The translations under genes and the position numbers were made by a program. From a virus (lineage: Duplodnaviria; Caudoviricetes): 64,000 nucleotides of DNA. The notes under the pieces were generated by a model that saw only the letters and a list, made by a program, of their open reading frames with translations, did no database searches and had not been told where the DNA came from. Shown here in pieces: positions 1-64,000 of the stretch; within the stretch, counting starts at the first letter, position 1; each line of letters opens with the position of its first letter. The DNA is taken from IMG/VR virus record IMGVR_UViG_2706795618_000001, positions 13,833 to 77,832 of that record; one strand, given 5' to 3'.

Positions 1-26
1 TGGAGCAGCGCGCCGGTCTGCTCAAC

Positions 27-221
27 ATGGCTCGACGGATGCCCCGCACGGGGGTACCGGCCGAGACGCCCCAGCCACCCCCGACCAACCCACGACGGGT
101 GGACAGCTGGGATTCCTTGCCGCTGGAGGAATTTGAACGCCTTCGGCAAGCCAACTACGCCCAAGGCCCTGCCCCCTCGCGCAAACCGAGGGGGCGTGTC
201 TCGCAACCGAGAAGGAGGTGA
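27..221 (+). CDS. Probable C-terminal part of tail assembly chaperone (true start may lie upstream of the window)
   Basis: Position directly before the tape measure gene; frameshift site not visible. Confidence 0.5.
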   Translation: MARRMPRTGVPAETPQPPPTNPRRVDSWDSLPLEEFERLRQANYAQGPAPSRKPRGRVSQPRRR

Positions 222-227
222 CCCGCT

Positions 228-3200
228 GTGACGACACCAGGTGGTGGTATCGAGCTAGCCCAGATATGGGTTCCGCTGATGCCCGAAGCGTCGAAACTCG
301 CTGCGGGCGTTGAACGGATCGGTCGAGACGCGGAGAAGCGGTTCGGTGCCGCCACCAAGGTCATGGGCTCGCAGATGGCCCGCGCGGTGGAGTCCAACGC
401 GGGCCGTCTGCGCCAGGCCCTGGCCGATGTCGAGAAGCGCACCCTGGCCGTCGAGAAGGCCAAGCAGCGGGAGGCCGACACCCAGGGGCGGCTCAACGTA
501 GCGGAGAAGCGCTACCACGAACTGCGGAACAGCAGCAGCGCCAAGGAATCCCAGCGGATCAAGGCGTACGAGGACATGAATCGGCTGCAGCGTGCGCTGA
601 CAGCCTCGACCACCACGCTGACCCGCGAGACCAAGATGCTGGCCACCGCCCAGGCCGAAGTAACGGCGGCCCAGGCGGCTCAGAGCAAGGTGGCCAAGCT
701 GCCGATCGCGCAGCGACTGGCGGTCGCGGCCCAGGCATCTGGTGTGGACGCCGGTCGGTCGTTCCACAACGGGTTCAACTCGATGCTGCGGTCGGGCGCG
801 ATGCTGGCCGGCGTCGGCGGGTTCGCCGCCACCCTGAAGGGCGTCGTGACCGCCGGGGTGGACATGGAAGCCAACCTCAACCGGCTCCAAGGTGTCACCA
901 ACGCCAACGCCCAGCAGATGGCCAGGGCCAGCGAGGTTGCCCAGAAACTGGGGTCGGACACCACCATCGTGGGCGCGACGGCCGCCAGCGCGGCAGCCGC
1001 GATGCTGGAGCTGGCCAAGGGTGGCCTGACGATGGAGCAGGCGCTGGCCGCCGCACCCGGCACGCTGCGGTTGGCCGCGGCTGCCAGCATCGACGCCGCT
1101 ACGGCCGCGGAATCGCAGGCCGCGATCCTCAACAGCTTCCAGCTGGCACCCGACCAGGCCAACCACGTGGCCGACGCGCTGGCCAACGTCGCCAACGCCG
1201 CCGCTGGTGAGGTGCCGGACTTCATGATGGCGCTGCAGCAGGCAGCGACGGTGGCCCACGGGTTCAACATCTCGATGGACGACACCGTGGCCGTCATGGG
1301 GTTGTTCGCCAAGGCGGGCATCCAAGGGTCGGACGCCGGTACGTCGTTCAAGACGATGCTGACCCACATCGCCAACCCCAGCGATGAGGCCGCGGGCGCG
1401 ATGGACCGGCTGGGGCTCAACCTCCACACCGCGACCGGTGAGTTCGTCGGCGTGCGTGAGATGTTCCGGCAGATCGGTGAGGCCGGAAAGGTCATGCGGC
1501 CCGACGACTTCCAGCGCGACGTGGCCAAGGTGTTCGGTACCGACGCCATCCGCGGCGCGATGATCGCTGGCAACCAGGGCATCGAGACGCTGGACCAGAT
1601 GATGCGCTCCGTCACCGAGGTGGGCGGCGCGACCAAGATGGCTGCGGCCAACATGCAAGGCGTCCCAGGCGTTTTGGAGAAGATCAGCAACGCCGCGTCG
1701 GGCGTCGGGCTGACGTTCTACGACATGCTCAAGCCGCTGCTGATGTCGGGCGGCAAGGGGGCCATCGACCTGCTGGAGCGGGCCCAAAAGAGCCTCGACA
1801 GCATCAAGCGCGGGGAGGGTGGCGGCAAGGCGCTGGGGATGATCGCCGACGGCTGGAAGGACATCAGCGGCGCGGTCAAGGACATCGGCCCCGAGCTGCT
1901 GGAGGCGGTCAAGTCACTGGCCACCGGAGCGGCCGCCACCGTCGTAACGGGTTGGCGCGCACTGGGAACCGCGTTCCAGGTGATCGAGCCCCCGTTGCGG
2001 ATGGTGCTCGACCTGCTCAACGCGATCCCCGGCGGGCTGGAGACCACCGCCGCGCTGATCGCCGCCCTGTACCTCAAGACCAAGCTGGCCGGCCCCGCGA
2101 TGTCGGTAGCGGCCAAGGCCACCGAGGGGTGGGCCAAGGCGTTCTCCGGGTGGCGGTCGGCTGCCGACACCGCCGACCGCACCATGACGCGCATCACCAC
2201 CGCGACGGGTGAGACGGTGCTCAAGCAGCGCGGGTTCATGACGCAGATCCGAGACGCCTACCGGCAAGGGGCAACTGAGTCGGAGCGCTTCGGCCGCAGC
2301 ATCGGCACCGCCAAGGGCGCGATGTCGGGGCTGAAGATCGCCGGTGGCGGCATCATGTCGATGCTGGGCGGCCCTTGGGGTATCGCGGCCACCGGCCTGA
2401 TCGCCGCTATGGGGGCCGTCGCCAACGCGCACGCCAACGCGGCAGAGGCGGCCCGCAACCAGAAGGCAGCCGAGGACGAGCTGAAGGGCACGCTGTCGGC
2501 CGGTCGCCTGACCGACGACACCCTGATGAAGATCAGCCAGAACCTGGAGGACTCGGGGGCGGTCAAGCGCGCCCAGTCGTATGGACTCGACCCGAACGTG
2601 TTGCTGCGGTCGGCAACTGGCGACAAGGACGCCAATCAGGCGCTACTCAACAACCTGCAGCGGGTGATCGACCAGGCGGTGACCAACGGTGACGGCCCGG
2701 GGCTCAAGTCGAGCATGGAGGTTCTGAAGGAGGCGGGCGTCTCGTCGGAGGAACTGGCAAAGGCGTTGGGCAAGGAGGGATTCAACTGGGACATCGTTAC
2801 CAAGAAGTTGAACGACTACAACCAGGCTCAGCGAGAAGCGTTCGACCGCAACAAGACTGACCCTGACGCCCAGTACGAGCCCGCGCTGGCGAGCCTGGAG
2901 CAGCTACTGCGGCGACTGCCTGACTACGCGGAGTCGGCCGCGACGATGAACCAACTGGTCAACAACCAGGCGCTGACCGCCACACAGGCGGCCGAGTCGT
3001 GGACGCGCCAGAACGCCGCGATGAACGGGACGGTGGAGGCCACCGACCGTGGCCGCGAGGCGTTCCAGGCCCTTGGGGCCCAAATCGTCGCAACGCCAAG
3101 CGAAAAGCAGATCGTCGTGGACATCCCGGACGAAAAGTACGTCGGGTTCCGCAACAAGATGATGGAGCTGGGCAACACGGTCGAGAAGTTGCCAGACGGC

Positions 3201-4913
3201 ACGGTGGTGGTGACGGCTGACACCGACGAGGCACAGCAGCGGTGGCAGGCCTACCTCAAGAAGGTTGCCAACACCCCAGCGGTGACCAAGCTGACCATCG
3301 AGCCGCCGACCCAGGCCCAACTGGACGCCGCGTTCGCCCCGTTCAACCAACGGCCGCCCATGTCGGTGCGCGTCGCCCAGGGGGAGGTCGTCGGGCACGG
3401 TGGCCGCGCGTCGGGCGGCTTCGTGGACAGCAACGGGATGATCCACGGCCCCGGTAGCGGCACAAGCGATTCCATCCTGGCCCAGGTGCTGGGCGGCCGC
3501 GGCGGCGTGGTGCGGGTGTCCAACCGGGAGTCGATCAACACGGAACGCTCCACCCGGGCCAACTGGCCCGTCATCGACGCCATGAACAAGGGCGCGAACC
3601 TGACCCCCTGGTTCCGGCAGCTGCCACGGTTCGATGAGGGCGGCCTGCTGGACTACGCCGAATCGCTGGTCGGCCAGGGCTACAGCCAGGCCACCCGTTG
3701 GGATTGTTCAGGCACCGTCGCCCGGCTGGTCAATCGCGCCACCGGCATGTCGGGCGGCGATCTGATGACCACCAAGAACGCGGCCGAGTGGCTGGCCGCA
3801 CGCGGGTTCGTGGAGGGAATGGGCGGGCCCGATGACTTCTCGGTGGGCTGGTACGACCACGGCGGCGGTCCCAACAGCGGCCACATGGCCGCCACGCTGC
3901 CCGGTGGGATCAACGCTGAGCAGGGCGGCAAGAACGGTGAGTTCACCCTGGGGGCGGGTGCTGCCGGTGCCGATGACCCCCAGTTCGACCGCCACATGTA
4001 CCTGCCGGTGGACGCCATGTACCCCGAGGGGTCGGGAGGGTCCGGTGGGTACGGGTACGGGGGTTCGTTCGGCGGCGGGGGTGGCAGCGGTGGCTACGGG
4101 GGTGCTGGCAGTGGGGGTGGTCCCACGGGTGCGGAGATGCGGACGCTGCGCAACGCCTCCCAGAAGGTGGACGACACCGCCAAGGCGGTGGAGCTGGCCC
4201 AGAAGCGACTCGATGAGGTCAACGCCAACCCCAAGTCCAAGGAATCGACCAAGGCGGCGGCCCAGGAGCGGCTGAACAAGGCGCAACGGGAGTACCAGGA
4301 CGCCCTGGACGACGAGGCGTCCAAGAAGCAGGAAATCGGCGAGCGGGTGGCCGAGCGCAACGCGCGGGGCACCGACAACAGCACCGGGGGTACCGGCGCG
4401 CAGGGGTTCGCCAAGGACATGCTGTCGGGCGCGCTGGAGGCCCTGGGGTTCGACGGGGAGGTGTTCTCCGACCCGACGCAGTGGGGCATCTGGAAGCTGT
4501 TCACCGGGGGCGCGAACTACGTTGGCGGGCTGCTGAAGAACGCCTTCGGTGGCCCGTCGCGGCTCAACCCGTACGGCCCTGCCGCGATGCCCTACGGCGG
4601 GTCACCGGCCGGCACACAGCACGGCCGCGGCCCGGGGTCGCCGGGTCCGGGCAACCAGGGCGACGGCGGCCTGGGTGGGTTCCAGCTGGGCGACGGCGGC
4701 GGTATGTCGAGCGTCGGCGACACCCTGACGGGTGCGCTGCCCCAGGTGTCGGACTTCTTGCCCGCCCCGGCAACCAATGCGGGCCAACCGATTGACGCCT
4801 CCATCCACATCGCCGGGAACGTCGATCAGCCCACGTTCAACAACATGCGGTCAATGCAACTGGATCGTCAGCGCACCGCATCGTCGGGTCTGCGCGGAAT
4901 GGGCGGGTTCTGA
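228..4913 (+). CDS. Tape measure protein with C-terminal NlpC/P60-like peptidase domain
   Basis: 1561 aa Ala/Gly-rich; TP901-type core (DAGTSFKTML, FGTDAIRGA); GPGSGTSDSI motif; DCSG...GHMA motif. Confidence 0.97.
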   Translation: MTTPGGGIELAQIWVPLMPEASKLAAGVERIGRDAEKRFGAATKVMGSQMARAVESNAGRLRQALADVEKRTLAVEKAKQREADTQGRLNVAEKRYHELRNSSSAKESQRIKAYEDMNRLQRALTASTTTLTRETKMLATAQAEVTAAQAAQSKVAKLPIAQRLAVAAQASGVDAGRSFHNGFNSMLRSGAMLAGVGGFAATLKGVVTAGVDMEANLNRLQGVTNANAQQMARASEVAQKLGSDTTIVGATAASAAAAMLELAKGGLTMEQALAAAPGTLRLAAAASIDAATAAESQAAILNSFQLAPDQANHVADALANVANAAAGEVPDFMMALQQAATVAHGFNISMDDTVAVMGLFAKAGIQGSDAGTSFKTMLTHIANPSDEAAGAMDRLGLNLHTATGEFVGVREMFRQIGEAGKVMRPDDFQRDVAKVFGTDAIRGAMIAGNQGIETLDQMMRSVTEVGGATKMAAANMQGVPGVLEKISNAASGVGLTFYDMLKPLLMSGGKGAIDLLERAQKSLDSIKRGEGGGKALGMIADGWKDISGAVKDIGPELLEAVKSLATGAAATVVTGWRALGTAFQVIEPPLRMVLDLLNAIPGGLETTAALIAALYLKTKLAGPAMSVAAKATEGWAKAFSGWRSAADTADRTMTRITTATGETVLKQRGFMTQIRDAYRQGATESERFGRSIGTAKGAMSGLKIAGGGIMSMLGGPWGIAATGLIAAMGAVANAHANAAEAARNQKAAEDELKGTLSAGRLTDDTLMKISQNLEDSGAVKRAQSYGLDPNVLLRSATGDKDANQALLNNLQRVIDQAVTNGDGPGLKSSMEVLKEAGVSSEELAKALGKEGFNWDIVTKKLNDYNQAQREAFDRNKTDPDAQYEPALASLEQLLRRLPDYAESAATMNQLVNNQALTATQAAESWTRQNAAMNGTVEATDRGREAFQALGAQIVATPSEKQIVVDIPDEKYVGFRNKMMELGNTVEKLPDGTVVVTADTDEAQQRWQAYLKKVANTPAVTKLTIEPPTQAQLDAAFAPFNQRPPMSVRVAQGEVVGHGGRASGGFVDSNGMIHGPGSGTSDSILAQVLGGRGGVVRVSNRESINTERSTRANWPVIDAMNKGANLTPWFRQLPRFDEGGLLDYAESLVGQGYSQATRWDCSGTVARLVNRATGMSGGDLMTTKNAAEWLAARGFVEGMGGPDDFSVGWYDHGGGPNSGHMAATLPGGINAEQGGKNGEFTLGAGAAGADDPQFDRHMYLPVDAMYPEGSGGSGGYGYGGSFGGGGGSGGYGGAGSGGGPTGAEMRTLRNASQKVDDTAKAVELAQKRLDEVNANPKSKESTKAAAQERLNKAQREYQDALDDEASKKQEIGERVAERNARGTDNSTGGTGAQGFAKDMLSGALEALGFDGEVFSDPTQWGIWKLFTGGANYVGGLLKNAFGGPSRLNPYGPAAMPYGGSPAGTQHGRGPGSPGPGNQGDGGLGGFQLGDGGGMSSVGDTLTGALPQVSDFLPAPATNAGQPIDASIHIAGNVDQPTFNNMRSMQLDRQRTASSGLRGMGGF

Positions 4914-5911
4914 TGTCGAGGTTCATCCGCGAGGCCGAACTGGCGGCCTACGACGATTGGGAGAAGCTGCCAGCGTCGTTGCAGGGCTTGGAGACTCGCG
5001 TCATCTATATCTCCCCCGACGGGTACCGCTGGGATCTGATCGGCGGGCCGATGGCGGGGATTCAAGGCGTGTGGTTGGCCGAGGAGTTCGCGGGGGAGCA
5101 TCACTGGCCGTTCGAGCTGCTGCTGACCGAGGGCGCATACGAACTGGGCTCGACCATTGAGCGGGTCAACGTCCTTAAGCGGGAGATTGACCTGGGGGTG
5201 ATCATCGGCGGCCACAAGCGTGGCGTGATGAACAACTTCCAGTACCGGATGGCCGAGAACCGTTGGTGGGCAGGGCAAGACGAGAACCGCGACGGGTGGC
5301 TGGGGATCTACACGCGGTTCTCCGGGTGGCGCTGGCTGCGGGTCCGGCCGATGAAGACGGTGGAGGGCAGCCAGAAGCGCGACCCCGTGTACGCCGGGAA
5401 CAACACCGCCACGTGGTCGATCAAATGGATTGCTGGCAAGCCGTATTACAGCAAGCCGTCGGTGTGGGGCACCTACACCACCACCCCGTCGAACAAGGAG
5501 GGTGTGATCGTCCTGGCCAACCGGGGCGACTTGGACTCCAATCCCCAGTTCCTGGTCCCCCCGGGCAAGGCGTGGGTGGAGGACGGGATCAGCGGCCGCA
5601 TGGTGGAGCTGCCGCTGATCAGCCAGAAGGACGGCTACGTCCTGGTGGACACCGACCCCACTCAGCGGACCCTCACGGCGTCGAACGATCCCGTGGACAA
5701 CGTGTTTTACAAGATCGCAAGGCAGTCAAAGATTCTCGACTTCTTGCTGGGGGAGTTGGACGAGACGGGCGAGCCCGTATGGAAGCGATTCGACAAGACA
5801 TTCACGCAGTCGGTGCCGAGCACAACCGTTGCTCAGCTTCGCGTTCGGCATGAGACCCCGGGCGCGACCATCACGGCCATCATGCCGCAACGCTTCAAGA
5901 GGAGCCGATGA
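4913..5911 (+). CDS. Minor tail protein (distal tail-like)
   Basis: First gene after TMP; resembles mycobacteriophage minor tail family. Confidence 0.85.
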   Translation: MSRFIREAELAAYDDWEKLPASLQGLETRVIYISPDGYRWDLIGGPMAGIQGVWLAEEFAGEHHWPFELLLTEGAYELGSTIERVNVLKREIDLGVIIGGHKRGVMNNFQYRMAENRWWAGQDENRDGWLGIYTRFSGWRWLRVRPMKTVEGSQKRDPVYAGNNTATWSIKWIAGKPYYSKPSVWGTYTTTPSNKEGVIVLANRGDLDSNPQFLVPPGKAWVEDGISGRMVELPLISQKDGYVLVDTDPTQRTLTASNDPVDNVFYKIARQSKILDFLLGELDETGEPVWKRFDKTFTQSVPSTTVAQLRVRHETPGATITAIMPQRFKRSR

Positions 5912-7758
5912 CCGCACCGCTGCTGCAAAGCGTCACCGCTGACGACGGAAACATGATCACGGTCCCGACGCTGCAGTTCACGCGGTGGCTGGATGAGACG
6001 CGGGACAAGGTAATTGGCGCGGACGGGGCACCTGATCCCGTCCGCGACCCGATGTCGGCCTACCGGTATCTGAAGGGTCGCCGGTCAGTGATCGAGGGGG
6101 CGGCACGCCAGCGTCCCATGCTGCGGCTGTTCGACAAGAACATGGACCCCATCGCCCAGATTGCCGGCGAACGGCTGGCATCGGTCGAGGAGATGATGAG
6201 CGATAGCGGCCAGGCCAACGTCGTTCTGCGGTACGACAACTGGCTGACCGACTTCATCCTGCACCAGACCAAGATCCACGAGGATCTGCACCTGGTGGTG
6301 GACCCCAACCCCACCAACCGGACGTGGCGTACCCGGTGGGGCGGGAAGATCACGGGGATTAATGCCAAGCGTGACAGCAGCGGCATCCACACCCTGGAGC
6401 TGGAGGCGATCAGCAACCGCCAGCACGCCAAGCACATGCTGTTTGCCAGTAACCCCGTGTTCCCGCCGGAAATCCAGCTGCCCAAAATGTGGGTGCTGCC
6501 AGGCAATACGCGCACCATTCTGTCCATCTCGATGTTCGTCAACCTGGCGCGCCGGTTCTTCCCGCTGCTGTCGATCCCCACCAACATCTTCAACCCGATG
6601 GCGTGGGTAAACGGTTGGGGCGCAGGGCTCGACCCGCTGATGTGGCCGCTGCAGGTGGCGTTCGTCAACCCGCTGCTGGACCAGTCGCGGCTGTCGGTGC
6701 TGGGTTCGTCGTGGACCGACTGGCACACCGCGATGGACAGCATGCTCAAGGACGCGGGTGTGCTGTTCCGGGCCTACACGTGGCTGACGGAGGACGCCGA
6801 CACCCCGCACACCGAGCTGGTGGACATGGTGCGCGGGCTGGGCCCGCTCCAGGACACGGTGGACAATCTGACTCGCCCGCACCGCAATTGCGTGGTGTTC
6901 GCCCTGGAGGACAAGTCGGGCGTGCAGGGGCCGACGGGTACGGCCGCGGACGGCGTTATCAACCTGATCGGCGCGACGGCCGACGACATGATCACCGAGA
7001 CGCTGTTCAACCTCGACCGCGACGGCGACGGCGAGACCGACCCCATTTTCCGGAAGCTGCTGGGTGTCGCCCCGGAGAAGCCCAAGACCATCTGGTACGA
7101 CGGCCAGTTCTCCGGGATCATCGAATCCGAAATCCGCAGGCACAAAGGGCCTGTCAAGAAGATCCATACCGGCGGCCGCAGTCCGTCGATCCTGAACCAA
7201 GCGCAGACCTACGCAATCCGTTATGCGCTCAGCCAATTGGCTCAGGTCATCTCGTATGGCATTGGTGCATATCAGCAATACGGCACCGAGGGCCTGGACA
7301 ACCTGTATCAGGGCCAGCTTGACAACACTCTATTCGCCTGGCAGGCCTTCGATGACCCGATCCGTGCGCTGCAGACCGGCGACATGGCGTGGCAAGAGCA
7401 CTTTGAGCGCGGGTCGGGCACTGCCTACACGCTGTCGGGCATCGTCACCCTGCGGGTGGGCCACTACAAAACCCGTGCGTGGCAGGGCTTCACGGTCAAG
7501 GTGGTCAACGGTCGTCCCCACGCGGTGGATGTGGACATCACCCTGGGCGACCGGGCGGGGTTCGAGCAGGGCGGGATCATCTTCGTTGACCAGATCACCG
7601 CGATTAAGCGCAGCTGGTCGCGCACCGAACCCGTCACGGTGCAGCTGTCCATCGGTGACGACCAGGACAAGGAGGATCCCGCGGCCCGCGGGCTGCGGGC
7701 GATTCAGGCTGTCTGGACCACCCTGGGAATGTTGCTAGGTGAAGGGACCATTTTCTAA
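5908..7758 (+). CDS. Minor tail protein (baseplate hub-like)
   Basis: 616 aa; RWGGKI, WTDWH and GDRAGF motifs; synteny. Confidence 0.85.
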   Translation: MTAPLLQSVTADDGNMITVPTLQFTRWLDETRDKVIGADGAPDPVRDPMSAYRYLKGRRSVIEGAARQRPMLRLFDKNMDPIAQIAGERLASVEEMMSDSGQANVVLRYDNWLTDFILHQTKIHEDLHLVVDPNPTNRTWRTRWGGKITGINAKRDSSGIHTLELEAISNRQHAKHMLFASNPVFPPEIQLPKMWVLPGNTRTILSISMFVNLARRFFPLLSIPTNIFNPMAWVNGWGAGLDPLMWPLQVAFVNPLLDQSRLSVLGSSWTDWHTAMDSMLKDAGVLFRAYTWLTEDADTPHTELVDMVRGLGPLQDTVDNLTRPHRNCVVFALEDKSGVQGPTGTAADGVINLIGATADDMITETLFNLDRDGDGETDPIFRKLLGVAPEKPKTIWYDGQFSGIIESEIRRHKGPVKKIHTGGRSPSILNQAQTYAIRYALSQLAQVISYGIGAYQQYGTEGLDNLYQGQLDNTLFAWQAFDDPIRALQTGDMAWQEHFERGSGTAYTLSGIVTLRVGHYKTRAWQGFTVKVVNGRPHAVDVDITLGDRAGFEQGGIIFVDQITAIKRSWSRTEPVTVQLSIGDDQDKEDPAARGLRAIQAVWTTLGMLLGEGTIF

Positions 7759-8300
7759 TGGGCACAACGGAATTGAGCGAGCGCGACCTGGCGGTGTGCC
7801 TGGAAGCCGACGAGTGCGAGGACTGGGACGACCCCGACCTGGCGGTGGGGCTTGCCGCCGGCCTCGACCTGCAGAAGGCGCGCAAGGTGGCCCAGATGCG
7901 CGACGTGCAGCGGGCCTACATGGAACTGCTGGAGGTGATGGAGTACCCCGTGGATCAGCGCGGGGTGCCCCACGACCTCAACGCCATGTCTGCATCGGTG
8001 CTGGCCATCGCGTGGACCGCCGCACTGTACGGGTTCCGACGCTCCGGTGACGCACTGATCAAGAAACGCAAGATGTTCGGCCCGGGACTGTATGAGAACG
8101 CCTGCACGTGGGTCGATGTCAACGCACCCGACGACGCCGAGCGCGACCTGAAGCCCGGCGACTTCTCCGACGACCGGCTACGGCCACCCGACGTGCGGGG
8201 ACTTGCCGCACGCCGCGATGGCGAAGGGCCACAAGTGATTGCGGAATGGCACACCAAAGCCGAGGTCCGCTACACCGACGAACCACGACCGAAGGGCTGA
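7758..8300 (+). CDS. Minor tail protein (DUF2744-like)
   Basis: YPVD..G..HDL and LYGFRR motifs; synteny. Confidence 0.75.
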   Translation: MGTTELSERDLAVCLEADECEDWDDPDLAVGLAAGLDLQKARKVAQMRDVQRAYMELLEVMEYPVDQRGVPHDLNAMSASVLAIAWTAALYGFRRSGDALIKKRKMFGPGLYENACTWVDVNAPDDAERDLKPGDFSDDRLRPPDVRGLAARRDGEGPQVIAEWHTKAEVRYTDEPRPKG

Positions 8301-8304
8301 CGCG

Positions 8305-9735
8305 ATGACTGCACCCACCACCACCCCCGGCATGGGCGAGATGGTGTACCTGAAGTCCGTTTTGACCAACGTCCACATCTTCGGTGTGGTGGGCGACGGT
8401 GACACCCCGGACCAGTTCTGCGCCACCCTGGAGATCGCCGGGGACAACGCCACCATGTCGCTGGCCGCGCTGGTCGGTCCCCCGGGGCCAGCGGGCCAGA
8501 ACGCCTTTGCGCTGCGGCTTCAGAAGTCGATCATTGACGACCCGGAAGACCTGCCCCAGAACCTCACCGACGATGAGGAGGACTTGGGCAAGTACTGGGT
8601 GATGAACCACTACGACACCCAGAACGAGCAGCAAATGGTGACCATCACGGGGTCACCGACGGCGGGCACGTGGGTGTACATCCTGGGCGACATCACGTCT
8701 GTGCCCATCCCGTTCAACGCCACCGCCGCGGTGGTGGAGGCGGCCATCGCCGGTATGTCCAACGTGGGCCTGGGCAACGTGTCGGTGGAGGGCGTGGCGG
8801 GTGGCCCGTACTTCATCAACTTCATCGGCGCGATGGGTGCCGTGGACGTGGAGCACGGGATCGCCGACGGTACCGAACTGGAGGGTGGCACCGCGCCTGC
8901 CGCGACGTGCACCGTCACCGTGGAGGGTGGCAACGTCCTGACGGGCAGCCGCGCGTACATCTGGTTTGGCGACCACTACAAGGTGCTGATGATGGGCAGC
9001 CAGGGACCAGTCGGCCCCGTCCCCAACATCACCTGGCGCGTGGAGCTGCTCGACCCCGAGGGGTCGGTGGACAGCTACATGCAGCAGACCGGCACCATGC
9101 TGGCCCCCACCGTCACGGCGTTCCTCAAGGTGCCGCGCGGACCCCAGGGGCCAGCCACCGCCATCAGCCTGGCCCCCGACGTGGACATGACGGTCCCGCC
9201 GACCATCGGCCAGGTGCTGGGCTACGCCGGCAACACGACGGCCGACGGGACGCCCATCTGGGAGCCCATCAGCGTGGGGGCCATCATCCCCAAGCCGTAC
9301 ATCGTCCCGGAGGCGGCGTTCAACAACTTCGAGGGGCTGTCCACCCGCGCGCCCATCGGGTCGTTTGCCATCCCGCCCAACGAGTTCCCGTCCAAGCCCA
9401 TCGTGTGGGGCAAGATCCGCGCCGTTGGCCTGGAGCTGGACAGTGACCCGCTGATCATCGGATGTGAGGTGCGGCTGGGCCATCCGACGACCGGACAGCT
9501 GGTGGCACGCGGGTTCGGCAACAGCACGGGCTGGACCATCCTGACGCCGCACACCAGCACGCCAAGCGATCCCAGCGCGGCCATGACGCCCGACAATGAG
9601 ACGGCGCTGATCCCGGCCAACCACAGCGGCAACGCGGGCACGCTCTACGTCAACCTGTACAACGACGGCCTGACGGGCGTGTACCTGTTCAACAAGACCA
9701 ACGCGCAGCTGTTCGTCCAGGTGAACCCGGTCTAA
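8305..9735 (+). CDS. Minor tail protein
   Basis: ATG 8305 after the upstream stop; GPPGPAG collagen-like patch, DLGKYW motif. Confidence 0.8.
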   Translation: MTAPTTTPGMGEMVYLKSVLTNVHIFGVVGDGDTPDQFCATLEIAGDNATMSLAALVGPPGPAGQNAFALRLQKSIIDDPEDLPQNLTDDEEDLGKYWVMNHYDTQNEQQMVTITGSPTAGTWVYILGDITSVPIPFNATAAVVEAAIAGMSNVGLGNVSVEGVAGGPYFINFIGAMGAVDVEHGIADGTELEGGTAPAATCTVTVEGGNVLTGSRAYIWFGDHYKVLMMGSQGPVGPVPNITWRVELLDPEGSVDSYMQQTGTMLAPTVTAFLKVPRGPQGPATAISLAPDVDMTVPPTIGQVLGYAGNTTADGTPIWEPISVGAIIPKPYIVPEAAFNNFEGLSTRAPIGSFAIPPNEFPSKPIVWGKIRAVGLELDSDPLIIGCEVRLGHPTTGQLVARGFGNSTGWTILTPHTSTPSDPSAAMTPDNETALIPANHSGNAGTLYVNLYNDGLTGVYLFNKTNAQLFVQVNPV

Positions 9736-12323
9736 TGCCACGCGCGGTTGACCTTCGGCCTGAGAAGTTCGACGTATCGCACGACCCCACCCAGCAGCTG
9801 TCGCCCGACACGGGTCTGGAGCAGCTGGGTGGGCCAATTGACGAGCTGGGCAAGCTACTTGGGGAGTTCCCGCGGCGGCTGATCGAGACGCTGCTGGGGA
9901 TCGCGAAAGACCCGATTCCCGAGGTGGCCGAATGGGTTGCCAACGTGCCGGGGCTCTCCCAGCTTGTCGCCGCGTTGACCGGAATACCCGGCACCCTGGC
10001 ACAACTGCAGCGGACATTTCAGAACTGGCGTGACTTCTTGGCTATCGACCTCAACGGGGAGGACTTCGACCCCGAGGCCGCGGCGCGCCAGTTCGTCACC
10101 ACGGTGGTGCAGCCGTTCATCAAGGTCATCTCCCAGATACGGGCCGCGTTGCTCGGGCCGCTGCCGATTGGCCTGCTGACCAACGACACCCCAACGCTGT
10201 TGCTGGAGGGTGGGTTCGATGAGCCCATCACCATCGTGGAGGGGTCGGGGTTCACCCACGACGCCACCGACGGTGTGCCTGGCACCAGTCCGCTGGGGTG
10301 TGCCCGTGCGGTATGCGATGGGACGCACAAGCAGACCGCCACCGCGCTACTGAAGGTCGGGCCGGGGTGGGCGCTGAAGCTGGGCGGCCGCGTCAAGCAC
10401 GAGAACCTGGTGGCGGGGGCCAACGCGCTCCGCATCAACCTGCTGCCGTACGCCGATGAGAACACCCCCTGGTCGGGCGGTGCCGTCATGGTGGCGACGG
10501 CGGGCACGGTATCGGGAACGTCGGGCGGCGACGGTGGTTGGGGCACCACACCTATCGAGGGCACGTGGACGGTGCCGCTGATCGGCGTTCAGTACGTCGC
10601 GGTGGAGGTCCACGTCACCGACGCCGCCACCGCTGGCGTGGCCAAGTACGACGAGGTTTATCTGCTTGCCACCCAATTGATTCCACAGATGTTTACCAAG
10701 GATCTGCCCGAGGATCTGTTGACGTTGTGGAACGGGTTGGGCGGCTTGGTCGAGCAGATGCTGACCCGGCTGGGCCTGCCGGTGCTGGGCGACTTCTGGG
10801 ACCAGGTGGCCGACCTGACGGACGAGCTGGAACTGATCCAGGAGAGGGCCGCCCAAGGTGTCGAGGACGCAGCCCAGGCAATCACCGACCTGGCGGCGTT
10901 GGCCAGCAACCTGCTCAACAACCCCGCGACGGTGTTGGGGCAGATCGGCCAGGAGCTGGTCGAGAACCTGGAGGACGACCTGGCCGAAGCGGGCGACACC
11001 ATCGCGGACGTGTTCGATGATGTGCGGCAAACGTGGCGCGACATCTTCAACGCCATCTCTGGCCGCAATCAAGACACCAGCAGCCGCGAACAGGCCGCAG
11101 CTCAGGTGGCCGAGCTGGCTGCCACCACGGCCGCGAATGCAGCCCTGCTAGCTCAACTCCAGGCCATCGCGGATGGTGAGGGTAGCGGTGGTGTCACGGG
11201 TGGCGATGACTTCGAACGGGTTAACACAGAGAACATCGGGCCCGGTTGGGACGAAGCGTATTCGGCTAGTACCGCGACGGGTGGCCGCTACAAGATCGCA
11301 GACGGTCACCAGGCGGTACTGGTCCCCGTTGGATCGGCCACACAAAGCGGCATGTTTGTGCGATCCCTCGATCAGCCGGACGCTAAGACGGCGACCAATT
11401 TTCAGAAGGTCACGATGGTTCTGGGCACGCAAGTCGCTCAAATCAATGCCACGGACCGGATCTATGGCCGTGTCAGTGACGACCGAACGCAGTACGTGTT
11501 CGCCGAACTGGGAAGCGGCCTTTCGTTCCCAACCCGAATCCGTTTGGGCTACAACATCGGTGCCGGTGAAGTCATCACATACAACGCGGAGTTCGCGGTA
11601 GACCGATCACCGGGTCAGATATGGTCGCTGCTCTGCGGTACAGGCTCTAACGCGCGTGTGTTTGGGCTTTCGCTGGGTGGCTCAACCATTGCGGGGTGGT
11701 CAGATACGGGCAACGTCACCGGTATGGGTGCCGGATTCCTGCGGTGGGGATTCGGCGGGGCATCGGCGACGTTCGTCGGTCAGCTCAAGCTGCCTTCGGC
11801 AATTACTCGCGTGACTATTGCTGACAACACCCCAGTTCCTGTGCTGGGTACGACTTTCCGTGCATACCGGGCCAACACCGCAGCAGTCACTATGACTCTG
11901 GACGACCAATCAGGACGCCTCGAAAACGTCTTCGACACAATTGATTACATTTCCTCCGACTTCATGTGGAATCCAGCAACAGCGACGTTGACCGTGACCA
12001 AGACTGGAACCTACTTGGCGGCTGGGCGACTGATGGCCAATGCCGACCTGAAGACAAGCACCATTCAGGCCCTAGAACTATTCGTTAACGGGTCAAGGAA
12101 GATGCGTACTGGCGACAAAATCGTTGCGGCATCGGGTGTCGGTTCCGGTTCCGGCAATGACCGTGAGGTCGCCGGTGTGGCTCCCATTTACCTGAATGCG
12201 GGCGATCAGCTGTCGTTGTGGTTGTACATGAATGATCGGGCGGGCGGTGTCAACGTCACGTTCCCGATTACCGGCGATGCGGGCGGCGTAAATACCTGGT
12301 TCTCAGTGACCAAGGTGGCCTGA
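9735..12323 (+). CDS. Minor tail / receptor-binding protein
   Basis: 862 aa; GPLPIGLL motif, coiled-coil middle, beta-rich C-terminus. Confidence 0.8.
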   Translation: MPRAVDLRPEKFDVSHDPTQQLSPDTGLEQLGGPIDELGKLLGEFPRRLIETLLGIAKDPIPEVAEWVANVPGLSQLVAALTGIPGTLAQLQRTFQNWRDFLAIDLNGEDFDPEAAARQFVTTVVQPFIKVISQIRAALLGPLPIGLLTNDTPTLLLEGGFDEPITIVEGSGFTHDATDGVPGTSPLGCARAVCDGTHKQTATALLKVGPGWALKLGGRVKHENLVAGANALRINLLPYADENTPWSGGAVMVATAGTVSGTSGGDGGWGTTPIEGTWTVPLIGVQYVAVEVHVTDAATAGVAKYDEVYLLATQLIPQMFTKDLPEDLLTLWNGLGGLVEQMLTRLGLPVLGDFWDQVADLTDELELIQERAAQGVEDAAQAITDLAALASNLLNNPATVLGQIGQELVENLEDDLAEAGDTIADVFDDVRQTWRDIFNAISGRNQDTSSREQAAAQVAELAATTAANAALLAQLQAIADGEGSGGVTGGDDFERVNTENIGPGWDEAYSASTATGGRYKIADGHQAVLVPVGSATQSGMFVRSLDQPDAKTATNFQKVTMVLGTQVAQINATDRIYGRVSDDRTQYVFAELGSGLSFPTRIRLGYNIGAGEVITYNAEFAVDRSPGQIWSLLCGTGSNARVFGLSLGGSTIAGWSDTGNVTGMGAGFLRWGFGGASATFVGQLKLPSAITRVTIADNTPVPVLGTTFRAYRANTAAVTMTLDDQSGRLENVFDTIDYISSDFMWNPATATLTVTKTGTYLAAGRLMANADLKTSTIQALELFVNGSRKMRTGDKIVAASGVGSGSGNDREVAGVAPIYLNAGDQLSLWLYMNDRAGGVNVTFPITGDAGGVNTWFSVTKVA

Positions 12324-13384
12324 TGCCCTGGTCGCCAACACCGACCAGCCCCCTGGGTGAGCACGAGCCAGCGTGGTTCCCGACGCCCCCTACCCCTGAA
12401 CCCGAGCAACACCGCCCGGCGTGGTTCCCGCGATGGCGCGTCACCACCAGCGACCAGGGCGTGGGTACCGACAGCGGGCTGGTGGTGCCGCGGCTACTTG
12501 CACCCGACACGGGCCTGGGGGCCGACAGCGCGGTGGTGTCGCGTACCGCCGGCCAGATACTGGCCGACACGGGCCTGGGGGCCGACGCCGGGCTGATCAC
12601 GCCCCTGCTGTTGACGGCCGACCAGGGCGCGGGAGCCGACAGCGCGCGGGTCGGGGTGTACGGCAGCGACCAGGGCGCGGGTACGGACAGCGGCCTGGTG
12701 GTGCCGAGGTTTGCTGCGGTGGACGCCGCGGTCGGGGCCGACATGCTGACGCTGTTGCCGCGGATGGGAGTGGCCGACCAGGGCGCGGGAGCCGACAGCG
12801 CCACAGCGGTATTCAGCCCCCGCGCGGCCGTCGTCGCCAGCTGGGCCGCCGCCGGCACCTACACGTTCACCATCCCCGTTTGGTGCCGGTACATCGACAT
12901 CGTGCTACTTGGGGGCGGTGGCGGTGGTGCCAGCCCCGGCACGTTCTACACCCTCAAGGGCCACCCCGGGGAAGCGGGCACATGGGTCACGGTGACGCTG
13001 GAACGCGGCGTCCACATCCCGTGGACAGCCATCACCATCACCATCACGGTGGGGACCGGCGGTGCCCGAGGATCGGGCGTCAGCGTGACGGGCGTTGCTG
13101 GACAGGCCGGTACAGCAACGACGGTGGCCGTTACCGGATGGAGTGGCGCGTCAGCCGCTGGCGGCGCGGGGGGTGGCACCAGCCTGACGGGCACCACCGA
13201 CAACGTGGGCCGGTCGCCCGGCAACATCGTCTACAACGACCTGCCGTATTCCGGTGGTGCGGCCCAATCGTCCAACGGCGGCGCGGGTAACGCGCCCGGT
13301 GGTGGCGGTGCCGGTGGCGGTCCGTTCGGTGGTGCCGGTGGAGTCGGAGCACCCGGCGGCGCATGGTTGCGCGCATACCAGTAG
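12323..13384 (+). CDS. Glycine-rich minor tail protein with DxGxGxDS repeats
   Basis: TYTFTIPVWCRYIDIVLLGGGGGG and APGGGGAGG motifs. Confidence 0.8.
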   Translation: MPWSPTPTSPLGEHEPAWFPTPPTPEPEQHRPAWFPRWRVTTSDQGVGTDSGLVVPRLLAPDTGLGADSAVVSRTAGQILADTGLGADAGLITPLLLTADQGAGADSARVGVYGSDQGAGTDSGLVVPRFAAVDAAVGADMLTLLPRMGVADQGAGADSATAVFSPRAAVVASWAAAGTYTFTIPVWCRYIDIVLLGGGGGGASPGTFYTLKGHPGEAGTWVTVTLERGVHIPWTAITITITVGTGGARGSGVSVTGVAGQAGTATTVAVTGWSGASAAGGAGGGTSLTGTTDNVGRSPGNIVYNDLPYSGGAAQSSNGGAGNAPGGGGAGGGPFGGAGGVGAPGGAWLRAYQ

Positions 13385-13396
13385 AGGAGCGGGGCA

Positions 13397-13828
13397 ATGC
13401 TGGCCAGTGAAGCGACGTTCAGAATCCGGTTCCACCAGGAGGTGGCCAACTACTTCTACTGCGGCACAGGGGAACTGGGACTCCAGCTGGCCAACCTGTA
13501 CCTGGACACTCTGGCCAACGATCCGACGGTCGATCAGCGGGCGATTGAGCACACCCCGGCGTTCGACCTCGCGGTTTGGGACTTCACTTCAGATCAACTG
13601 CCCGACAACGATATTGAACTCCACTCGTGGGTATGGCTCGATGAGACCGACGGGATTACCGGCCAATGGATCACCCACGGCGGCGTGATGATGGACGGTA
13701 TCGACGGCTTCAATCTGCTTAAGCCGCAAATCGAATCGCTCCAGGGATACGCCGACCAACACGTCCGCAATATCGCCCTGGGATATGCCCCGATAGTCAC
13801 CACTTGGGCCGACTGGCAAACGCCGTAA
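13397..13828 (+). CDS. Hypothetical protein (tail region)
   Basis: RBS GAGGAG, tight packing. Confidence 0.65.
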   Translation: MLASEATFRIRFHQEVANYFYCGTGELGLQLANLYLDTLANDPTVDQRAIEHTPAFDLAVWDFTSDQLPDNDIELHSWVWLDETDGITGQWITHGGVMMDGIDGFNLLKPQIESLQGYADQHVRNIALGYAPIVTTWADWQTP

Positions 13829-13846
13829 CCGAAAGAAGGGGTTGCA

Positions 13847-14245
13847 ATGTCCGTATACCAACCGGCACACCGCCGAGCCGCGTGCGCGGCCATCACCGCG
13901 CTGGGCAACCGGGTCGGCCTGTACTACGGGACAACCCGTGTCGGCACCGCGTACGCCGACACCACCTGGGCCGCACCGACCGACATCAACGAGCCGATCA
14001 ACCCCGCGCTGCCCGTCAGCGGCAGCAACCCCAACGTAGACAAGGCGCAGTCCGTCGGCTCTGCCGTCACCATCTCGGTACCGGCCAACACCGTGCCCAA
14101 CGGAACGGTCATCGACCGATACGGGATCCACAACGGCACAACGCTGCTGCGTACCGAGGCGCTGCCAATCGCATTGGTCATCAACGACGGCACGCAGGCG
14201 TTCTCGGCCGACGTGACCCCCAAGTTCAAGTATCGGGGCGAATGA
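13847..14245 (+). CDS. Tail-region hypothetical protein
   Basis: RBS GAAAGAAGGGG; coding-like GC3. Confidence 0.7.
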   Translation: MSVYQPAHRRAACAAITALGNRVGLYYGTTRVGTAYADTTWAAPTDINEPINPALPVSGSNPNVDKAQSVGSAVTISVPANTVPNGTVIDRYGIHNGTTLLRTEALPIALVINDGTQAFSADVTPKFKYRGE

Positions 14246-14520
14246 TGACGCCGCTGCGGCCGGGCGACCGGCTGTGGATCGGCCTGTTGGCCTACGTGGT
14301 GGGGGCCAACGTGTGGGCCACAACGCACAACACCGAGATGCTGAGCGAGGTCTGCGACCGCCAGCTGAAGGTCCATCGCTGGCTGACCGAGGTGGTGCTG
14401 GCCGCTCTCTACTGCCACCTCTCCAACCGAGTGCCCGACCGGTACGACCCGATTCACTGGCTGTTCGTCGGGGTCAAGGCGACGGCAACTCGACTGATGC
14501 GTAAGGAGATTGATACGTGA
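14242..14520 (+). CDS. Small membrane protein preceding lysin
   Basis: ATGA overlap; hydrophobic N-terminal segment. Confidence 0.65.
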   Translation: MMTPLRPGDRLWIGLLAYVVGANVWATTHNTEMLSEVCDRQLKVHRWLTEVVLAALYCHLSNRVPDRYDPIHWLFVGVKATATRLMRKEIDT

Positions 14521-15170
14521 GCGCTGTGGATGTGCTGTCCCAGGCGATGCTGGGGTCGGTGAGCCGGGAGCGGTACGCCCAGCTGCTACCCGCGTTGTCG
14601 GAATGCCTGGTGCGCTGTGGATGCACCACGGTGCCCCGGATCGCCATGTTCAACGCACAGGTCGGTCACGAATCGGCCGGCCTGCTGTACATGTCGGAAA
14701 TCTGGGGACCGACTGCCGCGCAATGCGGTTACGAGTGGCGTACCGACCTGGGCAACACCGTCGCGGGTGACGGCTACCGGTTCCGAGGCCGCGGCCCCCT
14801 GCAGGTGACGGGCCGGGGCCACTACACCAACCTGTCACGGTGGGCCTACAGCCAGGGCCTGGTGCCCACGCCCACGTTCTTCGTGGACGATCCCGACCAG
14901 CTGGCCGGTGACCGATACGGCTTCATCGGCGTCACCTGGTACTGGACGGTGGAGCGGCCCCAGCTCAACGCATTGGCCGACGCGCGCGACATCGTGGGCG
15001 CTACCCGCGCGGTCAACGGCGGGACCAACGGGCTGGAGGACGGCCCGTGGGGTCCGGGTCGCCGTACCCGCTGGAACCGCAACCTCGCCATGGGATCGGC
15101 GCTGCTTTCGCTACTGGAGCAACAGGATTGGCAACCCGTCCTGGACTACCTGCAAGGGAGGACGCTGTGA
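14517..15170 (+). CDS. lysA: Lysin A subunit, GH19 (chitinase/lysozyme-like) glycosidase
   Basis: HESAGL, DGYRFRGRGPLQVTGR, VNGGTNGL motifs. Confidence 0.93.
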   Translation: MSAVDVLSQAMLGSVSRERYAQLLPALSECLVRCGCTTVPRIAMFNAQVGHESAGLLYMSEIWGPTAAQCGYEWRTDLGNTVAGDGYRFRGRGPLQVTGRGHYTNLSRWAYSQGLVPTPTFFVDDPDQLAGDRYGFIGVTWYWTVERPQLNALADARDIVGATRAVNGGTNGLEDGPWGPGRRTRWNRNLAMGSALLSLLEQQDWQPVLDYLQGRTL

Positions 15171-15697
15171 TCACCCGACGTAACGCCGACTTCTGGTGGA
15201 GCATCGCGTGGCCCCGAGACCGCAAGCGCTACGGGTACGGCGGGCCGTGGGATCAGTTCGACGTGAACGTCTCCACCGACTGCTCCGGGCTGGTGTCGAA
15301 CTGCCTGGAGGCGTTGGTGCGCGGCCCCGACGGGTTCGACTGGGACCGCGAGCCTTACAGCACCGAATCGTGGCGCGTCGTGGACTACGGCCAGATAGGG
15401 CCGTTCGGCACCATCTGCGTCCGTCGGCCCCAAGACATCCCGGCCGACGCCGCGGTGGCCATCGGCTGCGTCCACGGGGCCGGTGCTGGCCCCAACAGCC
15501 ACATGGCGTGCACAGTGTTCGACCCGATGTACGGACCCATCAACGTCGAGTCGTCCGGTACCTACGGTCAGCGGATCGGTGGCCCCGCAAGGGGTTACAA
15601 CGACCCGATGTTCAAGGACTGGCACTACCTGCCCGGCCCCATCGAGGGCCAGGACTGGCAGCCGGTGCTCGACTATCTGACCGGTCGCACCATCTAA
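15167..15697 (+). CDS. Lysin A subunit, NlpC/P60-like cysteine peptidase
   Basis: GTGA overlap with GH19 stop; YGYGG, DCSGLV, HMAC, NVES motifs. Confidence 0.85.
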   Translation: MITRRNADFWWSIAWPRDRKRYGYGGPWDQFDVNVSTDCSGLVSNCLEALVRGPDGFDWDREPYSTESWRVVDYGQIGPFGTICVRRPQDIPADAAVAIGCVHGAGAGPNSHMACTVFDPMYGPINVESSGTYGQRIGGPARGYNDPMFKDWHYLPGPIEGQDWQPVLDYLTGRTI

Positions 15698-15733
15698 TAC
15701 CCAATCCACCAAATCCCAAGAAGGAGAACAGAA

Positions 15734-16177
15734 ATGGCATCACCTGACGACGTGCAGAACTACCTCCGCGGCCAGGGCTGGTCACGCTGGCTGTATGAGG
15801 GCAGCAACGACGTGCTGGAGAAGTACAAGCGCGCCGTGGGCGACGTGCGCGAGCTGGTCGGCGAGCTGGCATGGAACCTGCTGCGCCATCACGACCAGTA
15901 CGACATCGGCCGCCCCGGGGCACCACAGCCCGGCGACGTGCAGACCAAGCGGACCTACGGCCTGTTCGACAGCGTGAAGCGCACGGTGTTCGAGCTGACG
16001 CTGTGGCTGCCCCAGGTCGGCCGGAAGGAGTTGCTGGCCAAGCGGTCAGGCAAGGAGACGGTGCTGGGTCACGCCGTTGCCGCGGCGTCGGCCGCCAGCC
16101 TGGCGCTGGAAGTGGCGCTCAAGGTGGCCGACAAGGTGGGGGCCGACCTGTCGGACATCGAGGGTCTGGACCGCTGA
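15734..16177 (+). CDS. Lysis-cassette protein, putative non-catalytic lysin subunit
   Basis: Strong RBS AAGGAGAA; between lysin A parts and lysin B; no catalytic motif seen. Confidence 0.6.
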   Translation: MASPDDVQNYLRGQGWSRWLYEGSNDVLEKYKRAVGDVRELVGELAWNLLRHHDQYDIGRPGAPQPGDVQTKRTYGLFDSVKRTVFELTLWLPQVGRKELLAKRSGKETVLGHAVAAASAASLALEVALKVADKVGADLSDIEGLDR

Positions 16178-16179
16178 CG

Positions 16180-17277
16180 GTGGCCACCTGGGACTCCATC
16201 CTCGACTACCTGCGCGGCGACCCCTGCAAGGTGGGTTACTTCGGGGTTCCCGGCACGTGGTCACCGTGGGATGCGGGGTATCAGGCCGACGTTGGGCGGC
16301 TGATCAACTCGGCCTGGTTCTACTGGCAGGGCGTCGGCTACGTCGCCGCGTTCGGCCCGGTCAACGGCCCCATCACCAACCCCTCCTACGCCGAGTCGGT
16401 GCAGGAGGGTGTGGACGAGACGGTGCGGCTGATCCTGGCGCGCCCTGGCCCCATCGTGCTCGGCGGGTATTCCCAAGGGGCCGAGGTGGTGTACTGGGTG
16501 GCCCGGGAGTTCCTGACCGGCGGCCGGCTGGCTCACCGCCGCGGCGATCTGCTGTTGATCGTCACGTTCGGCAACCCCTGCCGCGCCAAGGGGCACGGGG
16601 TCAACCAGGCCACCGCCCACGGGTGGGGCATCTCCCGCAAGCCACCGCTGACGGAGTTGCTGCCCATCTGGCTGGACTACGCACTGCCCGGCGACATGTA
16701 CTGCTGCGCAGACGATGACACCTACCTGGCCATTGGGTACGCCGCGTTGACCAAACTGCAGCTGCACGACCCGTGGCAGCTGGTCCAGGCGATGCTGGCG
16801 CTGATCCAGTCCGATGAGTTCGCCGACGCGCTGGCCGAACTGCTCGACCCCCTGTTCCCCGGGCTGGCCACCACCCTGGGGGAGCTGACCGGAATGGACG
16901 GCGCGGCACTGCTGGCCAACCGCAAGCCGGTCGGCGGGGGCGTGCTGGGCGGGCTGATGTCGGGCCAGCTGCTGACCACCACCCCGGCAGGCGGCAACCT
17001 GCTGGGTGGGCTGATCGGCGCGGGGACCGGCGTGCTGGGTGGGCTGCTCGACGGGGTGATCCCCGGCGGGTTGCCTCCGATTGTCGGCGGCCTGCTCGGT
17101 GGGGGATCGGGCCCGGGCGGCACCCCCACCGGTATGTACAAGCTGGGCAAGACGTTTGCCGCACTGCTGAATTTCGCCACTACCAACGATCACGGTCACT
17201 ACCACGACACCCCGGCGTTTGCCGGAACCAACGCCGTTGCCCACGCCGTCGGCGAGGTCAATCGGCTTGCTGCCTGA
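16180..17277 (+). CDS. lysB: Lysin B (cutinase-like esterase)
   Basis: GTG 16180; VPGTW, GYSQG nucleophile elbow, FGNP, GDMY, terminal His motif. Confidence 0.92.
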   Translation: MATWDSILDYLRGDPCKVGYFGVPGTWSPWDAGYQADVGRLINSAWFYWQGVGYVAAFGPVNGPITNPSYAESVQEGVDETVRLILARPGPIVLGGYSQGAEVVYWVAREFLTGGRLAHRRGDLLLIVTFGNPCRAKGHGVNQATAHGWGISRKPPLTELLPIWLDYALPGDMYCCADDDTYLAIGYAALTKLQLHDPWQLVQAMLALIQSDEFADALAELLDPLFPGLATTLGELTGMDGAALLANRKPVGGGVLGGLMSGQLLTTTPAGGNLLGGLIGAGTGVLGGLLDGVIPGGLPPIVGGLLGGGSGPGGTPTGMYKLGKTFAALLNFATTNDHGHYHDTPAFAGTNAVAHAVGEVNRLAA

Positions 17278-17290
17278 AAGGAATTGGGAG

Positions 17291-17620
17291 ATGACGATTC
17301 TGGACCTCCAGAACCGGGACGACACACGGCGGTTCTTGCACGTCGCACTTCCCGGTATCGCCGCGGTGCTGGTAGCCGTCGGCGTGCTGACATCCGATCT
17401 GGCCCCGCTGGTGGCGTCCACCGTGATGACGGTGTTCGACTCCGTGCTGTCGCGGGTCAACACCAGCGACAAGGCGCGAAAGTGGTTCTATCCGCTGATG
17501 GGCCTGGGGGCCGTCGGGCTGCTGGGCGTGGGCAACTGGCTCAACGCCGACACCGCCCAGTGGCTCGCCGTGGTGCCGATCCTGTTGGGCGGCAGCGTCG
17601 CAGCGGCCAAGACGCCGTGA
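17291..17620 (+). CDS. Holin
   Basis: Several hydrophobic helices; position after lysB; RBS GGGAG. Confidence 0.75.
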   Translation: MTILDLQNRDDTRRFLHVALPGIAAVLVAVGVLTSDLAPLVASTVMTVFDSVLSRVNTSDKARKWFYPLMGLGAVGLLGVGNWLNADTAQWLAVVPILLGGSVAAAKTP

Positions 17621-18165
17621 AGTTGGCGGTCGCGGCAATGGTGGTGGGGGTGGCGCTGCTTCTGGCCGCCCCCGCCCGCGCCGCGCTGGTGACGGCCGAC
17701 AACGCAAGCCAGTTGCCGGCCAATAACATTGGCCTGGTGGGGCTGGTTATCTTGACCGTCGGCGGCTGGGTCACTGCGTGGATCAACGGCCGCAACCATC
17801 GCAGCGAGGTCCGCGACATCAAGGGCGACGTGGGCCAGGTCAAGGGCGACGTGGGGGATGTCAAACAGCAGGTCCAGAACAGCCACAACACCAACCTTCG
17901 CGACGACCTGGACAAGGTGAAGGAGTCCCAGGAGGACATGAAGCGGATGGTGGAATCCGTTGAGGCAGGGATGCATTTGCTGTCGCAGCAGATGGGTGAC
18001 CTCCACCGTTATGCCACCAGCCAAGGCCGCGACATCGGCGGTATCCGCGAGGATGTCGGTGCTATGCGCGGTGAGATCCGGCGCGACCGGACGGCCCGGG
18101 AGGCGTTCGAGCATTCCGTTCGGGAAGCCCACCGCAAGCTCCATCCCGAAGCCGACCCGATCTAG
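17617..18165 (+). CDS. Membrane protein with coiled coil (DUF2746-like)
   Basis: GTGA overlap; signal/TM segments; VQNSHNTNLRDDLD motif. Confidence 0.75.
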   Translation: MKLAVAAMVVGVALLLAAPARAALVTADNASQLPANNIGLVGLVILTVGGWVTAWINGRNHRSEVRDIKGDVGQVKGDVGDVKQQVQNSHNTNLRDDLDKVKESQEDMKRMVESVEAGMHLLSQQMGDLHRYATSQGRDIGGIREDVGAMRGEIRRDRTAREAFEHSVREAHRKLHPEADPI

Positions 18166-18182
18166 CAGCAGACCGGACGAAC

Positions 18183-18212
18183 GCACCCCCTGGCCTTCGG
18201 GCCGGGGGGTGC
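18183..18212 (+). terminator. Hairpin ending the late operon, possibly bidirectional
   Basis: 13-bp stem GCACCCCCTGGCC/GGCCGGGGGGTGC with TTCG loop. Confidence 0.8.
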
Positions 18213-18229
18213 TTCGTCGTTCCTGGGGT

Positions 18230-18421
18230 CTACATGTCGTGGAGCAGCTGTTCGGCCCTGTCGAGCTCGGCCAGCTCCTCCGTTACCTGGCCGAGCCGGC
18301 GGGAGGCGTCGTTGACGGTGTGGGTCAGGTCGGCGCGTTCGAGCAACAACGTGCGGCGCTGAAGCCGGATCATCGTTTCCAGTTGGCCCCGTGGGTATCC
18401 GGCGATCAGTCGATTAGCCAT
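18230..18421 (-). CDS. Small coiled-coil hypothetical protein
   Basis: RBS GGAAGGA on minus strand; fills the gap divergent from the HTH gene. Confidence 0.65.
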   Translation of the reverse strand: MANRLIAGYPRGQLETMIRLQRRTLLLERADLTHTVNDASRRLGQVTEELAELDRAEQLLHDM

Positions 18422-18505
18422 CGGCGGCGATTCCTTCCAGTGGTAGACCTGGCCCGTAATGCCTGGTCAAACAACATGAGAAGAGTAGCGCGCTAGTCAG
18501 CGTAG

Positions 18506-18522
18506 GTCTAGAGAGCTAGACT
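18506..18522 (+). promoter_or_regulatory. Perfect palindrome GTCTAG-AGAG-CTAGAC overlapping a TAGACT -10 box (leaderless promoter)
   Basis: TAGACT at 18517-18522 lies 7 nt before ATG 18530. Confidence 0.75.
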
Positions 18523-18529
18523 TCGCTGC

Positions 18530-18781
18530 ATGACAACCGCCACGCAACCACTAAACAGTCAGCGGCCCAAGGCTTCCCCGCAGGAGCGGAACCGCCATCT
18601 CCAGCGGCTGCGTCGAGCCCGAGCCCAGCAGGCCAAGCTGGAGGAGCGTCTGAAGGCATCCAACGATGAAGTGCGCCAACTGATCAAGGACGGATTCGAT
18701 CTTGGGATCAGCGGCCTGCAGCTGGGTGAGGCGGCCGGGCTGGGCAAGGCGCGCGCGTACCAGATCCGCGACGACAAGTGA
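18530..18781 (+). CDS. Small helix-turn-helix DNA-binding protein
   Basis: C-terminal LQLGEAAGLGKARAYQIRD fits an HTH pattern; N-terminal coiled coil. Confidence 0.75.
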   Translation: MTTATQPLNSQRPKASPQERNRHLQRLRRARAQQAKLEERLKASNDEVRQLIKDGFDLGISGLQLGEAAGLGKARAYQIRDDK

Positions 18782-19032
18782 GCGGACCCGACTCCCCCGC
18801 GACGGGATACACCACCGCCGGGTACATGGCCGAGATTCACCCCACCCAGGCCCGCCAGATCGAGTCGCAGTTGGCCCGGCTGGATGACGGCAACCCCGTC
18901 AAGGTGGCCCTGGGGATCGTGTTGGGGCTGGAGCTGCATGTGACGCTGGACGTGTGCCAGAGGTGCGGTGCTGTCGTCCACGACAAGGTGGACCACGGGT
19001 TCTGGCACGACCAGGTGGGTTCGGCAACGTGA
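18778..19032 (+). CDS. Hypothetical protein with CxxC...H motif
   Basis: GTGA overlap. Confidence 0.6.
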   Translation: MSGPDSPATGYTTAGYMAEIHPTQARQIESQLARLDDGNPVKVALGIVLGLELHVTLDVCQRCGAVVHDKVDHGFWHDQVGSAT

Positions 19033-19058
19033 CGCCCACCGCGTAGGGTTCCCACCCT

Positions 19059-19132
19059 GGGGCGGTAGCTCAGTCGGTTAGAGCCACGGACTCATAATCC
19101 GTTGGTCGTGGGTTCGAGCCCCACCCGCCCTA
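19059..19132 (+). tRNA. tRNA with CAT anticodon (Ile2-like or elongator Met)
   Basis: Acceptor GGGGCGG/CCGCCCT, D-arm GCTC/GAGC, anticodon stem ACGGA-CTCATAA-TCCGT, T-loop TTCGAGC; no encoded CCA. Confidence 0.93.
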
Positions 19133-19151
19133 CAAAGATCGGCCCTGTTCG

Positions 19152-19213
19152 TTGCGGCCTTTTCGTCTAGTGAGCTATAACTGTCTTACCGGGGCAGGTA
19201 CCAGACCAGCCCC
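19152..19213 (+). promoter_or_regulatory. Repeat cassette copy 1 (promoter + operator + 5' hairpin)
   Basis: TTGCGG-N18-TATAAC, GTCTAGTGAGCTA, GGGGC-A-GGT-ACCAG-ACC-A-GCCCC. Confidence 0.85.
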
Positions 19214-19233
19214 CGAGCCCCGAGGGGGACGTT

Positions 19234-19473
19234 ATGGGTCAGACGGTCAAGATCGCCAGCCGCGCGCGTCGGCACGGTGGGGGTCGTGCCCGGATCATCG
19301 CCGCGATGCGGCACTGCCAAGATCCCCAGGTCTCCGAGGACCGGCCGGGTGTCGTGGAATTCCGCGGCCTGGACGACCACGGCAAGGGGCTGGTGATCCT
19401 GGTCCGCGACGGCGACCGTCGGCCGAACGAGCTGGTGGTGTTCCACGTCCACCCGGTCGCGTTCTACCGCTGA
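19234..19473 (+). CDS. Hypothetical protein, possible BrnT/RelE-like toxin fold
   Basis: ARRHG...G.DDHG..L.I...VFHVHP pattern. Confidence 0.5.
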   Translation: MGQTVKIASRARRHGGGRARIIAAMRHCQDPQVSEDRPGVVEFRGLDDHGKGLVILVRDGDRRPNELVVFHVHPVAFYR

Positions 19474-19485
19474 CCGGCCCAGGCC

Positions 19486-19514
19486 AACACCCCGGGGATT
19501 CCCCGGGGTGTTTT
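19486..19514 (+). terminator. Intrinsic terminator
   Basis: 12-bp stem AACACCCCGGGG/CCCCGGGGTGTT followed by Ts. Confidence 0.85.
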
Positions 19515-19555
19515 GCTATCCGGCGCTGGACATTTCCACGCATTTGGCCAGCTCG

Positions 19556-19617
19556 TTGCGGGTAGGCCGTCTAGTGAGCTATAAACGAGTCACCGGGGCA
19601 GGTAGCAGACCAGCCCC
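19556..19617 (+). promoter_or_regulatory. Repeat cassette copy 2
   Basis: TTGCGG-N18-TATAAA, operator, hairpin with AGCAG loop. Confidence 0.85.
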
Positions 19618-19639
19618 CCGAGGGGAAGGAACCCCCACC

Positions 19640-20587
19640 ATGGCCGGAACAACCACCTACATCGCCACCGACCCCAATGGCACCGAGCACACCCGCGCCA
19701 GCCGAACGATGGCCTACACCCACGCCCTGCTGGTCAGCGACGACGACGCCCGCACGTGGTACGCCCGCAGCTGGCACACCAGCGAGCGGACCGCCAACGA
19801 CGCCCTGAGCTCCAACGGCAGCTACTCACCCAGCGGAATCCGTCGCCTGGTGGAGGTCACCGAGAAGCCCAAGGGCCGCCAGCCCAAGGCCAAGCTGACC
19901 CCGCTGTCAGCGGTGGGTTCGACGGGTGACGCGATCCTGGACGCGGCCGTCGCAGCCGCTGCCGACGACGCCACCACCGAGGGGGAGGAGACCCCACAGC
20001 AGCGCCGCAACCGCAAGGCGCGGGAACGGCGCGCGGCCAAAAAGCAGGCCACGGGGGAGGTGGTGGCCACGGTGACGCCGGAACCCACGGTCGAGCAGGA
20101 GGCCGAGGTCCGGGTGGTGTCATTCGCTGACGACTGGGACGCGGCCCCCGTCGGTGCCCGGCCGGTCGAGGACGACGTGCCCGCGGCCGACGACGGCCAG
20201 GAGGTGGCCGACCTGGAGAGCCAGCCCGAGGAACCGGAGGCCGACGACACCACCACGGTGGAGCCGGTAGAGGAGGGGCAGGCCGACGACACGGAGAGCC
20301 AGCCGGCCGAACCGAGCGCGTCGGAGGACGACCAGCCGGAAGTGGTGGAGGTCGAGGACCAGCCGGAACCCGAGACGGCCGACACCGACGAGGCCATCAG
20401 CGCCGCGCTGGAGGTCACCCCCGAGCAGATCGAGGAGGCCAAGGCCCAGGTGGTCAAGGGGGAGCGGTGCCCGGGATACAAGATGGCGGTTCCCGACAAC
20501 GGCAAGCGTCGCGCGGAGTGCCCGGTCTGCGGTCACAGCGTCAAGCGCTACGCCAAGTCGGGGTTGCTGGGGTCGCATCGCGCGTAG
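19640..20587 (+). CDS. Acidic low-complexity protein with C-terminal Cys/His domain
   Basis: ATG after RBS GGAAGGA; D/E-rich middle; ERCPGY...CPVCGHSVKRY...GSH. Confidence 0.8.
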   Translation: MAGTTTYIATDPNGTEHTRASRTMAYTHALLVSDDDARTWYARSWHTSERTANDALSSNGSYSPSGIRRLVEVTEKPKGRQPKAKLTPLSAVGSTGDAILDAAVAAAADDATTEGEETPQQRRNRKARERRAAKKQATGEVVATVTPEPTVEQEAEVRVVSFADDWDAAPVGARPVEDDVPAADDGQEVADLESQPEEPEADDTTTVEPVEEGQADDTESQPAEPSASEDDQPEVVEVEDQPEPETADTDEAISAALEVTPEQIEEAKAQVVKGERCPGYKMAVPDNGKRRAECPVCGHSVKRYAKSGLLGSHRA

Positions 20588-20589
20588 GC

Positions 20590-20643
20590 CCGACGTAGAA
20601 CGGGGCCGGTGGGGTAACGACCACCGGCCCCGTTCTACGTCGG
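20590..20643. terminator. 23-bp perfect inverted repeat (probable terminator)
   Basis: CCGACGTAGAACGGGGCCGGTGG / exact reverse complement, 8-nt loop. Confidence 0.75.
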
Positions 20644-20667
20644 CACGCTGGTCATCGCCGCTGGTAG

Positions 20668-20730
20668 TTGCGGCACGGCCGTCTAGTGAGCTATACCTTT
20701 CGGTACCGGGGCAGGTGACGGACCAGCCCC
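20668..20730 (+). promoter_or_regulatory. Repeat cassette copy 3
   Basis: TTGCGG-N18-TATACC, operator, hairpin with GACGG loop. Confidence 0.85.
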
Positions 20731-20750
20731 CAAACCCGAGAGGGGTACCA

Positions 20751-21257
20751 ATGTCCAGGACCGCCGACCTGCCAGCCAGCACCGCCAGCAAGATGGCCGC
20801 TACGCACGCGGTCGGCCTGTCCTACTGGGCTGACCACCCGACGGCCAGCCACGTGTGGGCGGTGGACCAGTACCAGCAGGTCCATGTGGTCAAGATCAGC
20901 GCCACTCACGGCACCGCCCAGCATGTGTGCAACCGCTATGCCGACCGCAACCACACCAGCGGGTGCGACGGGCACGACCGGGTGATGTCGTACTCCGACC
21001 CCGCGGCCATCGCGCGGGAGTTGGGCATCACGCGAGCAGCCGCCATCATGGCGGTCTGCCAGTTCGTCGCCGTGTCGGAGGTGTGGCAGCCAGCCGAGGA
21101 ACCGGCCCGGCCGCTGACCCTGGTACCGGGGGAGCGGTGCCCCGGGTACGGCCAAGTGGTGGACGGCGACGGCCACCGGGCCAAGTGCCCGCACTGCGGC
21201 CGTAGCGTCAAGCGGTACGCCACCGGCAAGCTGGGCAGCCACCGAGTCGCTGCCTGA
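20751..21257 (+). CDS. Hypothetical protein with the same C-terminal Cys/His domain as 19640-20587
   Basis: RBS GAGAGGGG; ERCPGY...CPHCGRSVKRY...GSH. Confidence 0.8.
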   Translation: MSRTADLPASTASKMAATHAVGLSYWADHPTASHVWAVDQYQQVHVVKISATHGTAQHVCNRYADRNHTSGCDGHDRVMSYSDPAAIARELGITRAAAIMAVCQFVAVSEVWQPAEEPARPLTLVPGERCPGYGQVVDGDGHRAKCPHCGRSVKRYATGKLGSHRVAA

Positions 21258-21266
21258 CCACCACCC

Positions 21267-21290
21267 CGACCCCCGGCACCCCGGGGGTCG
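21267..21290 (+). terminator. Hairpin after cassette 3
   Basis: 10-bp stem CGACCCCCGG/CCGGGGGTCG. Confidence 0.6.
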
Positions 21291-21408
21291 CCTGCTATCG
21301 GGGTGTTGGCAGCGCTGCAGCGACGCCTGCCGGACCGGCACGCGGTCGCGCGGGTAACCACACCCCGCCACCAATTCCGACCGTGCAGGCGGTCATTCTT
21401 GCTGGTAG

Positions 21409-21470
21409 TTGCGTACGGGCCGTCTAGTGAGCTATAACGGTCTTACCGGGGCAGGTACCAGACCAGCCCC
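21409..21470 (+). promoter_or_regulatory. Repeat cassette copy 4
   Basis: TTGCGT-N18-TATAAC, operator, hairpin with ACCAG loop. Confidence 0.85.
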
Positions 21471-21488
21471 CACCGGAGAGGACACAAC

Positions 21489-21704
21489 ATGGACACCATC
21501 ACCGTCTGGACCCTGATCATCGTCGGCGACAACGAGGACAGCACGTCCGTGTCGCTGCACCCCAGCGAGGCCGCAGCGCTGGGCCACCTCCGCGATTTGT
21601 ACGACATCCCGGAATGGGTCGAGGACGTGGTGGATGCGGTCAACAACGCCCCCGGGGATGAGGTGCGGTTTGTGATGCTCGACAGTCACGACCACTACTG
21701 CTAA
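21489..21704 (+). CDS. Small acidic hypothetical protein
   Basis: RBS GGAGAGGA; sole gene of cassette 4. Confidence 0.75.
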   Translation: MDTITVWTLIIVGDNEDSTSVSLHPSEAAALGHLRDLYDIPEWVEDVVDAVNNAPGDEVRFVMLDSHDHYC

Positions 21705-21717
21705 GCCCCCACCTGGC

Positions 21718-21747
21718 CGAACCCCCGCGCAACCGTGCGGGGGTTCG
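21718..21747 (+). terminator. Hairpin after cassette 4
   Basis: 13-bp stem CGAACCCCCGCGC/GTGCGGGGGTTCG. Confidence 0.7.
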
Positions 21748-21751
21748 CTCG

Positions 21752-21812
21752 TTGTGGCCCTTGGGTGAACCGAGCTACGGTCACCACCGACGGGCAGGCA
21801 TTAGGCCAGCCC
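21752..21812 (+). promoter_or_regulatory. Repeat cassette copy 5 (left operator half lost; compensatory change in hairpin)
   Basis: TTGTGG-N18-TACGGT; GGGC-A-GGC-ATTAG-GCC-A-GCCC. Confidence 0.75.
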
Positions 21813-21834
21813 CCAACCCGATAGGGGAATTGTC

Positions 21835-22107
21835 ATGTCAGACAACGTCACCGCCACACCTGGCAACTCCGACGGCGATTACGGAAAGTTTGCCGTTTTG
21901 TTCTCCCACGCCTCCAGCGCGGTCTATGACGAGCTGGTCACCACGCACCGGTTCTCCAGCGATGTCGGCGCGCGGGTGTTCGGCGACAAGATCGCCTACG
22001 TCCAGGGGGTGGAGTACGAAGTGATGGAGCTGACGGCCGACGGGTGGCGTAGCGCGCGCGGGGAATCGCCCGTCGAGGTGATCCGTCGTCGTTGGCAGGG
22101 TCGGTGA
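21835..22107 (+). CDS. Hypothetical protein
   Basis: RBS AGGGGAA. Confidence 0.7.
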   Translation: MSDNVTATPGNSDGDYGKFAVLFSHASSAVYDELVTTHRFSSDVGARVFGDKIAYVQGVEYEVMELTADGWRSARGESPVEVIRRRWQGR

Positions 22108-22370
22108 GCGGCCGCCGGCCGCGGGGCGGCGTGATGGTGCACCCCAAGGTCGAGGACTTTGCCAGCCAAAGTGAGGTGCTGGTCCAGTACACCGACGACG
22201 GGCCGGATTCGGTGGGGCTCCGCTCGTTCTTCGCGTACTGGCTGGCCGGGAACATCGGGCCGCGGAAAGATCAGTACGGGGTTCACGGCCAGGTGTTCGT
22301 CGTGCCCCCGGCGACATTCGCTGCTCGCCAGGCCATTCTGGGCGGGACCGTACGGGAATGGGTACCCTGA
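22104..22370 (+). CDS. Hypothetical protein
   Basis: GTGA overlap; start uncertain. Confidence 0.55.
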   Translation: MSGRRPRGGVMVHPKVEDFASQSEVLVQYTDDGPDSVGLRSFFAYWLAGNIGPRKDQYGVHGQVFVVPPATFAARQAILGGTVREWVP

Positions 22371-22500
22371 CCCGGGCCGTCTGCTCTGTCGTCGCGTCCG
22401 TCAATAGTGGGCATTCGACGCGCCAGGCTGTGGTTCGATTGGCCCCCAACACGGTGGGGCGCACCGCCAACACCGACAGAACGAGAGGTGCGGGTGGTTC

Positions 22501-23022
22501 GTGAAGTGTCCAGATTGCGGGTCGGCCATGACATATGGCGATGGCGACGGCGTGCACTACACCGAGGGGTACTGGTGGTGCCCGACGTGCGGCAACGAGA
22601 TTCACCCCGACGACGACGGAACAGAGGAGAAGGAAGCGCGGGCGATGACGCCAGCAGAATTCCGCATTACGCGCGACTACCTGGGCCTGCCACCCGTGTG
22701 GCTGGCCGAGCGGCTCAATGTGCGTGAGCGCACGCTGTCGCGCTGGGAGCACGGCGGTGCCCCCATCCCCCCGGGCGTGATGGAGGAGTTGGCCGCCATC
22801 GCGGAACTGACGGCGCGGCGGGTGGATTCGCTGGTCGAGGAGCTGGAGGCCGGCGGTGAGCTCGTGACGTACCGGACGGATGAGGACTACCGGTCGTCGG
22901 GGATCGCCGACGGGCGGGTGTTCCCGGCATCGTGGCACCGCGCCATCGCGGCCCGCGTGATGGATGCGTGCCCCAACGTGGTGGTGGTGTACAGCGCCGA
23001 CCAGGCGGCTGACGCCAGCTAG
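22501..23022 (+). CDS. Zn-ribbon plus XRE-type HTH protein
   Basis: CPDC/CPTC; MTPAEFRITRDYLGL..WLAERLNV.ERT..RWE HTH. Confidence 0.75.
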   Translation: MKCPDCGSAMTYGDGDGVHYTEGYWWCPTCGNEIHPDDDGTEEKEARAMTPAEFRITRDYLGLPPVWLAERLNVRERTLSRWEHGGAPIPPGVMEELAAIAELTARRVDSLVEELEAGGELVTYRTDEDYRSSGIADGRVFPASWHRAIAARVMDACPNVVVVYSADQAADAS

Positions 23023-23039
23023 CACCACGGCGTGATGTC

Positions 23040-23064
23040 GGCCCCCACCGGTATGGTGGGGGCC
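23040..23064 (+). terminator. Hairpin after cassette 5
   Basis: 10-bp stem GGCCCCCACC/GGTGGGGGCC. Confidence 0.65.
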
Positions 23065-23107
23065 GTTCGTCGTACTGGGAGCCTTTATCCACGTTTGGCC
23101 TGGTCAC

Positions 23108-23167
23108 TTGTGGCCGGATGTCTAGTGAGCTATAACTGACATCACCGGGCAGGTACCAGACCAGCCC
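23108..23167 (+). promoter_or_regulatory. Repeat cassette copy 6
   Basis: TTGTGG-N17-TATAAC, operator, hairpin with ACCAG loop. Confidence 0.85.
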
Positions 23168-23190
23168 ACAACCCTGAGAGAGGGACCAGC

Positions 23191-24390
23191 ATGTCGAACA
23201 CCACCCTTCCCCCCGTCCCCACCCGTACGCTGCGCGGCGCGAACATCGCCGATCTGGTCGGCCTGTTGCAGCTCCAGCACCGCCAGAAGGTGGACGTGGT
23301 GGTGCCGGTGTCCACCCTGGCCATGCGCGGTGGCCTGTTGCAGTTCCCGATGCTCGACCCCGTGGTGGATGAGAGCGGCGTGACCGACATCGCCGGTCAG
23401 TACCGCCGCACCGACACGGTGGACCAGCAGCTGGGCCAGCTGTTCGACATCCCGGTCCGCTACGTGCGGACGTTGGCCGACAGCTACACCGAGCTGTTGG
23501 ATACCAACGTCAACATGTGGGCCGAGAAGGAGGGGGAGTCCAGCAAGCCGCGCCGGGTGCTGGTGCGGATGCTGTACGGCCAGGACGACGACCACCCCGG
23601 CACCAACGGCCTGGTCCGCGCGATCCTTTCGAGCCGGTACGGGATCCGGGACAACCTCGACACCGTGTTGTCGGTCCTCGACGGTATGCGGGAGGGCGGC
23701 CTGGGAGCCGACAACATCCGCGGGGCCGACCTGACCGACGACCGGCTGTGGTTGCGGGTCCACGCCCCAGAGCTGGCCGTCAACGCGGGCAACCTGGCCA
23801 ACGGGTACCGGTCGCCGTTCACCGGTCAGGAAGCCAAGGATCTGCCGTTGGTCCACGCCGGCATCATCGTGGAGAACAGCGAGACAGGTGGCGGGGCGCT
23901 GAAGGTGACGCCCGAGCTGATCATGCAGGTGTGCATGAACGGGATGAAGATCAACACCGCCGCGATGCGCCGGGTCCACCTGGGCACGAAACTCGATGAG
24001 GGCCAGATCAAGTGGAGCACCGCGACGGTGGACGCGGCCAACGAGCTGACAAAGCAGCAGATCAAGGACGCGGTGTCGAGCTTCATGACCAAGGAGTTCG
24101 TGGAATCGACTGTGGCCAAGCTGAACGAGGCCGCGGGGGTGGAGATTGAAGATCCCACCCAAACGGTCGAGGTGGTGGCCAAGAAGCTGAGCTACAGCGA
24201 CGAGGTGGCCAAGGGCATCCTGGGCCACTTCATGGCCAGCGTGGTGCCGACCGGAGGTGGTCTGAAGTACACGGCCGGTCACATGATGCACGCGGTGACC
24301 AGCTACTGCCAGGTGATCGAGGACGTGGACAAGGCCAACGAGGTCGGGGCCACGGGCGTGGAGGCCATGCTGATCGCCGCGGGCCGGTAG
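23191..24390 (+). CDS. DUF932-like domain protein
   Basis: VRAILSSRY..RDN, NSETGGGALKV, VCMNGM motifs. Confidence 0.75.
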   Translation: MSNTTLPPVPTRTLRGANIADLVGLLQLQHRQKVDVVVPVSTLAMRGGLLQFPMLDPVVDESGVTDIAGQYRRTDTVDQQLGQLFDIPVRYVRTLADSYTELLDTNVNMWAEKEGESSKPRRVLVRMLYGQDDDHPGTNGLVRAILSSRYGIRDNLDTVLSVLDGMREGGLGADNIRGADLTDDRLWLRVHAPELAVNAGNLANGYRSPFTGQEAKDLPLVHAGIIVENSETGGGALKVTPELIMQVCMNGMKINTAAMRRVHLGTKLDEGQIKWSTATVDAANELTKQQIKDAVSSFMTKEFVESTVAKLNEAAGVEIEDPTQTVEVVAKKLSYSDEVAKGILGHFMASVVPTGGGLKYTAGHMMHAVTSYCQVIEDVDKANEVGATGVEAMLIAAGR

Positions 24391-24406
24391 CCCCAGCGCG
24401 AAATAC

Positions 24407-24441
24407 GAAGAACCCCCGGGTGATTGACCCGGGGGTTCTTC
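24407..24441. terminator. Probable bidirectional terminator between DUF932 gene and integrase
   Basis: 14-bp perfect stem GAAGAACCCCCGGG/CCCGGGGGTTCTTC. Confidence 0.8.
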
Positions 24442-24514
24442 CACCTTTACCCAACACCACCAGCGGGGGTTAGCGCGCCCACCCGCAGCGTGTTGGTTGG
24501 TGATCGTACAGCAG

Positions 24515-25612
24515 CTAGGCCGGTGTCTCGGTGCACGGCGTGACGATGGCCGTCAGGTTGGCCAGCACCACGTCGATGTGCTGTTCCACCGGGCCGTCCA
24601 CGCAGACCACCGGGGGGTCGGCCAGCGGGGACGTGCTGGCCAACATGCCGACCAACACCGGACACATGAACCCGACACACGCCACCACGGCGGCGATCAC
24701 CCCCGGAACGCCCTGGGGCCGCCTCCTGGCGCTGTCGGCCGCGGCTTCCATCGCGGCGCGTGTCTCGGCATCGTCCACGGCGGTGTACCGCTCGGTGACC
24801 GCGACGTTGGCGTGGCCCAGGAGCGTCTGCACAGCGCGCAGGTTGCGCGTGCCGCGATAGGCGCGGGTAGCGAACCTATGACGGAGGGTGTGCATGGTCC
24901 ACCCGGCAGGCATGGCCTCAGCGACCATCTTGCCGACCCACCTAGGCGATAGGTGGCCGTTGTCGTCGCCGGGAAACAGGTACCCCTCCTCCCCGTAGGC
25001 CGCCATCTCCGGGCTGTGCCCGGGCGCGCCCTGGGCGATCAGGTCGGCCAGCTCGTAGGTGATGGGCACGACCCGTTCCCGGTTGCCCTTGCCGTGGATG
25101 AGCAGCTGGGGTCCGTCGAACCCCTCGCGGAGGTCGCGAGTGTGGACCACCGCCACCTCGGCGCGCCGCAGACCCACCTCCCCGGCCAACCGCATCATCA
25201 GGGCGACCCGTGGTCCCGCGTCCGTCAGGGCCTTGTCCCAGACGCGATCGGGGGCCGGTCGGGGCGACGGTTTGTCCGGTTTGATCGTCGGAAGTTCGGT
25301 CGCCGGGTTACTCGTCAGGTAGCCCTCCTTGTGTGCCCAGGCAAAGAATTGGGCGGCGCTGTTGCGATACCCTCGGCGCGTTTCTATACGCCACTGTGAC
25401 TGGCTAGCAAACCATCGCTTAAGTGAATCGCTGGTAACGGAATTGGGATCGTGGCTAAGTTCGCGCGACATCCGGCGAACATGATTAAGCCTCGTGGTAA
25501 TGGTGCTCTGAGGCCGCCCCGCGGCGCGCAATTCCGCTGTGTAGCCGTCGATTAGAGGCACCCACCGGTGAGGCACCGGGGTGGGGGCTGGCCCACTTTT
25601 GGGCCGTGTCAT
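24515..25612 (-). CDS. int: Tyrosine integrase lacking the N-terminal arm-binding domain
   Basis: GLRRAEV, HGKGNRER, HTLRHRFAT, LLGHA...TERY catalytic motifs; ATG 25612 preferred. Confidence 0.95.
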   Translation of the reverse strand: MTRPKSGPAPTPVPHRWVPLIDGYTAELRAAGRPQSTITTRLNHVRRMSRELSHDPNSVTSDSLKRWFASQSQWRIETRRGYRNSAAQFFAWAHKEGYLTSNPATELPTIKPDKPSPRPAPDRVWDKALTDAGPRVALMMRLAGEVGLRRAEVAVVHTRDLREGFDGPQLLIHGKGNRERVVPITYELADLIAQGAPGHSPEMAAYGEEGYLFPGDDNGHLSPRWVGKMVAEAMPAGWTMHTLRHRFATRAYRGTRNLRAVQTLLGHANVAVTERYTAVDDAETRAAMEAAADSARRRPQGVPGVIAAVVACVGFMCPVLVGMLASTSPLADPPVVCVDGPVEQHIDVVLANLTAIVTPCTETPA

Positions 25613-25743
25613 GGGTATCACAGCGGCAAGATTAGGCCCACTTACGTTTCCGTAGAAATTAGCTTCAAGATCGTTACCGTACCGTGACGAAACACGCTGT
25701 GGCAAAGGTAATCCCACGTCAGGCGGGGTGCTATGGGCGGCAG

Positions 25744-26133
25744 TCACGCTGCGTCGCAATCGCTTTGCTGAGATTGCCCGTCCGGGGCACCAGCTACCGA
25801 AGACACCAAGCTCAGCTTGGGTCGAGTCACGAAACAGAAGGTTAGGGGTTCGAATCCCTTCGGGCGCACCGCATCATCGGCGGGTGGGGGTTCCCACCCG
25901 CCGATTCCCTTTTCTAGCCAACTAACGGGCACCCCGCAGGCCAACGCCCAGGCGTTGAGAACCACTTTGCGGGGATTCGTCATTCCACGCTCGGCGTTGG
26001 ACACCACATGCCGAGACACACCCATCAGCTCGGCCAGCTGCTGCTGGTCGAGGTCTGCTTCCTCGCGCGCGATGCGCAGCCGGTACTTCAGGCGTGACGG
26101 GGGGATAGTCCCCTGTTCGTATGCGCTTGTCAT
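25744..26133 (-). CDS. Immunity repressor (XRE HTH) interrupted by attP, with C-terminal ssrA-like tail
   Basis: RLRIAREEADLDQQQLAELMGVSRHVVSNAERG; VRPKGFEPLTF; ends DCDAA; TAAAGT -10 box 7 nt before ATG. Confidence 0.92.
   Translation of the reverse strand: MTSAYEQGTIPPSRLKYRLRIAREEADLDQQQLAELMGVSRHVVSNAERGMTNPRKVVLNAWALACGVPVSWLEKGIGGWEPPPADDAVRPKGFEPLTFCFVTRPKLSLVSSVAGAPDGQSQQSDCDAA
25835..25870 (+). other. attP: attP common core, matching the 3' half of a tRNA (recalled as tRNA-Arg ACG)
   Basis: CAGAAGGTTAGGGGTTCGAATCCCTTCGGGCGCACC has a T-arm and acceptor 3' strand but no 5' tRNA half. Confidence 0.88.
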
Positions 26134-26351
26134 GTCGCGTACTTTAACGCGCTTTCGCGCGGCTTAGCAATTGTTCTAAGCCAAGTCACACGCCATAGAT
26201 ACCGCCTCAATTAGCTGCAACCAGCAAACTCCACACCACACGGCACAGGCCGCGACCACAGCAAAGGTCGCGGCCTGTGGTGTTTTCGCGTGTACACGCG
26301 AAAACGCGGAGTGTCGCACTTGCGGGCCTATGCGAATATGCGTAAAGATCC
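26134..26351. promoter_or_regulatory. Divergent repressor/early control region with palindromes
   Basis: GGCTTAG-N8-CTAAGCC 26161-26182; 14-bp IR 26244-26279; 24-bp perfect palindrome 26282-26305. Confidence 0.7.
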
Positions 26352-26582
26352 GTGCCTATGACCGACACCACAGCAACAACCAGTGACCCGCCCGAGCCCG
26401 AACTGACAGCCCGCCAAGCGGCCGCGGAGTTCGGTGTTCCGCAACGTGTTTTCCAGTACGCCGCCCAGCGCGGACTGATCCCCAACCGCCGCGTCGGCAA
26501 CGCCTACCTGCTCAACCGCTCGGGATGTGCCGCGTACGCCACGGCCTACCGATCCCGTCGGCGCGACCGGGCAGCCTCATGA
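26352..26582 (+). CDS. Cro/excisionase-like HTH protein
   Basis: LTARQAAAEFGV...YAAQRGLIP..RVG.AYL; divergent from repressor. Confidence 0.75.
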   Translation: MPMTDTTATTSDPPEPELTARQAAAEFGVPQRVFQYAAQRGLIPNRRVGNAYLLNRSGCAAYATAYRSRRRDRAAS

Positions 26583-26977
26583 CCGGCCGGCACCGCGGCA
26601 AACGGCTTTCCGACCGCACCAAGGACCGCCTGGCCGTCCTGCTGCTACTGATGACCAGCCTGGGGCTGGGAGCCGTGTGGCACTACGCCGGTCAGGCCAG
26701 CGCACTGACCGCCGCAATGGTCGTCACGGTCGAGACCGGATGGACCGACTGTGCCGACCTGACGGCCCCCGACATGCACAACCAGGACCAGGTGGTCACC
26801 GCCCTGGTGTGCGATCCCCCGGGCCCGCCCGTCACCTACGTGGTGCACCCCGGCCAGATGTACGGCGCGGCCGTCTTTTCCCCCGGTAACCCCGTGTTCT
26901 GCCGCGTCGTGATCAGCGGCCGAGAGGACACGTTCCAAGCGGCCATTGGTGCCGCGAATTGCCTGGCCCGCTTCTAG
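26579..26977 (+). CDS. Membrane-anchored hypothetical protein
   Basis: ATGA overlap; TM segment, paired Cys. Confidence 0.7.
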   Translation: MTGRHRGKRLSDRTKDRLAVLLLLMTSLGLGAVWHYAGQASALTAAMVVTVETGWTDCADLTAPDMHNQDQVVTALVCDPPGPPVTYVVHPGQMYGAAVFSPGNPVFCRVVISGREDTFQAAIGAANCLARF

Positions 26978-27026
26978 CGGCTCCAGCACCTCACCCAACC
27001 CAGTACCACCCAAGGAGCACCACCCA

Positions 27027-27641
27027 ATGTCGAAACACCTGGTCGTGGTGGATGTCGAATCCACCGGCCTCGTTGCCGAACGTCACGTGCCGCTTGAAGT
27101 TGCGGCCATCAACGTGACGACGGGCGAGGAGTTGTATTTCGTCCCGTTCCTCCACCCCGAGGATCTGGCCAACGCCGAACCCGAGGCCATGCAGCTCAAC
27201 CGGTACTTCGAGCGCGGGGTGTGGCGTCTCGCGCTACCCCAGGCTGAGACCGAGACCCGCTACCGCCAGCTGTTCGACATGTTGTCGGGCAACACATTCG
27301 GCGGGGCCAACGCGCGGTTCGACGCCGAGATGGTCCGGTACGGCTACGCCCGCGCCCGGCAGGGCGTGCAGGTCAACCGCTCCATGTCGTCGCTGATGGT
27401 GCCCGACGAGACGTGGCACCACCGGCTGTCGGAGGTCCAGTCGTACTACTGCGGCGTCATGGGGACCGACCCCGCCGAGCCGCCCAGCCTGATCGCCATC
27501 ACCGAGCAGCTGGGGCTCATGTACCCGGAGGACCAGCAGCACAGCGCACTGGCCGATGCCCGCGTCACCGCTGAGGCCTATCGCCGCTTGAAGACCAGCC
27601 GCACCGCAACCCCCGACGTAAACGAGGAGCCCAAGTTCTGA
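27027..27641 (+). CDS. DnaQ-like 3'-5' exonuclease
   Basis: VVVDVESTGL, ANARFD, HSALADA (DEDDh motifs). Confidence 0.9.
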   Translation: MSKHLVVVDVESTGLVAERHVPLEVAAINVTTGEELYFVPFLHPEDLANAEPEAMQLNRYFERGVWRLALPQAETETRYRQLFDMLSGNTFGGANARFDAEMVRYGYARARQGVQVNRSMSSLMVPDETWHHRLSEVQSYYCGVMGTDPAEPPSLIAITEQLGLMYPEDQQHSALADARVTAEAYRRLKTSRTATPDVNEEPKF

Positions 27642-28000
27642 TGTCCAACTTCCGCCAGATGATCGCCGACGCCGCCGACCGCATCCGCGAGGAGGAGCAG
27701 CGCCCGATCAGCACCGACCAGCCGACCGACGACAAGCGCGAGACGTACAGCCTTTCCAACGCAACGCTTTACGGCCTGCAGCTGATGGGCCACGTGTATG
27801 GCGGGACCGTGCCCCCGGAGGTTGTGGCCAAGCGGCGCGCCAAGAACCGCCACGCGCGGCGCGCCCGGCGCGGTAACACCGCGGCCATCCGTCGCCAGGC
27901 CCGGAGTAACCGAGTGGCCAACCGGTTCAACCGGTTTGGCTACGCCCACAACATGAACCCGCTGGGCCGGGTGATCGAGGCCGAGGTGGTGGACGAGTGA
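27641..28000 (+). CDS. Hypothetical Arg-rich protein
   Basis: TGATG junction; HVYGGTVP motif. Confidence 0.7.
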   Translation: MSNFRQMIADAADRIREEEQRPISTDQPTDDKRETYSLSNATLYGLQLMGHVYGGTVPPEVVAKRRAKNRHARRARRGNTAAIRRQARSNRVANRFNRFGYAHNMNPLGRVIEAEVVDE

Positions 28001-28233
28001 TCGTCGCCGCGCTGGGGCTGGCCGCCGCGCTGCTGGTGATCGGTCTGAAAGCACAGGAGCCCGTCGTGATTGCGATGGGTGGCGTTCTGGTGTTGGTGGC
28101 CATCTACTGGGCCGTGCGCGACGAGATCGCGTGCCGGGGTGAGACGTTCGGGGCCTGTGGCGTCCGGGGGTGCCGTCGTTGCCGTCCCCTGTTCGACCGT
28201 GACAACCGCCATATTCCGGGGTCGGACCGATGA
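27997..28233 (+). CDS. Small membrane protein
   Basis: Two hydrophobic helices; GTGA overlap. Confidence 0.65.
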   Translation: MIVAALGLAAALLVIGLKAQEPVVIAMGGVLVLVAIYWAVRDEIACRGETFGACGVRGCRRCRPLFDRDNRHIPGSDR

Positions 28234-28520
28234 GCAAGCATCTGGTGGTCGAGGAGTTCGACCGCTCCATCCTGCTCGACATCTGGCTGGATGGGTTCAC
28301 GTCCGGCCTGACCACGGCAGCCAAGGACATCGCCAAATGCAGTGACGAAATGGCCGACAAGTTCGCCGATGACATCGCTCTGGCCGTCAAGAATGACCCG
28401 GCCTCAATGGAAATGGTGCGCCGTGAGGTGTTGGAGCGCGTAACGGGCCTCTTCGACCCGAACAGGGGAACGCGGGAACTTGGGATCGAGCGGGGGCCGG
28501 AGCGGGGGCCGGAGCGATGA
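28230..28520 (+). CDS. Hypothetical protein
   Basis: ATGA overlaps. Confidence 0.7.
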   Translation: MSKHLVVEEFDRSILLDIWLDGFTSGLTTAAKDIAKCSDEMADKFADDIALAVKNDPASMEMVRREVLERVTGLFDPNRGTRELGIERGPERGPER

Positions 28521-29293
28521 CCACCGCGTGCAGCAAGTGCCGTCAGCGGCCCGCCACGGGTGGGCGTGGGCTGTGTGAGAACTGCTGGGCTGTCAACCGA
28601 CGCAAGCTGATGGCGTACGGGCGTTGGGATCCTGACCAGCTGGACCCCACGCCGACCCGGCAGCATCTTGCTGCGCTCCAGCAGTGGGGTATGGGCACCC
28701 GTCGTCTGCAGGAGCTGACGGGGCTGTCACGTCCCACGCTGCAGGGGATTCCCGACGCCGCGTGGGTGACGCGCAAGACGGAGGCCGCACTGCTGGCGGT
28801 TCCCATCCCCACCACGGTGTTCGACCCCGTGCTGGCCGACGGCACGCAGATCAGCAGCGTGGGGTCACGTCGCCGACTGTGCGCGCTGTCGGCCATCGGG
28901 TGGAGCGGTGAAGCGCTGGCCGAGCAGCTGGGTGTGATGCGACACCGGGTCCAGGCCATCACCAGCGGACGGCAACCCAAGGTCACCGTGGCGCGGGCGC
29001 GCGACATCGCCCACCTGTTCAACCGGCTGCAGTTGACCGAGGGGCCGAGCCGCAAGGCGCGCCGGGTGGCCCAGCTCAAGGGGTGGCCGCTGCCGCTGCA
29101 GTGGGACGAGGACCGTCTGGACGACCCGAGGGCCAAGCCCCACAAGCGTCGGGGGCCGAAGGGCAGCGCGGAGGACCGGATCACCGAGCTGTACGAGCTG
29201 GGTATCCGCGACACCGAGGCGATGGCCGAGCGGTTGGGGATCAAACCGGAATCGGTTGTGCGCCAGATTAACCGGATGAGGGCCGCGTCATGA
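28517..29293 (+). CDS. DNA-binding protein (Zn finger plus several HTH)
   Basis: CSKC/CENC; RRLCALSAIGWS...LAEQLG; LPLQWDED. Confidence 0.75.
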   Translation: MTTACSKCRQRPATGGRGLCENCWAVNRRKLMAYGRWDPDQLDPTPTRQHLAALQQWGMGTRRLQELTGLSRPTLQGIPDAAWVTRKTEAALLAVPIPTTVFDPVLADGTQISSVGSRRRLCALSAIGWSGEALAEQLGVMRHRVQAITSGRQPKVTVARARDIAHLFNRLQLTEGPSRKARRVAQLKGWPLPLQWDEDRLDDPRAKPHKRRGPKGSAEDRITELYELGIRDTEAMAERLGIKPESVVRQINRMRAAS

Positions 29294-29442
29294 GGCCGTC
29301 GAATCCGTTGGTGCTGTTCACGTTCATCTGCGTGCAGTGCGACGACACGTTCCAGTGCAACCGACCGGTGGCCATCTGCCTCAAGTGTGCCCGCGAATGC
29401 GGGATCGAACAGGACCACTACAGCCACGGAGGTGTCGCGTGA
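29290..29442 (+). CDS. Small Cys-rich protein
   Basis: ATGA overlap; CVQC/CLKC. Confidence 0.55.
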   Translation: MRPSNPLVLFTFICVQCDDTFQCNRPVAICLKCARECGIEQDHYSHGGVA

Positions 29443-29636
29443 GCAGGGCAAAACCAGTACCGGGCAAGGTGACGGCCAAGCAGACCCGCGACGGGTGGAT
29501 GTGGCGGTGGGAGTCGCCGCTGGGGACACCGCATCTGGGTGCCGACCGCCACGAGACGGAGGCCAAAGCGCTGGCCGCCGGCCGTCGGTTCGCGCGTAAG
29601 CAGACCAGCCGCCGACCCGTCGAGGACGACCAGTGA
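29439..29636 (+). CDS. Small hypothetical protein
   Basis: GTGA overlaps on both sides. Confidence 0.55.
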   Translation: MSRAKPVPGKVTAKQTRDGWMWRWESPLGTPHLGADRHETEAKALAAGRRFARKQTSRRPVEDDQ

Positions 29637-29803
29637 CGCCCCGGCTGTGCCCCGTGTGCTGGCAGGGCGTCACCGCCACACCCGTGGCGCATCAGGTGCA
29701 TGTCCACCTCGACAAAGCGGGGGCCAAGTGTCCGATGTCGGGCCACAACTTCTGGCTGTGCTACCCCGCGGCCAACGATCCCAAGCTGCGGGGTGCCGCG
29801 TGA
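29633..29803 (+). CDS. Small Zn-binding protein (below ORF-track cutoff)
   Basis: Translates MTPRLCPVCWQGV...HLDKAGAKCPMSG. Confidence 0.6.
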   Translation: MTPRLCPVCWQGVTATPVAHQVHVHLDKAGAKCPMSGHNFWLCYPAANDPKLRGAA

Positions 29804-30150
29804 CGGATCAGCCGATGTCGGCCGATGGCTTGGCGTGGAACGAGGCGTTGACGCGCAACGCCATCAAGTCGGGCCGGTCAATGGGGCTGTGTGAGTGGCA
29901 CGGCGACCATCCCGCGACCGACATGCACCACCGTCGCAACGCCAGCCAGGGCGGTAAGTGGCACCCGGCCAACATCATCCACATCTGCCGGGAGCTGCAT
30001 CACGAAATCACGGTCAACCCCGAGTGGGCACATTCCGTGGGCCTGACGCTGTGGAACGGCGAGAACCCGGCCGATACCCCGGTCCAGCTGGGCAGCTTCC
30101 ACATGTGGCTGACCGACGCGCTGATCGCCAAAGCGGGCCAAAACGCATGA
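29800..30150 (+). CDS. HNH-like endonuclease
   Basis: CEWH...HHRR..SQGG.W..ANI.HIC..HH. Confidence 0.7.
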   Translation: MTDQPMSADGLAWNEALTRNAIKSGRSMGLCEWHGDHPATDMHHRRNASQGGKWHPANIIHICRELHHEITVNPEWAHSVGLTLWNGENPADTPVQLGSFHMWLTDALIAKAGQNA

Positions 30151-30194
30151 GCACCAACACCTTTTAACCCACCACCACTGAAGGAGATATTGCG

Positions 30195-31148
30195 ATGAGT
30201 CAACCAGCGCCGATGATCGACGGCGACCACATGGAGGTGATCGCGCCGCGGGTCACGTACAACACGGTGGCGGTGTCATCACTGCTGGCCCAGAAGTGGA
30301 TCGACCAGCACAACACCCGCAACCGGCCGGTCAACGAGCGCGCGGTGATGCGCTACCAGAACGACATGGAGTCGGGCCGTTGGGCTTTCGCAGCTGACCC
30401 CATCCGGTTCGACCGCGACGGCGTGCTGCTCGACGGCCAGCACCGGCTGATCGCCCTGGCCAACTGCGTACCCGCCATGACGATTCCGTTCCTGGTGGTG
30501 CGCGGTCTGGACCCCGAGGCCCAGGCCGCGATGGACCAGGGACACAAGCGCACCACCGGCCAGCAGCTGGCACTGCACCGTGTAGCCAACAGCAACCACG
30601 TCGCCTCTGCAGCGTTCCAGCACCTGGTGTGGGAGCGGGGGTTGCTGTTCACCGACGGCAAGGTGCAGCGCGGGCAGGTGACCACTGCGGTGGTGCTGGA
30701 TTGGGTTCTGGAGAACGAGGACATCGTGACCCAGTTCAACGCCATGACCACGATGATTCGGCGCTGCGGTGCCCGACCGGGCGTGATGGGCGGGTTCGTC
30801 GTGTCGGCCCTGACCCGGGTGGATCACCGGGCGGTCGCGTCGTTCATCACCCTGCTGGACAAGCTGTCGAATCTTGGTGAGGGCCACCCGATCCTGGCGC
30901 TCAGCCACCGATTCATGCGGGCCAAGCGCGACGGGCTGAAGTTCTCCGACCGTGACCAGCTGGGGGTGACGGTGGCGGCGTGGAACCACTGGATGAACGG
31001 CCGGACAGTCAGCAAGCTGCAGGCCCCCAAGGGTGGGTGGTCGCGCGACAACTTCCCGGCAATCGAACCGCCGGGCAAGAAGTTCGACTACGCCGAGTGT
31101 GAGCGCGGCTACGACATGTTCCTGGCCACCATCGGTGGTGCCCGATGA
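30195..31148 (+). CDS. ParB/Srx-like N-terminal domain protein
   Basis: NRPV...M..GRW..., LLDGQHRL motif; strong RBS. Confidence 0.75.
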   Translation: MSQPAPMIDGDHMEVIAPRVTYNTVAVSSLLAQKWIDQHNTRNRPVNERAVMRYQNDMESGRWAFAADPIRFDRDGVLLDGQHRLIALANCVPAMTIPFLVVRGLDPEAQAAMDQGHKRTTGQQLALHRVANSNHVASAAFQHLVWERGLLFTDGKVQRGQVTTAVVLDWVLENEDIVTQFNAMTTMIRRCGARPGVMGGFVVSALTRVDHRAVASFITLLDKLSNLGEGHPILALSHRFMRAKRDGLKFSDRDQLGVTVAAWNHWMNGRTVSKLQAPKGGWSRDNFPAIEPPGKKFDYAECERGYDMFLATIGGAR

Positions 31149-32074
31149 GCGTCAAGATCGCGCCGGGCAGCGAGGAGTGGCACAAGCTCATCACGCCGTC
31201 GAAGGTGGCGGCCATCCTGGGCGTCAGCCGGTGGGAGTCGCCATATCGGTTGTGGCACCGGATGAAAGGCCTTGTGCCGCCGGAACCGGAGAAGGACATC
31301 TTCACCGTGGGCCACGCTTTCGAGCCCGCGCTGGCCTATCTGTGGAAGGAGGACAACCCCGACTGGCAGCTGTCGCCGGGAGAGGTCCAGATCGTGGGTG
31401 ACCCGGCCGAGCTGGGGTTCCCGTTCGCGGTGACGCTGGACCGCCGAGCCCGTCGGGGAGGCTACCGCCGGGTGGTGGAGTTCAAGACGGCCCGGTCGCT
31501 GGAGGAATGGGGCGACGAGTTCACCGACCAGGCCCCAGCGGATTACGTGGCCCAGGTCAGCGCGCAGATGTTGTTCGCCGGCCCCGCGTTCCAGAAGCAC
31601 CCGGCCCACCTGTGCGTCCTGGGGCCGTGGTTGAAGCACCACACGTACCACATCGAACCCAGTGACGACGTGTTCAAGCTGATCACCGACCGGTGCGCGG
31701 CGTTCTACGCATCGCTGGCCGAGGACACCCCACCACCGCTGGACGACACCGTGGCGACCTACGAGTGCGTGCGGGAGCTGCACCCCGACATCGACCGGGG
31801 GACTGAGGCCATCATCCCGATGGAGCTGGCAGACGAATGGCACGGCGCGGCAGCGCAACTGAAGTCGATGACCAAGACGGAGCGCGGGGCCAAGACTCGC
31901 GTGCTCGACCTGATGGGCCGCGCGCAGTACGGCGTGGTCCAGCTGGGTGAAGACGAGAAATACACCGTGGCGCGCCGTCAGGCAAACGGCAAAGGAACGG
32001 TGTCGCTGTACGTCGTTGAGCCCAAACCACCTGTAACCCAACCCAACACCGAAATGGAAGGTGCATCCGCATGA
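31145..32074 (+). CDS. YqaJ/RecE-like exonuclease
   Basis: ITPSKVAAILG.S.W.SP, GH.FEP, TLD, VEFKT motifs. Confidence 0.85.
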   Translation: MSVKIAPGSEEWHKLITPSKVAAILGVSRWESPYRLWHRMKGLVPPEPEKDIFTVGHAFEPALAYLWKEDNPDWQLSPGEVQIVGDPAELGFPFAVTLDRRARRGGYRRVVEFKTARSLEEWGDEFTDQAPADYVAQVSAQMLFAGPAFQKHPAHLCVLGPWLKHHTYHIEPSDDVFKLITDRCAAFYASLAEDTPPPLDDTVATYECVRELHPDIDRGTEAIIPMELADEWHGAAAQLKSMTKTERGAKTRVLDLMGRAQYGVVQLGEDEKYTVARRQANGKGTVSLYVVEPKPPVTQPNTEMEGASA

Positions 32075-33222
32075 CCGAGCAGTCAACCGATGTAGTGGTC
32101 CCCGACGAGCAGGACGTTCAGCCGTTCGACACCACCGAGCTGTACACCGCCCCAACGACACCCGCACTGCAGCGGATGGGCGCGGAGGCCGCGGCGATGG
32201 ACACGGCGTTCCGAATCGCCAAGGCGATGTCCAAGACCAACATGGTGCCCCAGCGGTTCCAGTGGTACTACGTCCCGACCAACAACAACCCCAACCGTGA
32301 GTGCCAAGGCATCAACGCGGCCTACGACTTGGCCGGGGCCATCATGTACGGGTCGGAGATTGGCCTGTCGGCGCTCCAAGCGGCCCAGAACGTGTTCCCG
32401 GTCCACGGTCAGCCCGCCGTCTATGCCAAGACGATGGTGGCCCAGATCCGCGCGTGGATCGACCAGAACGGCAGCGGGGGCGGCCCGGACGGCGACGACA
32501 TCTGGGAAGTCAGCGCCAGCCCGGAGCGGGTGGTGTGGGCCGGTCGGCGTAATGGCAAGACGGCCAGCGCGGAATGGACCATCGAGCGCGCCGACCGGGC
32601 GGGATTCACCCGCAACCCGCTGTACCAGAAGATGCCCACGGAAATGCTGCGGGCCAAGGCCCAGACCGAGGTGTCCCGAATCCTGTGGCCCGACGTGCTG
32701 TTGGGCATGTCGAACAGCGTCGAGGATCTGCAGCTGGCCGACGGCACCGTGGTGCAGCGGGTCACCTCGTCGCGGCCGACCAAGGCCAAGGGCGTGGCGG
32801 GCCTGCTGGCCCAGGCGGGGCAAGCCACGGCCATCGAGCAGCGGCACCCCGCTGAGCCGGGACCGGCCGATCAGTCGGTCGAGCAGGCCCCCATCCCCGA
32901 GCAGCAACCAATCCCCGCGGCCGAACCCCAAGCCGCGCAGGGTGACCCCGCACCCGCCGTCGGTGACGACGACCCGGCGGCGGGCGCGGCACCAGAGGAG
33001 CCCGCGCTGGTCAGCCGTAAGCAGCTGACCGAGGTCAAGCGCGCATTGGCCAAGGAGACGTTCACCAACCCCAAGGGGGAGGACACGTTGGCCTACGTCG
33101 GCCAGATCATCGGCGGCGCAATCACCGATCTGGCCGAGCTGACGGAAGCCCAAGCAGCCGAGGTGCTTTCGATCCTGACCGCCACCCCCACCACTGAGAA
33201 CAGCGAGGAGAGCAGCAAGTGA
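32071..33222 (+). CDS. RecT-like ssDNA annealing protein
   Basis: Follows exonuclease; AIMYGSEIGL...VHGQP, TIERA..AG, P.EML.AKA. Confidence 0.7.
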   Translation: MTEQSTDVVVPDEQDVQPFDTTELYTAPTTPALQRMGAEAAAMDTAFRIAKAMSKTNMVPQRFQWYYVPTNNNPNRECQGINAAYDLAGAIMYGSEIGLSALQAAQNVFPVHGQPAVYAKTMVAQIRAWIDQNGSGGGPDGDDIWEVSASPERVVWAGRRNGKTASAEWTIERADRAGFTRNPLYQKMPTEMLRAKAQTEVSRILWPDVLLGMSNSVEDLQLADGTVVQRVTSSRPTKAKGVAGLLAQAGQATAIEQRHPAEPGPADQSVEQAPIPEQQPIPAAEPQAAQGDPAPAVGDDDPAAGAAPEEPALVSRKQLTEVKRALAKETFTNPKGEDTLAYVGQIIGGAITDLAELTEAQAAEVLSILTATPTTENSEESSK

Positions 33223-34004
33223 GCGACGAAACCAACACCACGACAGTCGATTCCGAGTACTCCGACGAGGCCATCATCGCCTTTCAGGGCCGGTCGGGAT
33301 CGCTGTCCAACCCGCCGCAGCTGGGTGACAGCCGCCGGTACGTGATCGCGGGCACCTGCGTGAAGGTGTCGGACGAACTGCAGGACAACGGCGACACCAA
33401 GACGGTGTGCACCATCAAGGCGCGCAACGTCTATGAGATCGGGGTCCAGAAGCCCGACGACGGCGCGGGGTTGTTCCGGGAGCCCTGCCCCCACTGCGGT
33501 CACGCCGAGACCCCGGGTGATGTGGTTGACGGGGAGTTCACCGACGAGGACGGCAGCGACGAGCCTGCCGCGATTACCACCCCTCAGCTGGCCATCGAGT
33601 CGGGCAGCAGCGACGACGACGTGGTGGACGCCGAGGTGGTCGAAGATCCCGACTACGACGAGGGGGACTACCCCGAGCCCACGGGGTTGGCCGACGACGA
33701 GGAGGGGTCGGAGGACACCAGCGGTCTGGAGTCGGACAACGACGGCTACGAGCCCAGCGGCATGGACGAATTCGTAGCCCAGGCCGACGACGAGGGCCAG
33801 GTGGCTGACGACGCCGAGGTGGAGGAGATGGCGGCCGAGAACGAGGCCGCCGACCAGGAGCCTGGACCCGACGGGGTGGAGTCGGACGAGGAGCGGGAGG
33901 CCCGGGAGGAACGCAACCGCAAGGCGCGGGAGCGCTACGCGGCCCGCAAGCAGCGCGAGCGTGAGCAGCGCGAGCAGGGCGACGACCCCGAAGGCGACGA
34001 GTAG
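33219..34004 (+). CDS. Highly acidic hypothetical protein
   Basis: D/E-rich C-terminal half, basic RNRKARER tail. Confidence 0.7.
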   Translation: MSDETNTTTVDSEYSDEAIIAFQGRSGSLSNPPQLGDSRRYVIAGTCVKVSDELQDNGDTKTVCTIKARNVYEIGVQKPDDGAGLFREPCPHCGHAETPGDVVDGEFTDEDGSDEPAAITTPQLAIESGSSDDDVVDAEVVEDPDYDEGDYPEPTGLADDEEGSEDTSGLESDNDGYEPSGMDEFVAQADDEGQVADDAEVEEMAAENEAADQEPGPDGVESDEEREAREERNRKARERYAARKQREREQREQGDDPEGDE

Positions 34005-34249
34005 TGACGCCCAACGAGCACTACACCGAGGCCGAACGCCTTCTGGCCAAAGGGGTCGAGGTGGTCAACCGAATCGGCGCGCTGGCCGAGAAGCGGGACG
34101 CCACCACCGTCTATGACCAGACGTACGACCAGCTGACCGAACAGATGGACGAACTGGGCCAGAAGGTCATGGGTATCTGGGCTCAGGCCCAAGTCCACGC
34201 CACGTTGGCCAACGCGCCGCTGGAGCAGATCGAAGTGGTGGGGCGCTGA
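34004..34249 (+). CDS. Hypothetical protein
   Basis: HYTEAERLL motif; tight packing. Confidence 0.7.
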   Translation: MTPNEHYTEAERLLAKGVEVVNRIGALAEKRDATTVYDQTYDQLTEQMDELGQKVMGIWAQAQVHATLANAPLEQIEVVGR

Positions 34250-34602
34250 TGGCCTCGCGTAAGGAATTCCCGATGGCCACCGTCCTGACGGTGGTCACCG
34301 GGAAGTTCCTGGTCCCCGTGGCCCAGGTCCAACAGCTGGTGGAGTGGATGACCGGGGCACCGGTCCCACCCCACCAGATTCGCCGCGCGGCCCGCGAGTG
34401 CCGCGACTACCTGCGTGAGCAGTACGGGTGGATGGCGGGGGTGTCGCTGTCGGAAGAGGACGCGGCCAAACCAGAGGCGTTCCTGCGGCACTGGGCCAAA
34501 GAGCGCGGGGCCAGCATGGGCGTGCCCCAGCTGCCCGCCGGCCGATACCAGCCACCCGACCCCATCGTGGACTTTGCCAACGCCGGGGGGTTCGACCAGT
34601 GA
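34249..34602 (+). CDS. Hypothetical protein
   Basis: Tight packing; VLTVVTGKFL...WMTG...HQI. Confidence 0.7.
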   Translation: MASRKEFPMATVLTVVTGKFLVPVAQVQQLVEWMTGAPVPPHQIRRAARECRDYLREQYGWMAGVSLSEEDAAKPEAFLRHWAKERGASMGVPQLPAGRYQPPDPIVDFANAGGFDQ

Positions 34603-34805
34603 GCTACCACGTGCTGGTCGTCCAGTCGGTCAGCGAGGTTGTCGAGGTGCCTGACGGCGAGGCCCAAACGGTCGAGCAGGCAATTGATTACGCCGTGGGC
34701 ATGGCCGACGTGCCCAACATTTCCAACGAGTTCGACGCCGACGGCGACCCGCGAGCAATCAAGGTCACCGCTGACGACGGCACGATCCTCTGGGAGGACA
34801 AGTAA
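34599..34805 (+). CDS. Small acidic hypothetical protein
   Basis: GTGA overlap; coding-like GC3. Confidence 0.6.
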   Translation: MSYHVLVVQSVSEVVEVPDGEAQTVEQAIDYAVGMADVPNISNEFDADGDPRAIKVTADDGTILWEDK

Positions 34806-34807
34806 CA

Positions 34808-35107
34808 GTGACGGACTTCTCCGACCTGTTCCCACAGGCCAGCCGCAACACCGCCCACTACCGGGGTGATGTCACCAAATCGCTACTGGCACAGACCCGG
34901 CCGTTCGGCCCCGACATGCACGGTGCGGCCTACACGTGTGTGTCGGCCACCTACGACGCGGCCACCGACCGCACAACCGCGACGTTTCGCCCCATCCCAC
35001 CGCGACAGAAGGACACCAATGGAGACCGACCTGCTCAAACCGCTACTGGCCCAAGCCGTTCGCAGCGGCGCGCAGCTGCTCGCCGAGCACGGCGCAAAGG
35101 TCGCTGA
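34808..35107 (+). CDS. Hypothetical protein
   Basis: TRPFGPDMHGA...ATYDAATDRT motif. Confidence 0.6.
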   Translation: MTDFSDLFPQASRNTAHYRGDVTKSLLAQTRPFGPDMHGAAYTCVSATYDAATDRTTATFRPIPPRQKDTNGDRPAQTATGPSRSQRRAAARRARRKGR

Positions 35108-35576
35108 CGAGGCGCTGGCAGTGGCCGACCGTGTGGGCCAGAAGGTGGCCGAGTACCTGACGCGCGGCGGTCGGCTGGACCCCGCCACGGGGCTGGTCCA
35201 CTGCGAAATGTGTGGTGCCGGTCCCATCCCAGCGGGGGATGAGGAGGACCAGCCGTGGGTGTGCCAGATGTGCGCCGCGGTGCTGGGGTGGGACGGCGTT
35301 ACTGGCCGGGTGACGTTCCAGGCCAGGGTGTTCGGCACGCCGTACATCCCGCCGTCGGAGGTCGAACAGCTGACCGACAAGCACCACGGCTGGGTGTGGC
35401 GCGACAACGACGACGACGAGCTGCGCGGTACCGCCGAGGGCTGGCAGATGCGTTCCAAGGAGTCAGGTAGTTGGTCGCGGTGGGTGGGCCTGGGCGTCTT
35501 CCAGAACCCGGCCAGCTTGCTGACCAGCAACGGACCGTATACCCGTGTGCGGCCGATTGATCGGAGCGAGCGGTGA
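35019..35576 (+). CDS. Hypothetical protein with Zn ribbon
   Basis: RBS GAAGGA; CEMC/CQMC. Confidence 0.6.
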   Translation: METDLLKPLLAQAVRSGAQLLAEHGAKVADEALAVADRVGQKVAEYLTRGGRLDPATGLVHCEMCGAGPIPAGDEEDQPWVCQMCAAVLGWDGVTGRVTFQARVFGTPYIPPSEVEQLTDKHHGWVWRDNDDDELRGTAEGWQMRSKESGSWSRWVGLGVFQNPASLLTSNGPYTRVRPIDRSER

Positions 35577-35992
35577 GCGCCGACGACCAGCCCCAGGGCG
35601 CGCCCGTGTTCATGGTCGGGGGCAACGAGTTCCACCTGCTGGGGTACGCCACCGAAGAAGGATTCGGCCGCGCGGTGGTGGCCGACGAAGACAAGGTGAT
35701 CGCCCCTTACCAGCCGCCGTGCGACGAGGTGGTGGTGGTGTGCGACGACTGCCCCACCACCAGGGACGAAAAGTACGGGGCCGACGTGAAAGCCGAGTGG
35801 GTGTTCCCCAAGGCTGACGACGCCTGGGAGAAGGCCGAGGCGTTCGCCAAGCGCCACAACAGCCTTCAGAACCACAAGGTCAGCGTGCTGGGCCGAACCA
35901 CCCTGGCGTTCAAGCTCAACCCCGGCGCGGGCGACGGGTACGCCAACTGGGACTACATGCTGGGCCAGGGTGACGCGGGGGCCGACCGATGA
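35573..35992 (+). CDS. Hypothetical protein
   Basis: GTGA overlap. Confidence 0.65.
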   Translation: MSADDQPQGAPVFMVGGNEFHLLGYATEEGFGRAVVADEDKVIAPYQPPCDEVVVVCDDCPTTRDEKYGADVKAEWVFPKADDAWEKAEAFAKRHNSLQNHKVSVLGRTTLAFKLNPGAGDGYANWDYMLGQGDAGADR

Positions 35993-36198
35993 GCGCGCCA
36001 CAGCCGGGGAGCCAGGACCACCACAAGGTGGAGCTGATCGCCATCGGCCCCGACACCGACGACATCGCCCTGGCGGTACTGGTCCACGCCGACGGCCGGG
36101 TCCGGTTCAACGGCACAGGTGCTCACGACCGCGAGTGGATGGCCGAGACGTTGGAACGCATCGTCGCGGCGCTGAGGACTGAGCCCAATGGCAAGTGA
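35989..36198 (+). CDS. Small hypothetical protein
   Basis: ATGA overlap. Confidence 0.6.
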   Translation: MSAPQPGSQDHHKVELIAIGPDTDDIALAVLVHADGRVRFNGTGAHDREWMAETLERIVAALRTEPNGK

Positions 36199-36346
36199 CG
36201 ACAACATGATCGCCGTCTACGAGGCCCAGGAATCGCGGTCGGCCCGTGACGCCATGACGGAGATGGACCGCGCGGCGTTCGAGCCCGACCACGGCGACGA
36301 CGAGGTACAGGCGGCGTTGGCCCGCCGTCGGGGGAGGGGGTGGTGA
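36188..36346 (+). CDS. Small hypothetical protein
   Basis: Open frame MASDDNMIAVYEAQ..., fills the gap. Confidence 0.5.
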   Translation: MASDDNMIAVYEAQESRSARDAMTEMDRAAFEPDHGDDEVQAALARRRGRGW

Positions 36347-36347
36347 T

Positions 36348-36491
36348 GTGGTCAAACCCTCGACGCCAGAACAGAAGGCGCGATACCTGGCCAACCCGCG
36401 CCAATGCATCGACTGCGGTGGCAAGCCGTCGGCCGGTCGGCCGCGGTGCGACGACTGCCACAAGAAATGGGAACGGAGGGGTCGGCGATGA
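36348..36491 (+). CDS. Small Zn-finger protein
   Basis: CIDC...RPRCDDC; fills the gap. Confidence 0.5.
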   Translation: MVKPSTPEQKARYLANPRQCIDCGGKPSAGRPRCDDCHKKWERRGRR

Positions 36492-36856
36492 GTGACATGC
36501 TGGCCGATCTGCGTGCGGTGCTCGACAGTCAGGAGTACCGCGCGGCAAAGGAATTCGCCGACAAGTACCTGGTGGACGGCGCGCTGTTGGTCACCCCGGC
36601 CCAGCACGCCGCGATCCACCGGGCCGCGGCCGCGACGGACGACCGGTTACGTCGCTGGTGGGATCCCAGCTACAGCCCGTCGCCGCTGGTCAACATTCCG
36701 GTGGTGGTGGTCAAGGACGACGGCCTGGCCCACCCCATCGGCAACGGCCGCTACGCCGTGGTGAAGCAAAACGGGATCTATGTGTTCACCCCAGAGCCGT
36801 GGGCCGTCGGAGCGATGCCGGTGGCAAGCCGGGCGCGGGAGGACGGAAATGTCTGA
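36488..36856 (+). CDS. Hypothetical protein
   Basis: ATGA overlap. Confidence 0.65.
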   Translation: MSDMLADLRAVLDSQEYRAAKEFADKYLVDGALLVTPAQHAAIHRAAAATDDRLRRWWDPSYSPSPLVNIPVVVVKDDGLAHPIGNGRYAVVKQNGIYVFTPEPWAVGAMPVASRAREDGNV

Positions 36857-37160
36857 TCTGCCACCCGATGTGCGGCGCGCCGAGCAGCTGATGCAGTCGG
36901 TGATCCAGACGGTGATCAACCACCGGACGCGGTTCTTCTCTGAGCCGGCCGCCGAGGGATTCCGGGTCTACCTGTCGGTGTCGGACGCGCGACTGCTGGA
37001 CGAGCAGGCCCGACGGCGCGGCGACTTCTTTCCACGGTCGAGCATCCGCGACGGCGACACCGGCACCGTGATGGGCCTGCCGTTCACCGCCGACGCCAGC
37101 GTCCGGGTCGGTCGGGTGTTCATCGGCTATCGGGTGGACGCGCTGGAGGTAATGCCGTGA
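36849..37160 (+). CDS. Hypothetical protein
   Basis: RBS GGAGGA. Confidence 0.6.
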   Translation: MSDLPPDVRRAEQLMQSVIQTVINHRTRFFSEPAAEGFRVYLSVSDARLLDEQARRRGDFFPRSSIRDGDTGTVMGLPFTADASVRVGRVFIGYRVDALEVMP

Positions 37161-37699
37161 GCAGCAACAAGGGCCAGCTGACTCAGGACCAGCGGTGGCT
37201 ACTGATGACGGTGGGGACGGGGATCACCCGGGCGTTGCTCAACGACCCGGGCCTGGACGCCTTCATGTCCTCTATGCGCGGTTACCTGGGGTCGGCGCGC
37301 GACGGGGCACCGGAATGGCTGGACAGCTTTGAGGTTCGGGGCGGCAAGATCGTCGCCCCCTCGCGGGGTGAGATCCGCGTGACGGTGACGCGCAGCCAGA
37401 TCAAGGCGTTCCGCGCCACCATCGCCCCCGAACTGCTGGACGAGCTCAACCAGATTGAAAGCGCCCAGATGGCCGAGCACTGGTGCACCGAGCTGTGGTG
37501 CCGGTGTTCATCGGGTCAGCCGCACAAGGACTTTCGCGGCCGCGATGCCTACCACTGCACTGACGACGAGGAAGCCCACCACATGCAAATCGTGTGGGAC
37601 CTACGCGACCGCGAGAAGGACTGCCTGGAACGGATTCTCGTTCGCGTCGAGCCGGTCGGCCAACTGGGGCTGTTTGACGAATCGGAGGTGATGGTGTGA
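37157..37699 (+). CDS. Hypothetical protein
   Basis: GTGA overlaps. Confidence 0.65.
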   Translation: MSSNKGQLTQDQRWLLMTVGTGITRALLNDPGLDAFMSSMRGYLGSARDGAPEWLDSFEVRGGKIVAPSRGEIRVTVTRSQIKAFRATIAPELLDELNQIESAQMAEHWCTELWCRCSSGQPHKDFRGRDAYHCTDDEEAHHMQIVWDLRDREKDCLERILVRVEPVGQLGLFDESEVMV

Positions 37700-38184
37700 C
37701 GAAGCCATACAACAGCGCGGTCATCAGTGAGTGCGGCCGATACCGGTATGAGCTGATCCGGCGGTGGGGCGACGGCCCGCTGCTGGAGTTTGTGATGCTC
37801 AACCCCTCGACCGCCGACGCGGAGAAGGACGACCCAACGATCCGGCGCTGCATCGGATTCGGCAAGGCGTGGGGTTACGGCGGCATCGTGGTGCACAACC
37901 TGTACGCCTACCGCGCGACGGCACCCGACATGTTGGCCAATGTCGATGATCCGATTGGCCCGGCCAACCGCGACTACCTGGGCAACAAGATCGCCACCTG
38001 CACCATCGCGGCCTGGGGTGCCCACCCTGCGGCTGTCGGGTGGTGGAACGGCTACCCGTACAACATCACCGCCGCGCTGAAGCGACCGCAGCTGCTGTGT
38101 CTGGGCGTCAACGGCAACGGGTCACCCAAGCACCCGCTGTACGTGCCGTCCAGCCGTACCCCAATCCCTTGGGAGGCACCATGA
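37696..38184 (+). CDS. DUF1643 family protein
   Basis: SECGRYRY.L.R.W, MLNPSTAD...DDPTIRRC, PKHPLY. Confidence 0.85.
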   Translation: MTKPYNSAVISECGRYRYELIRRWGDGPLLEFVMLNPSTADAEKDDPTIRRCIGFGKAWGYGGIVVHNLYAYRATAPDMLANVDDPIGPANRDYLGNKIATCTIAAWGAHPAAVGWWNGYPYNITAALKRPQLLCLGVNGNGSPKHPLYVPSSRTPIPWEAP

Positions 38185-39104
38185 GTGACCGATCCGGCAT
38201 TGAGTGGACCGACGCCACGTGGAACCCCGTAACGGGGTGCAGCGAGGTGTCACCAGGTTGTGATCGGTGCTACGCCAAGGCATTTGCTGAGCGGTTCCGC
38301 GGCACCGAGGGTCACTACTACCAGCGCGGGTTCGACGTGGTGTTGCGACCGGAGAAGCTGGACCAGCCCATCCGGTGGACCCGGCCGCGCCTGGTGTTCG
38401 TCAACAGCATGGCCGACCTGTTCCACCAGGCGGTCCCCGATGACTACATCGCCCGGGTGTTCGCCGTCATGGCCCAAGCGCCACAGCACACGTTCCAGCT
38501 GCTGACCAAGCGTCACGCGCGGATGCGGCACCTGCTCAACGCGGAGGCGTTTCGGGCCAAGGTGTTCCACCACGGGGGTGGGATGACGTGGCCGCTGCCC
38601 AATGTGTGGGTGGGTGTCAGCGCGGAGAACCAGCAATGGTGGGACACGCGGGTGGAGTACCTGCTTGGCACCCCGGCGGCCGTTCGGTGGGTCAGCCTGG
38701 AGCCGCTGCTGGGTCACATCACGATGGGGACGCCGTGGTCGCTCGACCCCGAGACGTTCCGGTTCACCGGGATTGATTGGGTCGTGGTGGGTGGCGAATC
38801 CGGTACGGGCGCAAGGCCGATGCATCCCGAGTGGGCGCGGTCGCTTCGTGACCAGTGCGCCGCGGCCAAGGTGCCGTTCCTGTTCAAGCAGTGGGGCAAC
38901 TGGAGTCCCGTTGCCCCCGACGAAGCCGCCAGGAACCGTGACCGGCTGGTGTTCCAGAACGGCAAGTCGATCAGTTTCGAGCACGCCACCCGAACCGACC
39001 TGGAGCGTTGGGATTACGTCGTCATGCGGCGCGCCCCCAAGTCGGCCGGTGGTCGTCACCTCGACGGCCAGCTGCACGACCAGTACCCGGCGGTGACGGC
39101 ATGA
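38181..39104 (+). CDS. Phage Gp37/Gp68 (DUF5131) family protein
   Basis: IEWTDATWNPVTGC..VSPGC..CYA, FVNSMADLFH, GGESG, FLFKQWG. Confidence 0.9.
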   Translation: MSDRSGIEWTDATWNPVTGCSEVSPGCDRCYAKAFAERFRGTEGHYYQRGFDVVLRPEKLDQPIRWTRPRLVFVNSMADLFHQAVPDDYIARVFAVMAQAPQHTFQLLTKRHARMRHLLNAEAFRAKVFHHGGGMTWPLPNVWVGVSAENQQWWDTRVEYLLGTPAAVRWVSLEPLLGHITMGTPWSLDPETFRFTGIDWVVVGGESGTGARPMHPEWARSLRDQCAAAKVPFLFKQWGNWSPVAPDEAARNRDRLVFQNGKSISFEHATRTDLERWDYVVMRRAPKSAGGRHLDGQLHDQYPAVTA

Positions 39105-39562
39105 AGGCGCTGACGGTACAGCAGCCGTGGGCCTGGGCCATCTTCTACGGCAAGCTGATCGAGAACCGGACCCAGCTGTGGAGCTACCGAGGCCCGTTGG
39201 CCATCCACGCGGGTGCCCGCTGGTCACAACGCGGCGGCGATTCAGAGCTGGTCGAGGCCGCGTGGCAGGCCGCCACGACAAACTGCACCACCGAGCAGTA
39301 CAGCCACGCATCACGGCTGTGGACCGCGCGCAGTGAGTTCCTGGGCGTGGTGGACCTGGTGGACTGCCACCCCGACGCGGGATGCCATGAGCCGTGGGGG
39401 GAGTCGTCGTACGTCGAACACGGCGGCCGGGTACGGCGACGCATCACCCACCTGGTGCTGGAGAACCCCCGACCGCTGGCCGAGCCGGTCCGCTGCAAGG
39501 GCGCGCTGGGACTGTGGAACCCGCCAGCCGACGTGGTGGCCCAGATCGAGGCCCAGCTTTGA
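39101..39562 (+). CDS. ASCH domain protein
   Basis: MKALTVQQPWA, K.IENR, YRGPLAIHAG, KGALGLW. Confidence 0.85.
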   Translation: MKALTVQQPWAWAIFYGKLIENRTQLWSYRGPLAIHAGARWSQRGGDSELVEAAWQAATTNCTTEQYSHASRLWTARSEFLGVVDLVDCHPDAGCHEPWGESSYVEHGGRVRRRITHLVLENPRPLAEPVRCKGALGLWNPPADVVAQIEAQL

Positions 39563-39990
39563 GCGCCGGGGTGGGCGTCCCGGCACCGCGACCGTGCGCG
39601 TCGTGCCCGTACCGACGTGATGTGCCGTCGGGGATCTGGGATGCCAGCGAGTACAGCAAGCTGACGGCCTACGACCGCGACACGCACGCTCAGCCGCTGG
39701 GGCTGTTCCTGTGCCACCAGACCAACGGCGATGACCCCAACGCGCGGCTGTGTGCCGGGTGGGTGGGGTGCCACGGCGATCAGCTGATCGCGCTGCGGCT
39801 GGCCGTGGCGCGGGGTCGCCTGCCCGGGGAGGTGTTCGACTACACCACCGACGTGCCGCTGTTTGAATCCGGCGCGGCTGCTGCGGCCCACGGGGTTGCC
39901 GGTATCGACAACCCCGACGCCCGGGCCGTCAACGCGATTGAGAAGGTCGCGGCCCGTCGGGGACTGGACGCCGGGGAGTTCGACCGGTGA
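39559..39990 (+). CDS. DUF6283-like protein
   Basis: PCASCPYRRDVPSGIW, FLCHQ, CAGW. Confidence 0.7.
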   Translation: MSAGVGVPAPRPCASCPYRRDVPSGIWDASEYSKLTAYDRDTHAQPLGLFLCHQTNGDDPNARLCAGWVGCHGDQLIALRLAVARGRLPGEVFDYTTDVPLFESGAAAAAHGVAGIDNPDARAVNAIEKVAARRGLDAGEFDR

Positions 39991-40442
39991 CGCGCTACCA
40001 GGTGGACGCGGGGTGCCCCATCATCCCGTTCGTTGACAAGCCCAAGGCGTGCAACCGGTGCGGCCGGCGGCTGTCGGGACGCCGTACCCAGTGGTGCAGC
40101 TCCAAGTGCGAGAACGAGTTCCGCGAGAACCACAACTGGACCAGCGCGCGGCACGCGGCCAAGGACCGCGACGGCTACCGCTGCGTCCGGTGCGGAAGCG
40201 ACGGCCGTGCCCGGGTGTTCATCGCGGGATCGGTCATCGAGATTGGGATGCCGTCACGTGGGCCGGAACGGTACGAGCGGCGGCTGGAGGTCAACCACAT
40301 CACCCCGCGCGAGGGCCAGGGCTACGGGTGGGGGTGCGCTCACCACCTCGACGGGCTGGAAACGCTGTGCCGCCACCACCACCAGATCGAGACCAACAAG
40401 CAGGCGGCGCGCCGTCGTCAGCGTGAGGCGGTGGCGTCGTGA
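39987..40442 (+). CDS. HNH endonuclease
   Basis: RDGYRCVRCG, LEVNHI.P, LETLC..HH. Confidence 0.85.
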   Translation: MTRYQVDAGCPIIPFVDKPKACNRCGRRLSGRRTQWCSSKCENEFRENHNWTSARHAAKDRDGYRCVRCGSDGRARVFIAGSVIEIGMPSRGPERYERRLEVNHITPREGQGYGWGCAHHLDGLETLCRHHHQIETNKQAARRRQREAVAS

Positions 40443-40795
40443 CGGCCCGGATGTGCCTGTGTGGCCACCCCGACATCCCCACGGGGGTCTACGGGGTGGG
40501 GGACGGCCGTCACGTCAACGGGACGGGGCGCTGCCTGGCGTGCCTGTCGTGTGAGGACGGGTCAGGGCCCCACGTGCCGAACCGCTGCGGGTGTCAGGAG
40601 TTTGAACCCGTCGAGCTGGTGCCGCGCGCGCAGGCGGTCGCGCAGGGGGGTGTGCCGTGCATCTGCGAGCACTACCCGTCGAGCCACGACCCACGGGAAT
40701 TGGGCGGTCGGTGCCGAGCTCGTCACGGCGACGGAACCCGCTGTGACTGCCCGGGTTACGAACCCGACCCGCGCTATATCGAGGAGGAGGACTAA
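40439..40795 (+). CDS. Cys-rich hypothetical protein
   Basis: Two C.C.H...H..G.C...C.C motifs. Confidence 0.65.
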   Translation: MTARMCLCGHPDIPTGVYGVGDGRHVNGTGRCLACLSCEDGSGPHVPNRCGCQEFEPVELVPRAQAVAQGGVPCICEHYPSSHDPRELGGRCRARHGDGTRCDCPGYEPDPRYIEEED

Positions 40796-41776
40796 GTGCG
40801 TATCCGCTCCATCAAGCCTGAGTTCTGGCGATCGCAAGACATCAGCGCGTTTGAGGACTGGGGTATCCGGCTGTTGTTCATCGGCCTGTGGTCGTACGTG
40901 GACGACAACGGGGTGGGGCTCGACCGGGTGGCGCTGATCGCTGCCGACCTGTTCGCCGACGACCTGGAGCGAGACCCTAGCGAGACGTTCGCGAAAGTCT
41001 CGCGAGGGTTGCAGCAACTTGCCGAAGCAAAACGCATCGAGCGGTACACGTTCGAGGACAAGTCGTATCTGTTCGTAAACGGGTGGGCAGACCACCAACG
41101 GATCGACCACCCAAACGCACCGCGTTATCCGCTGCCTGACGGGACGATTGCCCATCCGACCAGCGAAAAGCCCACCCGTTCGCGAGCTTCCACGAAAGCC
41201 TCGCGAAAGCCTCGCGAGAAACTCGCGCCTGGAACAGGGGAACAGAGGAACAGGGGAACAGGGGAACAGGAAAGCGCTTCGCGCAGCGCGCGCGCGAGCA
41301 GCCGACCCAAGACGTTCACCGAGATGGCAACCGGCAAGCGCGAGACACCACCACCCCCAGCCCCGGCTGAGATTCCCCACGGCGTACCCGCGACGAGGGC
41401 GGCCGACATCGTGCGCGAGGAGCTGCCCCGCAACCGGTACCAGCCCGCCACCCTGACGGGGCTGAGGCTGGCCGTCGGTCAGCTGCTGGCCGAAGGCAAC
41501 GACGAACAGGTGATCCGGCAGGCGGTGCGGCTGTGGGACGCCCGGCCCGACGGTGGCACCGGCCTGCTGCCGCACCTGATGGCTGAAGCGGCCAAGTCGA
41601 TGAACCCCGACACCCACAACGCGGGGCCGCGCAAGCCAACCCGCCACCAAGAGAAGACCGCGACGGCCGCCGCGCTGTTCGTGGAGCTGGGCGACGACCC
41701 GAACGCCGCCAAAGCACCCACCCCAACCCTCACCACCACCACCGACCGGAAGGAGCTGCCGTGCAGCAGCAACTGA
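40796..41776 (+). CDS. Replication initiator protein
   Basis: MRIRSIKPEFW, LLFIGLWSYVDDNG, W..HQRI.HP; internal iteron-like repeats. Confidence 0.8.
   Translation: MRIRSIKPEFWRSQDISAFEDWGIRLLFIGLWSYVDDNGVGLDRVALIAADLFADDLERDPSETFAKVSRGLQQLAEAKRIERYTFEDKSYLFVNGWADHQRIDHPNAPRYPLPDGTIAHPTSEKPTRSRASTKASRKPREKLAPGTGEQRNRGTGEQESASRSARASSRPKTFTEMATGKRETPPPPAPAEIPHGVPATRAADIVREELPRNRYQPATLTGLRLAVGQLLAEGNDEQVIRQAVRLWDARPDGGTGLLPHLMAEAAKSMNPDTHNAGPRKPTRHQEKTATAAALFVELGDDPNAAKAPTPTLTTTTDRKELPCSSN
41180..41270 (+). repeat. Iteron-like repeats within initiator (candidate ori)
   Basis: TCGCGA-like hexamers at 10-11 bp spacing, then five tandem GGAACAGG/A octamers at 41231-41270. Confidence 0.6.
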
Positions 41777-42318
41777 CGTACCCCCAGGTGGCGACCGCCG
41801 TCTATCAGGCGTGTGCCAACTATGACCAGTACCTGCCCGAAGCGTCCAAGCCGGTGATGCTCGCGTGGGCCAAGGTGTTTGAGCGCTACCGGCTGACGGT
41901 CGAGGATCTGTTGGCCGCGGTGGACAAGCTGTACGCCGAGCACGGCAACGGGTGGAAGCCCCTGCCGGGTGACATCGCCCAAACGGCCCGCGCGCTGCGT
42001 ACGGAGCGCGCGGACAGCCAGGTGACGGTGACGCCCGCGTTGACCGGCGCGGAGGAGCAGCGCGCAGCAGCGGCCCGGCTGGAGGCCATGAAGGCGTTGG
42101 CCGCGGAGAAAGCGCTGGAGTCGGCAGAACCCGCTGCAGCGTCGCCTGCCGGATCGAACCCCTACTCCGCGGTCAACCCCCTGTCGGTGTCGTGCGATCA
42201 CTGCAGGGCAGCCATCGGGGCACCGTGCATGGTCGCTGGCACCAACCAGCGACTGACCAAGACGCCATACCACGACAGCCGGGTGCAGAAGGCCAAGGCC
42301 CAGGCGGTGCCAGCGTGA
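41761..42318 (+). CDS. Replication accessory protein (helicase-loader-associated type) with Zn ribbon
   Basis: Follows initiator; W.PLPGDI; CDHC.A.IG.PC...H.SR. Confidence 0.55.
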   Translation: MQQQLTYPQVATAVYQACANYDQYLPEASKPVMLAWAKVFERYRLTVEDLLAAVDKLYAEHGNGWKPLPGDIAQTARALRTERADSQVTVTPALTGAEEQRAAAARLEAMKALAAEKALESAEPAAASPAGSNPYSAVNPLSVSCDHCRAAIGAPCMVAGTNQRLTKTPYHDSRVQKAKAQAVPA

Positions 42319-42704
42319 TGGCCGACGACCTGACCGACGCCCAGATCGCCGACACCATCGCGGCGATGGACGCGCGGTGGAACGGCCAGCCCGTCCGCTG
42401 CCAGTGCCCCGGCGACCCCCACGGCGGCAACGGGTGCAGGCAGCCGGCCACCGTCATCGCGGTGCGCCACCTGGTGCACCAGTGCAACGGCCCGGAGTCC
42501 AACGACAACGGCGACGTGGTGGAGCTGCTGTGCCTGCAGTGCGCCCGGGATCTGTGGATCAGCGCCATTGGTGCCGCTGCTCGGCTACGCGCCGCCGCGG
42601 CCCGTGTTGGCGGCCACCCGATCTGCTGCACCTGCCAGTCCCCGATGTCGCGGCCCTCCGACATCGTGCGGTCGGTCAAGCGTGACGACCGGGGCGTCCG
42701 GTGA
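42318..42704 (+). CDS. Cys-rich hypothetical protein
   Basis: TGATG junction. Confidence 0.65.
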   Translation: MADDLTDAQIADTIAAMDARWNGQPVRCQCPGDPHGGNGCRQPATVIAVRHLVHQCNGPESNDNGDVVELLCLQCARDLWISAIGAAARLRAAAARVGGHPICCTCQSPMSRPSDIVRSVKRDDRGVR

Positions 42705-42985
42705 CGGGCCGGGAGTGGACGGCCGAACAGCTGGCCAAGTGGCGAATCCGCAAGGCCGACAAGGACGAGCAGCCCCCGTGGGTGCGGAAGCGGATCAACC
42801 CCGACAGCAGCACGTTCGGGGGCGCGGCGCTGCATCCGCTGCCACCGGCCCCGCCGTGGTGGGTGTACGCCCCGGGCCAGACCGACCCATCGGGCTGCTG
42901 GTCCACCCACAAGGCGGCCGTCGAGCAGGTATCGGATGCCATCTGCAACCGGCTGGTCGAGCCCTACCGGAAGGACGACGAGTGA
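42701..42985 (+). CDS. Hypothetical protein
   Basis: WRIRK...WW motif. Confidence 0.6.
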   Translation: MTGREWTAEQLAKWRIRKADKDEQPPWVRKRINPDSSTFGGAALHPLPPAPPWWVYAPGQTDPSGCWSTHKAAVEQVSDAICNRLVEPYRKDDE

Positions 42986-43551
42986 TCATCACCGGGATTG
43001 ACCCGTCACTGACATCAGCCGGCATCGCCAACTTCAACAACGGCCGGGTCAGCGGGCTGACTTCCGTTGGCCGCAAGGGACACGACAGCGAGAGCTACGA
43101 CGACCGGTCAGACCGGATCGACTACCAGTCGCAGCTGGTGGTGTCGAAGGTGTCGCGCGGCTGCGACCTGGTGATGATCGAAGGCCCCGCGTATGAGGCC
43201 GACTACGGCAGCCAGTTCGATCGAGCGGCGTTGTGGCACTTCATCTATCGCCGGTTGAGGATCGCCCGTGTCCCCGTCGTGGTGGTGCCGCCCAAGGTGG
43301 CCAAGAAGTTCGCCACCGACAACGGCAACGCCAGCAAGGAGCTGATGCGCGACCACGCGCGCCGGGTGTGGCACGACCTGCGTATCAGGAACGCCGACGA
43401 GGCCGACGCGCTGTGGATCGGGGCCTACGGGGTGGCCGAGGTGGGCGACTGGCTGCCTTTCCACCTGGAAGATCACCAGCTAACGGTGATGAGAAAGAAC
43501 CGCCTGGTTCCAAATCGGTTGAAGCACAACGTAAAACAAGGAGGTAGGTAG
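42982..43551 (+). CDS. RuvC-like Holliday junction resolvase
   Basis: ITGIDPSLTSAG, MIEGPAY, KKFAT.NGNASK, DEADALW. Confidence 0.88.
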   Translation: MIITGIDPSLTSAGIANFNNGRVSGLTSVGRKGHDSESYDDRSDRIDYQSQLVVSKVSRGCDLVMIEGPAYEADYGSQFDRAALWHFIYRRLRIARVPVVVVPPKVAKKFATDNGNASKELMRDHARRVWHDLRIRNADEADALWIGAYGVAEVGDWLPFHLEDHQLTVMRKNRLVPNRLKHNVKQGGR

Positions 43552-43823
43552 TGATGGTAGGAACGGTCGGCAATCTCAATGCCAAGCACATCGGGATGAT
43601 GGTCAAGTTCCGGTGGCGCTTCCCCGGGTGCAACGTGATTGCCGACATCGCGGGGGAGCTGCGGGAGGTGCACCACCACCCCGAGGGAACGTCGGTGTGG
43701 TTGGCAGGGCCTGATTCCCAGGGGATCAAGAAGGAATTCACCGTCGGCCACGACATCGCGGTGGCGGTGTTCGCGCTGGACGGCCAACCAGCCGACGAGC
43801 TCCCGGCAACGGGGGTGGAGTGA
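43551..43823 (+). CDS. Hypothetical protein
   Basis: RBS GGAGGT. Confidence 0.6.
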   Translation: MMVGTVGNLNAKHIGMMVKFRWRFPGCNVIADIAGELREVHHHPEGTSVWLAGPDSQGIKKEFTVGHDIAVAVFALDGQPADELPATGVE

Positions 43824-44470
43824 TGTCCACCGTGTGGTTCACCTCCGACCTGCATATCGGCCACGGGCTGGCCGCCGCCGCACGCGGGTACCGGTGCTGC
43901 GCCGGCCAGGATGGCTGCCCGTCGTGCGTTGCGGCCCACGACGACGAGCTGGCCAGCGCCTGGGACGCCGTGGTGCACACCAGCGACCAGGTGTGGGTGA
44001 TGGGAGACGTATCGGTCGGCGGCCGCGAGGAGCTGGCCTACGCGCTGAACTGGATCGCTGACCGGCCCGGCGAGAAGCACCTGGTGCCGGGCAACCACGA
44101 CCCGATTCACCCGATGTACCGCGACAGCCACACGTGGCATTCGGCCTACCGGCAGGTGTTCGCGTCGGTCCAGCCGTTCGCGCGCCGCAAGGTCGGCGGC
44201 CGTGACGTTCTGTTGTCCCACTTCCCGTACGAGGGCGACAGCGGGCCCACCGACCGGCACGTGGAGTACCGGCTCCGCGACCACGGGCTGCCGATCCTCC
44301 ACGGCCACACCCACCGGCCGTGGCGCGCCACCACCTCCACCCCGATCTACCGCGTGGACGAGGGGGCGTCGGTGCCGCCCAACCAGTTCCACGTCGGAGT
44401 GGACGCCTGGGATCTGTGGCCCGTCCACATTGACGAAGTGGCCGACCTGATGCGCGAGGTGGGGTGGTGA
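43823..44470 (+). CDS. Calcineurin-like metallophosphoesterase
   Basis: SDLHIGH, GDV, GNHD, SHFP, LHGHTH. Confidence 0.9.
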   Translation: MSTVWFTSDLHIGHGLAAAARGYRCCAGQDGCPSCVAAHDDELASAWDAVVHTSDQVWVMGDVSVGGREELAYALNWIADRPGEKHLVPGNHDPIHPMYRDSHTWHSAYRQVFASVQPFARRKVGGRDVLLSHFPYEGDSGPTDRHVEYRLRDHGLPILHGHTHRPWRATTSTPIYRVDEGASVPPNQFHVGVDAWDLWPVHIDEVADLMREVGW

Positions 44471-44853
44471 ACCTCCACGAGTCCGACGCCCAGGGGCCGG
44501 TGACCAACCACCGACCCCGCCATGAGCGGCCCGAGTGGGCGTCCGACTACAACCTGCGGGCGCTGTTGCCCAAGACGGTGTTCTGGAACCGTCGCCGCTG
44601 GTGGAGGGTGGGGGACGACGGACTGCACCAGCTGATCGTGCCTATGGGCCACGACGACATCATGCACGGCGTCTACAACGGCGGCCCAGAGCGCAAGGTG
44701 GCGGCCGCGCGGACGTGTGGGTGCTACATCTGCCGCGACCTGCTGGAGCAGTGGGGGCCGACGGGCTGTGGGCACCACCCGGTGGCTGGTCAACCGCGCC
44801 GACCGCCACGTGTGATGGCCCATGCGGCAAGGCGTTCCGGTGGTTCCAGCTGA
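44464..44853 (+). CDS. Hypothetical protein
   Basis: Packing; 3' boundary uncertain. Confidence 0.5.
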   Translation: MVNLHESDAQGPVTNHRPRHERPEWASDYNLRALLPKTVFWNRRRWWRVGDDGLHQLIVPMGHDDIMHGVYNGGPERKVAAARTCGCYICRDLLEQWGPTGCGHHPVAGQPRRPPRVMAHAARRSGGSS

Positions 44854-45079
44854 CGATGGTGTGCGAACGCGCATGGACCGACGACCAGCGGCCCTACTAC
44901 CGCACCCGGTCGCTGTGCCCGCAGTGCTTCTGGAGCCGACCGACGCCGCCACCGCCAGGCGGGTGGCTGGCCAACATGGTGGCACGCCTGTGGCTGCCGG
45001 GGGACGAGCTGCCCGACGAGCCCATCGTGGAGCTGGACCCCGCGTTCGTTGACATCGGCCACGTCAGCGAGGACCAGCC

Positions 45080-45949
45080 GTGATCAACGTGGGGCCGGAT
45101 CAGCCGAGCGGCAAGGTGTTCCGGCCACTGACGCCGTGGGAGCAGCGGGAGCGCGCAAAGCTACGGCTGGTCCGCGATGGGGACAGCGAGCCGCGCACCA
45201 ACGGCCGACCACCACCGCCCCCGCTGAACTGGGACGCGGCCAACGAGTTCGACCGGAGCCTGCTTGCCCACCTGGCCGCGTTGCGGGCCAACGGGATCGT
45301 CGGGACCAACGAGGTGCGCGAGCTCGCTCGGCCAGTGGTGCTGCCCCCGGGGGTGCAGTACCGCCGAGTGATGGTGGCCAAGCCGGCACAGGCCGAGTGG
45401 CGTGCCGAGGGTGAGGAGCTGCCGGTCAGGCAGCTTGAGACGCTGCTGTTTTCGTGGCGCGACCGCTACACCAACCGGCCCGTGGTGGAGCCGTGGATGA
45501 CGTTGCACATGGGCGCGCCACTGGAATCGCCCGCTGACTTGCCGGTCAACCTGCGGCCCGACGAGGCGGGCAAGTACTGGGTGTTCGGCCGGGAGGTCTA
45601 CCTGTGGACCGGTGGGCGCTACGCCGCCGTCACGCTTCCCCCGCTGGACCCCACACCCCCGCCGGCCAAGGTGCTGACGACCGAGCGGCCCCTGAGTGAG
45701 GAGGCGCGCCGGGAGGTGGAGCACGTGTGGAGCGGGGAAATGGTTGCGGCCCTGCAACCGCCACCACCACCGAGATTCCGCAACAGCCGCCACTACCAGC
45801 AACGCGACCTGGCGGCCATCGGGAGCTGCCCGAGGTGCGGCGAAATCGACGTGCATTGGCTGCGGCCACCCGACCTGCCGCATCCCGAGCCGGTGCCCGC
45901 AGTGATCAGAGAGTGCCGCGCGTGCGGCCAGGAATGGGGTGAGAAGTGA
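45080..45949 (+). CDS. Hypothetical protein with C-terminal Zn ribbon
   Basis: CPRCG..D.H.L...IREC..CG.EW. Confidence 0.65.
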   Translation: MINVGPDQPSGKVFRPLTPWEQRERAKLRLVRDGDSEPRTNGRPPPPPLNWDAANEFDRSLLAHLAALRANGIVGTNEVRELARPVVLPPGVQYRRVMVAKPAQAEWRAEGEELPVRQLETLLFSWRDRYTNRPVVEPWMTLHMGAPLESPADLPVNLRPDEAGKYWVFGREVYLWTGGRYAAVTLPPLDPTPPPAKVLTTERPLSEEARREVEHVWSGEMVAALQPPPPPRFRNSRHYQQRDLAAIGSCPRCGEIDVHWLRPPDLPHPEPVPAVIRECRACGQEWGEK

Positions 45950-46410
45950 CAACTAGCAGTGTGATTCGACTGACAGCCGGGGACGGACTGGTGTGGCTGG
46001 AACGGCCCGGTGGACGCAAGGGGCCGTTGGCGTTCGACACCACCTGGAGCGCCAAAGACTGGATGCGACTTCACAGGTGCAACTGGACGCTAGAACCCGG
46101 CGACGTGTTGTCGTTCCCTCACGAGTTCGACCAGGCGGTGGTGGAGGTGGATGTCAACGCGCCGCGGCTGTGGTCGCCGTGGGAGCAGACCATCGCCCGT
46201 CACTTCCCGGCATACCCCATCACCTTCGGGTCGGTGTCGGTGCATTTCCTTGTGCGGCAACCCTGCCCGACGTGCGGGACCAACGCGCTGCACGACGCCG
46301 AGATGGCCGACATGAAGGGCCAGGACGGCGCGCTGCATCTGCTGGCCAGACGGTATGTGCTGCGGACCTGCATCACCTGCGACGACAGCTGGGAACAGGA
46401 GTCGATGTGA
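45946..46410 (+). CDS. Hypothetical protein with C-terminal Zn ribbon
   Basis: CPTCG...RTCITC..SW. Confidence 0.65.
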   Translation: MTTSSVIRLTAGDGLVWLERPGGRKGPLAFDTTWSAKDWMRLHRCNWTLEPGDVLSFPHEFDQAVVEVDVNAPRLWSPWEQTIARHFPAYPITFGSVSVHFLVRQPCPTCGTNALHDAEMADMKGQDGALHLLARRYVLRTCITCDDSWEQESM

Positions 46411-46781
46411 GCCCCAAGCGAGTTCAGCGGACCCGCAACACCACCCCGGGGATGCTGCCCGGAGCGGTGTACGTAGGCCGCCCCACCAAGTGGGGCAACC
46501 CGTGGCGCATCACGCCCGAGACCAACCACGCGATGCCGTTCGGTCGCGGGGCCGTGGTCCACCACATCACCGAGGACGCGATTCTCGGTCACTTCGCGGC
46601 CGCCGATGCCGCCCACTGGGCCGTTCAGGCGTACCGGCGTGACCTGACGGACGAGCTGGTGGCCGCCGCCCGCGCCGAGCTACGCGGCCGCGACCTGGCC
46701 TGCTGGTGCCGACTCGACCAGCCGTGCCACGGCGACGTGCTGCTGGCCATCGCCAATGATCTGGAGGGACAACATGTCTGA
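46407..46781 (+). CDS. DUF4326 family protein
   Basis: VYVGRPTKWGNPW, LRGRDLACWC...PCHGDVLL. Confidence 0.85.
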   Translation: MSPKRVQRTRNTTPGMLPGAVYVGRPTKWGNPWRITPETNHAMPFGRGAVVHHITEDAILGHFAAADAAHWAVQAYRRDLTDELVAAARAELRGRDLACWCRLDQPCHGDVLLAIANDLEGQHV

Positions 46782-47817
46782 CCCCGACAACCACCGCTGC
46801 CGGTCGGGTGAGAACTGCGTCAACGCCGACACCAAGGAGACCGACGCCGACGGCCGCACCATCCGGCGCGGCGCGCTGGTGGTGGACGGCCCGCTGTGCG
46901 GTGGGTGCAACTACCGGCTACAGCGAGCCGTCGGCTACATGGCCAAGGACTGGCTACGGCTGCGCGCCCACCTGGGCCAGACGGCATCGGCCGACCTCAA
47001 CGACCGCGTGGGTGGAACCCGTGAGCCCGCAATCCCGCTCAACACCCAGGTGGAGGCGCTGATGTCGCGGTTGGTGGAGCTGGCCGAACGCGCCACCGCG
47101 ATGGTGGGCAAGCCCACCGACCGGTCGCGCGGACGCAGCGACCAGCGCGACGCCCAGGCCATTGACCAGGCGGTACAGAACCTGTTGCCCCGCATCGACA
47201 AACTGCTGGCCGCCCCCGCCACCGACACGCTGGTGTGGTCACGCATCCCCACGGGCGACGACGAATGGAACCCCACCGGTCAGCTGGGCCAGCCGCGCGT
47301 GGTGGCCAAGGTGTCGGGGCTCGACGTGGCGGCCGACATCGTGAAGGCCAGCCGACGGGTCGGCCAGCTGCTGGGCAAGGACCGGCTACGCCACCACTAC
47401 GCGATGCCATGCCCCGCGATGGACAAACGCGGCCGGTACTGCGGGGCAATGACGGTGGGCCGAGACGACGGCCAGGCGCGGGTCAACTGCTCGACCTGCG
47501 GGGCGTCGTGGACCGAAGCCGAATACGACTTTCTGTCCGGCCTGGTGCTGGACGAGATCCAACTACGAGAGGAGAACGACATGCTGCGCTACCTGCTGGC
47601 CGAGGCATACTGGCGGCTCGACAGCCTGCAAATCCGTTCGGACGCACTGACGGCCGAATGGGACAACCTGGTGCAGACCATCCAGGACAACCCCGCCCAG
47701 GCGGTGGAAATCGTCAACGTGATCCGTCAGGCGCTGTCGGGGGTTCTGACCGACGGTGCCGAACCGCACCAGCGGCCAGAAGATCGCGTCACCGCCGCAC
47801 CCAAGGCCAAGCGATGA
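46774..47817 (+). CDS. Hypothetical protein with Zn-binding motifs
   Basis: CRSGENC/LCGGC; PCP...CGAMT...CSTCG.SW. Confidence 0.7.
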   Translation: MSDPDNHRCRSGENCVNADTKETDADGRTIRRGALVVDGPLCGGCNYRLQRAVGYMAKDWLRLRAHLGQTASADLNDRVGGTREPAIPLNTQVEALMSRLVELAERATAMVGKPTDRSRGRSDQRDAQAIDQAVQNLLPRIDKLLAAPATDTLVWSRIPTGDDEWNPTGQLGQPRVVAKVSGLDVAADIVKASRRVGQLLGKDRLRHHYAMPCPAMDKRGRYCGAMTVGRDDGQARVNCSTCGASWTEAEYDFLSGLVLDEIQLREENDMLRYLLAEAYWRLDSLQIRSDALTAEWDNLVQTIQDNPAQAVEIVNVIRQALSGVLTDGAEPHQRPEDRVTAAPKAKR

Positions 47818-48134
47818 CCCACCAGGCTGACATCGCCGCAATCCTCGCGGCCCATCAATTCCACTGGGGCAGAGGTGGAACCACATGCCGGGGCAGCGGG
47901 TGCGACTGGCGTGGCGGTTACCGACCCGCGCACGAACGGCACGTCGCCGAGCTGATCGACGCCGCGCTGCATCCACGCATCGAGACCTTGGACCAGCTGG
48001 CCGAATACGTGGACCAGCACGGCCACGAAATCGTCGTGCTCGACGCCAACGGCAACGCATGGCAAGGCGTCTACGACATGAGCCCCGACGACCTCACCGC
48101 CCGCGTGCTCTACACCCCGGGGGCCGGCCGGTGA
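47814..48134 (+). CDS. Hypothetical protein
   Basis: ATGA overlap. Confidence 0.6.
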   Translation: MTHQADIAAILAAHQFHWGRGGTTCRGSGCDWRGGYRPAHERHVAELIDAALHPRIETLDQLAEYVDQHGHEIVVLDANGNAWQGVYDMSPDDLTARVLYTPGAGR

Positions 48135-48328
48135 TGGAGACCCAGGGGTGGACCGCGCTGCTGGCCCGGCTGACGGGCAAGTACGGGGCCGCTTGGTGGG
48201 CGATGGCCTACGCCAACAACCCGTTCTGGCGGTCGTGGCGCGAGCAGCAGCCACACAACATGCAGCCCATCGAGATGGAGGCGTGCCAGCACGTGCTCGA
48301 CAACTGGCCGCTGGAGGACAACCGATGA
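48131..48328 (+). CDS. Small hypothetical protein
   Basis: GTGA overlap. Confidence 0.55.
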   Translation: MMETQGWTALLARLTGKYGAAWWAMAYANNPFWRSWREQQPHNMQPIEMEACQHVLDNWPLEDNR

Positions 48329-48546
48329 GCGACAACACGTTCCAGGCCCGCTACCCCGGAGTGTGCGGCAACTGCGGTGAGCGGTTCCCGGAGGGAACGG
48401 ACATCCGCGCCAGCGAGCACGACGGCTGGGTCCACGCCCCAACGTGTCCCGTCCCCGACGGGGAGGACGAACCCGATCTATCGACCGAAGGGCACGGCCA
48501 CCTGTGCCCGTACTGCAACACCTACCACCGAGGGGAGTGCTGGTAA
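48325..48546 (+). CDS. Small Cys/His protein
   Basis: FQARYPGVC..CG...H..C. Confidence 0.6.
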   Translation: MSDNTFQARYPGVCGNCGERFPEGTDIRASEHDGWVHAPTCPVPDGEDEPDLSTEGHGHLCPYCNTYHRGECW

Positions 48547-48815
48547 TGCGGCCCACCAACATCGGGATCGTCCGCGACGGCAAGCCGGTGCCGCTGGAGC
48601 TGACGCCGATGACCGACCCACCCGACGACGGGCTGGAGCACTGGTCATCGGCCACCGACCTACAGACCGGCGACAACCTGAAGATCGAGCATCTGACTTC
48701 CGGTGTGGCCATTCACTTCCCGGGGTGCGTGGTGGTGCGGCCACCCGACGGCGGCGCGGTCTACCTGATCGGCCAACCCGGAACGATCAACGAGGTAAAG
48801 GACAGCGAATCGTGA
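48546..48815 (+). CDS. Hypothetical protein
   Basis: TAATG junction. Confidence 0.55.
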   Translation: MRPTNIGIVRDGKPVPLELTPMTDPPDDGLEHWSSATDLQTGDNLKIEHLTSGVAIHFPGCVVVRPPDGGAVYLIGQPGTINEVKDSES

Positions 48816-49159
48816 ACCACCAACACAAGTTCCGTCCGGGGGTGGCGGGTAAAACGGCCGCCGTGGACCTGCTGTATCAGCATTGCCGCCGGGTCAAGGG
48901 GCGCGGCTGGCTGTACCACGGCCAACACCACCTCGACGTGGTGTCGCTGACGGTCGATGACATCCGCGATTCGTTGCGGCCCAAGGCGGGCCGGCCGATC
49001 CTGCTGCGGTCAGTGATCAGCAACGTCAGGGTGTTTGGGCTCGTCCCGGGCTCTGACGACACCCCACGGGCAACGCTGACCATCGAGCACGGCGAACCGG
49101 TGTTGTCGCTGGCGGTGCTGACAGGCCCCAGCGAGCTGCCGCCGGGAGCGGACCAGTGA
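48812..49159 (+). CDS. Hypothetical protein
   Basis: GTGA overlaps. Confidence 0.55.
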   Translation: MNHQHKFRPGVAGKTAAVDLLYQHCRRVKGRGWLYHGQHHLDVVSLTVDDIRDSLRPKAGRPILLRSVISNVRVFGLVPGSDDTPRATLTIEHGEPVLSLAVLTGPSELPPGADQ

Positions 49160-49575
49160 CGGCCGCCGTCGTGGCAACGCTGATCGCCTTGTCACCAGCC
49201 GTCACCAGCAGCAATGGACTCCAACCTGATACCCAACTGGTAGTGGACTACGTTCGGGCCCACTACCCCGAGGTCGGCCAGATCGGCACCGTACGGGCCG
49301 ACGCTCTCCCCGACCACCCCACGGGCCACGCGGCCGACGTGATGATCCCCGGGTGGGACACCCCCGAAGGTAAGGCGCTGGGCGACCGGATCGCCGACGA
49401 CGTGCTGGCCCACGCGGCGCAGCTGGGGGTCAAGTACGTCATCTGGCAGCAGACCTACCGGACGCCCGACGGTGCGGCCCAACGGATGCCGAGCCGCGGC
49501 AATCCCAACGCCAACCACTACACCCACGTGCACGTCACCACCTGGGGCAACCGGGGAACGGGGGTCGAGGAATGA
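49156..49575 (+). CDS. Secreted putative Zn-peptidase (peptidoglycan hydrolase-like)
   Basis: Signal-like N-terminus; DHPTGHAADV, YVIWQQ, HYTHVHV. Confidence 0.7.
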   Translation: MTAAVVATLIALSPAVTSSNGLQPDTQLVVDYVRAHYPEVGQIGTVRADALPDHPTGHAADVMIPGWDTPEGKALGDRIADDVLAHAAQLGVKYVIWQQTYRTPDGAAQRMPSRGNPNANHYTHVHVTTWGNRGTGVEE

Positions 49576-50108
49576 TGCCGATCCCACACCACCCGGCCAA
49601 TTGCCCCGGGTGCCTCAACGCCCAACCGCCAGCCGCCAGGAGCGACGGCGCGTGGCGCATCGGAGAACGCTGGAGCCCGTTCTACCTGTTGCCCAACGAC
49701 TTCCGCTGGTGGCGTAGCCCGATGCGGTCGGCCGACATCGTGGAGTACCAGATCACCGACGACCAGGCGGCGGTGCTGCTGACGGTCGTGCTCGACGGCA
49801 TCACCCGCGTGCCAATCCGGGCCGACGAGGTCGCGCGTGCCCGCGTGATCACCCAGGACCGCGTGCCCACCGGCCTGTACGCCGACCGGATGATCGCCAC
49901 CACCCACGTGGTGGTGGACGTGTTGACCAACCTGCCGCCGGCCCGGCTGTTGCCGTGGCGACCCCTGACGGACCCCGGGGACTTCGACCCGCCACCCGAC
50001 CGGCGACGGCGCTACGACGCCGGGCCGCCACCGCACAACGTGGAGGAACGGTCCACGTGGCTGCCACCCGACTCGCTGGCGCTCGACCGTCTGAGGTACG
50101 GCGTCTGA
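49572..50108 (+). CDS. Hypothetical protein
   Basis: ATGA overlap. Confidence 0.55.
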   Translation: MMPIPHHPANCPGCLNAQPPAARSDGAWRIGERWSPFYLLPNDFRWWRSPMRSADIVEYQITDDQAAVLLTVVLDGITRVPIRADEVARARVITQDRVPTGLYADRMIATTHVVVDVLTNLPPARLLPWRPLTDPGDFDPPPDRRRRYDAGPPPHNVEERSTWLPPDSLALDRLRYGV

Positions 50109-50503
50109 TGGGATTCCACATTTTCGGTACCAAACACCTACAGCCACAACCGAGTTCAGAGGAGACACTTTCGGTGAGCGCGCCTGTCTACACCACCCAA
50201 ACCCCCAAGCCGCGCAGGCCCAAGCCCCGCAGCGCGCGAGAGGCGTTGGACCGCATTGCCCAACGGCGGGGGTGGTCGGTGGAGCAGGGGACCAAGGAAT
50301 GCGGCCACCACTGGTCGGTGTACCGGCGCGGCGACATCACCATCAGGGTGGACTGGACGTTCCGGCTCCATATCCGGTACGCCACCCTGCGTTCTCCTGG
50401 GTGTGAGGCCGACGCGCCGACCAAGGACACCCCGATGGACAGCCACCACGCGCGGTTCGCCTGGGTAGCGGACCACCTGTACCGGCAGGGGGTGCCGCAG
50501 TGA
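50108..50503 (+). CDS. Hypothetical protein
   Basis: TGATG junction. Confidence 0.55.
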   Translation: MGFHIFGTKHLQPQPSSEETLSVSAPVYTTQTPKPRRPKPRSAREALDRIAQRRGWSVEQGTKECGHHWSVYRRGDITIRVDWTFRLHIRYATLRSPGCEADAPTKDTPMDSHHARFAWVADHLYRQGVPQ

Positions 50504-51093
50504 AGGTTTGGACCGTATGGGTGAACGAGGACTACAACGAGGACACGGCGGTGCTGGGGGTCAGGCCGTCAGTGCTCGACGCCCTGGACGTGGGCCACGC
50601 CGCGCTGACGGCACCCGAGAGCCGGTGGTATTCGGCCCACCTGGAGCAGTGGGACACCAAAGGCGGGCCACGGTTACGTGACCTGTCGGTGATCGCCAAA
50701 CCGGACCAGGAACGGTGCCGCGAGTGCGGACAGGCCGCGGTGGTGGTGGATTGGCCCGCCAGCCAGTCCATCCGGCTGACATATCTGTGCCGCCAACACC
50801 TCCAAGCGTCCGACCCCATCACCGTGGGGGTGGAGGCGCTGTGCCGTCAGGCGGGAACCAACATCGCCCCCGGGGTACCCATCGGGATGCCGGCGTGCAG
50901 CCAGGTGTGCGGGCTGTGCATCGGCCACGAGGACGACACCCCCATCATGCTGACGTGCGGCAGGTGCGGGCACGCCGAGACGGTGCCGCGCAGGCACATT
51001 CGCCCCGATGTGTACGGCCCCAGATGTCTGTGCGGCCGGAACGATTGGCGGTACTCCGACGGCAAGATGACACCGTTCCGAAAGGCAAGCTAG
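50500..51093 (+). CDS. Hypothetical Cys-rich protein
   Basis: GTGA overlap. Confidence 0.55.
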   Translation: MKVWTVWVNEDYNEDTAVLGVRPSVLDALDVGHAALTAPESRWYSAHLEQWDTKGGPRLRDLSVIAKPDQERCRECGQAAVVVDWPASQSIRLTYLCRQHLQASDPITVGVEALCRQAGTNIAPGVPIGMPACSQVCGLCIGHEDDTPIMLTCGRCGHAETVPRRHIRPDVYGPRCLCGRNDWRYSDGKMTPFRKAS

Positions 51094-51500
51094 TGACCGA
51101 GCAGCAGAGGGTGTGGCGGTTCCCGGGTGACACCGCCGAGGACAAGGCCAAACGTGTTGCGCTGTCGTACCGGCGGCTGGCCGAGCAGATGAACCCCGAC
51201 GCGGTGGCCAACCTGGACCGCCAGTGGCAGGACCAAGGGGTGTACTGGACCGTCCCGTCCGACGAGCCAATCGACCACGACGCCTGGCTGACCGCGGCCG
51301 ACATGGTGCTGCATCTCAAGCACCTGGTGACGCTCAACGAGCAGCAGATTCGCCAGATGGCATACCGCAAACGCAAAGGGCGCGACGGGATTATCGAGGA
51401 GCCGGGGGCCGACGGCCGACCCCGGTACAACGTCGGCGACCTGCTGGCGTACCTGACGCGGCAACGAACCCGACGACAAGGCAAGGAGGCAACAGCGTGA
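51093..51500 (+). CDS. HTH DNA-binding protein (MerR/excisionase-like C-terminus)
   Basis: W.FPGDT.EDKAKRVALSYR; IRQMAYR...PRYNVGD. Confidence 0.7.
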   Translation: MTEQQRVWRFPGDTAEDKAKRVALSYRRLAEQMNPDAVANLDRQWQDQGVYWTVPSDEPIDHDAWLTAADMVLHLKHLVTLNEQQIRQMAYRKRKGRDGIIEEPGADGRPRYNVGDLLAYLTRQRTRRQGKEATA

Positions 51501-51604
51501 GCGTCGTAATCGTCACCCCCGCACAGGCGCTGATCATCACGGCCATTGTGGTCGGCGTGATCGCCATCGGTGCCGTGGTGGTGTATTGGAGGGCCGGTAG
51601 GTGA
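51497..51604 (+). CDS. Very small membrane protein
   Basis: Single TM helix; overlaps on both sides. Confidence 0.5.
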   Translation: MSVVIVTPAQALIITAIVVGVIAIGAVVVYWRAGR

Positions 51605-52650
51605 CGGCGCGCCGAGAGATGCCCAACGGCGACATCGTGGAGTGCGCGGGGCCGGGACGGTGCCGACACTGCGACAACCCGGAGTACCAGAGCTGCCGCT
51701 GCTGCGGTGAGGACGTGCTGCCGTTCGTCGCGGGAAGCTACCCCGAACACCAGCTGTGCGACGACTGCGGCCGGGGCAAATGCACGCGCTGCATCAACGA
51801 GGTTCGCGCCATCTGGGGCGGCAAGCAGCCGCAACGCAACCCGGAACAGGACGTGATCGACGCTATCGACGCCCTGGTGGATGACCAGCTGGCCGGCGGC
51901 CCACGCGACGACTACAGCAAGCCCTACACAGAGAAGTGCCCCCAGTGCGGTGGCAGCTGGCACGGGCTCAAACGCGGCGATTGCCCTGGGGCAACGGGAA
52001 TCGAGGGCAACCCCGAGGAGGGGGCCAAGCGCGACACCGACGTGTGGGCACGCCAAGAGGACACCGACAACCCCATGACGCGGGCGGCCCGCAACATCGG
52101 ACAGGCAAGGTCGGTACTGGACCAGATTCTGGCGGCCGATCCGGGCGTACCGCCCAGTGGATTCCGGGTCGGGCGAGCAGTCGGGGAGCGGCGGCCGCCG
52201 TACAACCCCATCGACAACCGCCACCCCTCACGCCAGCAGTTCGCGATCAGCGACGCGATGGCTCTGCACTGGGATGACCTGCCGCCCATCAGAAGCGGCC
52301 CGATCCTGCATCCTCCCGGGTCGCCCCGGCCTGGGGTGATGACGTTGGACATCGTGACGGTGCAGTGCGCGGTGTTCCCTTGCACCATCCCGTTCCAAGA
52401 TGCCTGGGAGTTCCGGGTGGCCACCAGCCGAGCAGGCGACATCCAGCAGGTTGGAATGGTGATCACCACTGAGTTCCTGCGCGCGGGCTACCGGGGCACG
52501 CGGTTCTCAACGATCCCGTTGCGCCACTTGGGTGTCGAGGCTGAGCTGGTGTTGCTCCACGGCGGCACCGTGGTGATGGACGTGCCGCACCCGGGTGACT
52601 CCGAGCGGTCGGTCCGTATGGGATTCCTGGGGGCGGGGGGTATGCCGTGA
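51601..52650 (+). CDS. Multidomain hypothetical protein with Zn-binding motifs
   Basis: DVIDAIDALVD...CPQCG..WHG motif. Confidence 0.6.
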   Translation: MTARREMPNGDIVECAGPGRCRHCDNPEYQSCRCCGEDVLPFVAGSYPEHQLCDDCGRGKCTRCINEVRAIWGGKQPQRNPEQDVIDAIDALVDDQLAGGPRDDYSKPYTEKCPQCGGSWHGLKRGDCPGATGIEGNPEEGAKRDTDVWARQEDTDNPMTRAARNIGQARSVLDQILAADPGVPPSGFRVGRAVGERRPPYNPIDNRHPSRQQFAISDAMALHWDDLPPIRSGPILHPPGSPRPGVMTLDIVTVQCAVFPCTIPFQDAWEFRVATSRAGDIQQVGMVITTEFLRAGYRGTRFSTIPLRHLGVEAELVLLHGGTVVMDVPHPGDSERSVRMGFLGAGGMP

Positions 52651-52916
52651 AGCTGTCACGTCGAGAGCGCGCCGTCCTGGGCGCGCTGGCCCGCCAGGGT
52701 TCGTGGCCCCAGCGCACCACCACGGGGTGGACCGGTGAAGCGGCCCAAGCCGATTGGGTGCCCGACAGTCGGAAGGTGTTGGCCCAGCTGGCGTCTCAGG
52801 GGCTGGTGGTGGATGAGTCGCGGCCGTCGATGGTGGCGACGGGTCAGCGGGTGGTGATGACCAAGGCCAGCCGGTACAGCATCACCGACCGGGGCCGCGC
52901 GGCGCTGGGCCGGTGA
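52647..52916 (+). CDS. Winged-helix-like hypothetical protein
   Basis: LAQLASQGLV...YSITDRGR. Confidence 0.6.
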   Translation: MKLSRRERAVLGALARQGSWPQRTTTGWTGEAAQADWVPDSRKVLAQLASQGLVVDESRPSMVATGQRVVMTKASRYSITDRGRAALGR

Positions 52917-53051
52917 TGGCCCATACCCCCGTCACCGTCGAGCTGCTGCGACGACTACGCGCCCAGCAGGGGAGACCGCTACACCAGGCCCGCCACCTCC
53001 ACCTGGTCCCACCGCTGGCCGACGCTGCAAGCTCGACGTTTCAGCAGGTGG

Positions 53052-53111
53052 TTGCGGGTGGGCCGTCTAGTGAGCTATAAATCACCCATCGGGCAGGTAG
53101 CAGACCAGCCC
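53052..53111 (+). promoter_or_regulatory. Repeat cassette copy 7
   Basis: TTGCGG-N18-TATAAA, operator, hairpin with AGCAG loop. Confidence 0.85.
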
Positions 53112-53128
53112 CGACCCCGGAGGGACCG

Positions 53129-53911
53129 ATGACCACCATGACGACCCGCAAGCCCACCTACAAGTCGGAGATCCTGGGCACCGTCACCCTGAACCTGTAC
53201 ACCGATCCCCACCCCGGCCGTGACGCCAAGGACCGGGTGCCGGTGCCGTGTGCCAAGTGCGGTGGTACCGGTCGGATCGAGGCGTTCGGGTACATCGACG
53301 GTGGCCGCTGCTGGGACTGCAACGGGCACGGCCAGAGCAGCATCAGCGTCGGCACCGCCCGCAAGTACGCCCGCAGCGAGGCCTTCGCGCTGGAGTACGG
53401 CGACCAGATCGACGCCTACTGGCGCGACATCGAGGAGAAGAACCGGGTTGCCCGGGAAGCCGCGGAATGGGCAGCCGCCTGGGACGAGGCCCACACCGAG
53501 AACGCGCGCCGCGCCACCCTGAACCAGACGGTGATGGGCCAGGAGGGCGACAAGCTGGCCGACATCGAGGTGACGGTGGAGGTAGCCAAGAGCATCGAGG
53601 TGCCGGGGTACCGGTACGGCACCGACTGGAAGCGGTTCGTGGTGCTCAAGACGGCCGACGGCCAGGTGGCCAAGGTGTTCGGTACCGCGGAGTGCCTGTG
53701 GAAGGTGGAGCGCGGCGACCGCGCGGTGATCCGGCGCGCGACGGTCAAGGGTCACGACGAGTACCAGGGCCAGAAGCAGACCGAGCTGACCCGGGTCAAG
53801 CTGGAGAAGATCGAGCCCTACGAGTGCCCCGATTGCGGGGAGGGCCACGACGGCACGGTGACCGGTACCGAGCGGTGCCCGTCGTGTGAGAACGAGCCTG
53901 CCGACGACTGA
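53129..53911 (+). CDS. Zn-finger (CxxCxGxG) plus OB-fold-like protein
   Basis: CAKCGGTG...CWDCNGHG; TVKGHDEYQGQKQTELTR. Confidence 0.75.
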   Translation: MTTMTTRKPTYKSEILGTVTLNLYTDPHPGRDAKDRVPVPCAKCGGTGRIEAFGYIDGGRCWDCNGHGQSSISVGTARKYARSEAFALEYGDQIDAYWRDIEEKNRVAREAAEWAAAWDEAHTENARRATLNQTVMGQEGDKLADIEVTVEVAKSIEVPGYRYGTDWKRFVVLKTADGQVAKVFGTAECLWKVERGDRAVIRRATVKGHDEYQGQKQTELTRVKLEKIEPYECPDCGEGHDGTVTGTERCPSCENEPADD

Positions 53912-53925
53912 CCGACACCACCCGA

Positions 53926-53952
53926 CAAACCCCCCACCCGCTGGGGGGTTTG
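53926..53952 (+). terminator. Intrinsic terminator
   Basis: 11-bp stem CAAACCCCCCA/TGGGGGGTTTG. Confidence 0.75.
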
Positions 53953-53983
53953 TTGCTGGCCCGGCTGGAACTACCCTCACCAC

Positions 53984-54424
53984 ATGGGTCGAACCGTCGC
54001 CGTGATCGCCGCCGCTGCCGCGATATTGGCCGGCTGCGGCCAGCAGCCCACCGCCGCCCCCTCCACCGTCACGGTGACTGAGACCCGCACCGTCACAGCA
54101 GCACCCACCGCAGAACCCGCTGCCGCCCCCGCCGCACCATCGGGCGACACCTACCGGGGTAACGGGGTGTATGCCGTCGGCCAGCACCCGCACAGCGGCC
54201 TCAAGGCTGCGATGCCACCCGGGCGGTACACCGTGAGCCTGATGGACGACCAGGCGTTCGGTACGTGGGCGCGCTGCTCCGACGTGCTGTGCGGTTCCAG
54301 CTACCCCGACAACGTGATCGGCGACGGGATCGCCTCCGGGGTGGGGTACTCCGAGGTGGTGGAGGTGCTGCCGTCCGACGTGGCGGTGTACCTGTTCAAC
54401 GTCCGGTTCACCTCCGTCACGTAG
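53984..54424 (+). CDS. Lipoprotein
   Basis: Lipobox LAGC; Thr/Ala/Pro linker; TACCCT 6 nt before ATG. Confidence 0.8.
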   Translation: MGRTVAVIAAAAAILAGCGQQPTAAPSTVTVTETRTVTAAPTAEPAAAPAAPSGDTYRGNGVYAVGQHPHSGLKAAMPPGRYTVSLMDDQAFGTWARCSDVLCGSSYPDNVIGDGIASGVGYSEVVEVLPSDVAVYLFNVRFTSVT

Positions 54425-54535
54425 CGGTACCGCCCACACCCCTGCCGTCGCTGCCGCCAGACGGCCACCCACTAGTCGGGACCACCACAACCACTAACCG
54501 GCAGAATCGCGCCTGCACGGCCTTTGTGCAGGTGG

Positions 54536-54595
54536 TTGTGGCCGCATGGTCTAGTGAGCTATAACCGTCACAACGGGCAGGTATGAGACCAGCCC
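54536..54595 (+). promoter_or_regulatory. Repeat cassette copy 8
   Basis: TTGTGG-N18-TATAAC, operator, hairpin with ATGAG loop. Confidence 0.85.
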
Positions 54596-54614
54596 CCAAC
54601 CCCCAGGGGTAGCG

Positions 54615-54992
54615 ATGACCACCACCACCACCGCCATGACGTGGAAGTACGACAGCGAGATGTCGCGGGCGTACTGGGCCGACACCGAGCTGTACACCTT
54701 CCGCATCCGCAAGGCGACCAACGCCAAGCGCGACGGCTGGGAGGTGGCAATCAAGCACACCCTGACCACCGCCGGGGTGCGTCACAGCCTGGGCCAGCCC
54801 GACATCGCGGCCGAGGTGATCGACGGCCTGAAGATGGGCAAGCGCGTGGTGGCCCACTTCCTCGACATCGTGCCCGACGGCGAGCCCGTCAGCCCCCACA
54901 CCGCCAAGCGCGCGCTGGAGCAGGCGTTGAGCCGGGTCTACGACGAGGACAGCCGCGCCATCGTCGCGGCCTACGACGCCAGCACCCGCTGA
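54615..54992 (+). CDS. Hypothetical protein
   Basis: First gene of cassette 8. Confidence 0.75.
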   Translation: MTTTTTAMTWKYDSEMSRAYWADTELYTFRIRKATNAKRDGWEVAIKHTLTTAGVRHSLGQPDIAAEVIDGLKMGKRVVAHFLDIVPDGEPVSPHTAKRALEQALSRVYDEDSRAIVAAYDASTR

Positions 54993-55006
54993 CGCGGGGC
55001 CGACCG

Positions 55007-55411
55007 ATGAGCACCACCGACCCCTACACCCACGACCGCCAAGCCTGCAGCGACTGCGACCGTCAGCGCCGCCTGTGGGGGCCAGACAGCCACTGCGACC
55101 GTACCCACGACTTCCGCGAGGGCCAGCTGGTCACCATCGGCCGCGGCACCCGGCCGTGGACTATCACCTGGGCCACCGGCTCCCTGGTCCAGGTGTCGCG
55201 TGAGATTCCCGCCAGATACTTCGGCACGCGACTGCACAGCCGGACGTTCGGCAAGGGCGGCCGCCGGCCCATCACTGACCTGCACCTGGTTGAGCCCCAA
55301 CGGGTTCCGTTGGCCGACCGCAAGCGGTCCATCGACGGCCAGCTGGTGTGCCCGACCTGCGGGGGAATCGGGCACACCAGCTGTGTATGCAAGGGGCCGC
55401 GTATGGCGTGA
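55007..55411 (+). CDS. Hypothetical protein with Cys motifs
   Basis: CSDC, CPTCGG.GH..C.C. Confidence 0.6.
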   Translation: MSTTDPYTHDRQACSDCDRQRRLWGPDSHCDRTHDFREGQLVTIGRGTRPWTITWATGSLVQVSREIPARYFGTRLHSRTFGKGGRRPITDLHLVEPQRVPLADRKRSIDGQLVCPTCGGIGHTSCVCKGPRMA

Positions 55412-55470
55412 CGTGTCCGACCACCCGGCAACAATCCACGAAACCGCACCACTTGAACGAAAGACACCGC

Positions 55471-55833
55471 ATGACAACAACATCCATCTCCCTCAGCGTG
55501 ACCGTCGGGCTGCCCTGGGACAGCCACATGGGCCGGTCAATCCAGCTCAATCGGTACGGCCACCACCCCCAGCTGGTGGGCCACATCCGACAGCTGCCCG
55601 TCGGGGACCGCCGCGGCCACGACCGATGGACCCTGGAGCTGACCCCCTACGTGAAGGACCGGCTCAACAGCCAGCAGCGGCTGAGCATCGAGAGCATCGC
55701 CCAGCTGTGGGGCGACATGGAGCAGGCCCGCAACGGTGCCTACGTGGTGGCGGGGATGCTGCTCGCGTGGTGGCTGGCCAATCAGCTGCCGCGCAATACG
55801 TTCGATGACCTGGAGACGGCGGTGGCCCAGTGA
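55471..55833 (+). CDS. Hypothetical protein, paralog of next gene
   Basis: W..MEQ.R.GA...GM.L.WW...LPR. Confidence 0.7.
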   Translation: MTTTSISLSVTVGLPWDSHMGRSIQLNRYGHHPQLVGHIRQLPVGDRRGHDRWTLELTPYVKDRLNSQQRLSIESIAQLWGDMEQARNGAYVVAGMLLAWWLANQLPRNTFDDLETAVAQ

Positions 55834-56285
55834 TCGCCGTAGAGATCGCCGCGACGGCCAAGCCCACCGTGAAGATGGCCTACGTGTTCCACCCCGGCAC
55901 GGGGCCGTGGCGCGTGGGCAACGTGGTCCAGGACGGAGAGGGTCGGTGGCAGTTCCAGCCGCTGCCGCCATGGCGTGACCAGCTGCACGACTACCAGCGG
56001 GTGGCGCTGGGCCACGTCATCGACGGCGGTTGGGACACCTTGGAGCAGATGCGATCCGGCGCGTCAGCCGCCGTCGGCATGGTGCTGGGCTGGTGGATGT
56101 CGGGTCTGCTGCCGCGTGACGCCCTGGGCCACATGAAGTCCTACCTGACGGGCGGGCTGATCCCAACGGCGTTGGCCTGCCCCCACGGCCAGCACCAGGT
56201 GTGGTGCGGGGAGTGCCACCCGCCGTTCCGCATTGAGGACTTCATGGACGCGGAGGACTGCGACGACCCAGAGGACTACCGATGA
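55830..56285 (+). CDS. Hypothetical protein, paralog of previous gene
   Basis: Same motif plus C-terminal CPHG...CGECH. Confidence 0.7.
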   Translation: MIAVEIAATAKPTVKMAYVFHPGTGPWRVGNVVQDGEGRWQFQPLPPWRDQLHDYQRVALGHVIDGGWDTLEQMRSGASAAVGMVLGWWMSGLLPRDALGHMKSYLTGGLIPTALACPHGQHQVWCGECHPPFRIEDFMDAEDCDDPEDYR

Positions 56286-56623
56286 TCGTCAACCACAGCG
56301 TGCAGGCCCGGGAGGTCCGCGTGGGGGATCTGGTGGCCCCCAACGGTGCCGACGACGCACCGCTTATCGCCCAGGTGCAGACCCACCGGCTGGAGCGCGG
56401 CGACGCCATCTATACCGCCGTCTTCCAGCTGGACCTGGAGGTCGAGGACCGGCCCCGGGTGCTGGAGTTCATCGTCCCGGCCCACTTCCCCGTGATGGTG
56501 GGCCGACCGGCCAACGACGGGTCGCCGGCACAACAGGTCACCGAGCTGTGCGACCGGCTGGGGCTGGAGTGGCGCTACCTCGACGGTGGAGGGCTGGCGA
56601 TCACTCCATGGTCGGCGCGATGA
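56282..56623 (+). CDS. Hypothetical protein
   Basis: ATGA overlaps. Confidence 0.6.
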   Translation: MIVNHSVQAREVRVGDLVAPNGADDAPLIAQVQTHRLERGDAIYTAVFQLDLEVEDRPRVLEFIVPAHFPVMVGRPANDGSPAQQVTELCDRLGLEWRYLDGGGLAITPWSAR

Positions 56624-57048
56624 ACGCCGACCAGCTGGGGGAGATCCAGCAGACCATGTTGCACGACATGCGGCTGTACCAAGGCAATCACTTTGGCAGC
56701 CAACGGAAGTGGGGGAGCGCGGAGCGAAAGGTGTTGGCCAGCCTCCACGCTCGTGGCCTGGTCACGTCGGAGTACCGGTACGCCAGCCTGACCCCGGAGG
56801 GGCAGCGGGTGGCCGACGCCATCATCGCCGAGGTGTGGAAGCGCGAGCCCATCCCAGCGGGCGACACCATCGTGCTGGTGACGCCGTGCGGCCCACACGC
56901 CACCAAGGCGTTGTGTGGTGGGTGCAGCGACGACCGAGGGGTGCGGTGGGTGTGCCATCTGCTGGGCCACAGCGACGAGGCCGACACCCTGGCGTGCGCT
57001 CACCGACACGCTGCCGGGCACGGCCAAAACCACGACCGCTATAACTGA
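56620..57048 (+). CDS. Winged-helix-like plus Cys/His protein
   Basis: VLASLHARGLV...SLTPEG. Confidence 0.6.
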   Translation: MNADQLGEIQQTMLHDMRLYQGNHFGSQRKWGSAERKVLASLHARGLVTSEYRYASLTPEGQRVADAIIAEVWKREPIPAGDTIVLVTPCGPHATKALCGGCSDDRGVRWVCHLLGHSDEADTLACAHRHAAGHGQNHDRYN

Positions 57049-57075
57049 TTCACCGGGGCAGGTACCGACCAGCCC
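57040..57075 (+). promoter_or_regulatory. Repeat cassette copy 9 (-10 box and hairpin only; no operator or clear -35)
   Basis: TATAAC then GGGGC-A-GGT-ACCG-ACC-A-GCCC. Confidence 0.7.
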
Positions 57076-57097
57076 GACGAACCCCGAAGGGGGCGGC

Positions 57098-57472
57098 ATG
57101 GCGACAAGGCAACCCATGATTGCGCTGCTCGCGGCGCTGACCGTCGCGCTGGTCGGCTGCTCGACCGCCGGCCAAACCCCACCTACCCCGACGAGCACCA
57201 CCACGGCGACCAGCACGACGGCCCCCGTTGCCCTCACTGACCAGGACCGGGTGTTCCTCGACCAGCTCCAGAGCGACGAGGCGATGTGGCAGCGTCAGTT
57301 CAGCTTTGTGCCAACAGATGTGCTGACGGGGGTGGGCCACAGGGCGTGTACCGAGCTTCGGTCTGATTGGGATGGCGCGATACAGGAGGCCGTTGAATCC
57401 GGTATCGACCGGGACGCGGTGGTGGCACTGTTGGACGCTGCAATCGTCGCCTACTGCCCCGACCTGCAATAG
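57098..57472 (+). CDS. DUF732-like lipoprotein
   Basis: Lipobox LVGC; D..FL..L, GH.AC, AAIVAYCP. Confidence 0.8.
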   Translation: MATRQPMIALLAALTVALVGCSTAGQTPPTPTSTTTATSTTAPVALTDQDRVFLDQLQSDEAMWQRQFSFVPTDVLTGVGHRACTELRSDWDGAIQEAVESGIDRDAVVALLDAAIVAYCPDLQ

Positions 57473-57501
57473 CCGCTTGCGCTGGACAAACATGCAGATA
57501 G

Positions 57502-57563
57502 TTGCATGTTAAAAGTCTAGTGAGCTATAAACGAGTCACCGGGGCAGGTACTGGACCAGCCCC
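57502..57563 (+). promoter_or_regulatory. Repeat cassette copy 10
   Basis: TTGCAT-N18-TATAAA, operator, hairpin with ACTGG loop. Confidence 0.85.
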
Positions 57564-57584
57564 CACACCCCGAGGGGGGACAGC

Positions 57585-57941
57585 ATGGCCACCACCACTC
57601 CCGACCGCGTGACCGTACAACCGGCAGGTGCCGCCACCTGCGACGTGTGCCAGGGCCGCGTGGACACCAGCTCCACCGTCACCTTCGCGGACGGCACCTA
57701 CAGCCGTCGCTGCTCGACCCACGAGGACGCCAAGTTCGACCGCGCTGGTGTGCGTCGGCCACTCCCGGCCACCGACATCGCCCCCAACACCCGAGTCCGC
57801 TTGATCGGGTCGCAGGGCTACACCGGAACCTTCATCCGCTACTACGCCCCGATGCCGTCAGGCAAGCGGAACGTGGAGGTGCGCTGGGACCGTGCCGACG
57901 TGGTGATGACGGTCCTGGAAACCCAGATCGAGGCCATCTGA
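57585..57941 (+). CDS. Zn-finger plus SH3-like hypothetical protein
   Basis: CDVC...CSTH; RVRL...GT...V.WD. Confidence 0.7.
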   Translation: MATTTPDRVTVQPAGAATCDVCQGRVDTSSTVTFADGTYSRRCSTHEDAKFDRAGVRRPLPATDIAPNTRVRLIGSQGYTGTFIRYYAPMPSGKRNVEVRWDRADVVMTVLETQIEAI

Positions 57942-57975
57942 CCAGCGCCACAACCGACCCCGAAAGGCCACCACG

Positions 57976-58212
57976 ATGACCACCACCACGACGACCGCCC
58001 AGCAGCAGCTCGACCACATCCTGGGCCTGGACCGGACGGACGAGGAGCGCCGCGCCGACTACCACGCCACCGGGGACCGCGCGTACGACAGCGCGGGACG
58101 ACTGATCGAGGAGGCCCGCGCCCTCATGGCCGACGACCCGTGGAAGGCCGAGGAGCTGCTGAACCTCGCGGAATCGCGCCTGTCCCAGGCCCGCAACTAC
58201 TGGAGCAGGTGA
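57976..58212 (+). CDS. Small helical hypothetical protein
   Basis: RBS GAAAGG. Confidence 0.7.
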   Translation: MTTTTTTAQQQLDHILGLDRTDEERRADYHATGDRAYDSAGRLIEEARALMADDPWKAEELLNLAESRLSQARNYWSR

Positions 58213-58217
58213 CGACC

Positions 58218-58436
58218 ATGCAGGGAAACGAACTACTGGCCGACCCCACCGCCCCAGCGGTCGATACCGAGGGGACCGTGTGGGTGTTCGAGCCCGAAAG
58301 CGACGGGTGGCGCTACGTCACCAACGAGGGCCGCCTGTCGTGGGACATCCACCACACCCCACCCGACACCTACGCGCCGTATGTCGCCCTCGACCGCGGC
58401 GCGGCCCGACTGATCATCAGCGCCATCAGCACGTAA
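58218..58436 (+). CDS. Hypothetical protein
   Basis: Packing; start 58209 or 58218. Confidence 0.6.
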   Translation: MQGNELLADPTAPAVDTEGTVWVFEPESDGWRYVTNEGRLSWDIHHTPPDTYAPYVALDRGAARLIISAIST

Positions 58437-58481
58437 CCACCAACCGCGACACCAACCCCACCGAGAGAGGACAACTGACCG

Positions 58482-58742
58482 ATGACCACCACCAACCGGG
58501 TGTGCTACTACACCAACGAGTCGTTCTACAACCGCGACCAGCGCGGATACGAAGTCGCCAAGGTCACCGAGAACGAGGCCGGCTATGTCCCGTGCTTCGG
58601 CCTGTACCCCACGCCCGACGCTGCGCTGGCCGCTGCCGACCAGATGAACGCACCCCTGGGGTTGACCCGCGACGACGTGCTGGCCATCGTCGCCAGCTCT
58701 ATGGCCCAGGGGCCGGTGGGAGGTCAACCGATGGAACGCTGA
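58482..58742 (+). CDS. Hypothetical protein
   Basis: RBS GAGAGGA. Confidence 0.7.
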   Translation: MTTTNRVCYYTNESFYNRDQRGYEVAKVTENEAGYVPCFGLYPTPDAALAAADQMNAPLGLTRDDVLAIVASSMAQGPVGGQPMER

Positions 58743-58751
58743 TCCCAAGCC

Positions 58752-58788
58752 GACGAACCCCCGGGGCCACCTTCCCCGGGGGTTCGTT
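58752..58788 (+). terminator. Intrinsic terminator
   Basis: 15-bp stem followed by T-rich tail. Confidence 0.8.
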
Positions 58789-58944
58789 GTTTGCCGGTAT
58801 CGGCCGCGGTCTGCACGCGCGCCTGCCGGACGTTCACGGTGTCCCTGGGGTGGTTGTACCGGCCAGGAACTGCACGTCGATGCAGCGAACCAGGCGCAAC
58901 GTGTTATACCCTTGCCGCGGCACCGCTGTGCCCAAATTCCAGCC

Positions 58945-59143
58945 AACGGCCCCCGTCACCCGGGGGCCGTTTTGCGTTCCGAGCCCTTCCCGCCGCGGCT
59001 ACGTCAAACCCGATCTGACTGCCGGGCAAGCCCGCGCGAGCAATGGGCCACATCCCTTGCGCGCCATCAGTCTGCACGCGGACCGCCACCCAGAACCCCA
59101 ACTCCTTGTGGGCGAGGGCGGGCTGCGTGGCCGCGGCGGGGAG
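58945..59143 (+). ncRNA. Candidate structured non-coding RNA or 5' leader
   Basis: 11-bp hairpin 58945-58971, then 18-bp long-range stem 58986-59003/59126-59143 with two G-U pairs; no convincing ORF. Confidence 0.45.
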
Positions 59144-59172
59144 CCAAACAGCCACCGTCCCAAGGAGATTCG

Positions 59173-59394
59173 ATGTACAGCACCCAGCAGTCCAGTGAAG
59201 ACATCCAACGCCGGTTCGGTGAGGTCGAGGACGACCAGCGGGTGAAGGCGTACCTGCTCGCCGGCAAGGTCACCGAGCTGGCCCACTACCTGGACGCCAC
59301 CCTGCCGCCCGGGCGCGACAAGGCCCTGGCGCTGACCCACCTCGAGGACGTGTTGGGTCGCGGGGTGCGCGCACTGCAGCGAGGCGGCAAGTGA
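59173..59394 (+). CDS. Acb2/Tad1-like helical hairpin protein (divergent)
   Basis: DI.RRF...ELA.YL...LPPGRDKALALTHLED; RBS AAGGAG. Confidence 0.55.
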   Translation: MYSTQQSSEDIQRRFGEVEDDQRVKAYLLAGKVTELAHYLDATLPPGRDKALALTHLEDVLGRGVRALQRGGK

Positions 59395-59768
59395 GCACCG
59401 AATCGCGCGAATACACGCGGCTGTTGCCCGTGTTGGCGACCGACGACCTGCCGACGCTGCAGTGGCTGACGCGGGAATCGTTCGAGAACACCGCTGCGGC
59501 CGACGGTTTGGTGATCGCCGCGTACGCCGACGCCGTGGTGGACCCCACGGGCCTGGTGTCGAGAGCTGTTGCGGCCCACCTCGACCGGCCGGTTGACGAG
59601 TACGAGTGGCACCTGTTCACCGCGACGGCGGTACGGCCCGAGCGCGCCCCGCTGCCTGATCACTGCGGGTACTGCGCGCCGCACCCGTCGCACTCGACGC
59701 CCTGCACCCACACGGTGGGCGACGGCGACGACGAGAAGCCGTGCCGGTGCCCCGGGTGGCCGCTGTGA
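59391..59768 (+). CDS. Hypothetical protein
   Basis: GTGA overlap. Confidence 0.6.
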   Translation: MSTESREYTRLLPVLATDDLPTLQWLTRESFENTAAADGLVIAAYADAVVDPTGLVSRAVAAHLDRPVDEYEWHLFTATAVRPERAPLPDHCGYCAPHPSHSTPCTHTVGDGDDEKPCRCPGWPL

Positions 59769-59970
59769 GGTGCCCACTGACCGACGACAGCCGGTTCACG
59801 CTGGTGGGATCAGCAGTGCCGCCGGTCATCCCGCCGCCACCACTCCAGTTCCCAAGGCCTGAGCCGGTCGCACCGTGGACCGCGCTGGCGCTGGCGATGC
59901 TCCAGGTCAGGCTCGCGGAGCTGGCACCACAGAACCCGTTCGACCCCGCCGCGTGGATGGGCAGCGACTG

Positions 59971-60162
59971 ATGGCAGCAACGGTTCCGCTGGTCCTCGAC
60001 GTGTCGGCGGTGATCGAACCCGCCCCGGACGGCCCCGTCGTCGCCCTGGTGGTCAACGGCCAGGTGGTGGACCGCAAGCCGCTACGGGAGTACCTGGCGT
60101 GCCCCGTGTGCGGCCACGCCACCAACGCCAACCGAGGAGGGAACGCTCCATGTTCAAGCTGA
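59971..60162 (+). CDS. Small protein with CPVC motif
   Basis: TGATG junction. Confidence 0.5.
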   Translation: MAATVPLVLDVSAVIEPAPDGPVVALVVNGQVVDRKPLREYLACPVCGHATNANRGGNAPCSS

Positions 60163-60740
60163 CGGGACAGTGGCTCAACGCCGTCACCGCCGACGTGCGG
60201 ATCCAGCGCGTGGACGTAGACATCGAGGGACCGGGCGACGTGACGGGCAGCGTCGTTGCAGGTCAGCTGCGTAACGCATCCGGCACCGCCGGGTTCGACC
60301 TGCCGCAGGGCCTGTACCGGGTGCGGCTGATGAACGTCAAGGTGGCGGGCTGGTCCGTCGCGGTGGAGGTCGCCACCATCGTGGCGGCGTCGGGCGTGGC
60401 CAACAACGCGGTGGTGAACGTGGCCCAGGGGCTCAAGCTGCCCGGGGTGTACGACCCGACGGCCCCCACGGGTGAGGTGACGGAGCAGTTCGTCACCAAC
60501 GCCATCGCCGCCGCTACCGCCAACATGGCGACCGACTCCGAGGTGGCCAGCGCGGTGGCACCACTGGCGGCCAAGTCGTACGTGGACAACCTGGTGGCCG
60601 ACGCCATCACCCTGCCGGTAACCAGCGGTGCCCCAACGGGTGCCGCGGCCGACGGGACGCTGGCGATCGACAGCACCGGCCCCACCCTGTACGCCCGTGT
60701 CGCCGGGGCGTGGGTCGCCGTCAGCACCCCCGCGGCATAA
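60150..60740 (+). CDS. Possible virion accessory protein
   Basis: RBS GAGGAGG; beta-rich N-terminus, fibre-like C-terminus (SGAPTG..DG..AID). Confidence 0.55.
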   Translation: MFKLTGQWLNAVTADVRIQRVDVDIEGPGDVTGSVVAGQLRNASGTAGFDLPQGLYRVRLMNVKVAGWSVAVEVATIVAASGVANNAVVNVAQGLKLPGVYDPTAPTGEVTEQFVTNAIAAATANMATDSEVASAVAPLAAKSYVDNLVADAITLPVTSGAPTGAAADGTLAIDSTGPTLYARVAGAWVAVSTPAA

Positions 60741-60806
60741 GGCGACGTAATAGCCGATTATCGGCGGTTCCTCACCACCAACCCCACCCGCCACAAGGAG
60801 CACAAG

Positions 60807-61082
60807 ATGATGACGCAGCCACAGACCACGGCGGTGCAGTACCCCGTCGCCCAAGAGGTGTTGGACCGCGACGGCGACAACGTGATGGCCGCGCTGCGCG
60901 CTTCGGCCGCAGCGTTCTTCGACAACCTGGGGACCGTCGTGGGGGACATCGAGGCGCGGGCGGTGCAGGAACCGCGCATCAACGGCCTGCGGCTGCTACC
61001 GACGGACGAGGAGGGCAACGAGCTGCCGCCAACCACGTTGGTGCAGTTCAGAGCCCAGGTGATCGTAGGATGGGCAGCCTGA
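60807..61082 (+). CDS. Hypothetical protein
   Basis: RBS AAGGAG. Confidence 0.7.
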   Translation: MMTQPQTTAVQYPVAQEVLDRDGDNVMAALRASAAAFFDNLGTVVGDIEARAVQEPRINGLRLLPTDEEGNELPPTTLVQFRAQVIVGWAA

Positions 61083-61462
61083 TGGGCGCGGTGACGCTGG
61101 TCGGTGACCGGCAGACAGGCAAGACACACGGGCTGCTGGCCGTCGCTGTGGCAGACGCCATCCGGGGCCGGCGCGTGGTGTACCAGGCTCAGACGCTGAC
61201 CGTGGCCTACGACCACATGCGCGACGTGGCCGAGATGATCCCGGAGACGCTGATCCGGCGGGTGTCCCGCACCAACGGCAAGTACCGGATCGAGCTGTTC
61301 AACGGCGGCGTCGTGTGGTTCCGCTCCCACGGCCAGGAGGCGTTACCGGCGTCGCGCCGGATCGACACCTACCTGCTGGACGATTGGGCCTCCTCGTGGG
61401 TGCCCAAGGCGGCCAGCGCTGCCGAGTTCCTGTACGTGGCACAGATGGCCGAGGACGCCTGA
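61082..61462 (+). CDS. Stand-alone P-loop fragment resembling the terminase ATPase N-terminus
   Basis: GDRQTGKT Walker A; NGGVVWFRS; YLLDD Walker-B-like. Confidence 0.6.
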   Translation: MGAVTLVGDRQTGKTHGLLAVAVADAIRGRRVVYQAQTLTVAYDHMRDVAEMIPETLIRRVSRTNGKYRIELFNGGVVWFRSHGQEALPASRRIDTYLLDDWASSWVPKAASAAEFLYVAQMAEDA

Positions 61463-61650
61463 TGGTGCCGCTGACGTGGCGGGAGCGGCTGCTCAACCTG
61501 GGCTACGACGTGTGCCACCCCATCACCACGGTGCAGCGCACCATCGCGCAGCGGTACTGCCGCCGGTTCGAGCTGGTGATGGTGGACACGTCGGACATCG
61601 TGCCGATGGCGGCCTACCGGTACATCCAGAGCCACAGGGACGCCCGGTGA
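61462..61650 (+). CDS. Small hypothetical protein
   Basis: TGATG junction. Confidence 0.5.
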   Translation: MVPLTWRERLLNLGYDVCHPITTVQRTIAQRYCRRFELVMVDTSDIVPMAAYRYIQSHRDAR

Positions 61651-62516
61651 ACACCGACCCAACGACACCCGGGGCGGCTGCCGATCCGGCAGGCGACGCT
61701 GCAGACGCGGAGCAACCACACTGCGTCGAGTGTCCCCACCGTCGACACTTCGGCTCCTGCCCGACGACGGGATGTGACTGCGGCCCGCTCGACGGCCCGG
61801 GCGTCATCGCCAGCCTGGAGGCCAACCCGCTGGGTACCACGGTGCTCCACGGCCCCCACACCAGCGTGGCCGAGGAGCGCGGGGAGGAGCTGGTGCCCGC
61901 GCGCTACTCGTTCAACACCGACGAGGCGCAGCTGGCCGTCGCCGCCATCACGTTCACCGGTTCCGTTGCCGACGGCCTGATCAGGCACCCGGTCCACGCC
62001 AACGTGGAGCACGTGCTGACCAGCCACCAGTTCGCCTACCACGACGTGCCCGGTCACCCCGGGTGGAAGGAGGCCCGACCCGTGGCCAACGACAAGACGC
62101 ACCAAATCGACATCCGCGTTGACGGCAAGATCGTCTACAGCCAGCACCTGGCCGAGTATCACCTGAGCGCCAACCGCGAGAGTGTCGAGCTGACCGGCAG
62201 CATCAAACCGCTTGAGGCCGTCGAGGTCACCGACAACCCGCTGCTGCCCCCGACCGGCACCCCGGTGACGCTGCCCGAGGGGTTCGTTCCCATCACCGAT
62301 GAGAGCACCGCACCCGACGCGCACCTCAACGAGGAGCCCGAGTCCCAGCCCATCATCGAGACGGTGCACACGGGTGCCCGCGACGTAGCGGCCGAGGAGG
62401 AGCAGCGCAAGGCCGACCGCGCGGCCCGACGGAAGGCCCAAGCGGACAAGGCCCCCGGGTACGGAGAGGCCGCGACCAGTGCGGCCCAGGGCGACGAGAA
62501 CGCCGAGGTGGGGTAG
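61647..62516 (+). CDS. Hypothetical protein
   Basis: GTGA overlap; coding-like GC3. Confidence 0.6.
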   Translation: MNTDPTTPGAAADPAGDAADAEQPHCVECPHRRHFGSCPTTGCDCGPLDGPGVIASLEANPLGTTVLHGPHTSVAEERGEELVPARYSFNTDEAQLAVAAITFTGSVADGLIRHPVHANVEHVLTSHQFAYHDVPGHPGWKEARPVANDKTHQIDIRVDGKIVYSQHLAEYHLSANRESVELTGSIKPLEAVEVTDNPLLPPTGTPVTLPEGFVPITDESTAPDAHLNEEPESQPIIETVHTGARDVAAEEEQRKADRAARRKAQADKAPGYGEAATSAAQGDENAEVG

Positions 62517-62519
62517 GCA

Positions 62520-62771
62520 ATGAACAACTTTCGGCTGCGCGATCCACGGGGTTCTGTGATCGGCTACGGAACTCGCTGGCCCGACGGCAGGATCACGGTC
62601 CATTGGCCCGACTACCCAATGGAGCCCACGCCATTCCCGTCACTCGCCAGCCTGATGAGACGCACTGGGCCGCTCAACGTGGAGGTGGATTGGGTGGGTG
62701 GCCCACCTGACACCGGCAGCGTCGGAATGGAGTACCGATCACACGCTGAGCTGTTGGCCAGGCTGATCTGA
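62520..62771 (+). CDS. Hypothetical protein
   Basis: G.RWPDGRI.V.W motif. Confidence 0.6.
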   Translation: MNNFRLRDPRGSVIGYGTRWPDGRITVHWPDYPMEPTPFPSLASLMRRTGPLNVEVDWVGGPPDTGSVGMEYRSHAELLARLI

Positions 62772-63274
62772 TGGCTGCCCTGGAGTTCGTCACCATCGCC
62801 TACAAGGCGGTAGCGGCTGTGGCCGACCGGTCATCTGACGTGGACGACGACCCCGACATCCGGCCCGTCACGGCCAACGTGGACCTGATCTATCGGGTAC
62901 CGCCCGGGTTCGCGTTCCGCGCATCGCAATACGAGCCCAACCCTGTCGGCAACCCGGGGGTGCACGACCCCACCGACATCGGGGTGGAGTCGTTCGAATG
63001 CCGACTCGATGAGGGCCAGCTGCTGACCCTGGGGGGTCGCCCCGTGCTGGTGGTGGCCAACACCCCAGTGCTGGAGTGGCCGTACGGCGATCTGTACATG
63101 GACGTCAAGTTCCGCAACGTGGTGTTCAACCGCAAGACACAGCCGTGGAGCCCGTTCGCGATCAAGCTGCCCACAGCGGGCGGTACGACGGTCAACCTCA
63201 CCACCGTCACCCGGTACCCCTACGTCCCCCGTGAGCGGTACGCCGAGCACTTCGCGCGCCTGACACCACAGTGA
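62771..63274 (+). CDS. Probable virion/minor tail-like protein
   Basis: AAVAD..DVDDDPD..P; L.ANT..L..LY.DV.F.NV.F; VNLTT. Confidence 0.6.
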   Translation: MAALEFVTIAYKAVAAVADRSSDVDDDPDIRPVTANVDLIYRVPPGFAFRASQYEPNPVGNPGVHDPTDIGVESFECRLDEGQLLTLGGRPVLVVANTPVLEWPYGDLYMDVKFRNVVFNRKTQPWSPFAIKLPTAGGTTVNLTTVTRYPYVPRERYAEHFARLTPQ

Positions 63275-63597
63275 CGGACGAGGCCCGGTACCCCAACACC
63301 ACCACCGGTGAGGGGTTCGACCGGACCCAACACCACTACAAGGAACTCAAGCGCCAGTTCCGAAAGGACTGCGAGCGGGACGGATTGGGCTGCTGGTTGT
63401 GCCCCCAGCCCATCGACTACTCGCTGAAGTGGCCACACCCCGAGTCGTTCACCGTCGATCACGCCAAGCCGGTGTCCAAGTTCCCGGAGCTGGCCGACGA
63501 CCCACTGAACTTCCGACCGGCTCACCTGGTGTGTAACCAGATGAGGGGGGACGACGACCCCCACATCGACATCGGCACGCCGTCCGAAGACTGGTGA
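63271..63597 (+). CDS. HNH endonuclease (packaging-associated position)
   Basis: CWLC, TVDH.KP, N.RPAH..CN..RG. Confidence 0.88.
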   Translation: MTDEARYPNTTTGEGFDRTQHHYKELKRQFRKDCERDGLGCWLCPQPIDYSLKWPHPESFTVDHAKPVSKFPELADDPLNFRPAHLVCNQMRGDDDPHIDIGTPSEDW

Positions 63598-64000
63598 GGC
63601 ACACCATCGGCCACCCACTGGCCACCAGCTGACACCGCCCGGCCCCAGCCCAGCCCAGCCCGACCGGCCCGGAATCGCGGACGCCTCAACCCATACGGCC
63701 CCCTGGGGCCGACCCGACCATGAGGTGCCCCAACGCCTTCCGACGACGGTCAGCCGACGGCGACCAGCGGAAACCGTTGCGGCACCCACCATCCCGTGAC
63801 CCGCTGACCTGGGGATATGGGAGTTAGCTGGCCCATCGGAACCCCTTGCGACCTGGACCTTTCCGGGCCACCACGCCGACCGCCACCCCTGCGGCCTGGA
63901 CCGATGGGTACCCGCTACCCACGGTCACGGGTCGCTGACCTGGACAAACGGGGGGTGGGTCGAAACTAAAACCCCAGGTCGCCGCCCCTGCCGCCCGGTA
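63598..64000. other. Non-coding probable genome-end / cos region
   Basis: Follows HNH gene; GACCTGG at 63806, 63850, 63937 and inverted at 63974. Confidence 0.5.

Follow-up and report, generated by a model that had tools for sequence, protein, structure and literature searches.

How can phage lysins work when lysin A is divided among separate genes and the enzymes carry no binding domain? The question is raised by a lysis cassette in the 64-kb stretch of phage DNA analyzed here (the window), which shares 98.6% identity with Mycobacterium phage Cracklewink (Bippervirus, cluster Y). All genes of the cassette lie on the plus strand. The first (14517..15170) encodes a GH19 glycosidase of 217 aa, equivalent to Cracklewink gp32, that matches PHROG endolysin families over residues 2-210 (E 1e-74 to 1e-45). 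Its stop codon is overlapped by the start (GTGA) of an N-terminal-type peptidase of 176 aa (15167..15697; phrog_6707, E 2e-60, residues 2-162), and the two products are the first and second pieces of lysin A. The third gene (15734..16177) encodes a non-catalytic, mostly helical protein of 147 aa, here called the hub, which is linked to phrog_18341 and to the C-terminus of phrog_6985. It is a separate gene, located 36 nt past the TAA stop of the peptidase in the same frame, with its own ribosome-binding site (RBS; AAGGAGA) upstream. Next comes lysin B (16180..17277, 365 aa), an esterase with a cutinase-like fold and a G-x-S-x-G motif that matches phrog_102 from residue 21 (E 8e-61) and is homologous to D29 LysB (3HC7; E 1.7e-4, residues 21-180). 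Its GTG start at 16180 is the same in Cracklewink gp35. The last gene of the cassette (17291..17620) encodes a holin (Phage_holin_9, E 1e-12). In Cracklewink, the four matching genes are annotated, in the same order, as lysin A glycosyl hydrolase, lysin A protease, hypothetical protein and lysin B, followed by a holin.

This arrangement departs from the canonical three-domain mycobacteriophage lysin A, in which a peptidase, a glycosidase or amidase and a C-terminal binding domain form one polypeptide. In the window, there are three separate genes, with GH19 ahead of the peptidase; the sibling phage Typha has a one-piece lysin. A Pfam search of the GH19, peptidase and lysin B proteins found no cell-wall-binding domains.

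What the enzymes do share is a short terminal peptide. The tails of the GH19 protein (15123-15170) and the peptidase (15650-15697) are identical in 13 of 15 residues, and nine of those 13 codons differ synonymously. The corresponding DNA is identical at 32 of 48 nt, with identity at background level on either flank. Within this tail lies a ten-residue helix, the tag, which is found at 15129..15158 in GH19 (W1, V4, Y7, L8, G10), ending three residues short of the stop, at 15656..15685 in the peptidase and at 16189..16218 in lysin B (residues 4-13), where it occupies the place of the usual N-terminal domain. The hub itself starts with a similar helix (residues 4-13, 15743..15772) that has V4, Y7, L8 and G10 but no Trp, and that is predicted to be helical in both models of the protein. 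The holin has no tag. A six-frame scan of the 64 kb for [DN]-Y-L-x-G returned exactly four matches (15144, 15671, 15758 and 16204), one each in GH19, peptidase, hub and lysin B, and W-x-x-[VI]-L-D-Y-L occurs three times, in the three enzymes.

Recent DNA duplication as the source of the shared tails is ruled out by their synonymous divergence. The tag is under protein-level selection, since paired tags within loci use different codons for identical residues; across loci, paired tags agree at 62 residues with degenerate codons, and different codons encode 35 of them. The initial annotation of the window had reported the shared tail with the same residue and codon counts, its conservation as protein rather than as a fresh duplication, the same motif and spacing at the start of lysin B and of the 147-aa protein, and the lack of recognizable cell-wall-binding domains. 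All of this held on recounting and on the searches above, with the proviso that the hub copy is without Trp. The motif that it gave, W-x-x-[VI]-L-D-Y-L-x-G, held only in part: the general motif is W-x-x-[VI]-x-x-[EQY]-L-x-G, in which position 7 is normally E or Q, the Y being a variant of the window lineage.

The hub is not an orphan. A search of 1.8 billion representatives, together with a profile search, revealed about 30 homologs, 100-147 aa in length, as well as fused copies at enzyme C-termini. The enzymes that carry such a fused copy include an Rv2525c-like glycosidase (P0005), an M15 peptidase (P0008), a homolog of the window peptidase at 77% identity (P0010), M23 peptidases (phages TIN4, GMA7 and Tonitrus) and a GH19 enzyme (Yvonnetastic). 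In the fusions read as DNA, a GGAG-type RBS is found in frame just ahead of the starting Met of the hub, and six loci show such an internal start. Hubs are encoded either by a gene of their own or within the gene of one enzyme, as its C-terminal part, preceded by the internal RBS and start codon. Programmed read-through from peptidase to hub was ruled out as a general feature, because the frames differ in two loci (L007 and L009).

A second hub clade (Q-type), which hhalign relates to the first (E-type) at 99.3%, is represented in 120 phage records (Gordonia, Rhodococcus, Tsukamurella and Nocardia). Hubs have a conserved core, E-x-T-L-W ... T-x-L-G-H-A-x-x-A-A-S, followed by a long helix. Monomer models, with pLDDT 56 from a single sequence and 67 from a 25-sequence alignment, are helical and confident only at residues 81-140. 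When the hub model was compared with the folds in PDB representatives, BFVD and the ESM Atlas, all matches were of a generic helical kind, the best for the pLDDT 67 model being helical hairpins at Z 4.5; these show neither a known nor a new fold. The hub profile had no match among PDB sequences at E<=10 and none in Pfam, and no sequence relation to PlyCB or to the solved cell-wall-binding domains of two-product lysins was detected in these databases. Single-sequence locus searches of viral contigs with the hub and lysin B returned no matches. The N-terminal half of the Q-clade hub resembles a widespread, uncharacterized lysin C-terminal module (hhalign 90%, E 1e-6); only this clade links to the module, and the E-clade profile had no significant hhalign match to common lysin C-termini. 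The Q-clade match suggests that hub and tag are both derived from that module.

The initial annotation proposed that the 147-aa protein is a scaffold for the lytic enzymes, a claim that would be refuted if the motif varied independently of the scaffold gene. The general tag was found 50 times in 28 hub-bearing loci from 22 lineages, a count that includes one locus (L007) whose TTG-start hub was added to the scripted set. At least one tag is present in 22 of the 23 lineages that have an intact hub N-terminus and readable neighbors. The sole exception (L027) has a hub without a tag, but only 190 nt of upstream sequence are available. Tagged enzymes belong to nine unrelated families: GH19, window-type peptidase, Amidase_2, M23, M15, C39, Rv2525c-like glycosidase, DUF4185 and lysin B. 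Independent metagenomic loci have one to three tagged enzymes next to the hub. One (L013) encodes three in a row (amidase, C39 and DUF4185) and then the hub, and another (L020) has the gene order of the window (GH19, peptidase, hub, lysin B), with E replacing Y at position 7. In Tonitrus, the M23-hub fusion is flanked on both sides by tagged enzymes, and in the CS-cluster phages, the M23 partners of tagged amidases are hub fusions. When cultured phages were chosen by their hub alone, as a prospective test, tagged enzymes were found in Jumbo, GordDuk1, GMA3, Camerico, Yvonnetastic and NC1. Fused hubs without an intact N-terminal helix (four loci) belong to single lysins and have no tagged neighbors, as in ReqiDocB7 and Braxoaddie, where the helix of the fused hub is shortened and there is one lysin gene.

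No terminal tag was found in the 23 hub-less control cassettes. The controls were the phages Typha, Myrna and Phrappuccino, three Gordonia phages with split lysins of other types, and 21 viral loci, 17 of them distinct, that encode a related GH19, peptidase or lysin B; they are a non-random sample and include distant GH19s that are not from actinophages (L045-L051). The cluster Y sibling, Typha, has neither hub nor tag. Hub and tag are both missing from the split lysins of Mayweather, EricDab and KappaFarmDelta; the tag therefore tracks the hub and not gene splitting as such. A motif-first scan of viral contigs with a degenerate DNA pattern gave 10 matches. No hub could be detected next to any of them; the majority lie inside genes or in another frame, and two (L059 and L060) fall at the C-terminus of what look like structural genes. 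The strict codon pattern also missed known tag loci, and the scan is thus uninformative on hub association. It does show that the bare 10-residue pattern can arise by chance. On these counts, and on the covariation described below, the refuting outcome was not met. The scaffold claim is supported by comparison, with the refinement that the protein has stand-alone and lysin-fused homologs; its binding and its oligomer state are inferred.

The tag usually sits where relatives have a cell-wall-binding or N-terminal domain. The peptidase family matches 664 phage records, and the best non-sibling matches stop at residue 161-162, ahead of the tag. In 17 relatives of the window peptidase (244-308 aa), a peptidoglycan-binding domain is found where the window enzyme has its tag, and there is no terminal tag. 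Exceptions exist: a tagged M15 enzyme (L022) also has a PG_binding_1 domain, and lysin B is untagged in several hub cassettes (L009, L062, L072 and L073).

Tags are found at the C-terminus or N-terminus of enzymes or, in lysin B, as an insertion in a loop. The lysin B tag is N-terminal in the window and in L007, whereas in seven other loci (L008, L011, L017, L020, L021, L022 and L024), it is an insertion of roughly 14 residues that interrupts the catalytic domain about 30 residues from its beginning, where the window enzyme, L007 and hub-less lysin Bs have a gap in the alignment. The two forms never occur together in one lysin B of the aligned set. These positions bear on the possibility that the tag is a functionless leftover, namely the first helix of a lysin C-terminal module that remained after enzyme-hub fusions split and was then spread by recombination. 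In its favor, the tag directly precedes the hub start in the fused forms P0005, P0008 and P0010, and the hub start resembles the widespread lysin C-terminal module. However, the amino acids are conserved despite synonymous divergence, the tag is found on nine unrelated folds, the tags in the lysin B loop and at lysin B N-termini could not be produced by gene fission, and the nearly invariant Trp of the tag is missing from the hub helix. We consider this the least credible of the three alternatives to docking.

The tag also varies together with the hub. The residue at position 7 is identical between tag and hub N-terminal helix in 42 of 48 pairs (24 E/E, 15 Q/Q and 3 Y/Y, the last in the window only). 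With hubs permuted among loci, this covariation has p=2e-5 (27 loci), and p=4e-4 when related phages are collapsed and the window is removed. Position 9 of the tag co-varies with the hub too (p<=5e-4), and positions 5-6 show no covariation with its N-terminal helix. The loci are not phylogenetically independent, and the p-values thus overstate the certainty. Moreover, the E/Q split follows the two hub clades, and common ancestry or copying from the nearby hub gene accounts for part of the covariation, which counts against docking. The tagged enzymes are mutually unrelated, and each therefore had to gain or keep the matching residue. The comparison nevertheless establishes two things for the tag, which is present on nine unrelated enzyme families: it occurs together with the hub, and it co-varies with the N-terminal helix of the hub.

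The tag helix is amphipathic, with a hydrophobic moment of 0.34 compared to 0.25 for shuffled sequences, and neutral to acidic, with a net charge of 0 to -3 in 38 of 39 tags. Trp is present at position 1 in 38 of 39 tags; since the hub helix lacks it, tag and hub helices are not equivalent, a further point against the docking reading. In a second alternative, co-targeting, the tags would bind each other or a third partner (holin, membrane or wall polymer), and the hub would merely be one more carrier of the helix. The amphipathic character is consistent with this, and homotypic helix-helix packing also predicts identity at position 7. On the other hand, the observed charge is atypical of membrane-binding helices, the holin families vary by locus (Phage_holin_9 in the window, an r1t holin in L022) while the hub is constant, and no tags were found without a hub among the loci compared. 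Co-targeting is therefore considered very unlikely, if less so than the leftover.

We favor, and consider likely, a docking role for the tag: as a portable amphipathic helix, it would attach lytic enzymes to the hub and so give a lasting multimeric lysin with a swappable set of enzymes. All of the evidence is comparative, and no interaction has been measured. Tag-hub binding, stoichiometry, oligomer state and binding of the hub to the cell wall are all inferred. Direct binding of tag to hub would be the simplest account. The tags and the N-terminal helix of the hub may share a groove on the hub core or pack against each other in a single bundle, and the identity at position 7 would be explained in either case; the additional Trp may allow the tags to outcompete or complement the hub's own helix. 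By analogy with the C-terminal products of CTP1L, Lys170 and LysIME-EF1, the hub would be made in excess and oligomerize. By analogy only (CTP1L, Lys170, PlyC), it would also provide the wall targeting, and possibly the trafficking, that the enzymes are missing, so that peptidoglycan glycosidase, peptidase and mycolate esterase would be co-delivered and act together at one site.

Multimeric endolysins with two products from a single gene are represented by CTP1L, CD27L, CS74L, Lys170, LysIME-EF1 and LysP7951 (PMC9430671). In these, a catalytic domain is fused to a small C-terminal domain, and an internal RBS and start allow the latter to be produced on its own as well; exactly this gene layout is found in the hub fusions TIN4 gp31, GMA7 gp29, Tonitrus gp51, Yvonnetastic gp48, P0005, P0008 and P0010. 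It is absent from the window, where the hub is wholly detached. In the CTP1L/Lys170 type, however, a single enzyme enters the oligomer by means of a complete domain copy of its own, whereas in the hub system, additional unrelated enzymes from separate genes carry only the 10-residue tag. PlyC of streptococcal phage C1, consisting of PlyCA and eight PlyCB, has been described as the only two-gene endolysin (PMC6356687). The window cassette resembles it in having catalytic and non-catalytic subunits from separate genes, but PlyC has one catalytic chain and a dedicated interface, while the portable tag is carried by up to three enzymes per phage and by nine families overall, including lysin B and DUF4185.

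The initial annotation likened the system to a cellulosome. In cellulosomes, interchangeable hydrolases with a common tag assemble on a non-catalytic partner through lineage-specific recognition residues; a dockerin is a folded domain that binds Ca, and a scaffoldin is a polyprotein made of repeats. The common tag, non-catalytic partner and interchangeable hydrolases are shared features, by analogy only, but in the hub system a single short helix serves as the tag, the hub has just one domain of 100-147 aa, and multivalency would therefore need oligomerization. No dockerin or cohesin Pfam families were found in six cassette proteins at E<=0.1. The comparison thus holds in part, and PlyC and CTP1L are the closer models because the hub is the C-terminal domain of two-product lysins with an internal start.

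The main alternative to a lasting complex is an export or timing signal. The hub would then be a chaperone or carrier, like Ms6 Gp1, that binds the enzymes transiently and either delivers them across the membrane or keeps them inactive until lysis, with no lasting complex at the wall. Co-occurrence and covariation fit any direct contact between tag and hub, and this model also needs tag-hub binding. A small, chaperone-like protein is needed for delivery of Ms6 LysA (PMC3314691), and translocation is affected by the TM4 LysB N-terminal domain, the domain that the tag replaces here (PMC13578437). Against it, the hub is often covalently fused as the C-terminal domain of an enzyme with an internal start, the layout of cell-wall-binding multimers (PMC9430671), its N-terminal half matches the common lysin C-terminal module with the hhalign score given above, and the cassette has a holin. 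We consider this model unlikely, though the strongest competitor to docking.

A bolder version of the docking reading goes further. In it, a single hub oligomer would hold, at the same time, enzymes for each of the three envelope layers of the mycolata: peptidoglycan, arabinogalactan (attacked by DUF4185) and mycolate esters (attacked by lysin B). Pairing would be made lineage-specific by position 7 of the tag, and a phage would add or exchange activities by gaining 30 nucleotides. As one joint claim, this could as well be wrong as right.

The multimeric lysins known so far have a single enzyme in each system (PMC9430671; PMC6356687). A portable, interchangeable tag has no described counterpart in phage lysis, either in PlyC or in CTP1L/Lys170-type lysins, and no description of a shared docking tag or of a lysin A-lysin B assembly was found in the literature searched, which did not cover subscription journals. 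The split lysin A genes of Gordonia phages have been catalogued and their contribution stated as unknown (PMC9671378). One pair from that survey, gp33/gp34 of the CS-cluster phage PokyPuppy, belongs to the hub system, with the hub on gp34. The C-terminal motifs C1 and C2 of mycobacteriophage LysA (PMC3314691) offer a further parallel, in that the N-terminal half of the hub resembles an uncharacterized lysin C-terminal module. Neither paper mentions a shared tail or hub in the sections bearing on split genes. If docking is correct, it would account for how split actinophage lysins without binding domains work, as left open by the Gordonia survey. It would also connect lysin A physically to lysin B for the first time, and thus offer a testable route for coordinating cleavage of peptidoglycan and mycomembrane. 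Lysins of hub phages might look weak when assayed alone, because the hub is missing, and a 10-residue tag with a 100-aa hub would be a compact tool for assembling anti-mycobacterial enzyme cocktails.

The hub system is present in about 120 cultured phage records, including Jumbo and the Gordonia CS-cluster phages, and the proposal is thus directly testable in M. smegmatis or G. terrae. In existing annotations, stand-alone hubs are mislabelled as 'peptidase' (Jumbo gp32 and phrog_18341).

The tag, a 10-residue helix (W-x-x-V-x-x-[EQY]-L-x-G) for which a docking role is inferred, is carried in lysis cassettes by stand-alone genes of DUF4185, an endo-arabinanase family (positions 906-1904 of locus L013, 3-419 of L012 and 5365-6501 of L023). 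The presence of the tag on these enzymes implies arabinogalactan cleavage as a component of lysis. The stand-alone hubs, small non-catalytic proteins (L066:3863-4234; phrog_18341), are labelled “lysin A, peptidase domain” or “peptidase” in annotations, yet their counterpart in M23 fusions is the C-terminal portion, which is non-catalytic.

Outside the genus, the lysin B nearest to that of the window is from Mycobacterium phage Phrappuccino, which has a hub-less cassette (gp33 and lysin B, L069:2609-2950). Its N-terminal extension ends in K-L-D-G, where the window enzyme has its tag, and the 100-aa gene directly 5' of it, which starts M-A-T-P, also has K-L-D-G in its first helix. The product of this gene matches neither the hub profile nor PHROGs; with the lysin B extension, it may form an independent tag/hub pair. 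Both lysin B proteins contain a long Gly/Leu-rich low-complexity segment, which in the window enzyme is encoded at 16900-17140 and lies N-terminal to the C-terminal His region.

In the hub-less Gordonia phage KappaFarmDelta, both halves of the split lysin A, gp20 and gp22, carry homologous C-terminal modules of ~60 aa (L080:2482-4300), possibly a related mode of assembly that relies on entire modules in place of tags. A Met immediately precedes the module copy in gp22, which suggests an internal start.

A good tag match forms the C-terminal end of a 472-aa tail-like protein in L060 (minus strand, 853-894); the 850 nt 3' of it yielded no hub. This could be a chance match or a more distant system.

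Closely 3' of the window lysis region are a tRNA-Met(CAT) (19059-19133) and a gene annotated in Cracklewink as a BrnT-like toxin (19234-19473), with no antitoxin annotated beside it. HNH-like endonuclease genes lie within or adjoining several hub cassettes, amid tagged enzymes (L009:700-1110, L070:1429-2331 and L073:3017-3499). A cassette almost identical to that of the window resides in a 6.67 Mb bacterial chromosome (L003, CP060409.1) and is thus part of a cluster Y prophage.

Follow-up and report, generated by a model that had tools for sequence, protein, structure and literature searches.

A 16-bp dyad within predicted promoters of two accessory-gene islands of a Cluster Y mycobacteriophage as candidate operator of the small HTH protein gp39

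Introduction

Which protein recognizes a 16-nt word that recurs within predicted promoters of a mycobacteriophage, and what would its binding accomplish? The word, GTCTAGTGAGCTATA, recurs in the window, by which we mean the whole 64,000-nucleotide stretch of phage DNA analysed here. The window belongs to a Cluster Y mycobacteriophage with ~98% identity to Cracklewink; Typha, Hilltopfarm and Nadezda are more distant Cluster Y phages, and the genome identity of the relatives is ~74%. Based on sequence comparison, we propose with a probability of roughly two thirds that a dimeric HTH protein, gp39, recognizes GT(C/A)TAG-N4-CTA(G/T)A(C/A) as its operator and would thereby repress two islands of accessory genes.

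Results

The word is restricted to two islands and located within predicted promoters

Eight exact copies of the word, all on the + strand, are present at 19165, 19569, 20681, 21422, 23120, 53065, 54549 and 57515, precisely where a previous sequence-only reading of the window had listed them. A ninth copy at 18506 differs by two mismatches and represents the palindrome GTCTAGAGAGCTAGAC; as that reading had also stated, this perfect GTCTAG-AGAG-CTAGAC overlaps the -10 TAGACT of the leaderless gene 18530-18781. Scanning of the whole 77.8-kb genome returned the same nine sites and no others, with zero sites in the structural genes and the early operon, and a reversed control pattern yielded 0 matches across the 77.8 kb. 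Shuffled sequences gave 0.13 chance matches to the word, and nine matches were reached in none of 100 shuffles. The tetranucleotide CTAG is strongly under-represented in the window (28 observed versus 191 expected), where every one of the nine GTCTAG hexamers belongs to one of these sites. The sites are non-random and restricted to two islands, at 19.1-23.1 kb and 53.0-57.5 kb.

All eight exact copies are located 6-7 nt 3' of a TTGCGG, TTGTGG, TTGCGT or TTGCAT hexamer, and 17-18 nt separate this predicted -35 from TATAA(C/A) or TATACC, the right arm of the word being part of the -10 (Table 1). The placement of the copies between predicted -35 and -10 elements at this spacing, as described earlier, holds for 8/8. 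The -10 hexamer reads TATAAC or TATAAA in seven of the eight window promoters and TATACC in one; the usual final (-7) T is missing from all eight, and none is called by a strict sigma-70 scan. The word is not needed for promoter function, because PR of the immunity switch and the promoter at 21752 have no copy. Transcription of the Zn-ribbon/XRE gene 22501-23022 comes from that part of island 1 which has no operator. A promoter set for a single-subunit (T7-like) RNA polymerase was rejected: the annotations of Cracklewink, Typha, Hilltopfarm and Nadezda include neither an RNA polymerase nor a sigma gene, and the -35 is host-type and at fixed spacing.

Table 1. Positions of the candidate regulator, the predicted promoter cassettes and the immunity switch in the window
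Feature	Position	Strand	Elements	Downstream gene or remark
gp39, candidate operator-binding regulator	18530-18781	+	83 aa; long helix 17-57, C-terminal HTH 62-69 and 73-80	
P39 promoter	18494-18529	+	-35 TAGTCA (18494-18499), 17-nt spacer, -10 TAGACT (18517-18522), perfect operator 18506-18521	
gp40 and tRNA-Met	18778-19133	+	gp40 18778-19032, tRNA-Met 19059-19133	P39 transcript by position; no intervening terminator seen
Cassette 1	19152-19233	+	-35 TTGCGG, operator 19165-19180, leader hairpin 19192-19212, RBS	BrnT-like toxin gene 19234-19473
Cassette 2	19556-19639	+	Promoter and operator 19569, hairpin 19596-19616	19640-20587
Cassette 3	20668-20750	+	Operator GTCTAG-TGAG-CTATAC at 20681, hairpin 20709-20729	20751-21257 (DUF7457)
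Cassette 4	21409-21488	+	Operator 21422, hairpin 21449-21469	21489-21704
Operator-less cassette	21752-21834	+	-35 TTGTGG, 18 nt, canonical -10 TACGGT (21776-21781), hairpin 21792-21812	21835-22107
Cassette 5	23108-23190	+	-35 TTGTGG (17-nt spacer), operator 23120, hairpin 23147-23167	23191-24390 (phrog_1362)
Cassette 6	53052-53128	+	Operator 53065 overlapping last codons of ORF 52913-53080, hairpin 53091-53111	53129-53911
Cassette 7	54536-54614	+	Operator 54549, hairpin 54575-54595	54615-54992
Promoter-less leader remnant	57038-57097	+	GCTATAAC without left arm or -35; hairpin with 4-nt loop, RBS	ATG at 57098
Cassette 8	57502-57584	+	-35 TTGCAT, operator 57515, hairpin 57542-57562	57585-57941
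Immunity switch	25744-26349	.	Repressor gene 25744-26133 (-), unique 24-bp palindrome 26282-26305, PR 26321-26349 (TTGCGG, 17 nt, TAAAGA)	Outside the regulon

gp39 is a small HTH protein with a site on its own promoter

Residues 14-82 of gp39 match phrog_686, 'HTH DNA binding protein' (E 4.6e-18), and the AF2 model (pLDDT 91) comprises a 41-residue helix and a three-helix HTH, which together confirm the HTH identity assigned before to the product of 18530-18781. The long helix of this model would be suited to dimerisation. No Pfam family was found for gp39 at threshold, and Foldseek retrieved generic HTH matches only, with sigma region 4 among the weak rows. A search of 1.8 billion proteins gave 28 representatives of the family at E<=1e-3, and its alignment reveals the conserved motif ELRxLIxEGFxxGIxGxxLAxAAGLSxPRVYQIRDGRR, in which the PRVYQIRDGRR helix is near-invariant.

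The gp39 ATG (18530) follows the -10 TAGACT by only 7 nt, and the P39 mRNA is therefore predicted to be leaderless. By position, gp40 and tRNA-Met are presumably co-transcribed from P39. The -35, the -10 and the start of P39 are kept in Typha, Hilltopfarm and Nadezda. At 18492-18505, where a weaker half-site had been claimed, the P39 -35 (TAGTCA), which is conserved in Typha, is the better interpretation. The left arm at P39 was found only in the window and in Cracklewink, the perfect palindrome being limited to the Bipper/Cracklewink lineage, and in Typha, Hilltopfarm, Nadezda and the metagenome locus L164 the regulator's own promoter retains the right half-site only. The autoregulation suggested by the sequence-only reading is weakened, since the Typha group does not share the arrangement. 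Several diverged homologues carry the palindrome on their own leaderless promoter. For the divergent gene 18230-18421, which had been placed under the same switch, control is unsupported, as no operator-overlapping promoter was found.

The arms of the site are conserved and its centre is free

A motif scan of related genomes, proposed earlier as a check, was run and indicates behaviour of a two-fold symmetric operator. The arms GT(C/A)TAG and CTA(G/T)A(C/A) are retained in Typha, Hilltopfarm and Nadezda, with variation in the central 4 nt. Information content over 32 distinct Cluster Y sites is near-maximal in the arms and much lower in the central 4 nt, and perfectly symmetric variants are found, namely GTCTAG-TGGA-CTAGAC, GTCTAG-TTTG-CTAGAC and GTATAG-TGCC-CTATAC. 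Judged from these sequences, conserved arms flanking a free centre are the pattern expected for a dimer operator. Part of the right arm, namely TA, is constrained by the -10 element itself.

The gp39 family and the motif occur together in unrelated phages

The nearest phage relatives of gp39 are encoded by the unrelated Cluster C2 myoviruses Myrna and ScoobyDoobyDoo (E about 1e-26). Promoters of the type TTGCG-N9-TCTAG-N4-CTAKA are present at 11 sites in Myrna and at 8 in ScoobyDoobyDoo, the control pattern giving 0, and the word-bearing promoters of Myrna have consensus -35 and -10 elements (TATACT, TAGACT, TAGAAT). In the C2 phages, the gp39-family gene has no site of its own. Bxz1, a C1 myovirus of the same host, contains neither a gp39-family protein nor the motif. 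Searched against 50,697 phage records, Myrna gp249 had matches in C2 and Cluster Y phages only. Only six proteins are detectably common to the window phage and Myrna; neither phrog_8743 nor phrog_1362, which lack a structural assignment (tail or lysin-like), follows the motif. No homologue of the immunity repressor, the Zn-HTH protein, WhiB or gp84 exists in Myrna. Among IMG/VR contigs, several copies of the promoter word were found in Typha, Myrna and Phabba only, and in 596 Gb of bacterial genomes the word appeared as scattered single matches without clustered sites.

In five to six diverged metagenomic homologues (33-51% identity), a palindrome overlaps the -10 of the gene's own leaderless promoter, as exemplified by TTCTAG-CGCG-CTAGAAT followed after 7 nt by ATG. 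The control pattern was found at 0/54 metagenomic homologue loci, and at 47 of the 54 the surroundings of the gene are site-free. A more distant gp39 homologue, with a nearly identical recognition helix, is encoded by Cluster F phages, which have no site. That the gp39 family tracks the motif across unrelated phages provides comparative support, at the level of sequence, for pairing of protein and operator.

The immunity switch has different sites

Integration-dependent immunity of the BPs-like type has been noted for Cluster Y (PMC7194413). GTMTAG-N4-CTAKAC at <=2 mismatches is absent from 25744-26400 and from the equivalent region of the relatives (five genomes), and the switch carries its own unique repeats, unlike the 16-bp word. 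An immunity-repressor regulon was rejected, as the word is missing from the switch between repressor and early lytic promoter. This supports the independence from the immunity repressor that had been postulated.

Discussion

We infer that gp39 binds these sites, represses rather than activates, and acts with 'early' timing. Relative to the predicted transcription start points, the operator would span about -23 to -8 of SigA-like host-type promoters, and bound gp39 should for this reason deny RNA polymerase access to the -10. The two islands contain eight such promoters, each of which may drive one short accessory-gene unit, and the ninth, perfectly symmetric site over the leaderless promoter of gp39 would provide negative feedback. 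When the genome enters a gp39-free cell, all promoters would fire simultaneously; as gp39 builds up, it would close the island promoters and its own, and in a lysogen it would keep the island promoters low. The integration-dependent immunity repressor, whose PR sites differ, would have no part in this circuit. More tentatively, gp39-type HTH proteins and TCTAG-N4-CTAGA promoters could constitute a portable 'fire once, then shut off' module of unrelated mycobacteriophages, that is temperate Cluster Y siphoviruses and lytic C2 myoviruses. Such a module might add, independently of immunity, a second layer of control through which accessory genes for host takeover or counter-defence are expressed in a short immediate-early burst, possibly coupled in Cluster Y to a 5'-terminal hairpin that sets message lifetime or translation.

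The operator could be genuine and yet be bound by the Zn-ribbon/XRE protein 22501-23022, by the immunity repressor or by a host regulator, which we consider unlikely. It is true that the Zn-HTH protein (phrog_664, HTH_31, weak Aca2-like match) is encoded inside an island and has 67% identity in Typha, that the immunity repressor is likewise 67% conserved and that the perfect palindrome of gp39 is lineage-specific. However, none of the named phage candidates has a homologue in Myrna, which possesses the same operator core, the immunity switch is site-free in all five genomes, and the promoters of gp39 homologues themselves bear the palindrome. The site-free same-host phage Bxz1 and the lack of clustered sites in bacterial genomes argue against a host factor. 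Identical 15-mers could also reflect duplication or recombination of one strong promoter cassette, with incidental symmetry and no dedicated regulator. All eight window copies are indeed identical, including the central TGAG, and their similarity extends over the entire cassette from -35 to RBS. Yet the relatives, at ~74% identity, diverge in flanks and centres, keep both arms and show newly arisen symmetric variants, and the core recurs in unrelated C2 myoviruses and in promoters of distant homologues with unrelated flanks, which makes copying very improbable.

It is also quite improbable that gp39 is a positive factor, i.e. a promoter-specificity factor or activator that enables host polymerase at promoters without the -7 T. 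Activator sites are located upstream of or over the -35, or, in the MerR-type, within 19-20 bp spacers, whereas the present dyad, centred at about -15.5, overlaps the -10. Moreover, promoters with consensus -35 and -10 elements as in Myrna should need no activator, and a site over a strong leaderless promoter of the regulator itself typifies negative feedback. In favour of a positive factor are the TATAAC/TATAAA or TATACC -10s, with which 0/8 window promoters pass the strict scan and whose missing -7 T leaves scope for factor dependence, the sigma region 4 rows for gp39, and the label 'RNA polymerase sigma factor' that some database records give to Cluster F homologues.

Repression by gp39 would be a familiar kind of control, ordinary for phages, while the pairing of regulator and site is new. 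An uncharacterised small HTH family now has a defined 16-bp putative operator, together with a full list of predicted targets for five Cluster Y phages and the C2 phages. Regulation of two 'dark matter' accessory islands, whose candidate members include a BrnT-like toxin gene, becomes directly testable, and a compact repressor-operator pair acting on SigA-type and leaderless promoters could serve as a switch in mycobacterial genetics.

The Cluster A repressors (L5 gp71, Bxb1 gp69) are HTH proteins with many dispersed short sites in their own genome, one of them over a promoter; the arrangement proposed here likewise combines one phage HTH protein with dispersed conserved sites, one over its promoter. 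Cluster A stoperators are asymmetric 13-bp sites of the immunity repressor, bound by a monomer and placed in one orientation in transcribed regions, whereas here 16-bp dyads lie inside predicted promoters only, the small protein belongs to an unrelated family, and a separate immunity repressor has other sites. Aca1 and Aca2 are small HTH dimers that bind inverted repeats over a strong phage promoter, exert self-feedback and damp the initial accessory-gene burst, all of which would apply to gp39. Aca genes, however, belong to the very operon that they regulate, at a single promoter, while the gp39 gene is separate from its proposed targets and would control at least eight promoters, and no anti-CRISPR genes were identified here. 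There is also no sequence relation to Aca, a weak Aca2-like match being confined to another protein (22501-23022).

Cluster O mycobacteriophages have 8-9 predicted SigA-like promoters, several of them leaderless, and more than 30 copies of TGTTCGG-N3-CCGAACA, a dyad ascribed to an unidentified dimeric DNA-binding protein; the repeats are mostly off promoters, and the authors doubt a transcription-regulating role (PMC4351075). Our phage resembles them in its repeated predicted promoters, leaderless starts and dyad repeat, but here every site is within a predicted promoter, and there is a candidate for the cognate protein.

A conserved leader hairpin accompanies the promoters

The sequence-only reading had overlooked a leader hairpin, the operator-less cassette at 21752 and the promoter-less leader at 57038. 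Each cassette has this hairpin in conserved form, spanning about +3 to +28 of the predicted mRNA. An Rfam search of the window at gathering score left it unmatched, the tRNA being the sole match. In Cluster K, a conserved element just 5' of RBS and start codon (SAS) is said by Pope et al. 2011 to precede many non-structural genes, the extended SAS reportedly being an imperfect inverted repeat with variable spacer. The hairpin and GAGGGG RBS found here are reminiscent of it, but the sequences differ, SAS is not tied to a promoter-operator module, and the present hairpin occupies the predicted 5' terminus of the mRNA. Most likely, it forms a 5'-terminal RNA stem that acts on stability or translation. 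Hairpin and operator are separable, since the operator-less cassette has the one without the other; its hairpin (21792-21812) is a compensated GGC/GCC variant.

Probable operator sites and their predicted promoters

The window, the right 64 kb (13833-77832) of a 77.8-kb virus record, matches Mycobacterium phage Cracklewink (genus Bippervirus) at ~98% identity and so belongs with the temperate siphoviruses of Cluster Y, which infect M. smegmatis. Typha, Hilltopfarm and Nadezda are further-off relatives with ~74% identity in conserved genes (phage collection). Pattern scanning revealed eight exact copies of the word GTCTAGTGAGCTATA, all on the plus strand, as compared to 0.13 matches expected from shuffles, and a ninth copy at 18506, which has two mismatches to GTCTAGTGAGCTATA and forms the perfect dyad GTCTAG-AGAG-CTAGAC. 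This confirms the eight exact copies and the symmetric one reported by the sequence-only reading. A whole-genome scan returned these nine sites and no others, and the reversed control pattern gave zero. CTAG is scarce in the window (28 observed versus 191 expected), and all GTCTAG hexamers fall within the nine sites.

The promoter geometry proposed for the copies likewise holds: a TTGCGG-like hexamer is followed, after a spacing of 17-18 nt, by TATAA(C/A) or TATACC. The -10 hexamers of all eight predicted promoters (19165-57529) read TATAAC, TATAAA or TATACC, and none has a T at -7, a base that is usually essential in this element. As the usual final T is missing, a strict consensus scan calls no promoter at the eight copies. 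Its absence may mean that these promoters are weak by design or that they depend on a factor.

The motif also recurs in related genomes, with 8-10 sites each in Typha, Hilltopfarm and Nadezda, located in the same two islands, and zero sites in their structural genes or long early operon. In these phages the arms GT(C/A)TAG and CTA(G/T)A(C/A) are conserved and the central 4 nt vary (TGAG, AGAG, TTTG, TGGA, TGCC, CGAG, GTTG); perfectly symmetric variants are GTCTAG-TGGA-CTAGAC, GTCTAG-TTTG-CTAGAC and GTATAG-TGCC-CTATAC. Across 32 distinct sites, the arms come close to the maximum information content and the centre carries far less. Two arms with centres 10 bp apart and free sequence between them are what typifies the site of a DNA-binding dimer. 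Other promoters of this phage, namely PR, the early lytic promoter beside the immunity repressor gene, and the 21752 promoter, are devoid of the word, which is thus not required by host polymerase.

Coordinates of the features discussed (window numbering unless a record or locus is named)
Feature	Position	Strand or locus
Divergent gene	18230-18421	
Promoter-like element TTGACC	18466-18471	minus
gp39 gene	18530-18781	plus
Leader hairpins, island 1	19192-19212, 19596-19616, 20709-20729, 21449-21469, 21792-21812, 23147-23167	
Leader hairpins, island 2	53091-53111, 54575-54595, 57056-57075, 57542-57562	
Operator-less hairpin copy	21752-21834	
Hairpin copy without any promoter	57038-57097	
Immunity repressor gene (HTH_3)	25744-26133	
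14-bp perfect stem, then Ts	26244-26279	
Perfect 24-bp palindrome, adjoining the stem	26282-26305	
Myrna sites (NC_011273)	2996, 4591, 9328, 13343, 20166, 52012, 56683, 57028, 89619, 133406, 134633	L043-L053
Operator promoter of inverted BrnT-like gene, back-to-back with next cassette promoter, Typha group	7311-7426; 7343-7468	L002; L003
Tandem dyads, soil contig	5213-5280	L167

The gp39 family as candidate binder

The gene next to the symmetric site had been taken to encode an HTH protein; indeed, its product gp39 (83 residues) matches PHROG 686 'HTH DNA binding protein', and no Pfam family matched. The AlphaFold model (pLDDT 91) shows one 41-residue helix, then a helix-turn-helix; Foldseek with this model returned generic HTH rows only (E>1), and no sequence relative was found among solved structures. 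An exhaustive profile search yielded 28 representatives only, all small proteins, and the family C terminus shares ELRxLIxEGFxxGIxGxxLAxAAGLSxPRVYQIRDGRR.

Three comparative results link the gp39 family to the word and make gp39 the candidate binder: joint occurrence in unrelated phages, the small set of proteins in common with Myrna, and palindromes on the promoters of homologues. Among phages, homologues occur in Cluster Y, Cluster F and the unrelated Cluster C2 myoviruses. The pattern TCTAG-N4-CTA(G/T)A is present in 11 copies in Myrna and 8 in ScoobyDoobyDoo (control pattern 0 in both), and Bxz1, a Cluster C1 phage of the same host and virus family as Myrna, has neither a gp39-family protein nor a site. 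Myrna's 11 near-identical promoters follow TTGCGN-N8-TCTAG-N4-CTAKAnT with 18 nt from -35 to -10, and eight of them lie 6-8 nt ahead of an ATG (leaderless). Their architecture is the same as in the window; unlike the window's eight, however, they carry TATACT, TAGACT or TAGAAT as -10. The gp39-family gene of C2 phages is internal to an operon and has no site to itself. When 50,697 phage records were searched with the Myrna homologue gp249, matches were confined to C2 and Cluster Y phages, so that for this protein each of the two groups is the other's nearest relative. Homologues from Cluster F, whose phages are without sites, branch off further away and differ in their N-terminal half. In IMG/VR, only the Typha and Myrna contigs have multiple copies of TTGCG-N9-TCTAG-N4-CTATA, and Phabba adds one copy; five other contigs with a single copy lack the protein.

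A metagenome scan retrieved 73 loci encoding gp39 homologues. Five or six lineages have diverged to 33-51% identity and yet have a palindrome covering the -10 of the homologue's own leaderless promoter, which is the arrangement at 18506. Eighteen soil contigs carry TTCTAG-CGCG-CTAGAAT 7 nt ahead of the homologue's ATG, and another lineage has TTGACA and, 6 nt before the ATG, GTCTAG-CTTC-CTAGACT; further palindromes on homologue promoters are CCTAG-GTTG-CTAGACA and the A-variant TATAG-CACG-CTATAAT. The reversed control pattern scored 0 in 54 homologue loci, and most metagenomic homologues have no site inside 400 nt. Their Pfam context is uninformative apart from DUF732, an actinobacterial family. 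The soil contigs L166-L183 represent a widespread actinobacterial element that encodes a 64-aa homologue with a DUF732 gene nearby. Ahead of the homologue, as for example in L167, stand two tandem dyads, TATAG-CGTG-CTATAAT and then TTCTAG-CGCG-CTAGAAT, with 7 nt between the latter and the ATG.

In the literature searched on promoters of Cluster Y, Bipper, Cracklewink and Myrna, neither motif nor regulator was found described, nor were Myrna's 11 promoters. Among published systems, the nearest are the operator/stoperator system of Cluster A, repressors of the Aca type, and the Cluster O promoters with dyad repeats (PMC4351075). The putative pairing of the gp39 family with this operator appears to be new, as does the apparent presence of such an operator-protein pair in a group of temperate siphoviruses as well as in one of lytic myoviruses.

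Other candidate binders and the immunity switch

The immunity repressor is also conserved (67% in Typha), and conservation alone therefore does not rule it out as binder. It was rejected because its own switch is without a site, the word being absent from this region in every genome compared. That the regulon would be independent of this repressor, as had been claimed, agrees with a switch that carries other elements and no copy of the word; these elements are unique and include a palindrome of 24 bp and a spacer in PR that is conserved in Typha too. Myrna lacks counterparts of the repressor, the Zn-ribbon/XRE protein, WhiB and gp84. Only six proteins of this phage are detectably common to Myrna, two of them of unknown function: phrog_8743, which was dismissed as binder because it is absent from motif-bearing Typha and ScoobyDoobyDoo, and phrog_1362, because it occurs in motif-free Bxz1. 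The sites loosely resemble SP6 promoters, but a reading as T7-like phage polymerase promoters was discarded, as there is no polymerase gene and a host-type -35 stands at fixed spacing. A host feature was rejected likewise, since the 82 matches in bacterial genomes (596 Gb) are single, scattered and unclustered, none being mycobacterial by record title.

Between the repressor gene and PR, the perfect stem adjoins the palindrome (GTTTTCGCGTGT/ACACGCGAAAAC), which is not in Typha, where another hairpin is found; the two phages have the same PR core, TTGCGGGCCTATGCGAATATGCGTAA. Published work connects Cluster Y with the cassettes for integration-dependent immunity in BPs-like phages (PMC7194413). 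Cross-cluster immunity has been reported as well: a Yasnaya_Polyana (Cluster K4) lysogen is immune to the Cluster Y phage Nadezda (PMC12699233).

Probable sign of regulation and targets

Transcription from P39, the leaderless gp39 promoter, is predicted to start at the A of ATG 18530. In the operator promoters, the dyad is centred near -15.5 and its right arm forms part of the -10, so that a bound dimer should exclude polymerase. Activators of the established classes are not normally positioned at such a site, and in Myrna the word sits in promoters already matching consensus. Together, these points favour repression: a gp39 dimer would repress the operator promoters, with negative feedback on its own in this phage. 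The autoregulation proposed earlier would apply to the Bipper/Cracklewink lineage, which has the perfect palindrome. However, Typha, Hilltopfarm, Nadezda and the Cluster-Y-like contig L164 retain the P39 elements (-35 TAGTCA, -10 TAGACT, leaderless start) with only the right arm (GGTAAG-CGAG-CTAGAC), which would limit strong autoregulation to the former lineage.

Targets may be early lytic genes, genes silent in lysogens, or both. The cargo is mainly of unknown function and includes a BrnT-like toxin, DUF7457, phrog_1362, phrog_4095 and phrog_6718. In the Typha group, the BrnT-like gene is inverted and its own operator promoter stands back-to-back with that of the next cassette, ~100 bp apart; its operator in Nadezda and Hilltopfarm is the perfect GTCTAG-TTTG-CTAGAC. 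Of the two neighbours that had been placed under the same switch, tRNA-Met is probably on the P39 transcript, as it lies 26 nt past gp40 with no terminator between, whereas control of the divergent gene is unsupported, its sole conserved promoter-like element lying ~35 bp from the palindrome.

A leader hairpin in each cassette

The sequence-only reading overlooked that every 15-mer sits in an ~80-bp cassette, in which the -10 is followed by ~9 bases, an invariant A-C-C, GGG(G)C-A-GGT, N5, ACC-A-GCCC(C), a GAGGGG-type ribosome site and the start codon. Transcription is predicted to start at the A of ACCGGGGC, in which case the hairpin would form the extreme 5' end of the message. Window copies have a constant A-A mismatch and one covarying pair; the hairpin also occurs in Typha, Hilltopfarm and Nadezda, and in these phages C-A or a fully paired C-G takes the place of the mismatch in some copies. 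Over 20 distinct copies from four genomes, stem pairing is kept and the loop is free to vary, one pair changing from U-A to C-G five times and never being unpaired. Rfam gave no family match, an IMG/VR search with the hairpin word returned Typha and chance matches only, and blastn with the cassette found Cluster Y phages only. The nearest described case is the start-associated sequences of Cluster K, and the modular promoter-operator-hairpin cassette appears to be new.

One operator-less hairpin copy lies downstream of a canonical -10, TACGGT, another has no promoter at all, and comparable operator-less copies exist in Typha and Nadezda; operator and hairpin are thus two separable elements. 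A single covarying pair is not decisive, but a role in the RNA, in stability or in translation, is more likely for the hairpin than one as a second site on the DNA.

What the first reader, a model, noticed from the sequence alone, without database searches (positions are those of the whole stretch)
19191..57563. Conserved 5' RNA hairpin with invariant A-A mismatch and a compensatory base change in ten transcripts
Seen: about 8-10 nt downstream of each -10 box is (G)GGGC-A-GGT-loop-ACC-A-GCCC(C). The loop varies (ACCAG, AGCAG, GACGG, ACCAG, ATTAG, ACCAG, AGCAG, ATGAG, ACCG, ACTGG) while the stems stay fixed. Copy 5 (21792-21812) swaps GGT/ACC for GGC/GCC, a compensatory pair. The hairpin persists in the two copies that lost the operator. 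Inference: a selected RNA structure at the extreme 5' end of early mRNAs, acting as a stabiliser against RNase J/E, a protein-binding site (the A-A internal loop) or a put/boxB-like antitermination signal.
Basis: partly seen in the sequence, partly recalled or inferred. Interest (0 to 1): 0.75.

Follow-up and report, generated by a model that had tools for sequence, protein, structure and literature searches.

The report
Aca2-linked leader RNA hairpin regulon
Ten accessory-gene units of this Cluster Y mycobacteriophage start with the same small folded RNA leader. That leader travels with an Aca2-type regulator gene in other phages too, so it is probably a large example of a recently published DNA-plus-RNA switch, not a new kind of element.

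Summary
Ten exact sense-strand copies exist (none expected by chance), each about 20 nt before a start codon. Nine follow a promoter-like -35/-10 pair; eight of those carry the operator.

The window belongs to a Cluster Y mycobacteriophage, 98% identical to Cracklewink. About 85 copies from relatives fold the same way. Two stem pairs covary (U-A/C-G/G-C and G-C/U-A), and loops are 4-7 nt.

The A-A mismatch is strongly kept but not invariant: C.A, C-G and 1x2 loops also occur. Copy 9 sits 6 nt after a stop codon, so it is intercistronic.

The protein at window 22501-23022 belongs to the Aca2 family by profile and fold. It lies in the copy-5 unit. Its homologues, fetched by protein alone, all had the hairpin nearby, from a Mycolicibacterium prophage to a Kitasatospora prophage. 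Three multi-copy contigs fetched by the hairpin alone all carry the protein.

Published Aca2 binds a promoter repeat as DNA and two 5'-UTR hairpins as RNA to block translation. That is my best reading (0.55). A passive 5' stabiliser is the main rival.

Binding, TSS positions and identity with the published 'actino-motif' are untested. This scan has noted Aca2-type leader cassettes before on other DNA.

The parts
19188..19233 (+). Leader c1: predicted +1 near 19188, hairpin HP1 19191-19213, small SD hairpin HP2, start codon 19234 (BrnT-like toxin gene)
19592..19639 (+). Leader c2: HP1 core 19596-19616, start codon 19640
20705..20750 (+). Leader c3: HP1 core 20709-20729, HP2, start codon 20751 (DUF7457 protein)
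21445..21488 (+). Leader c4: HP1 core 21449-21469, start codon 21489
21788..21834 (+). Leader c5: HP1 core 21792-21812 in the GGC/GCC form. The promoter is TTGTGG-N18-TACGGT and has no operator. This leader heads the unit that contains the Aca2-like gene.
23143..23190 (+). Leader c6: HP1 core 23147-23167, start codon 23191 (399-aa phrog_1362 protein)
53087..53128 (+). Leader c7: HP1 core 53091-53111, start codon 53129
54571..54614 (+). Leader c8: HP1 core 54575-54595, start codon 54615
57049..57097 (+). Leader c9: HP1 core 57056-57075 with a 4-nt loop. It is intercistronic: the upstream ORF stops at 57046-57048. Start codon 57098 (DUF732 protein).
57538..57584 (+). Leader c10: HP1 core 57542-57562, start codon 57585
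22501..23022 (+). Aca2-family gene: 173 aa, with an N-terminal zinc ribbon, an XRE-type HTH and an Aca2-type C-terminal domain. It is the candidate reader of the hairpin.
18530..18781 (+). Small 83-aa DNA-binding protein (phrog_686, weak likeness to sIHF/mIHF). The gene looks leaderless and lies behind the perfect palindromic operator. It is the second candidate regulator.
18506..18521 (+). Perfect palindromic operator (GTCTAG-N4-CTAGAC)
19165..19181 (+). Operator overlapping the -10 of c1. The same element lies at 19569, 20681, 21422, 23120, 53065, 54549 and 57515.

Best explanation
The hairpin (HP1) and the small Shine-Dalgarno hairpin after it (HP2) form a two-hairpin mRNA leader. The phage's own Aca2-family helix-turn-helix protein (window 22501-23022) most likely reads this leader. 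In the published Aca2 mechanism, the protein dimer binds the folded leader RNA and blocks the ribosome-binding site. Here that would turn down translation of about ten accessory-gene units at once, including genes inside operons that carry only the RNA signal. The palindromic operator over the -10 box adds transcriptional control, by the same protein or by the small 83-aa DNA-binding protein. Shown here: the RNA fold is under selection, the protein belongs to the Aca2 family, and the two travel together. Inferred: binding, the effect on translation, and the TSS positions.
For: 1. Structure under selection. In 39 distinct hairpins, 98% of cells are paired. The covariation score is 0.22 against 0.075 in shuffles (0 of 500 reach it) and at most 0.07 in slid controls. 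The closing pair of the inner stem is C-G 24, U-A 12, G-C 2. An outer-stem pair is G-C 31, U-A 5. No one-sided change occurs at the closing pair in 61 Cluster Y copies. U-A/C-G switches occur inside homologous gene groups.
2. Constraint beyond pairing. Seven stem pairs, the last loop base (G) and the 3' A of the mismatch are fixed or nearly so. Loops and flanks are scrambled, and natural stabilities range from -9.4 to -19.3 kcal/mol. This points to a sequence-specific reader.
3. Geometry as published for Aca motifs (PMC13551039). An inverted repeat overlaps the promoter. The RNA motif starts 3-4 nt after the predicted +1. The distance to the start codon is fixed at 16-27 nt. RNA-only copies lie between genes.
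4. Two hairpins. HP2 (CCC-N2-8-GGG at the SD) occurs in 8 of 10 cassette genes against 5 of 76 other genes. It folds in 9 of 10 leaders.
5. Reader candidate. The family profile hits solved Aca2 chains (7ezy 1.5e-8, also 8w35, 7vjo, 7b5j) over their whole length. Six of 8 members hit PF08965. The AlphaFold model (pLDDT 84.6) matches Aca2 chains with TM 0.78-0.83.
6. Co-occurrence. All four other Cluster Y genomes have the gene, and Cluster K Adephagia does not. Five homologue loci fetched by protein alone all carry the hairpin. Three multi-copy hairpin contigs fetched by DNA pattern alone all carry the gene. On a 1,057-bp metagenome contig, an operator-promoter and a hairpin head the operon holding the gene, and a second such cassette follows it.
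Against: No binding or expression data exist, and no TSS is mapped. The operator (GTCTAG type) and the hairpin arms share no clear half-site, whereas ZF40 IR1 and IR2 share a TTCG core (PMC6765145). The protein alone scores below the Pfam cut-off (19.4 against 23.8 bits). In this genome the gene lies about 700 nt downstream of copy 5, after a 130-nt gap. One hairpin-bearing phage type (G001/G005, single copy, incomplete contigs) shows no homologue. The cargo genes are not known anti-CRISPRs. Co-occurrence within one phage lineage can also reflect shared descent.
Confidence: 0.55

Rival explanations
1. The hairpin is a passive 5' cap or insulator. It protects short accessory mRNAs from 5'-end-dependent decay (RNase E, RNase J, RppH) and keeps the ribosome site in a constant context. 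No dedicated protein reads it.
For: The predicted +1 lies 3-4 nt before the stem in nine window copies. That estimate is anchored by genes that look leaderless (start codon 7-8 nt after the -10) behind the same promoter type. Loop sequence and length are free, and the outermost pair is optional. The units end in GC-rich hairpins. The single-stranded parts are U-poor, and mycobacterial RNase E cuts RN|CNU (PMC10641625). 5'-terminal stem-loops stabilise mRNA in E. coli (Emory 1992, cited in PMC10641625).
Against: No G.U or other tolerated change appears in seven stem pairs across about 40 distinct copies, although natural copies differ by 10 kcal/mol. The last loop base is invariant. Intercistronic copies are not 5'-terminal. 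The 5' tails are 7-8 nt in Typha-type phages. This reading does not explain the link with the Aca2-like gene.
Confidence: 0.2
2. The element acts as double-stranded DNA: a second operator downstream of the promoter, bound by an HTH dimer as a roadblock.
For: It is a near-palindrome placed just after the promoter. The phage encodes several HTH proteins. From my own recollection, not checked here: MqsA-type proteins tolerate variable half-site spacing, and phiC31 repressor sites lie near early promoters.
Against: Both arms change together at the covarying positions, with no mixed sites; independent half-sites would give about 37% mixed. U.G-type variants break the DNA symmetry. Spacing varies from 4 to 7 nt. 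Some copies lie inside operons with no promoter. The asymmetric features (A opposite A, purine...G loop ends) always face the sense strand. ZF40 IR2, the counterpart, was not bound as DNA in vitro (PMC6765145).
Confidence: 0.08
3. The hairpin is an RNA processing or barrier signal. It directs or blocks a host or phage ribonuclease, so that each cistron becomes a separate stable mRNA.
For: Intercistronic copies lie 6-31 nt after stop codons. C-rich single-stranded flanks suit mycobacterial RNase E (PMC10641625). The first cassette encodes a BrnT-like ribonuclease toxin.
Against: A 7-9-bp stem is short for RNase III. Most copies already sit at a predicted 5' end. No reads are available to show processed ends.
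Confidence: 0.07
4. The hairpin is a put/boxB-like antitermination signal that modifies RNA polymerase.
For: It is an RNA hairpin just downstream of promoters.
Against: The loop is not conserved, whereas boxB is read through its loop. There are 10-14 copies per genome, each tied to a start codon. Each unit has its own promoter and terminator, which makes read-through pointless.
Confidence: 0.03

Closest known systems
Aca2 of Pectobacterium phage ZF40 and the Aca2 5'-UTR RNA motifs ('proteo-' and 'actino-' motifs; PMC6765145, PMC13551039, Birkholz et al. Nature 2024)
   Same: An Aca2-fold HTH protein is present. An inverted repeat overlaps the promoter. A two-hairpin RNA motif starts right after the TSS and reaches the ribosome site. 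The distance to the start codon is fixed. Extra RNA-only copies lie between genes. One regulator serves several operons.
   Different: There are 10-14 units per genome, against up to three reported. The operator and the hairpin share no core half-site. Bipper-type phages fuse a zinc ribbon to the protein. The cargo is not known to be anti-CRISPR, and from my own recollection (not checked here) the laboratory host M. smegmatis mc2155 has no CRISPR. I could not check identity with the published actino-motif.
Cluster K mycobacteriophage ESAS + SAS (PMC3203893, PMC11373665)
   Same: A repeated operator-containing SigA-like promoter plus a conserved element next to the start codon. It sits in front of accessory genes in the same two genome zones, left of the integrase and at the right end. 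Its function is unknown.
   Different: The sequences are unrelated. Adephagia P91 has no leader hairpin and no Aca2-like gene. Pope et al. found little support for an RNA hairpin in ESAS, whereas here covariation supports one.
5'-terminal stabiliser stem-loops (ompA type; Emory, Bouvet and Belasco 1992)
   Same: The hairpin lies within a few nt of the predicted 5' end of short mRNAs.
   Different: Stabilisers need no fixed sequence. Here the stem sequence is fixed, and copies also occur inside operons.
Lambda boxB/nut and HK022 put
   Same: A phage RNA hairpin downstream of promoters.
   Different: The loop is not conserved, the copy number is high, and the element is tied to start codons rather than to terminators.

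Membership tests
Aca2-type DNA/RNA control module | An Aca2/YdiL-family HTH protein is encoded in the element | tested here: met
   The family profile hits solved Aca2 7ezy at 1.5e-8, plus 8w35, 7vjo and 7b5j. Six of 8 members hit PF08965. Foldseek TM is 0.78-0.83 to Aca2 chains. The protein alone is below the Pfam cut-off.
Aca2-type DNA/RNA control module | An inverted repeat overlaps the promoter | tested here: met
   GTCTAG-N4-CTA(G/T)A lies across the spacer and -10 in eight units, and a perfect palindrome lies at 18506. Binding was not tested.
Aca2-type DNA/RNA control module | The RNA motif starts directly after the TSS and keeps a conserved distance to the start codon | tested here: inconclusive
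   The geometry fits: 9-10 nt from the -10, and 16-27 nt to the start codon. The TSS is only predicted, from genes that look leaderless behind the same promoter type.
Aca2-type DNA/RNA control module | Two hairpins, the second covering the ribosome-binding site | tested here: met
   HP1 plus HP2 appear in the MFE of 9 of 10 leaders. The HP2 motif occurs in 8/10 cassette genes against 5/76 others. It is also present in the Kitasatospora and metagenome relatives.
Aca2-type DNA/RNA control module | Motif and protein co-occur across genomes | tested here: met
   Protein-first: 5 of 5 loci carry the hairpin. Hairpin-first: 3 of 3 multi-copy contigs carry the gene. One single-copy type on incomplete contigs lacks it.
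Aca2-type DNA/RNA control module | The protein binds the RNA and represses translation | not testable with these tools
   This needs EMSA and reporter assays.
Aca2-type DNA/RNA control module | The sequence matches the published actino-motif model | not testable with these tools
   The Nature 2024 paper is not held. The texts I could read give no sequence. No Rfam family matches.
Aca2-type DNA/RNA control module | The DNA repeat and the RNA repeat share a core half-site (as in ZF40 IR1/IR2) | tested here: not met
   Operator half-site GTCTAG against hairpin arm GGGC-A-GGU.
Cluster K SAS/ESAS | 13-nt SAS consensus 3-9 nt before the start codon, and a 17-bp ESAS repeat | tested here: not met
   The leaders here lack the SAS consensus. 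The Adephagia P91 region, read for comparison, shows a different layout.
boxB/nut or put antitermination RNAs | A conserved loop read by the protein or RNAP, one or two sites per operon | tested here: not met
   Loop sequence and length vary. There are 10-14 copies per genome.
5'-terminal stabiliser hairpin | The stem lies within about 2-4 nt of the 5' end, with no sequence requirement | tested here: inconclusive
   The predicted tail is 3-4 nt in nine copies. Copy 9 and several relatives are intercistronic, and the stem sequence is fixed.

The most novel reading that the evidence does not exclude
Aca2-family proteins in actinophages act as genome-wide post-transcriptional governors, not as local anti-CRISPR autoregulators. 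One protein would read 10-14 copies of a two-hairpin leader, including RNA-only copies that tune single genes inside operons. The hairpin would then flag dozens of unknown accessory genes, possibly anti-defence genes, in mycobacteriophages and in Mycolicibacterium and Streptomycetaceae prophages.
Probability: 0.35. Interest if true: 0.65.

Novelty: new member of a known kind. Interest (0 to 1): 0.5.

Why it matters
If the reading is right, Cluster Y mycobacteriophages hold one of the largest Aca2-type regulons seen, in phages isolated on M. smegmatis. The hairpin becomes a cheap marker for co-regulated accessory genes, almost all of unknown function. The finding also gives a concrete, testable model (an HTH protein that reads leader RNA) for the repeated start-associated motifs of mycobacteriophages, which have lacked a mechanism since 2011. 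Adephagia itself has no homologue of this protein.

Tried and rejected
RNA evidence: no RNA holder is listed for this stretch.

A promoter-anchored scan of IMG/VR was too unspecific.

Scans of GTDB genomes gave nothing with the promoter pattern.

Rfam gave only a tRNA, and weak chance hits at a terminator.

Folding energies of whole leaders are not unusual against shuffles (z from -0.1 to -1.75), so stability alone is no evidence.

Model R1, built on Cluster Y copies, scores the GGUC/GACC variants poorly. I aligned those by hand-picked references instead.

I considered pairing of the 3' arm with the 16S rRNA 3' end and rejected it by reasoning: that rRNA stretch is inside helix 45 and is on the wrong side of the anti-SD.

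An intrinsic terminator role is unlikely because there is no U-tract.

The 83-aa protein is not Aca2-like.

The Nature 2024 Aca2 paper could not be read.
Full report
WHAT IS THERE. None is expected in shuffled sequence, and there are no further copies in the whole 77,832-bp genome. The genome is a Cluster Y mycobacteriophage, 98% identical to Cracklewink, genus Bippervirus.

Eight copies share a full unit:
- a -35-like TTGCGG;
- an 18-nt spacer;
- a -10-like TATAAC overlapped by a palindromic operator;
- 9-10 nt;
- the hairpin HP1;
- a C-rich linker;
- a G-rich Shine-Dalgarno region;
- a start codon 16-27 nt after the hairpin.

Two genes behind the same promoter type look leaderless: the 83-aa gene at 18530, and a gene in Typha, Hilltopfarm and Nadezda. 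Their start codons lie 7-8 nt after the -10. By analogy, the predicted +1 in the window copies lies 3-4 nt before the stem.

Copy 5 has its own promoter (TTGTGG-N18-TACGGT) and no operator. Copy 9 begins 6 nt after the stop codon of the upstream gene, so it is intercistronic. Typha-type relatives have three further promoterless, intercistronic loci.

The units sit in two zones: between the lysis genes and the integrase, and at the right end. They drive accessory genes: a BrnT-like toxin, a DUF732 protein, a DUF7457 protein and unknowns. Whether these genes are 'early' is unknown.

IS IT AN RNA STRUCTURE? I collected 61 copies from five Cluster Y genomes and two short metagenome contigs.
- RNAalifold independently predicts the proposed hairpin.
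- Seven pairs never vary.
- The closing pair of the inner stem is U-A in 45 copies, C-G in 15 and broken in one. None has a one-sided change.
- U-A/C-G switches occur inside groups of homologous downstream genes.

More distant relatives added further forms: an outer-stem G-C to U-A change, a U.G-type variant, and 4-bp inner stems that read GGGC/GCCC in one element and GGGG/CCCC in another. On 39 distinct sequences, 98% of cells pair. The covariation score is 0.22, against 0.075 in shuffles (0 of 500 reach it) and at most 0.07 when partners are slid. Loops are 4-7 nt.

Independent DNA half-sites would give many mixed sites, and none is seen. So intrastrand pairing is what is kept.

Folding energy by itself proves nothing. 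The leaders are no more stable than shuffles.

The A-A mismatch is strongly conserved, from mycobacteriophages to a Kitasatospora prophage. It is not obligatory: C.A, a C-G pair and 1x2 loops occur.

CONSTRAINT BEYOND PAIRING. Loops and flanks are scrambled. Yet the stem letters, the last loop base (always G in the 40 distinct Cluster Y copies) and the 3' A are fixed. Natural copies span -9.4 to -19.3 kcal/mol. A single G.U would therefore be tolerated energetically, but none occurs in the seven invariant pairs of the Cluster Y copies. This argues for a sequence-specific reader.

A SECOND HAIRPIN. After HP1 comes a small stem, CCC-N2-8-GGG, that holds part of the Shine-Dalgarno sequence. It is present before 8 of 10 cassette genes and only 5 of 76 other genes in Cracklewink. 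It folds in 9 of 10 leaders. It recurs with different letters in distant relatives.

Earlier notes of this scan pointed me to Aca2. This HTH protein binds a promoter repeat as DNA and two 5'-UTR hairpins as RNA to block translation (PMC6765145, PMC13551039). I tested that lead on this genome.

The 173-aa protein at 22501-23022 has a zinc ribbon, an HTH and a further domain.
- Alone it scores 19.4 bits on PF08965, below the cut-off of 23.8.
- Six of eight family members hit PF08965.
- The family profile finds four solved Aca2 structures as its best hits, over their whole length.
- The AlphaFold model (pLDDT 84.6) superposes on Aca2 chains with TM 0.78-0.83.

The gene lies in the unit headed by copy 5. 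In Typha, Hilltopfarm, Nadezda and the metagenome contig, its unit is also headed by a GGC/GCC-type hairpin.

CO-OCCURRENCE.
- All four other Cluster Y phages have the gene. Cluster K Adephagia has neither the gene nor the hairpin.
- I fetched five homologues by protein sequence alone: a 79.6-kb phage contig, a Mycolicibacterium prophage, a 4.3-kb contig, a Kitasatospora kifunensis prophage and a metagenome contig. All carry the hairpin before genes, usually behind an operator-promoter of a related but different sequence.
- Conversely, an IMG/VR scan for the GGC/GCC hairpin found three further multi-copy contigs, and all three hold the gene.
- One single-copy phage type, on incomplete contigs, does not hold it.

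HOW IT MOST LIKELY WORKS. The geometry matches what is described for Aca motifs: a DNA repeat on the promoter, an RNA motif right after the TSS, a fixed start-codon distance, and RNA-only copies between genes (PMC13551039). I therefore rate Aca2-type translational repression of a ten-unit regulon as the best explanation (0.55).

The steps that are inferred are binding, the effect on translation, and the TSS positions. Weak points:
- the operator and the hairpin share no half-site;
- the Pfam score of the protein alone is sub-threshold;
- the cargo is not known to be anti-defence.

Rivals, in order: a passive 5' stabiliser or insulator (0.2), a DNA operator (0.08), an RNase signal (0.07) and antitermination (0.03).

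NOVELTY. The kind of element is published. I could not compare the hairpin with the published 'actino-motif', because no sequence is given in any text I could read and Rfam has no match. What appears new is the setting and the scale: Cluster Y mycobacteriophages with 10-14 units per genome, where up to three have been reported. No paper in the library describes Cluster Y repeats. This scan has already noted Aca2-type leader cassettes on other actinophage DNA, so this is a further member, not a first sighting.

Noticed in passing
window 19218-19227 and the equivalent spots in the other leaders: A second small hairpin (CCC-N2-8-GGG) holds part of the Shine-Dalgarno sequence. It occurs in 8/10 cassette genes against 5/76 other genes in Cracklewink.
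   Followed up: partly
window 18506-18781: A perfect 16-bp palindromic operator lies directly before a gene that looks leaderless (start codon 8 nt after the -10). The 83-aa product weakly resembles the actinobacterial nucleoid proteins sIHF/mIHF (4itq at 3e-4; phrog_686). It may be the operator's reader..
   Followed up: partly
window 22501-23022; Typha 36183-36711; L200: The zinc ribbon is fused to the Aca2-like domain in Bipper-type phages. In Typha-type phages and the metagenome contig it is a separate ORF in another frame just upstream.
   Followed up: partly
window 21792-21812; Typha 36013, Hilltopfarm 36131, Nadezda 36078, L200: The unit that holds the Aca2-like gene always carries the GGC/GCC form of the hairpin. 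In Cluster Y it has a promoter without the operator, so the regulator's own leader may be tuned differently.
   Followed up: partly
Typha 70493, Hilltopfarm 71182, Nadezda 69716 (record coordinates): The same operator-promoter drives a gene with its start codon 7 nt after the -10 and no hairpin.
   Followed up: no
L230, L251, L270, L277 (one Chloroflexota MAG): A 23-nt stretch appears inside a repeat on four contigs of an unrelated Chloroflexota genome, with no cassette context. Its last 22 nt are identical to one metagenomic phage hairpin. This is probably a coincidental GC-rich palindromic repeat.
   Followed up: no
L328 2380-2420, L329 2535-2575, L383: Operators in distant relatives differ from the GTCTAG type (for example a GTCCTAA...TTAGGAC palindrome) but keep an outer GTC...GAC. 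The hairpin stays nearly the same.
   Followed up: no
window 19059-19132: A tRNA gene (tRNA-Met in the Cracklewink annotation) lies immediately upstream of the first cassette.
   Followed up: no
window 20583-20650: A long GC-rich hairpin after the second cassette gene looks like a terminator. It attracts spurious microRNA-family hits in Rfam.
   Followed up: no
literature, PMC12699233: A Cluster K4 lysogen is reported to be immune to the Cluster Y phage Nadezda. This hints at shared regulators between the clusters.
   Followed up: no
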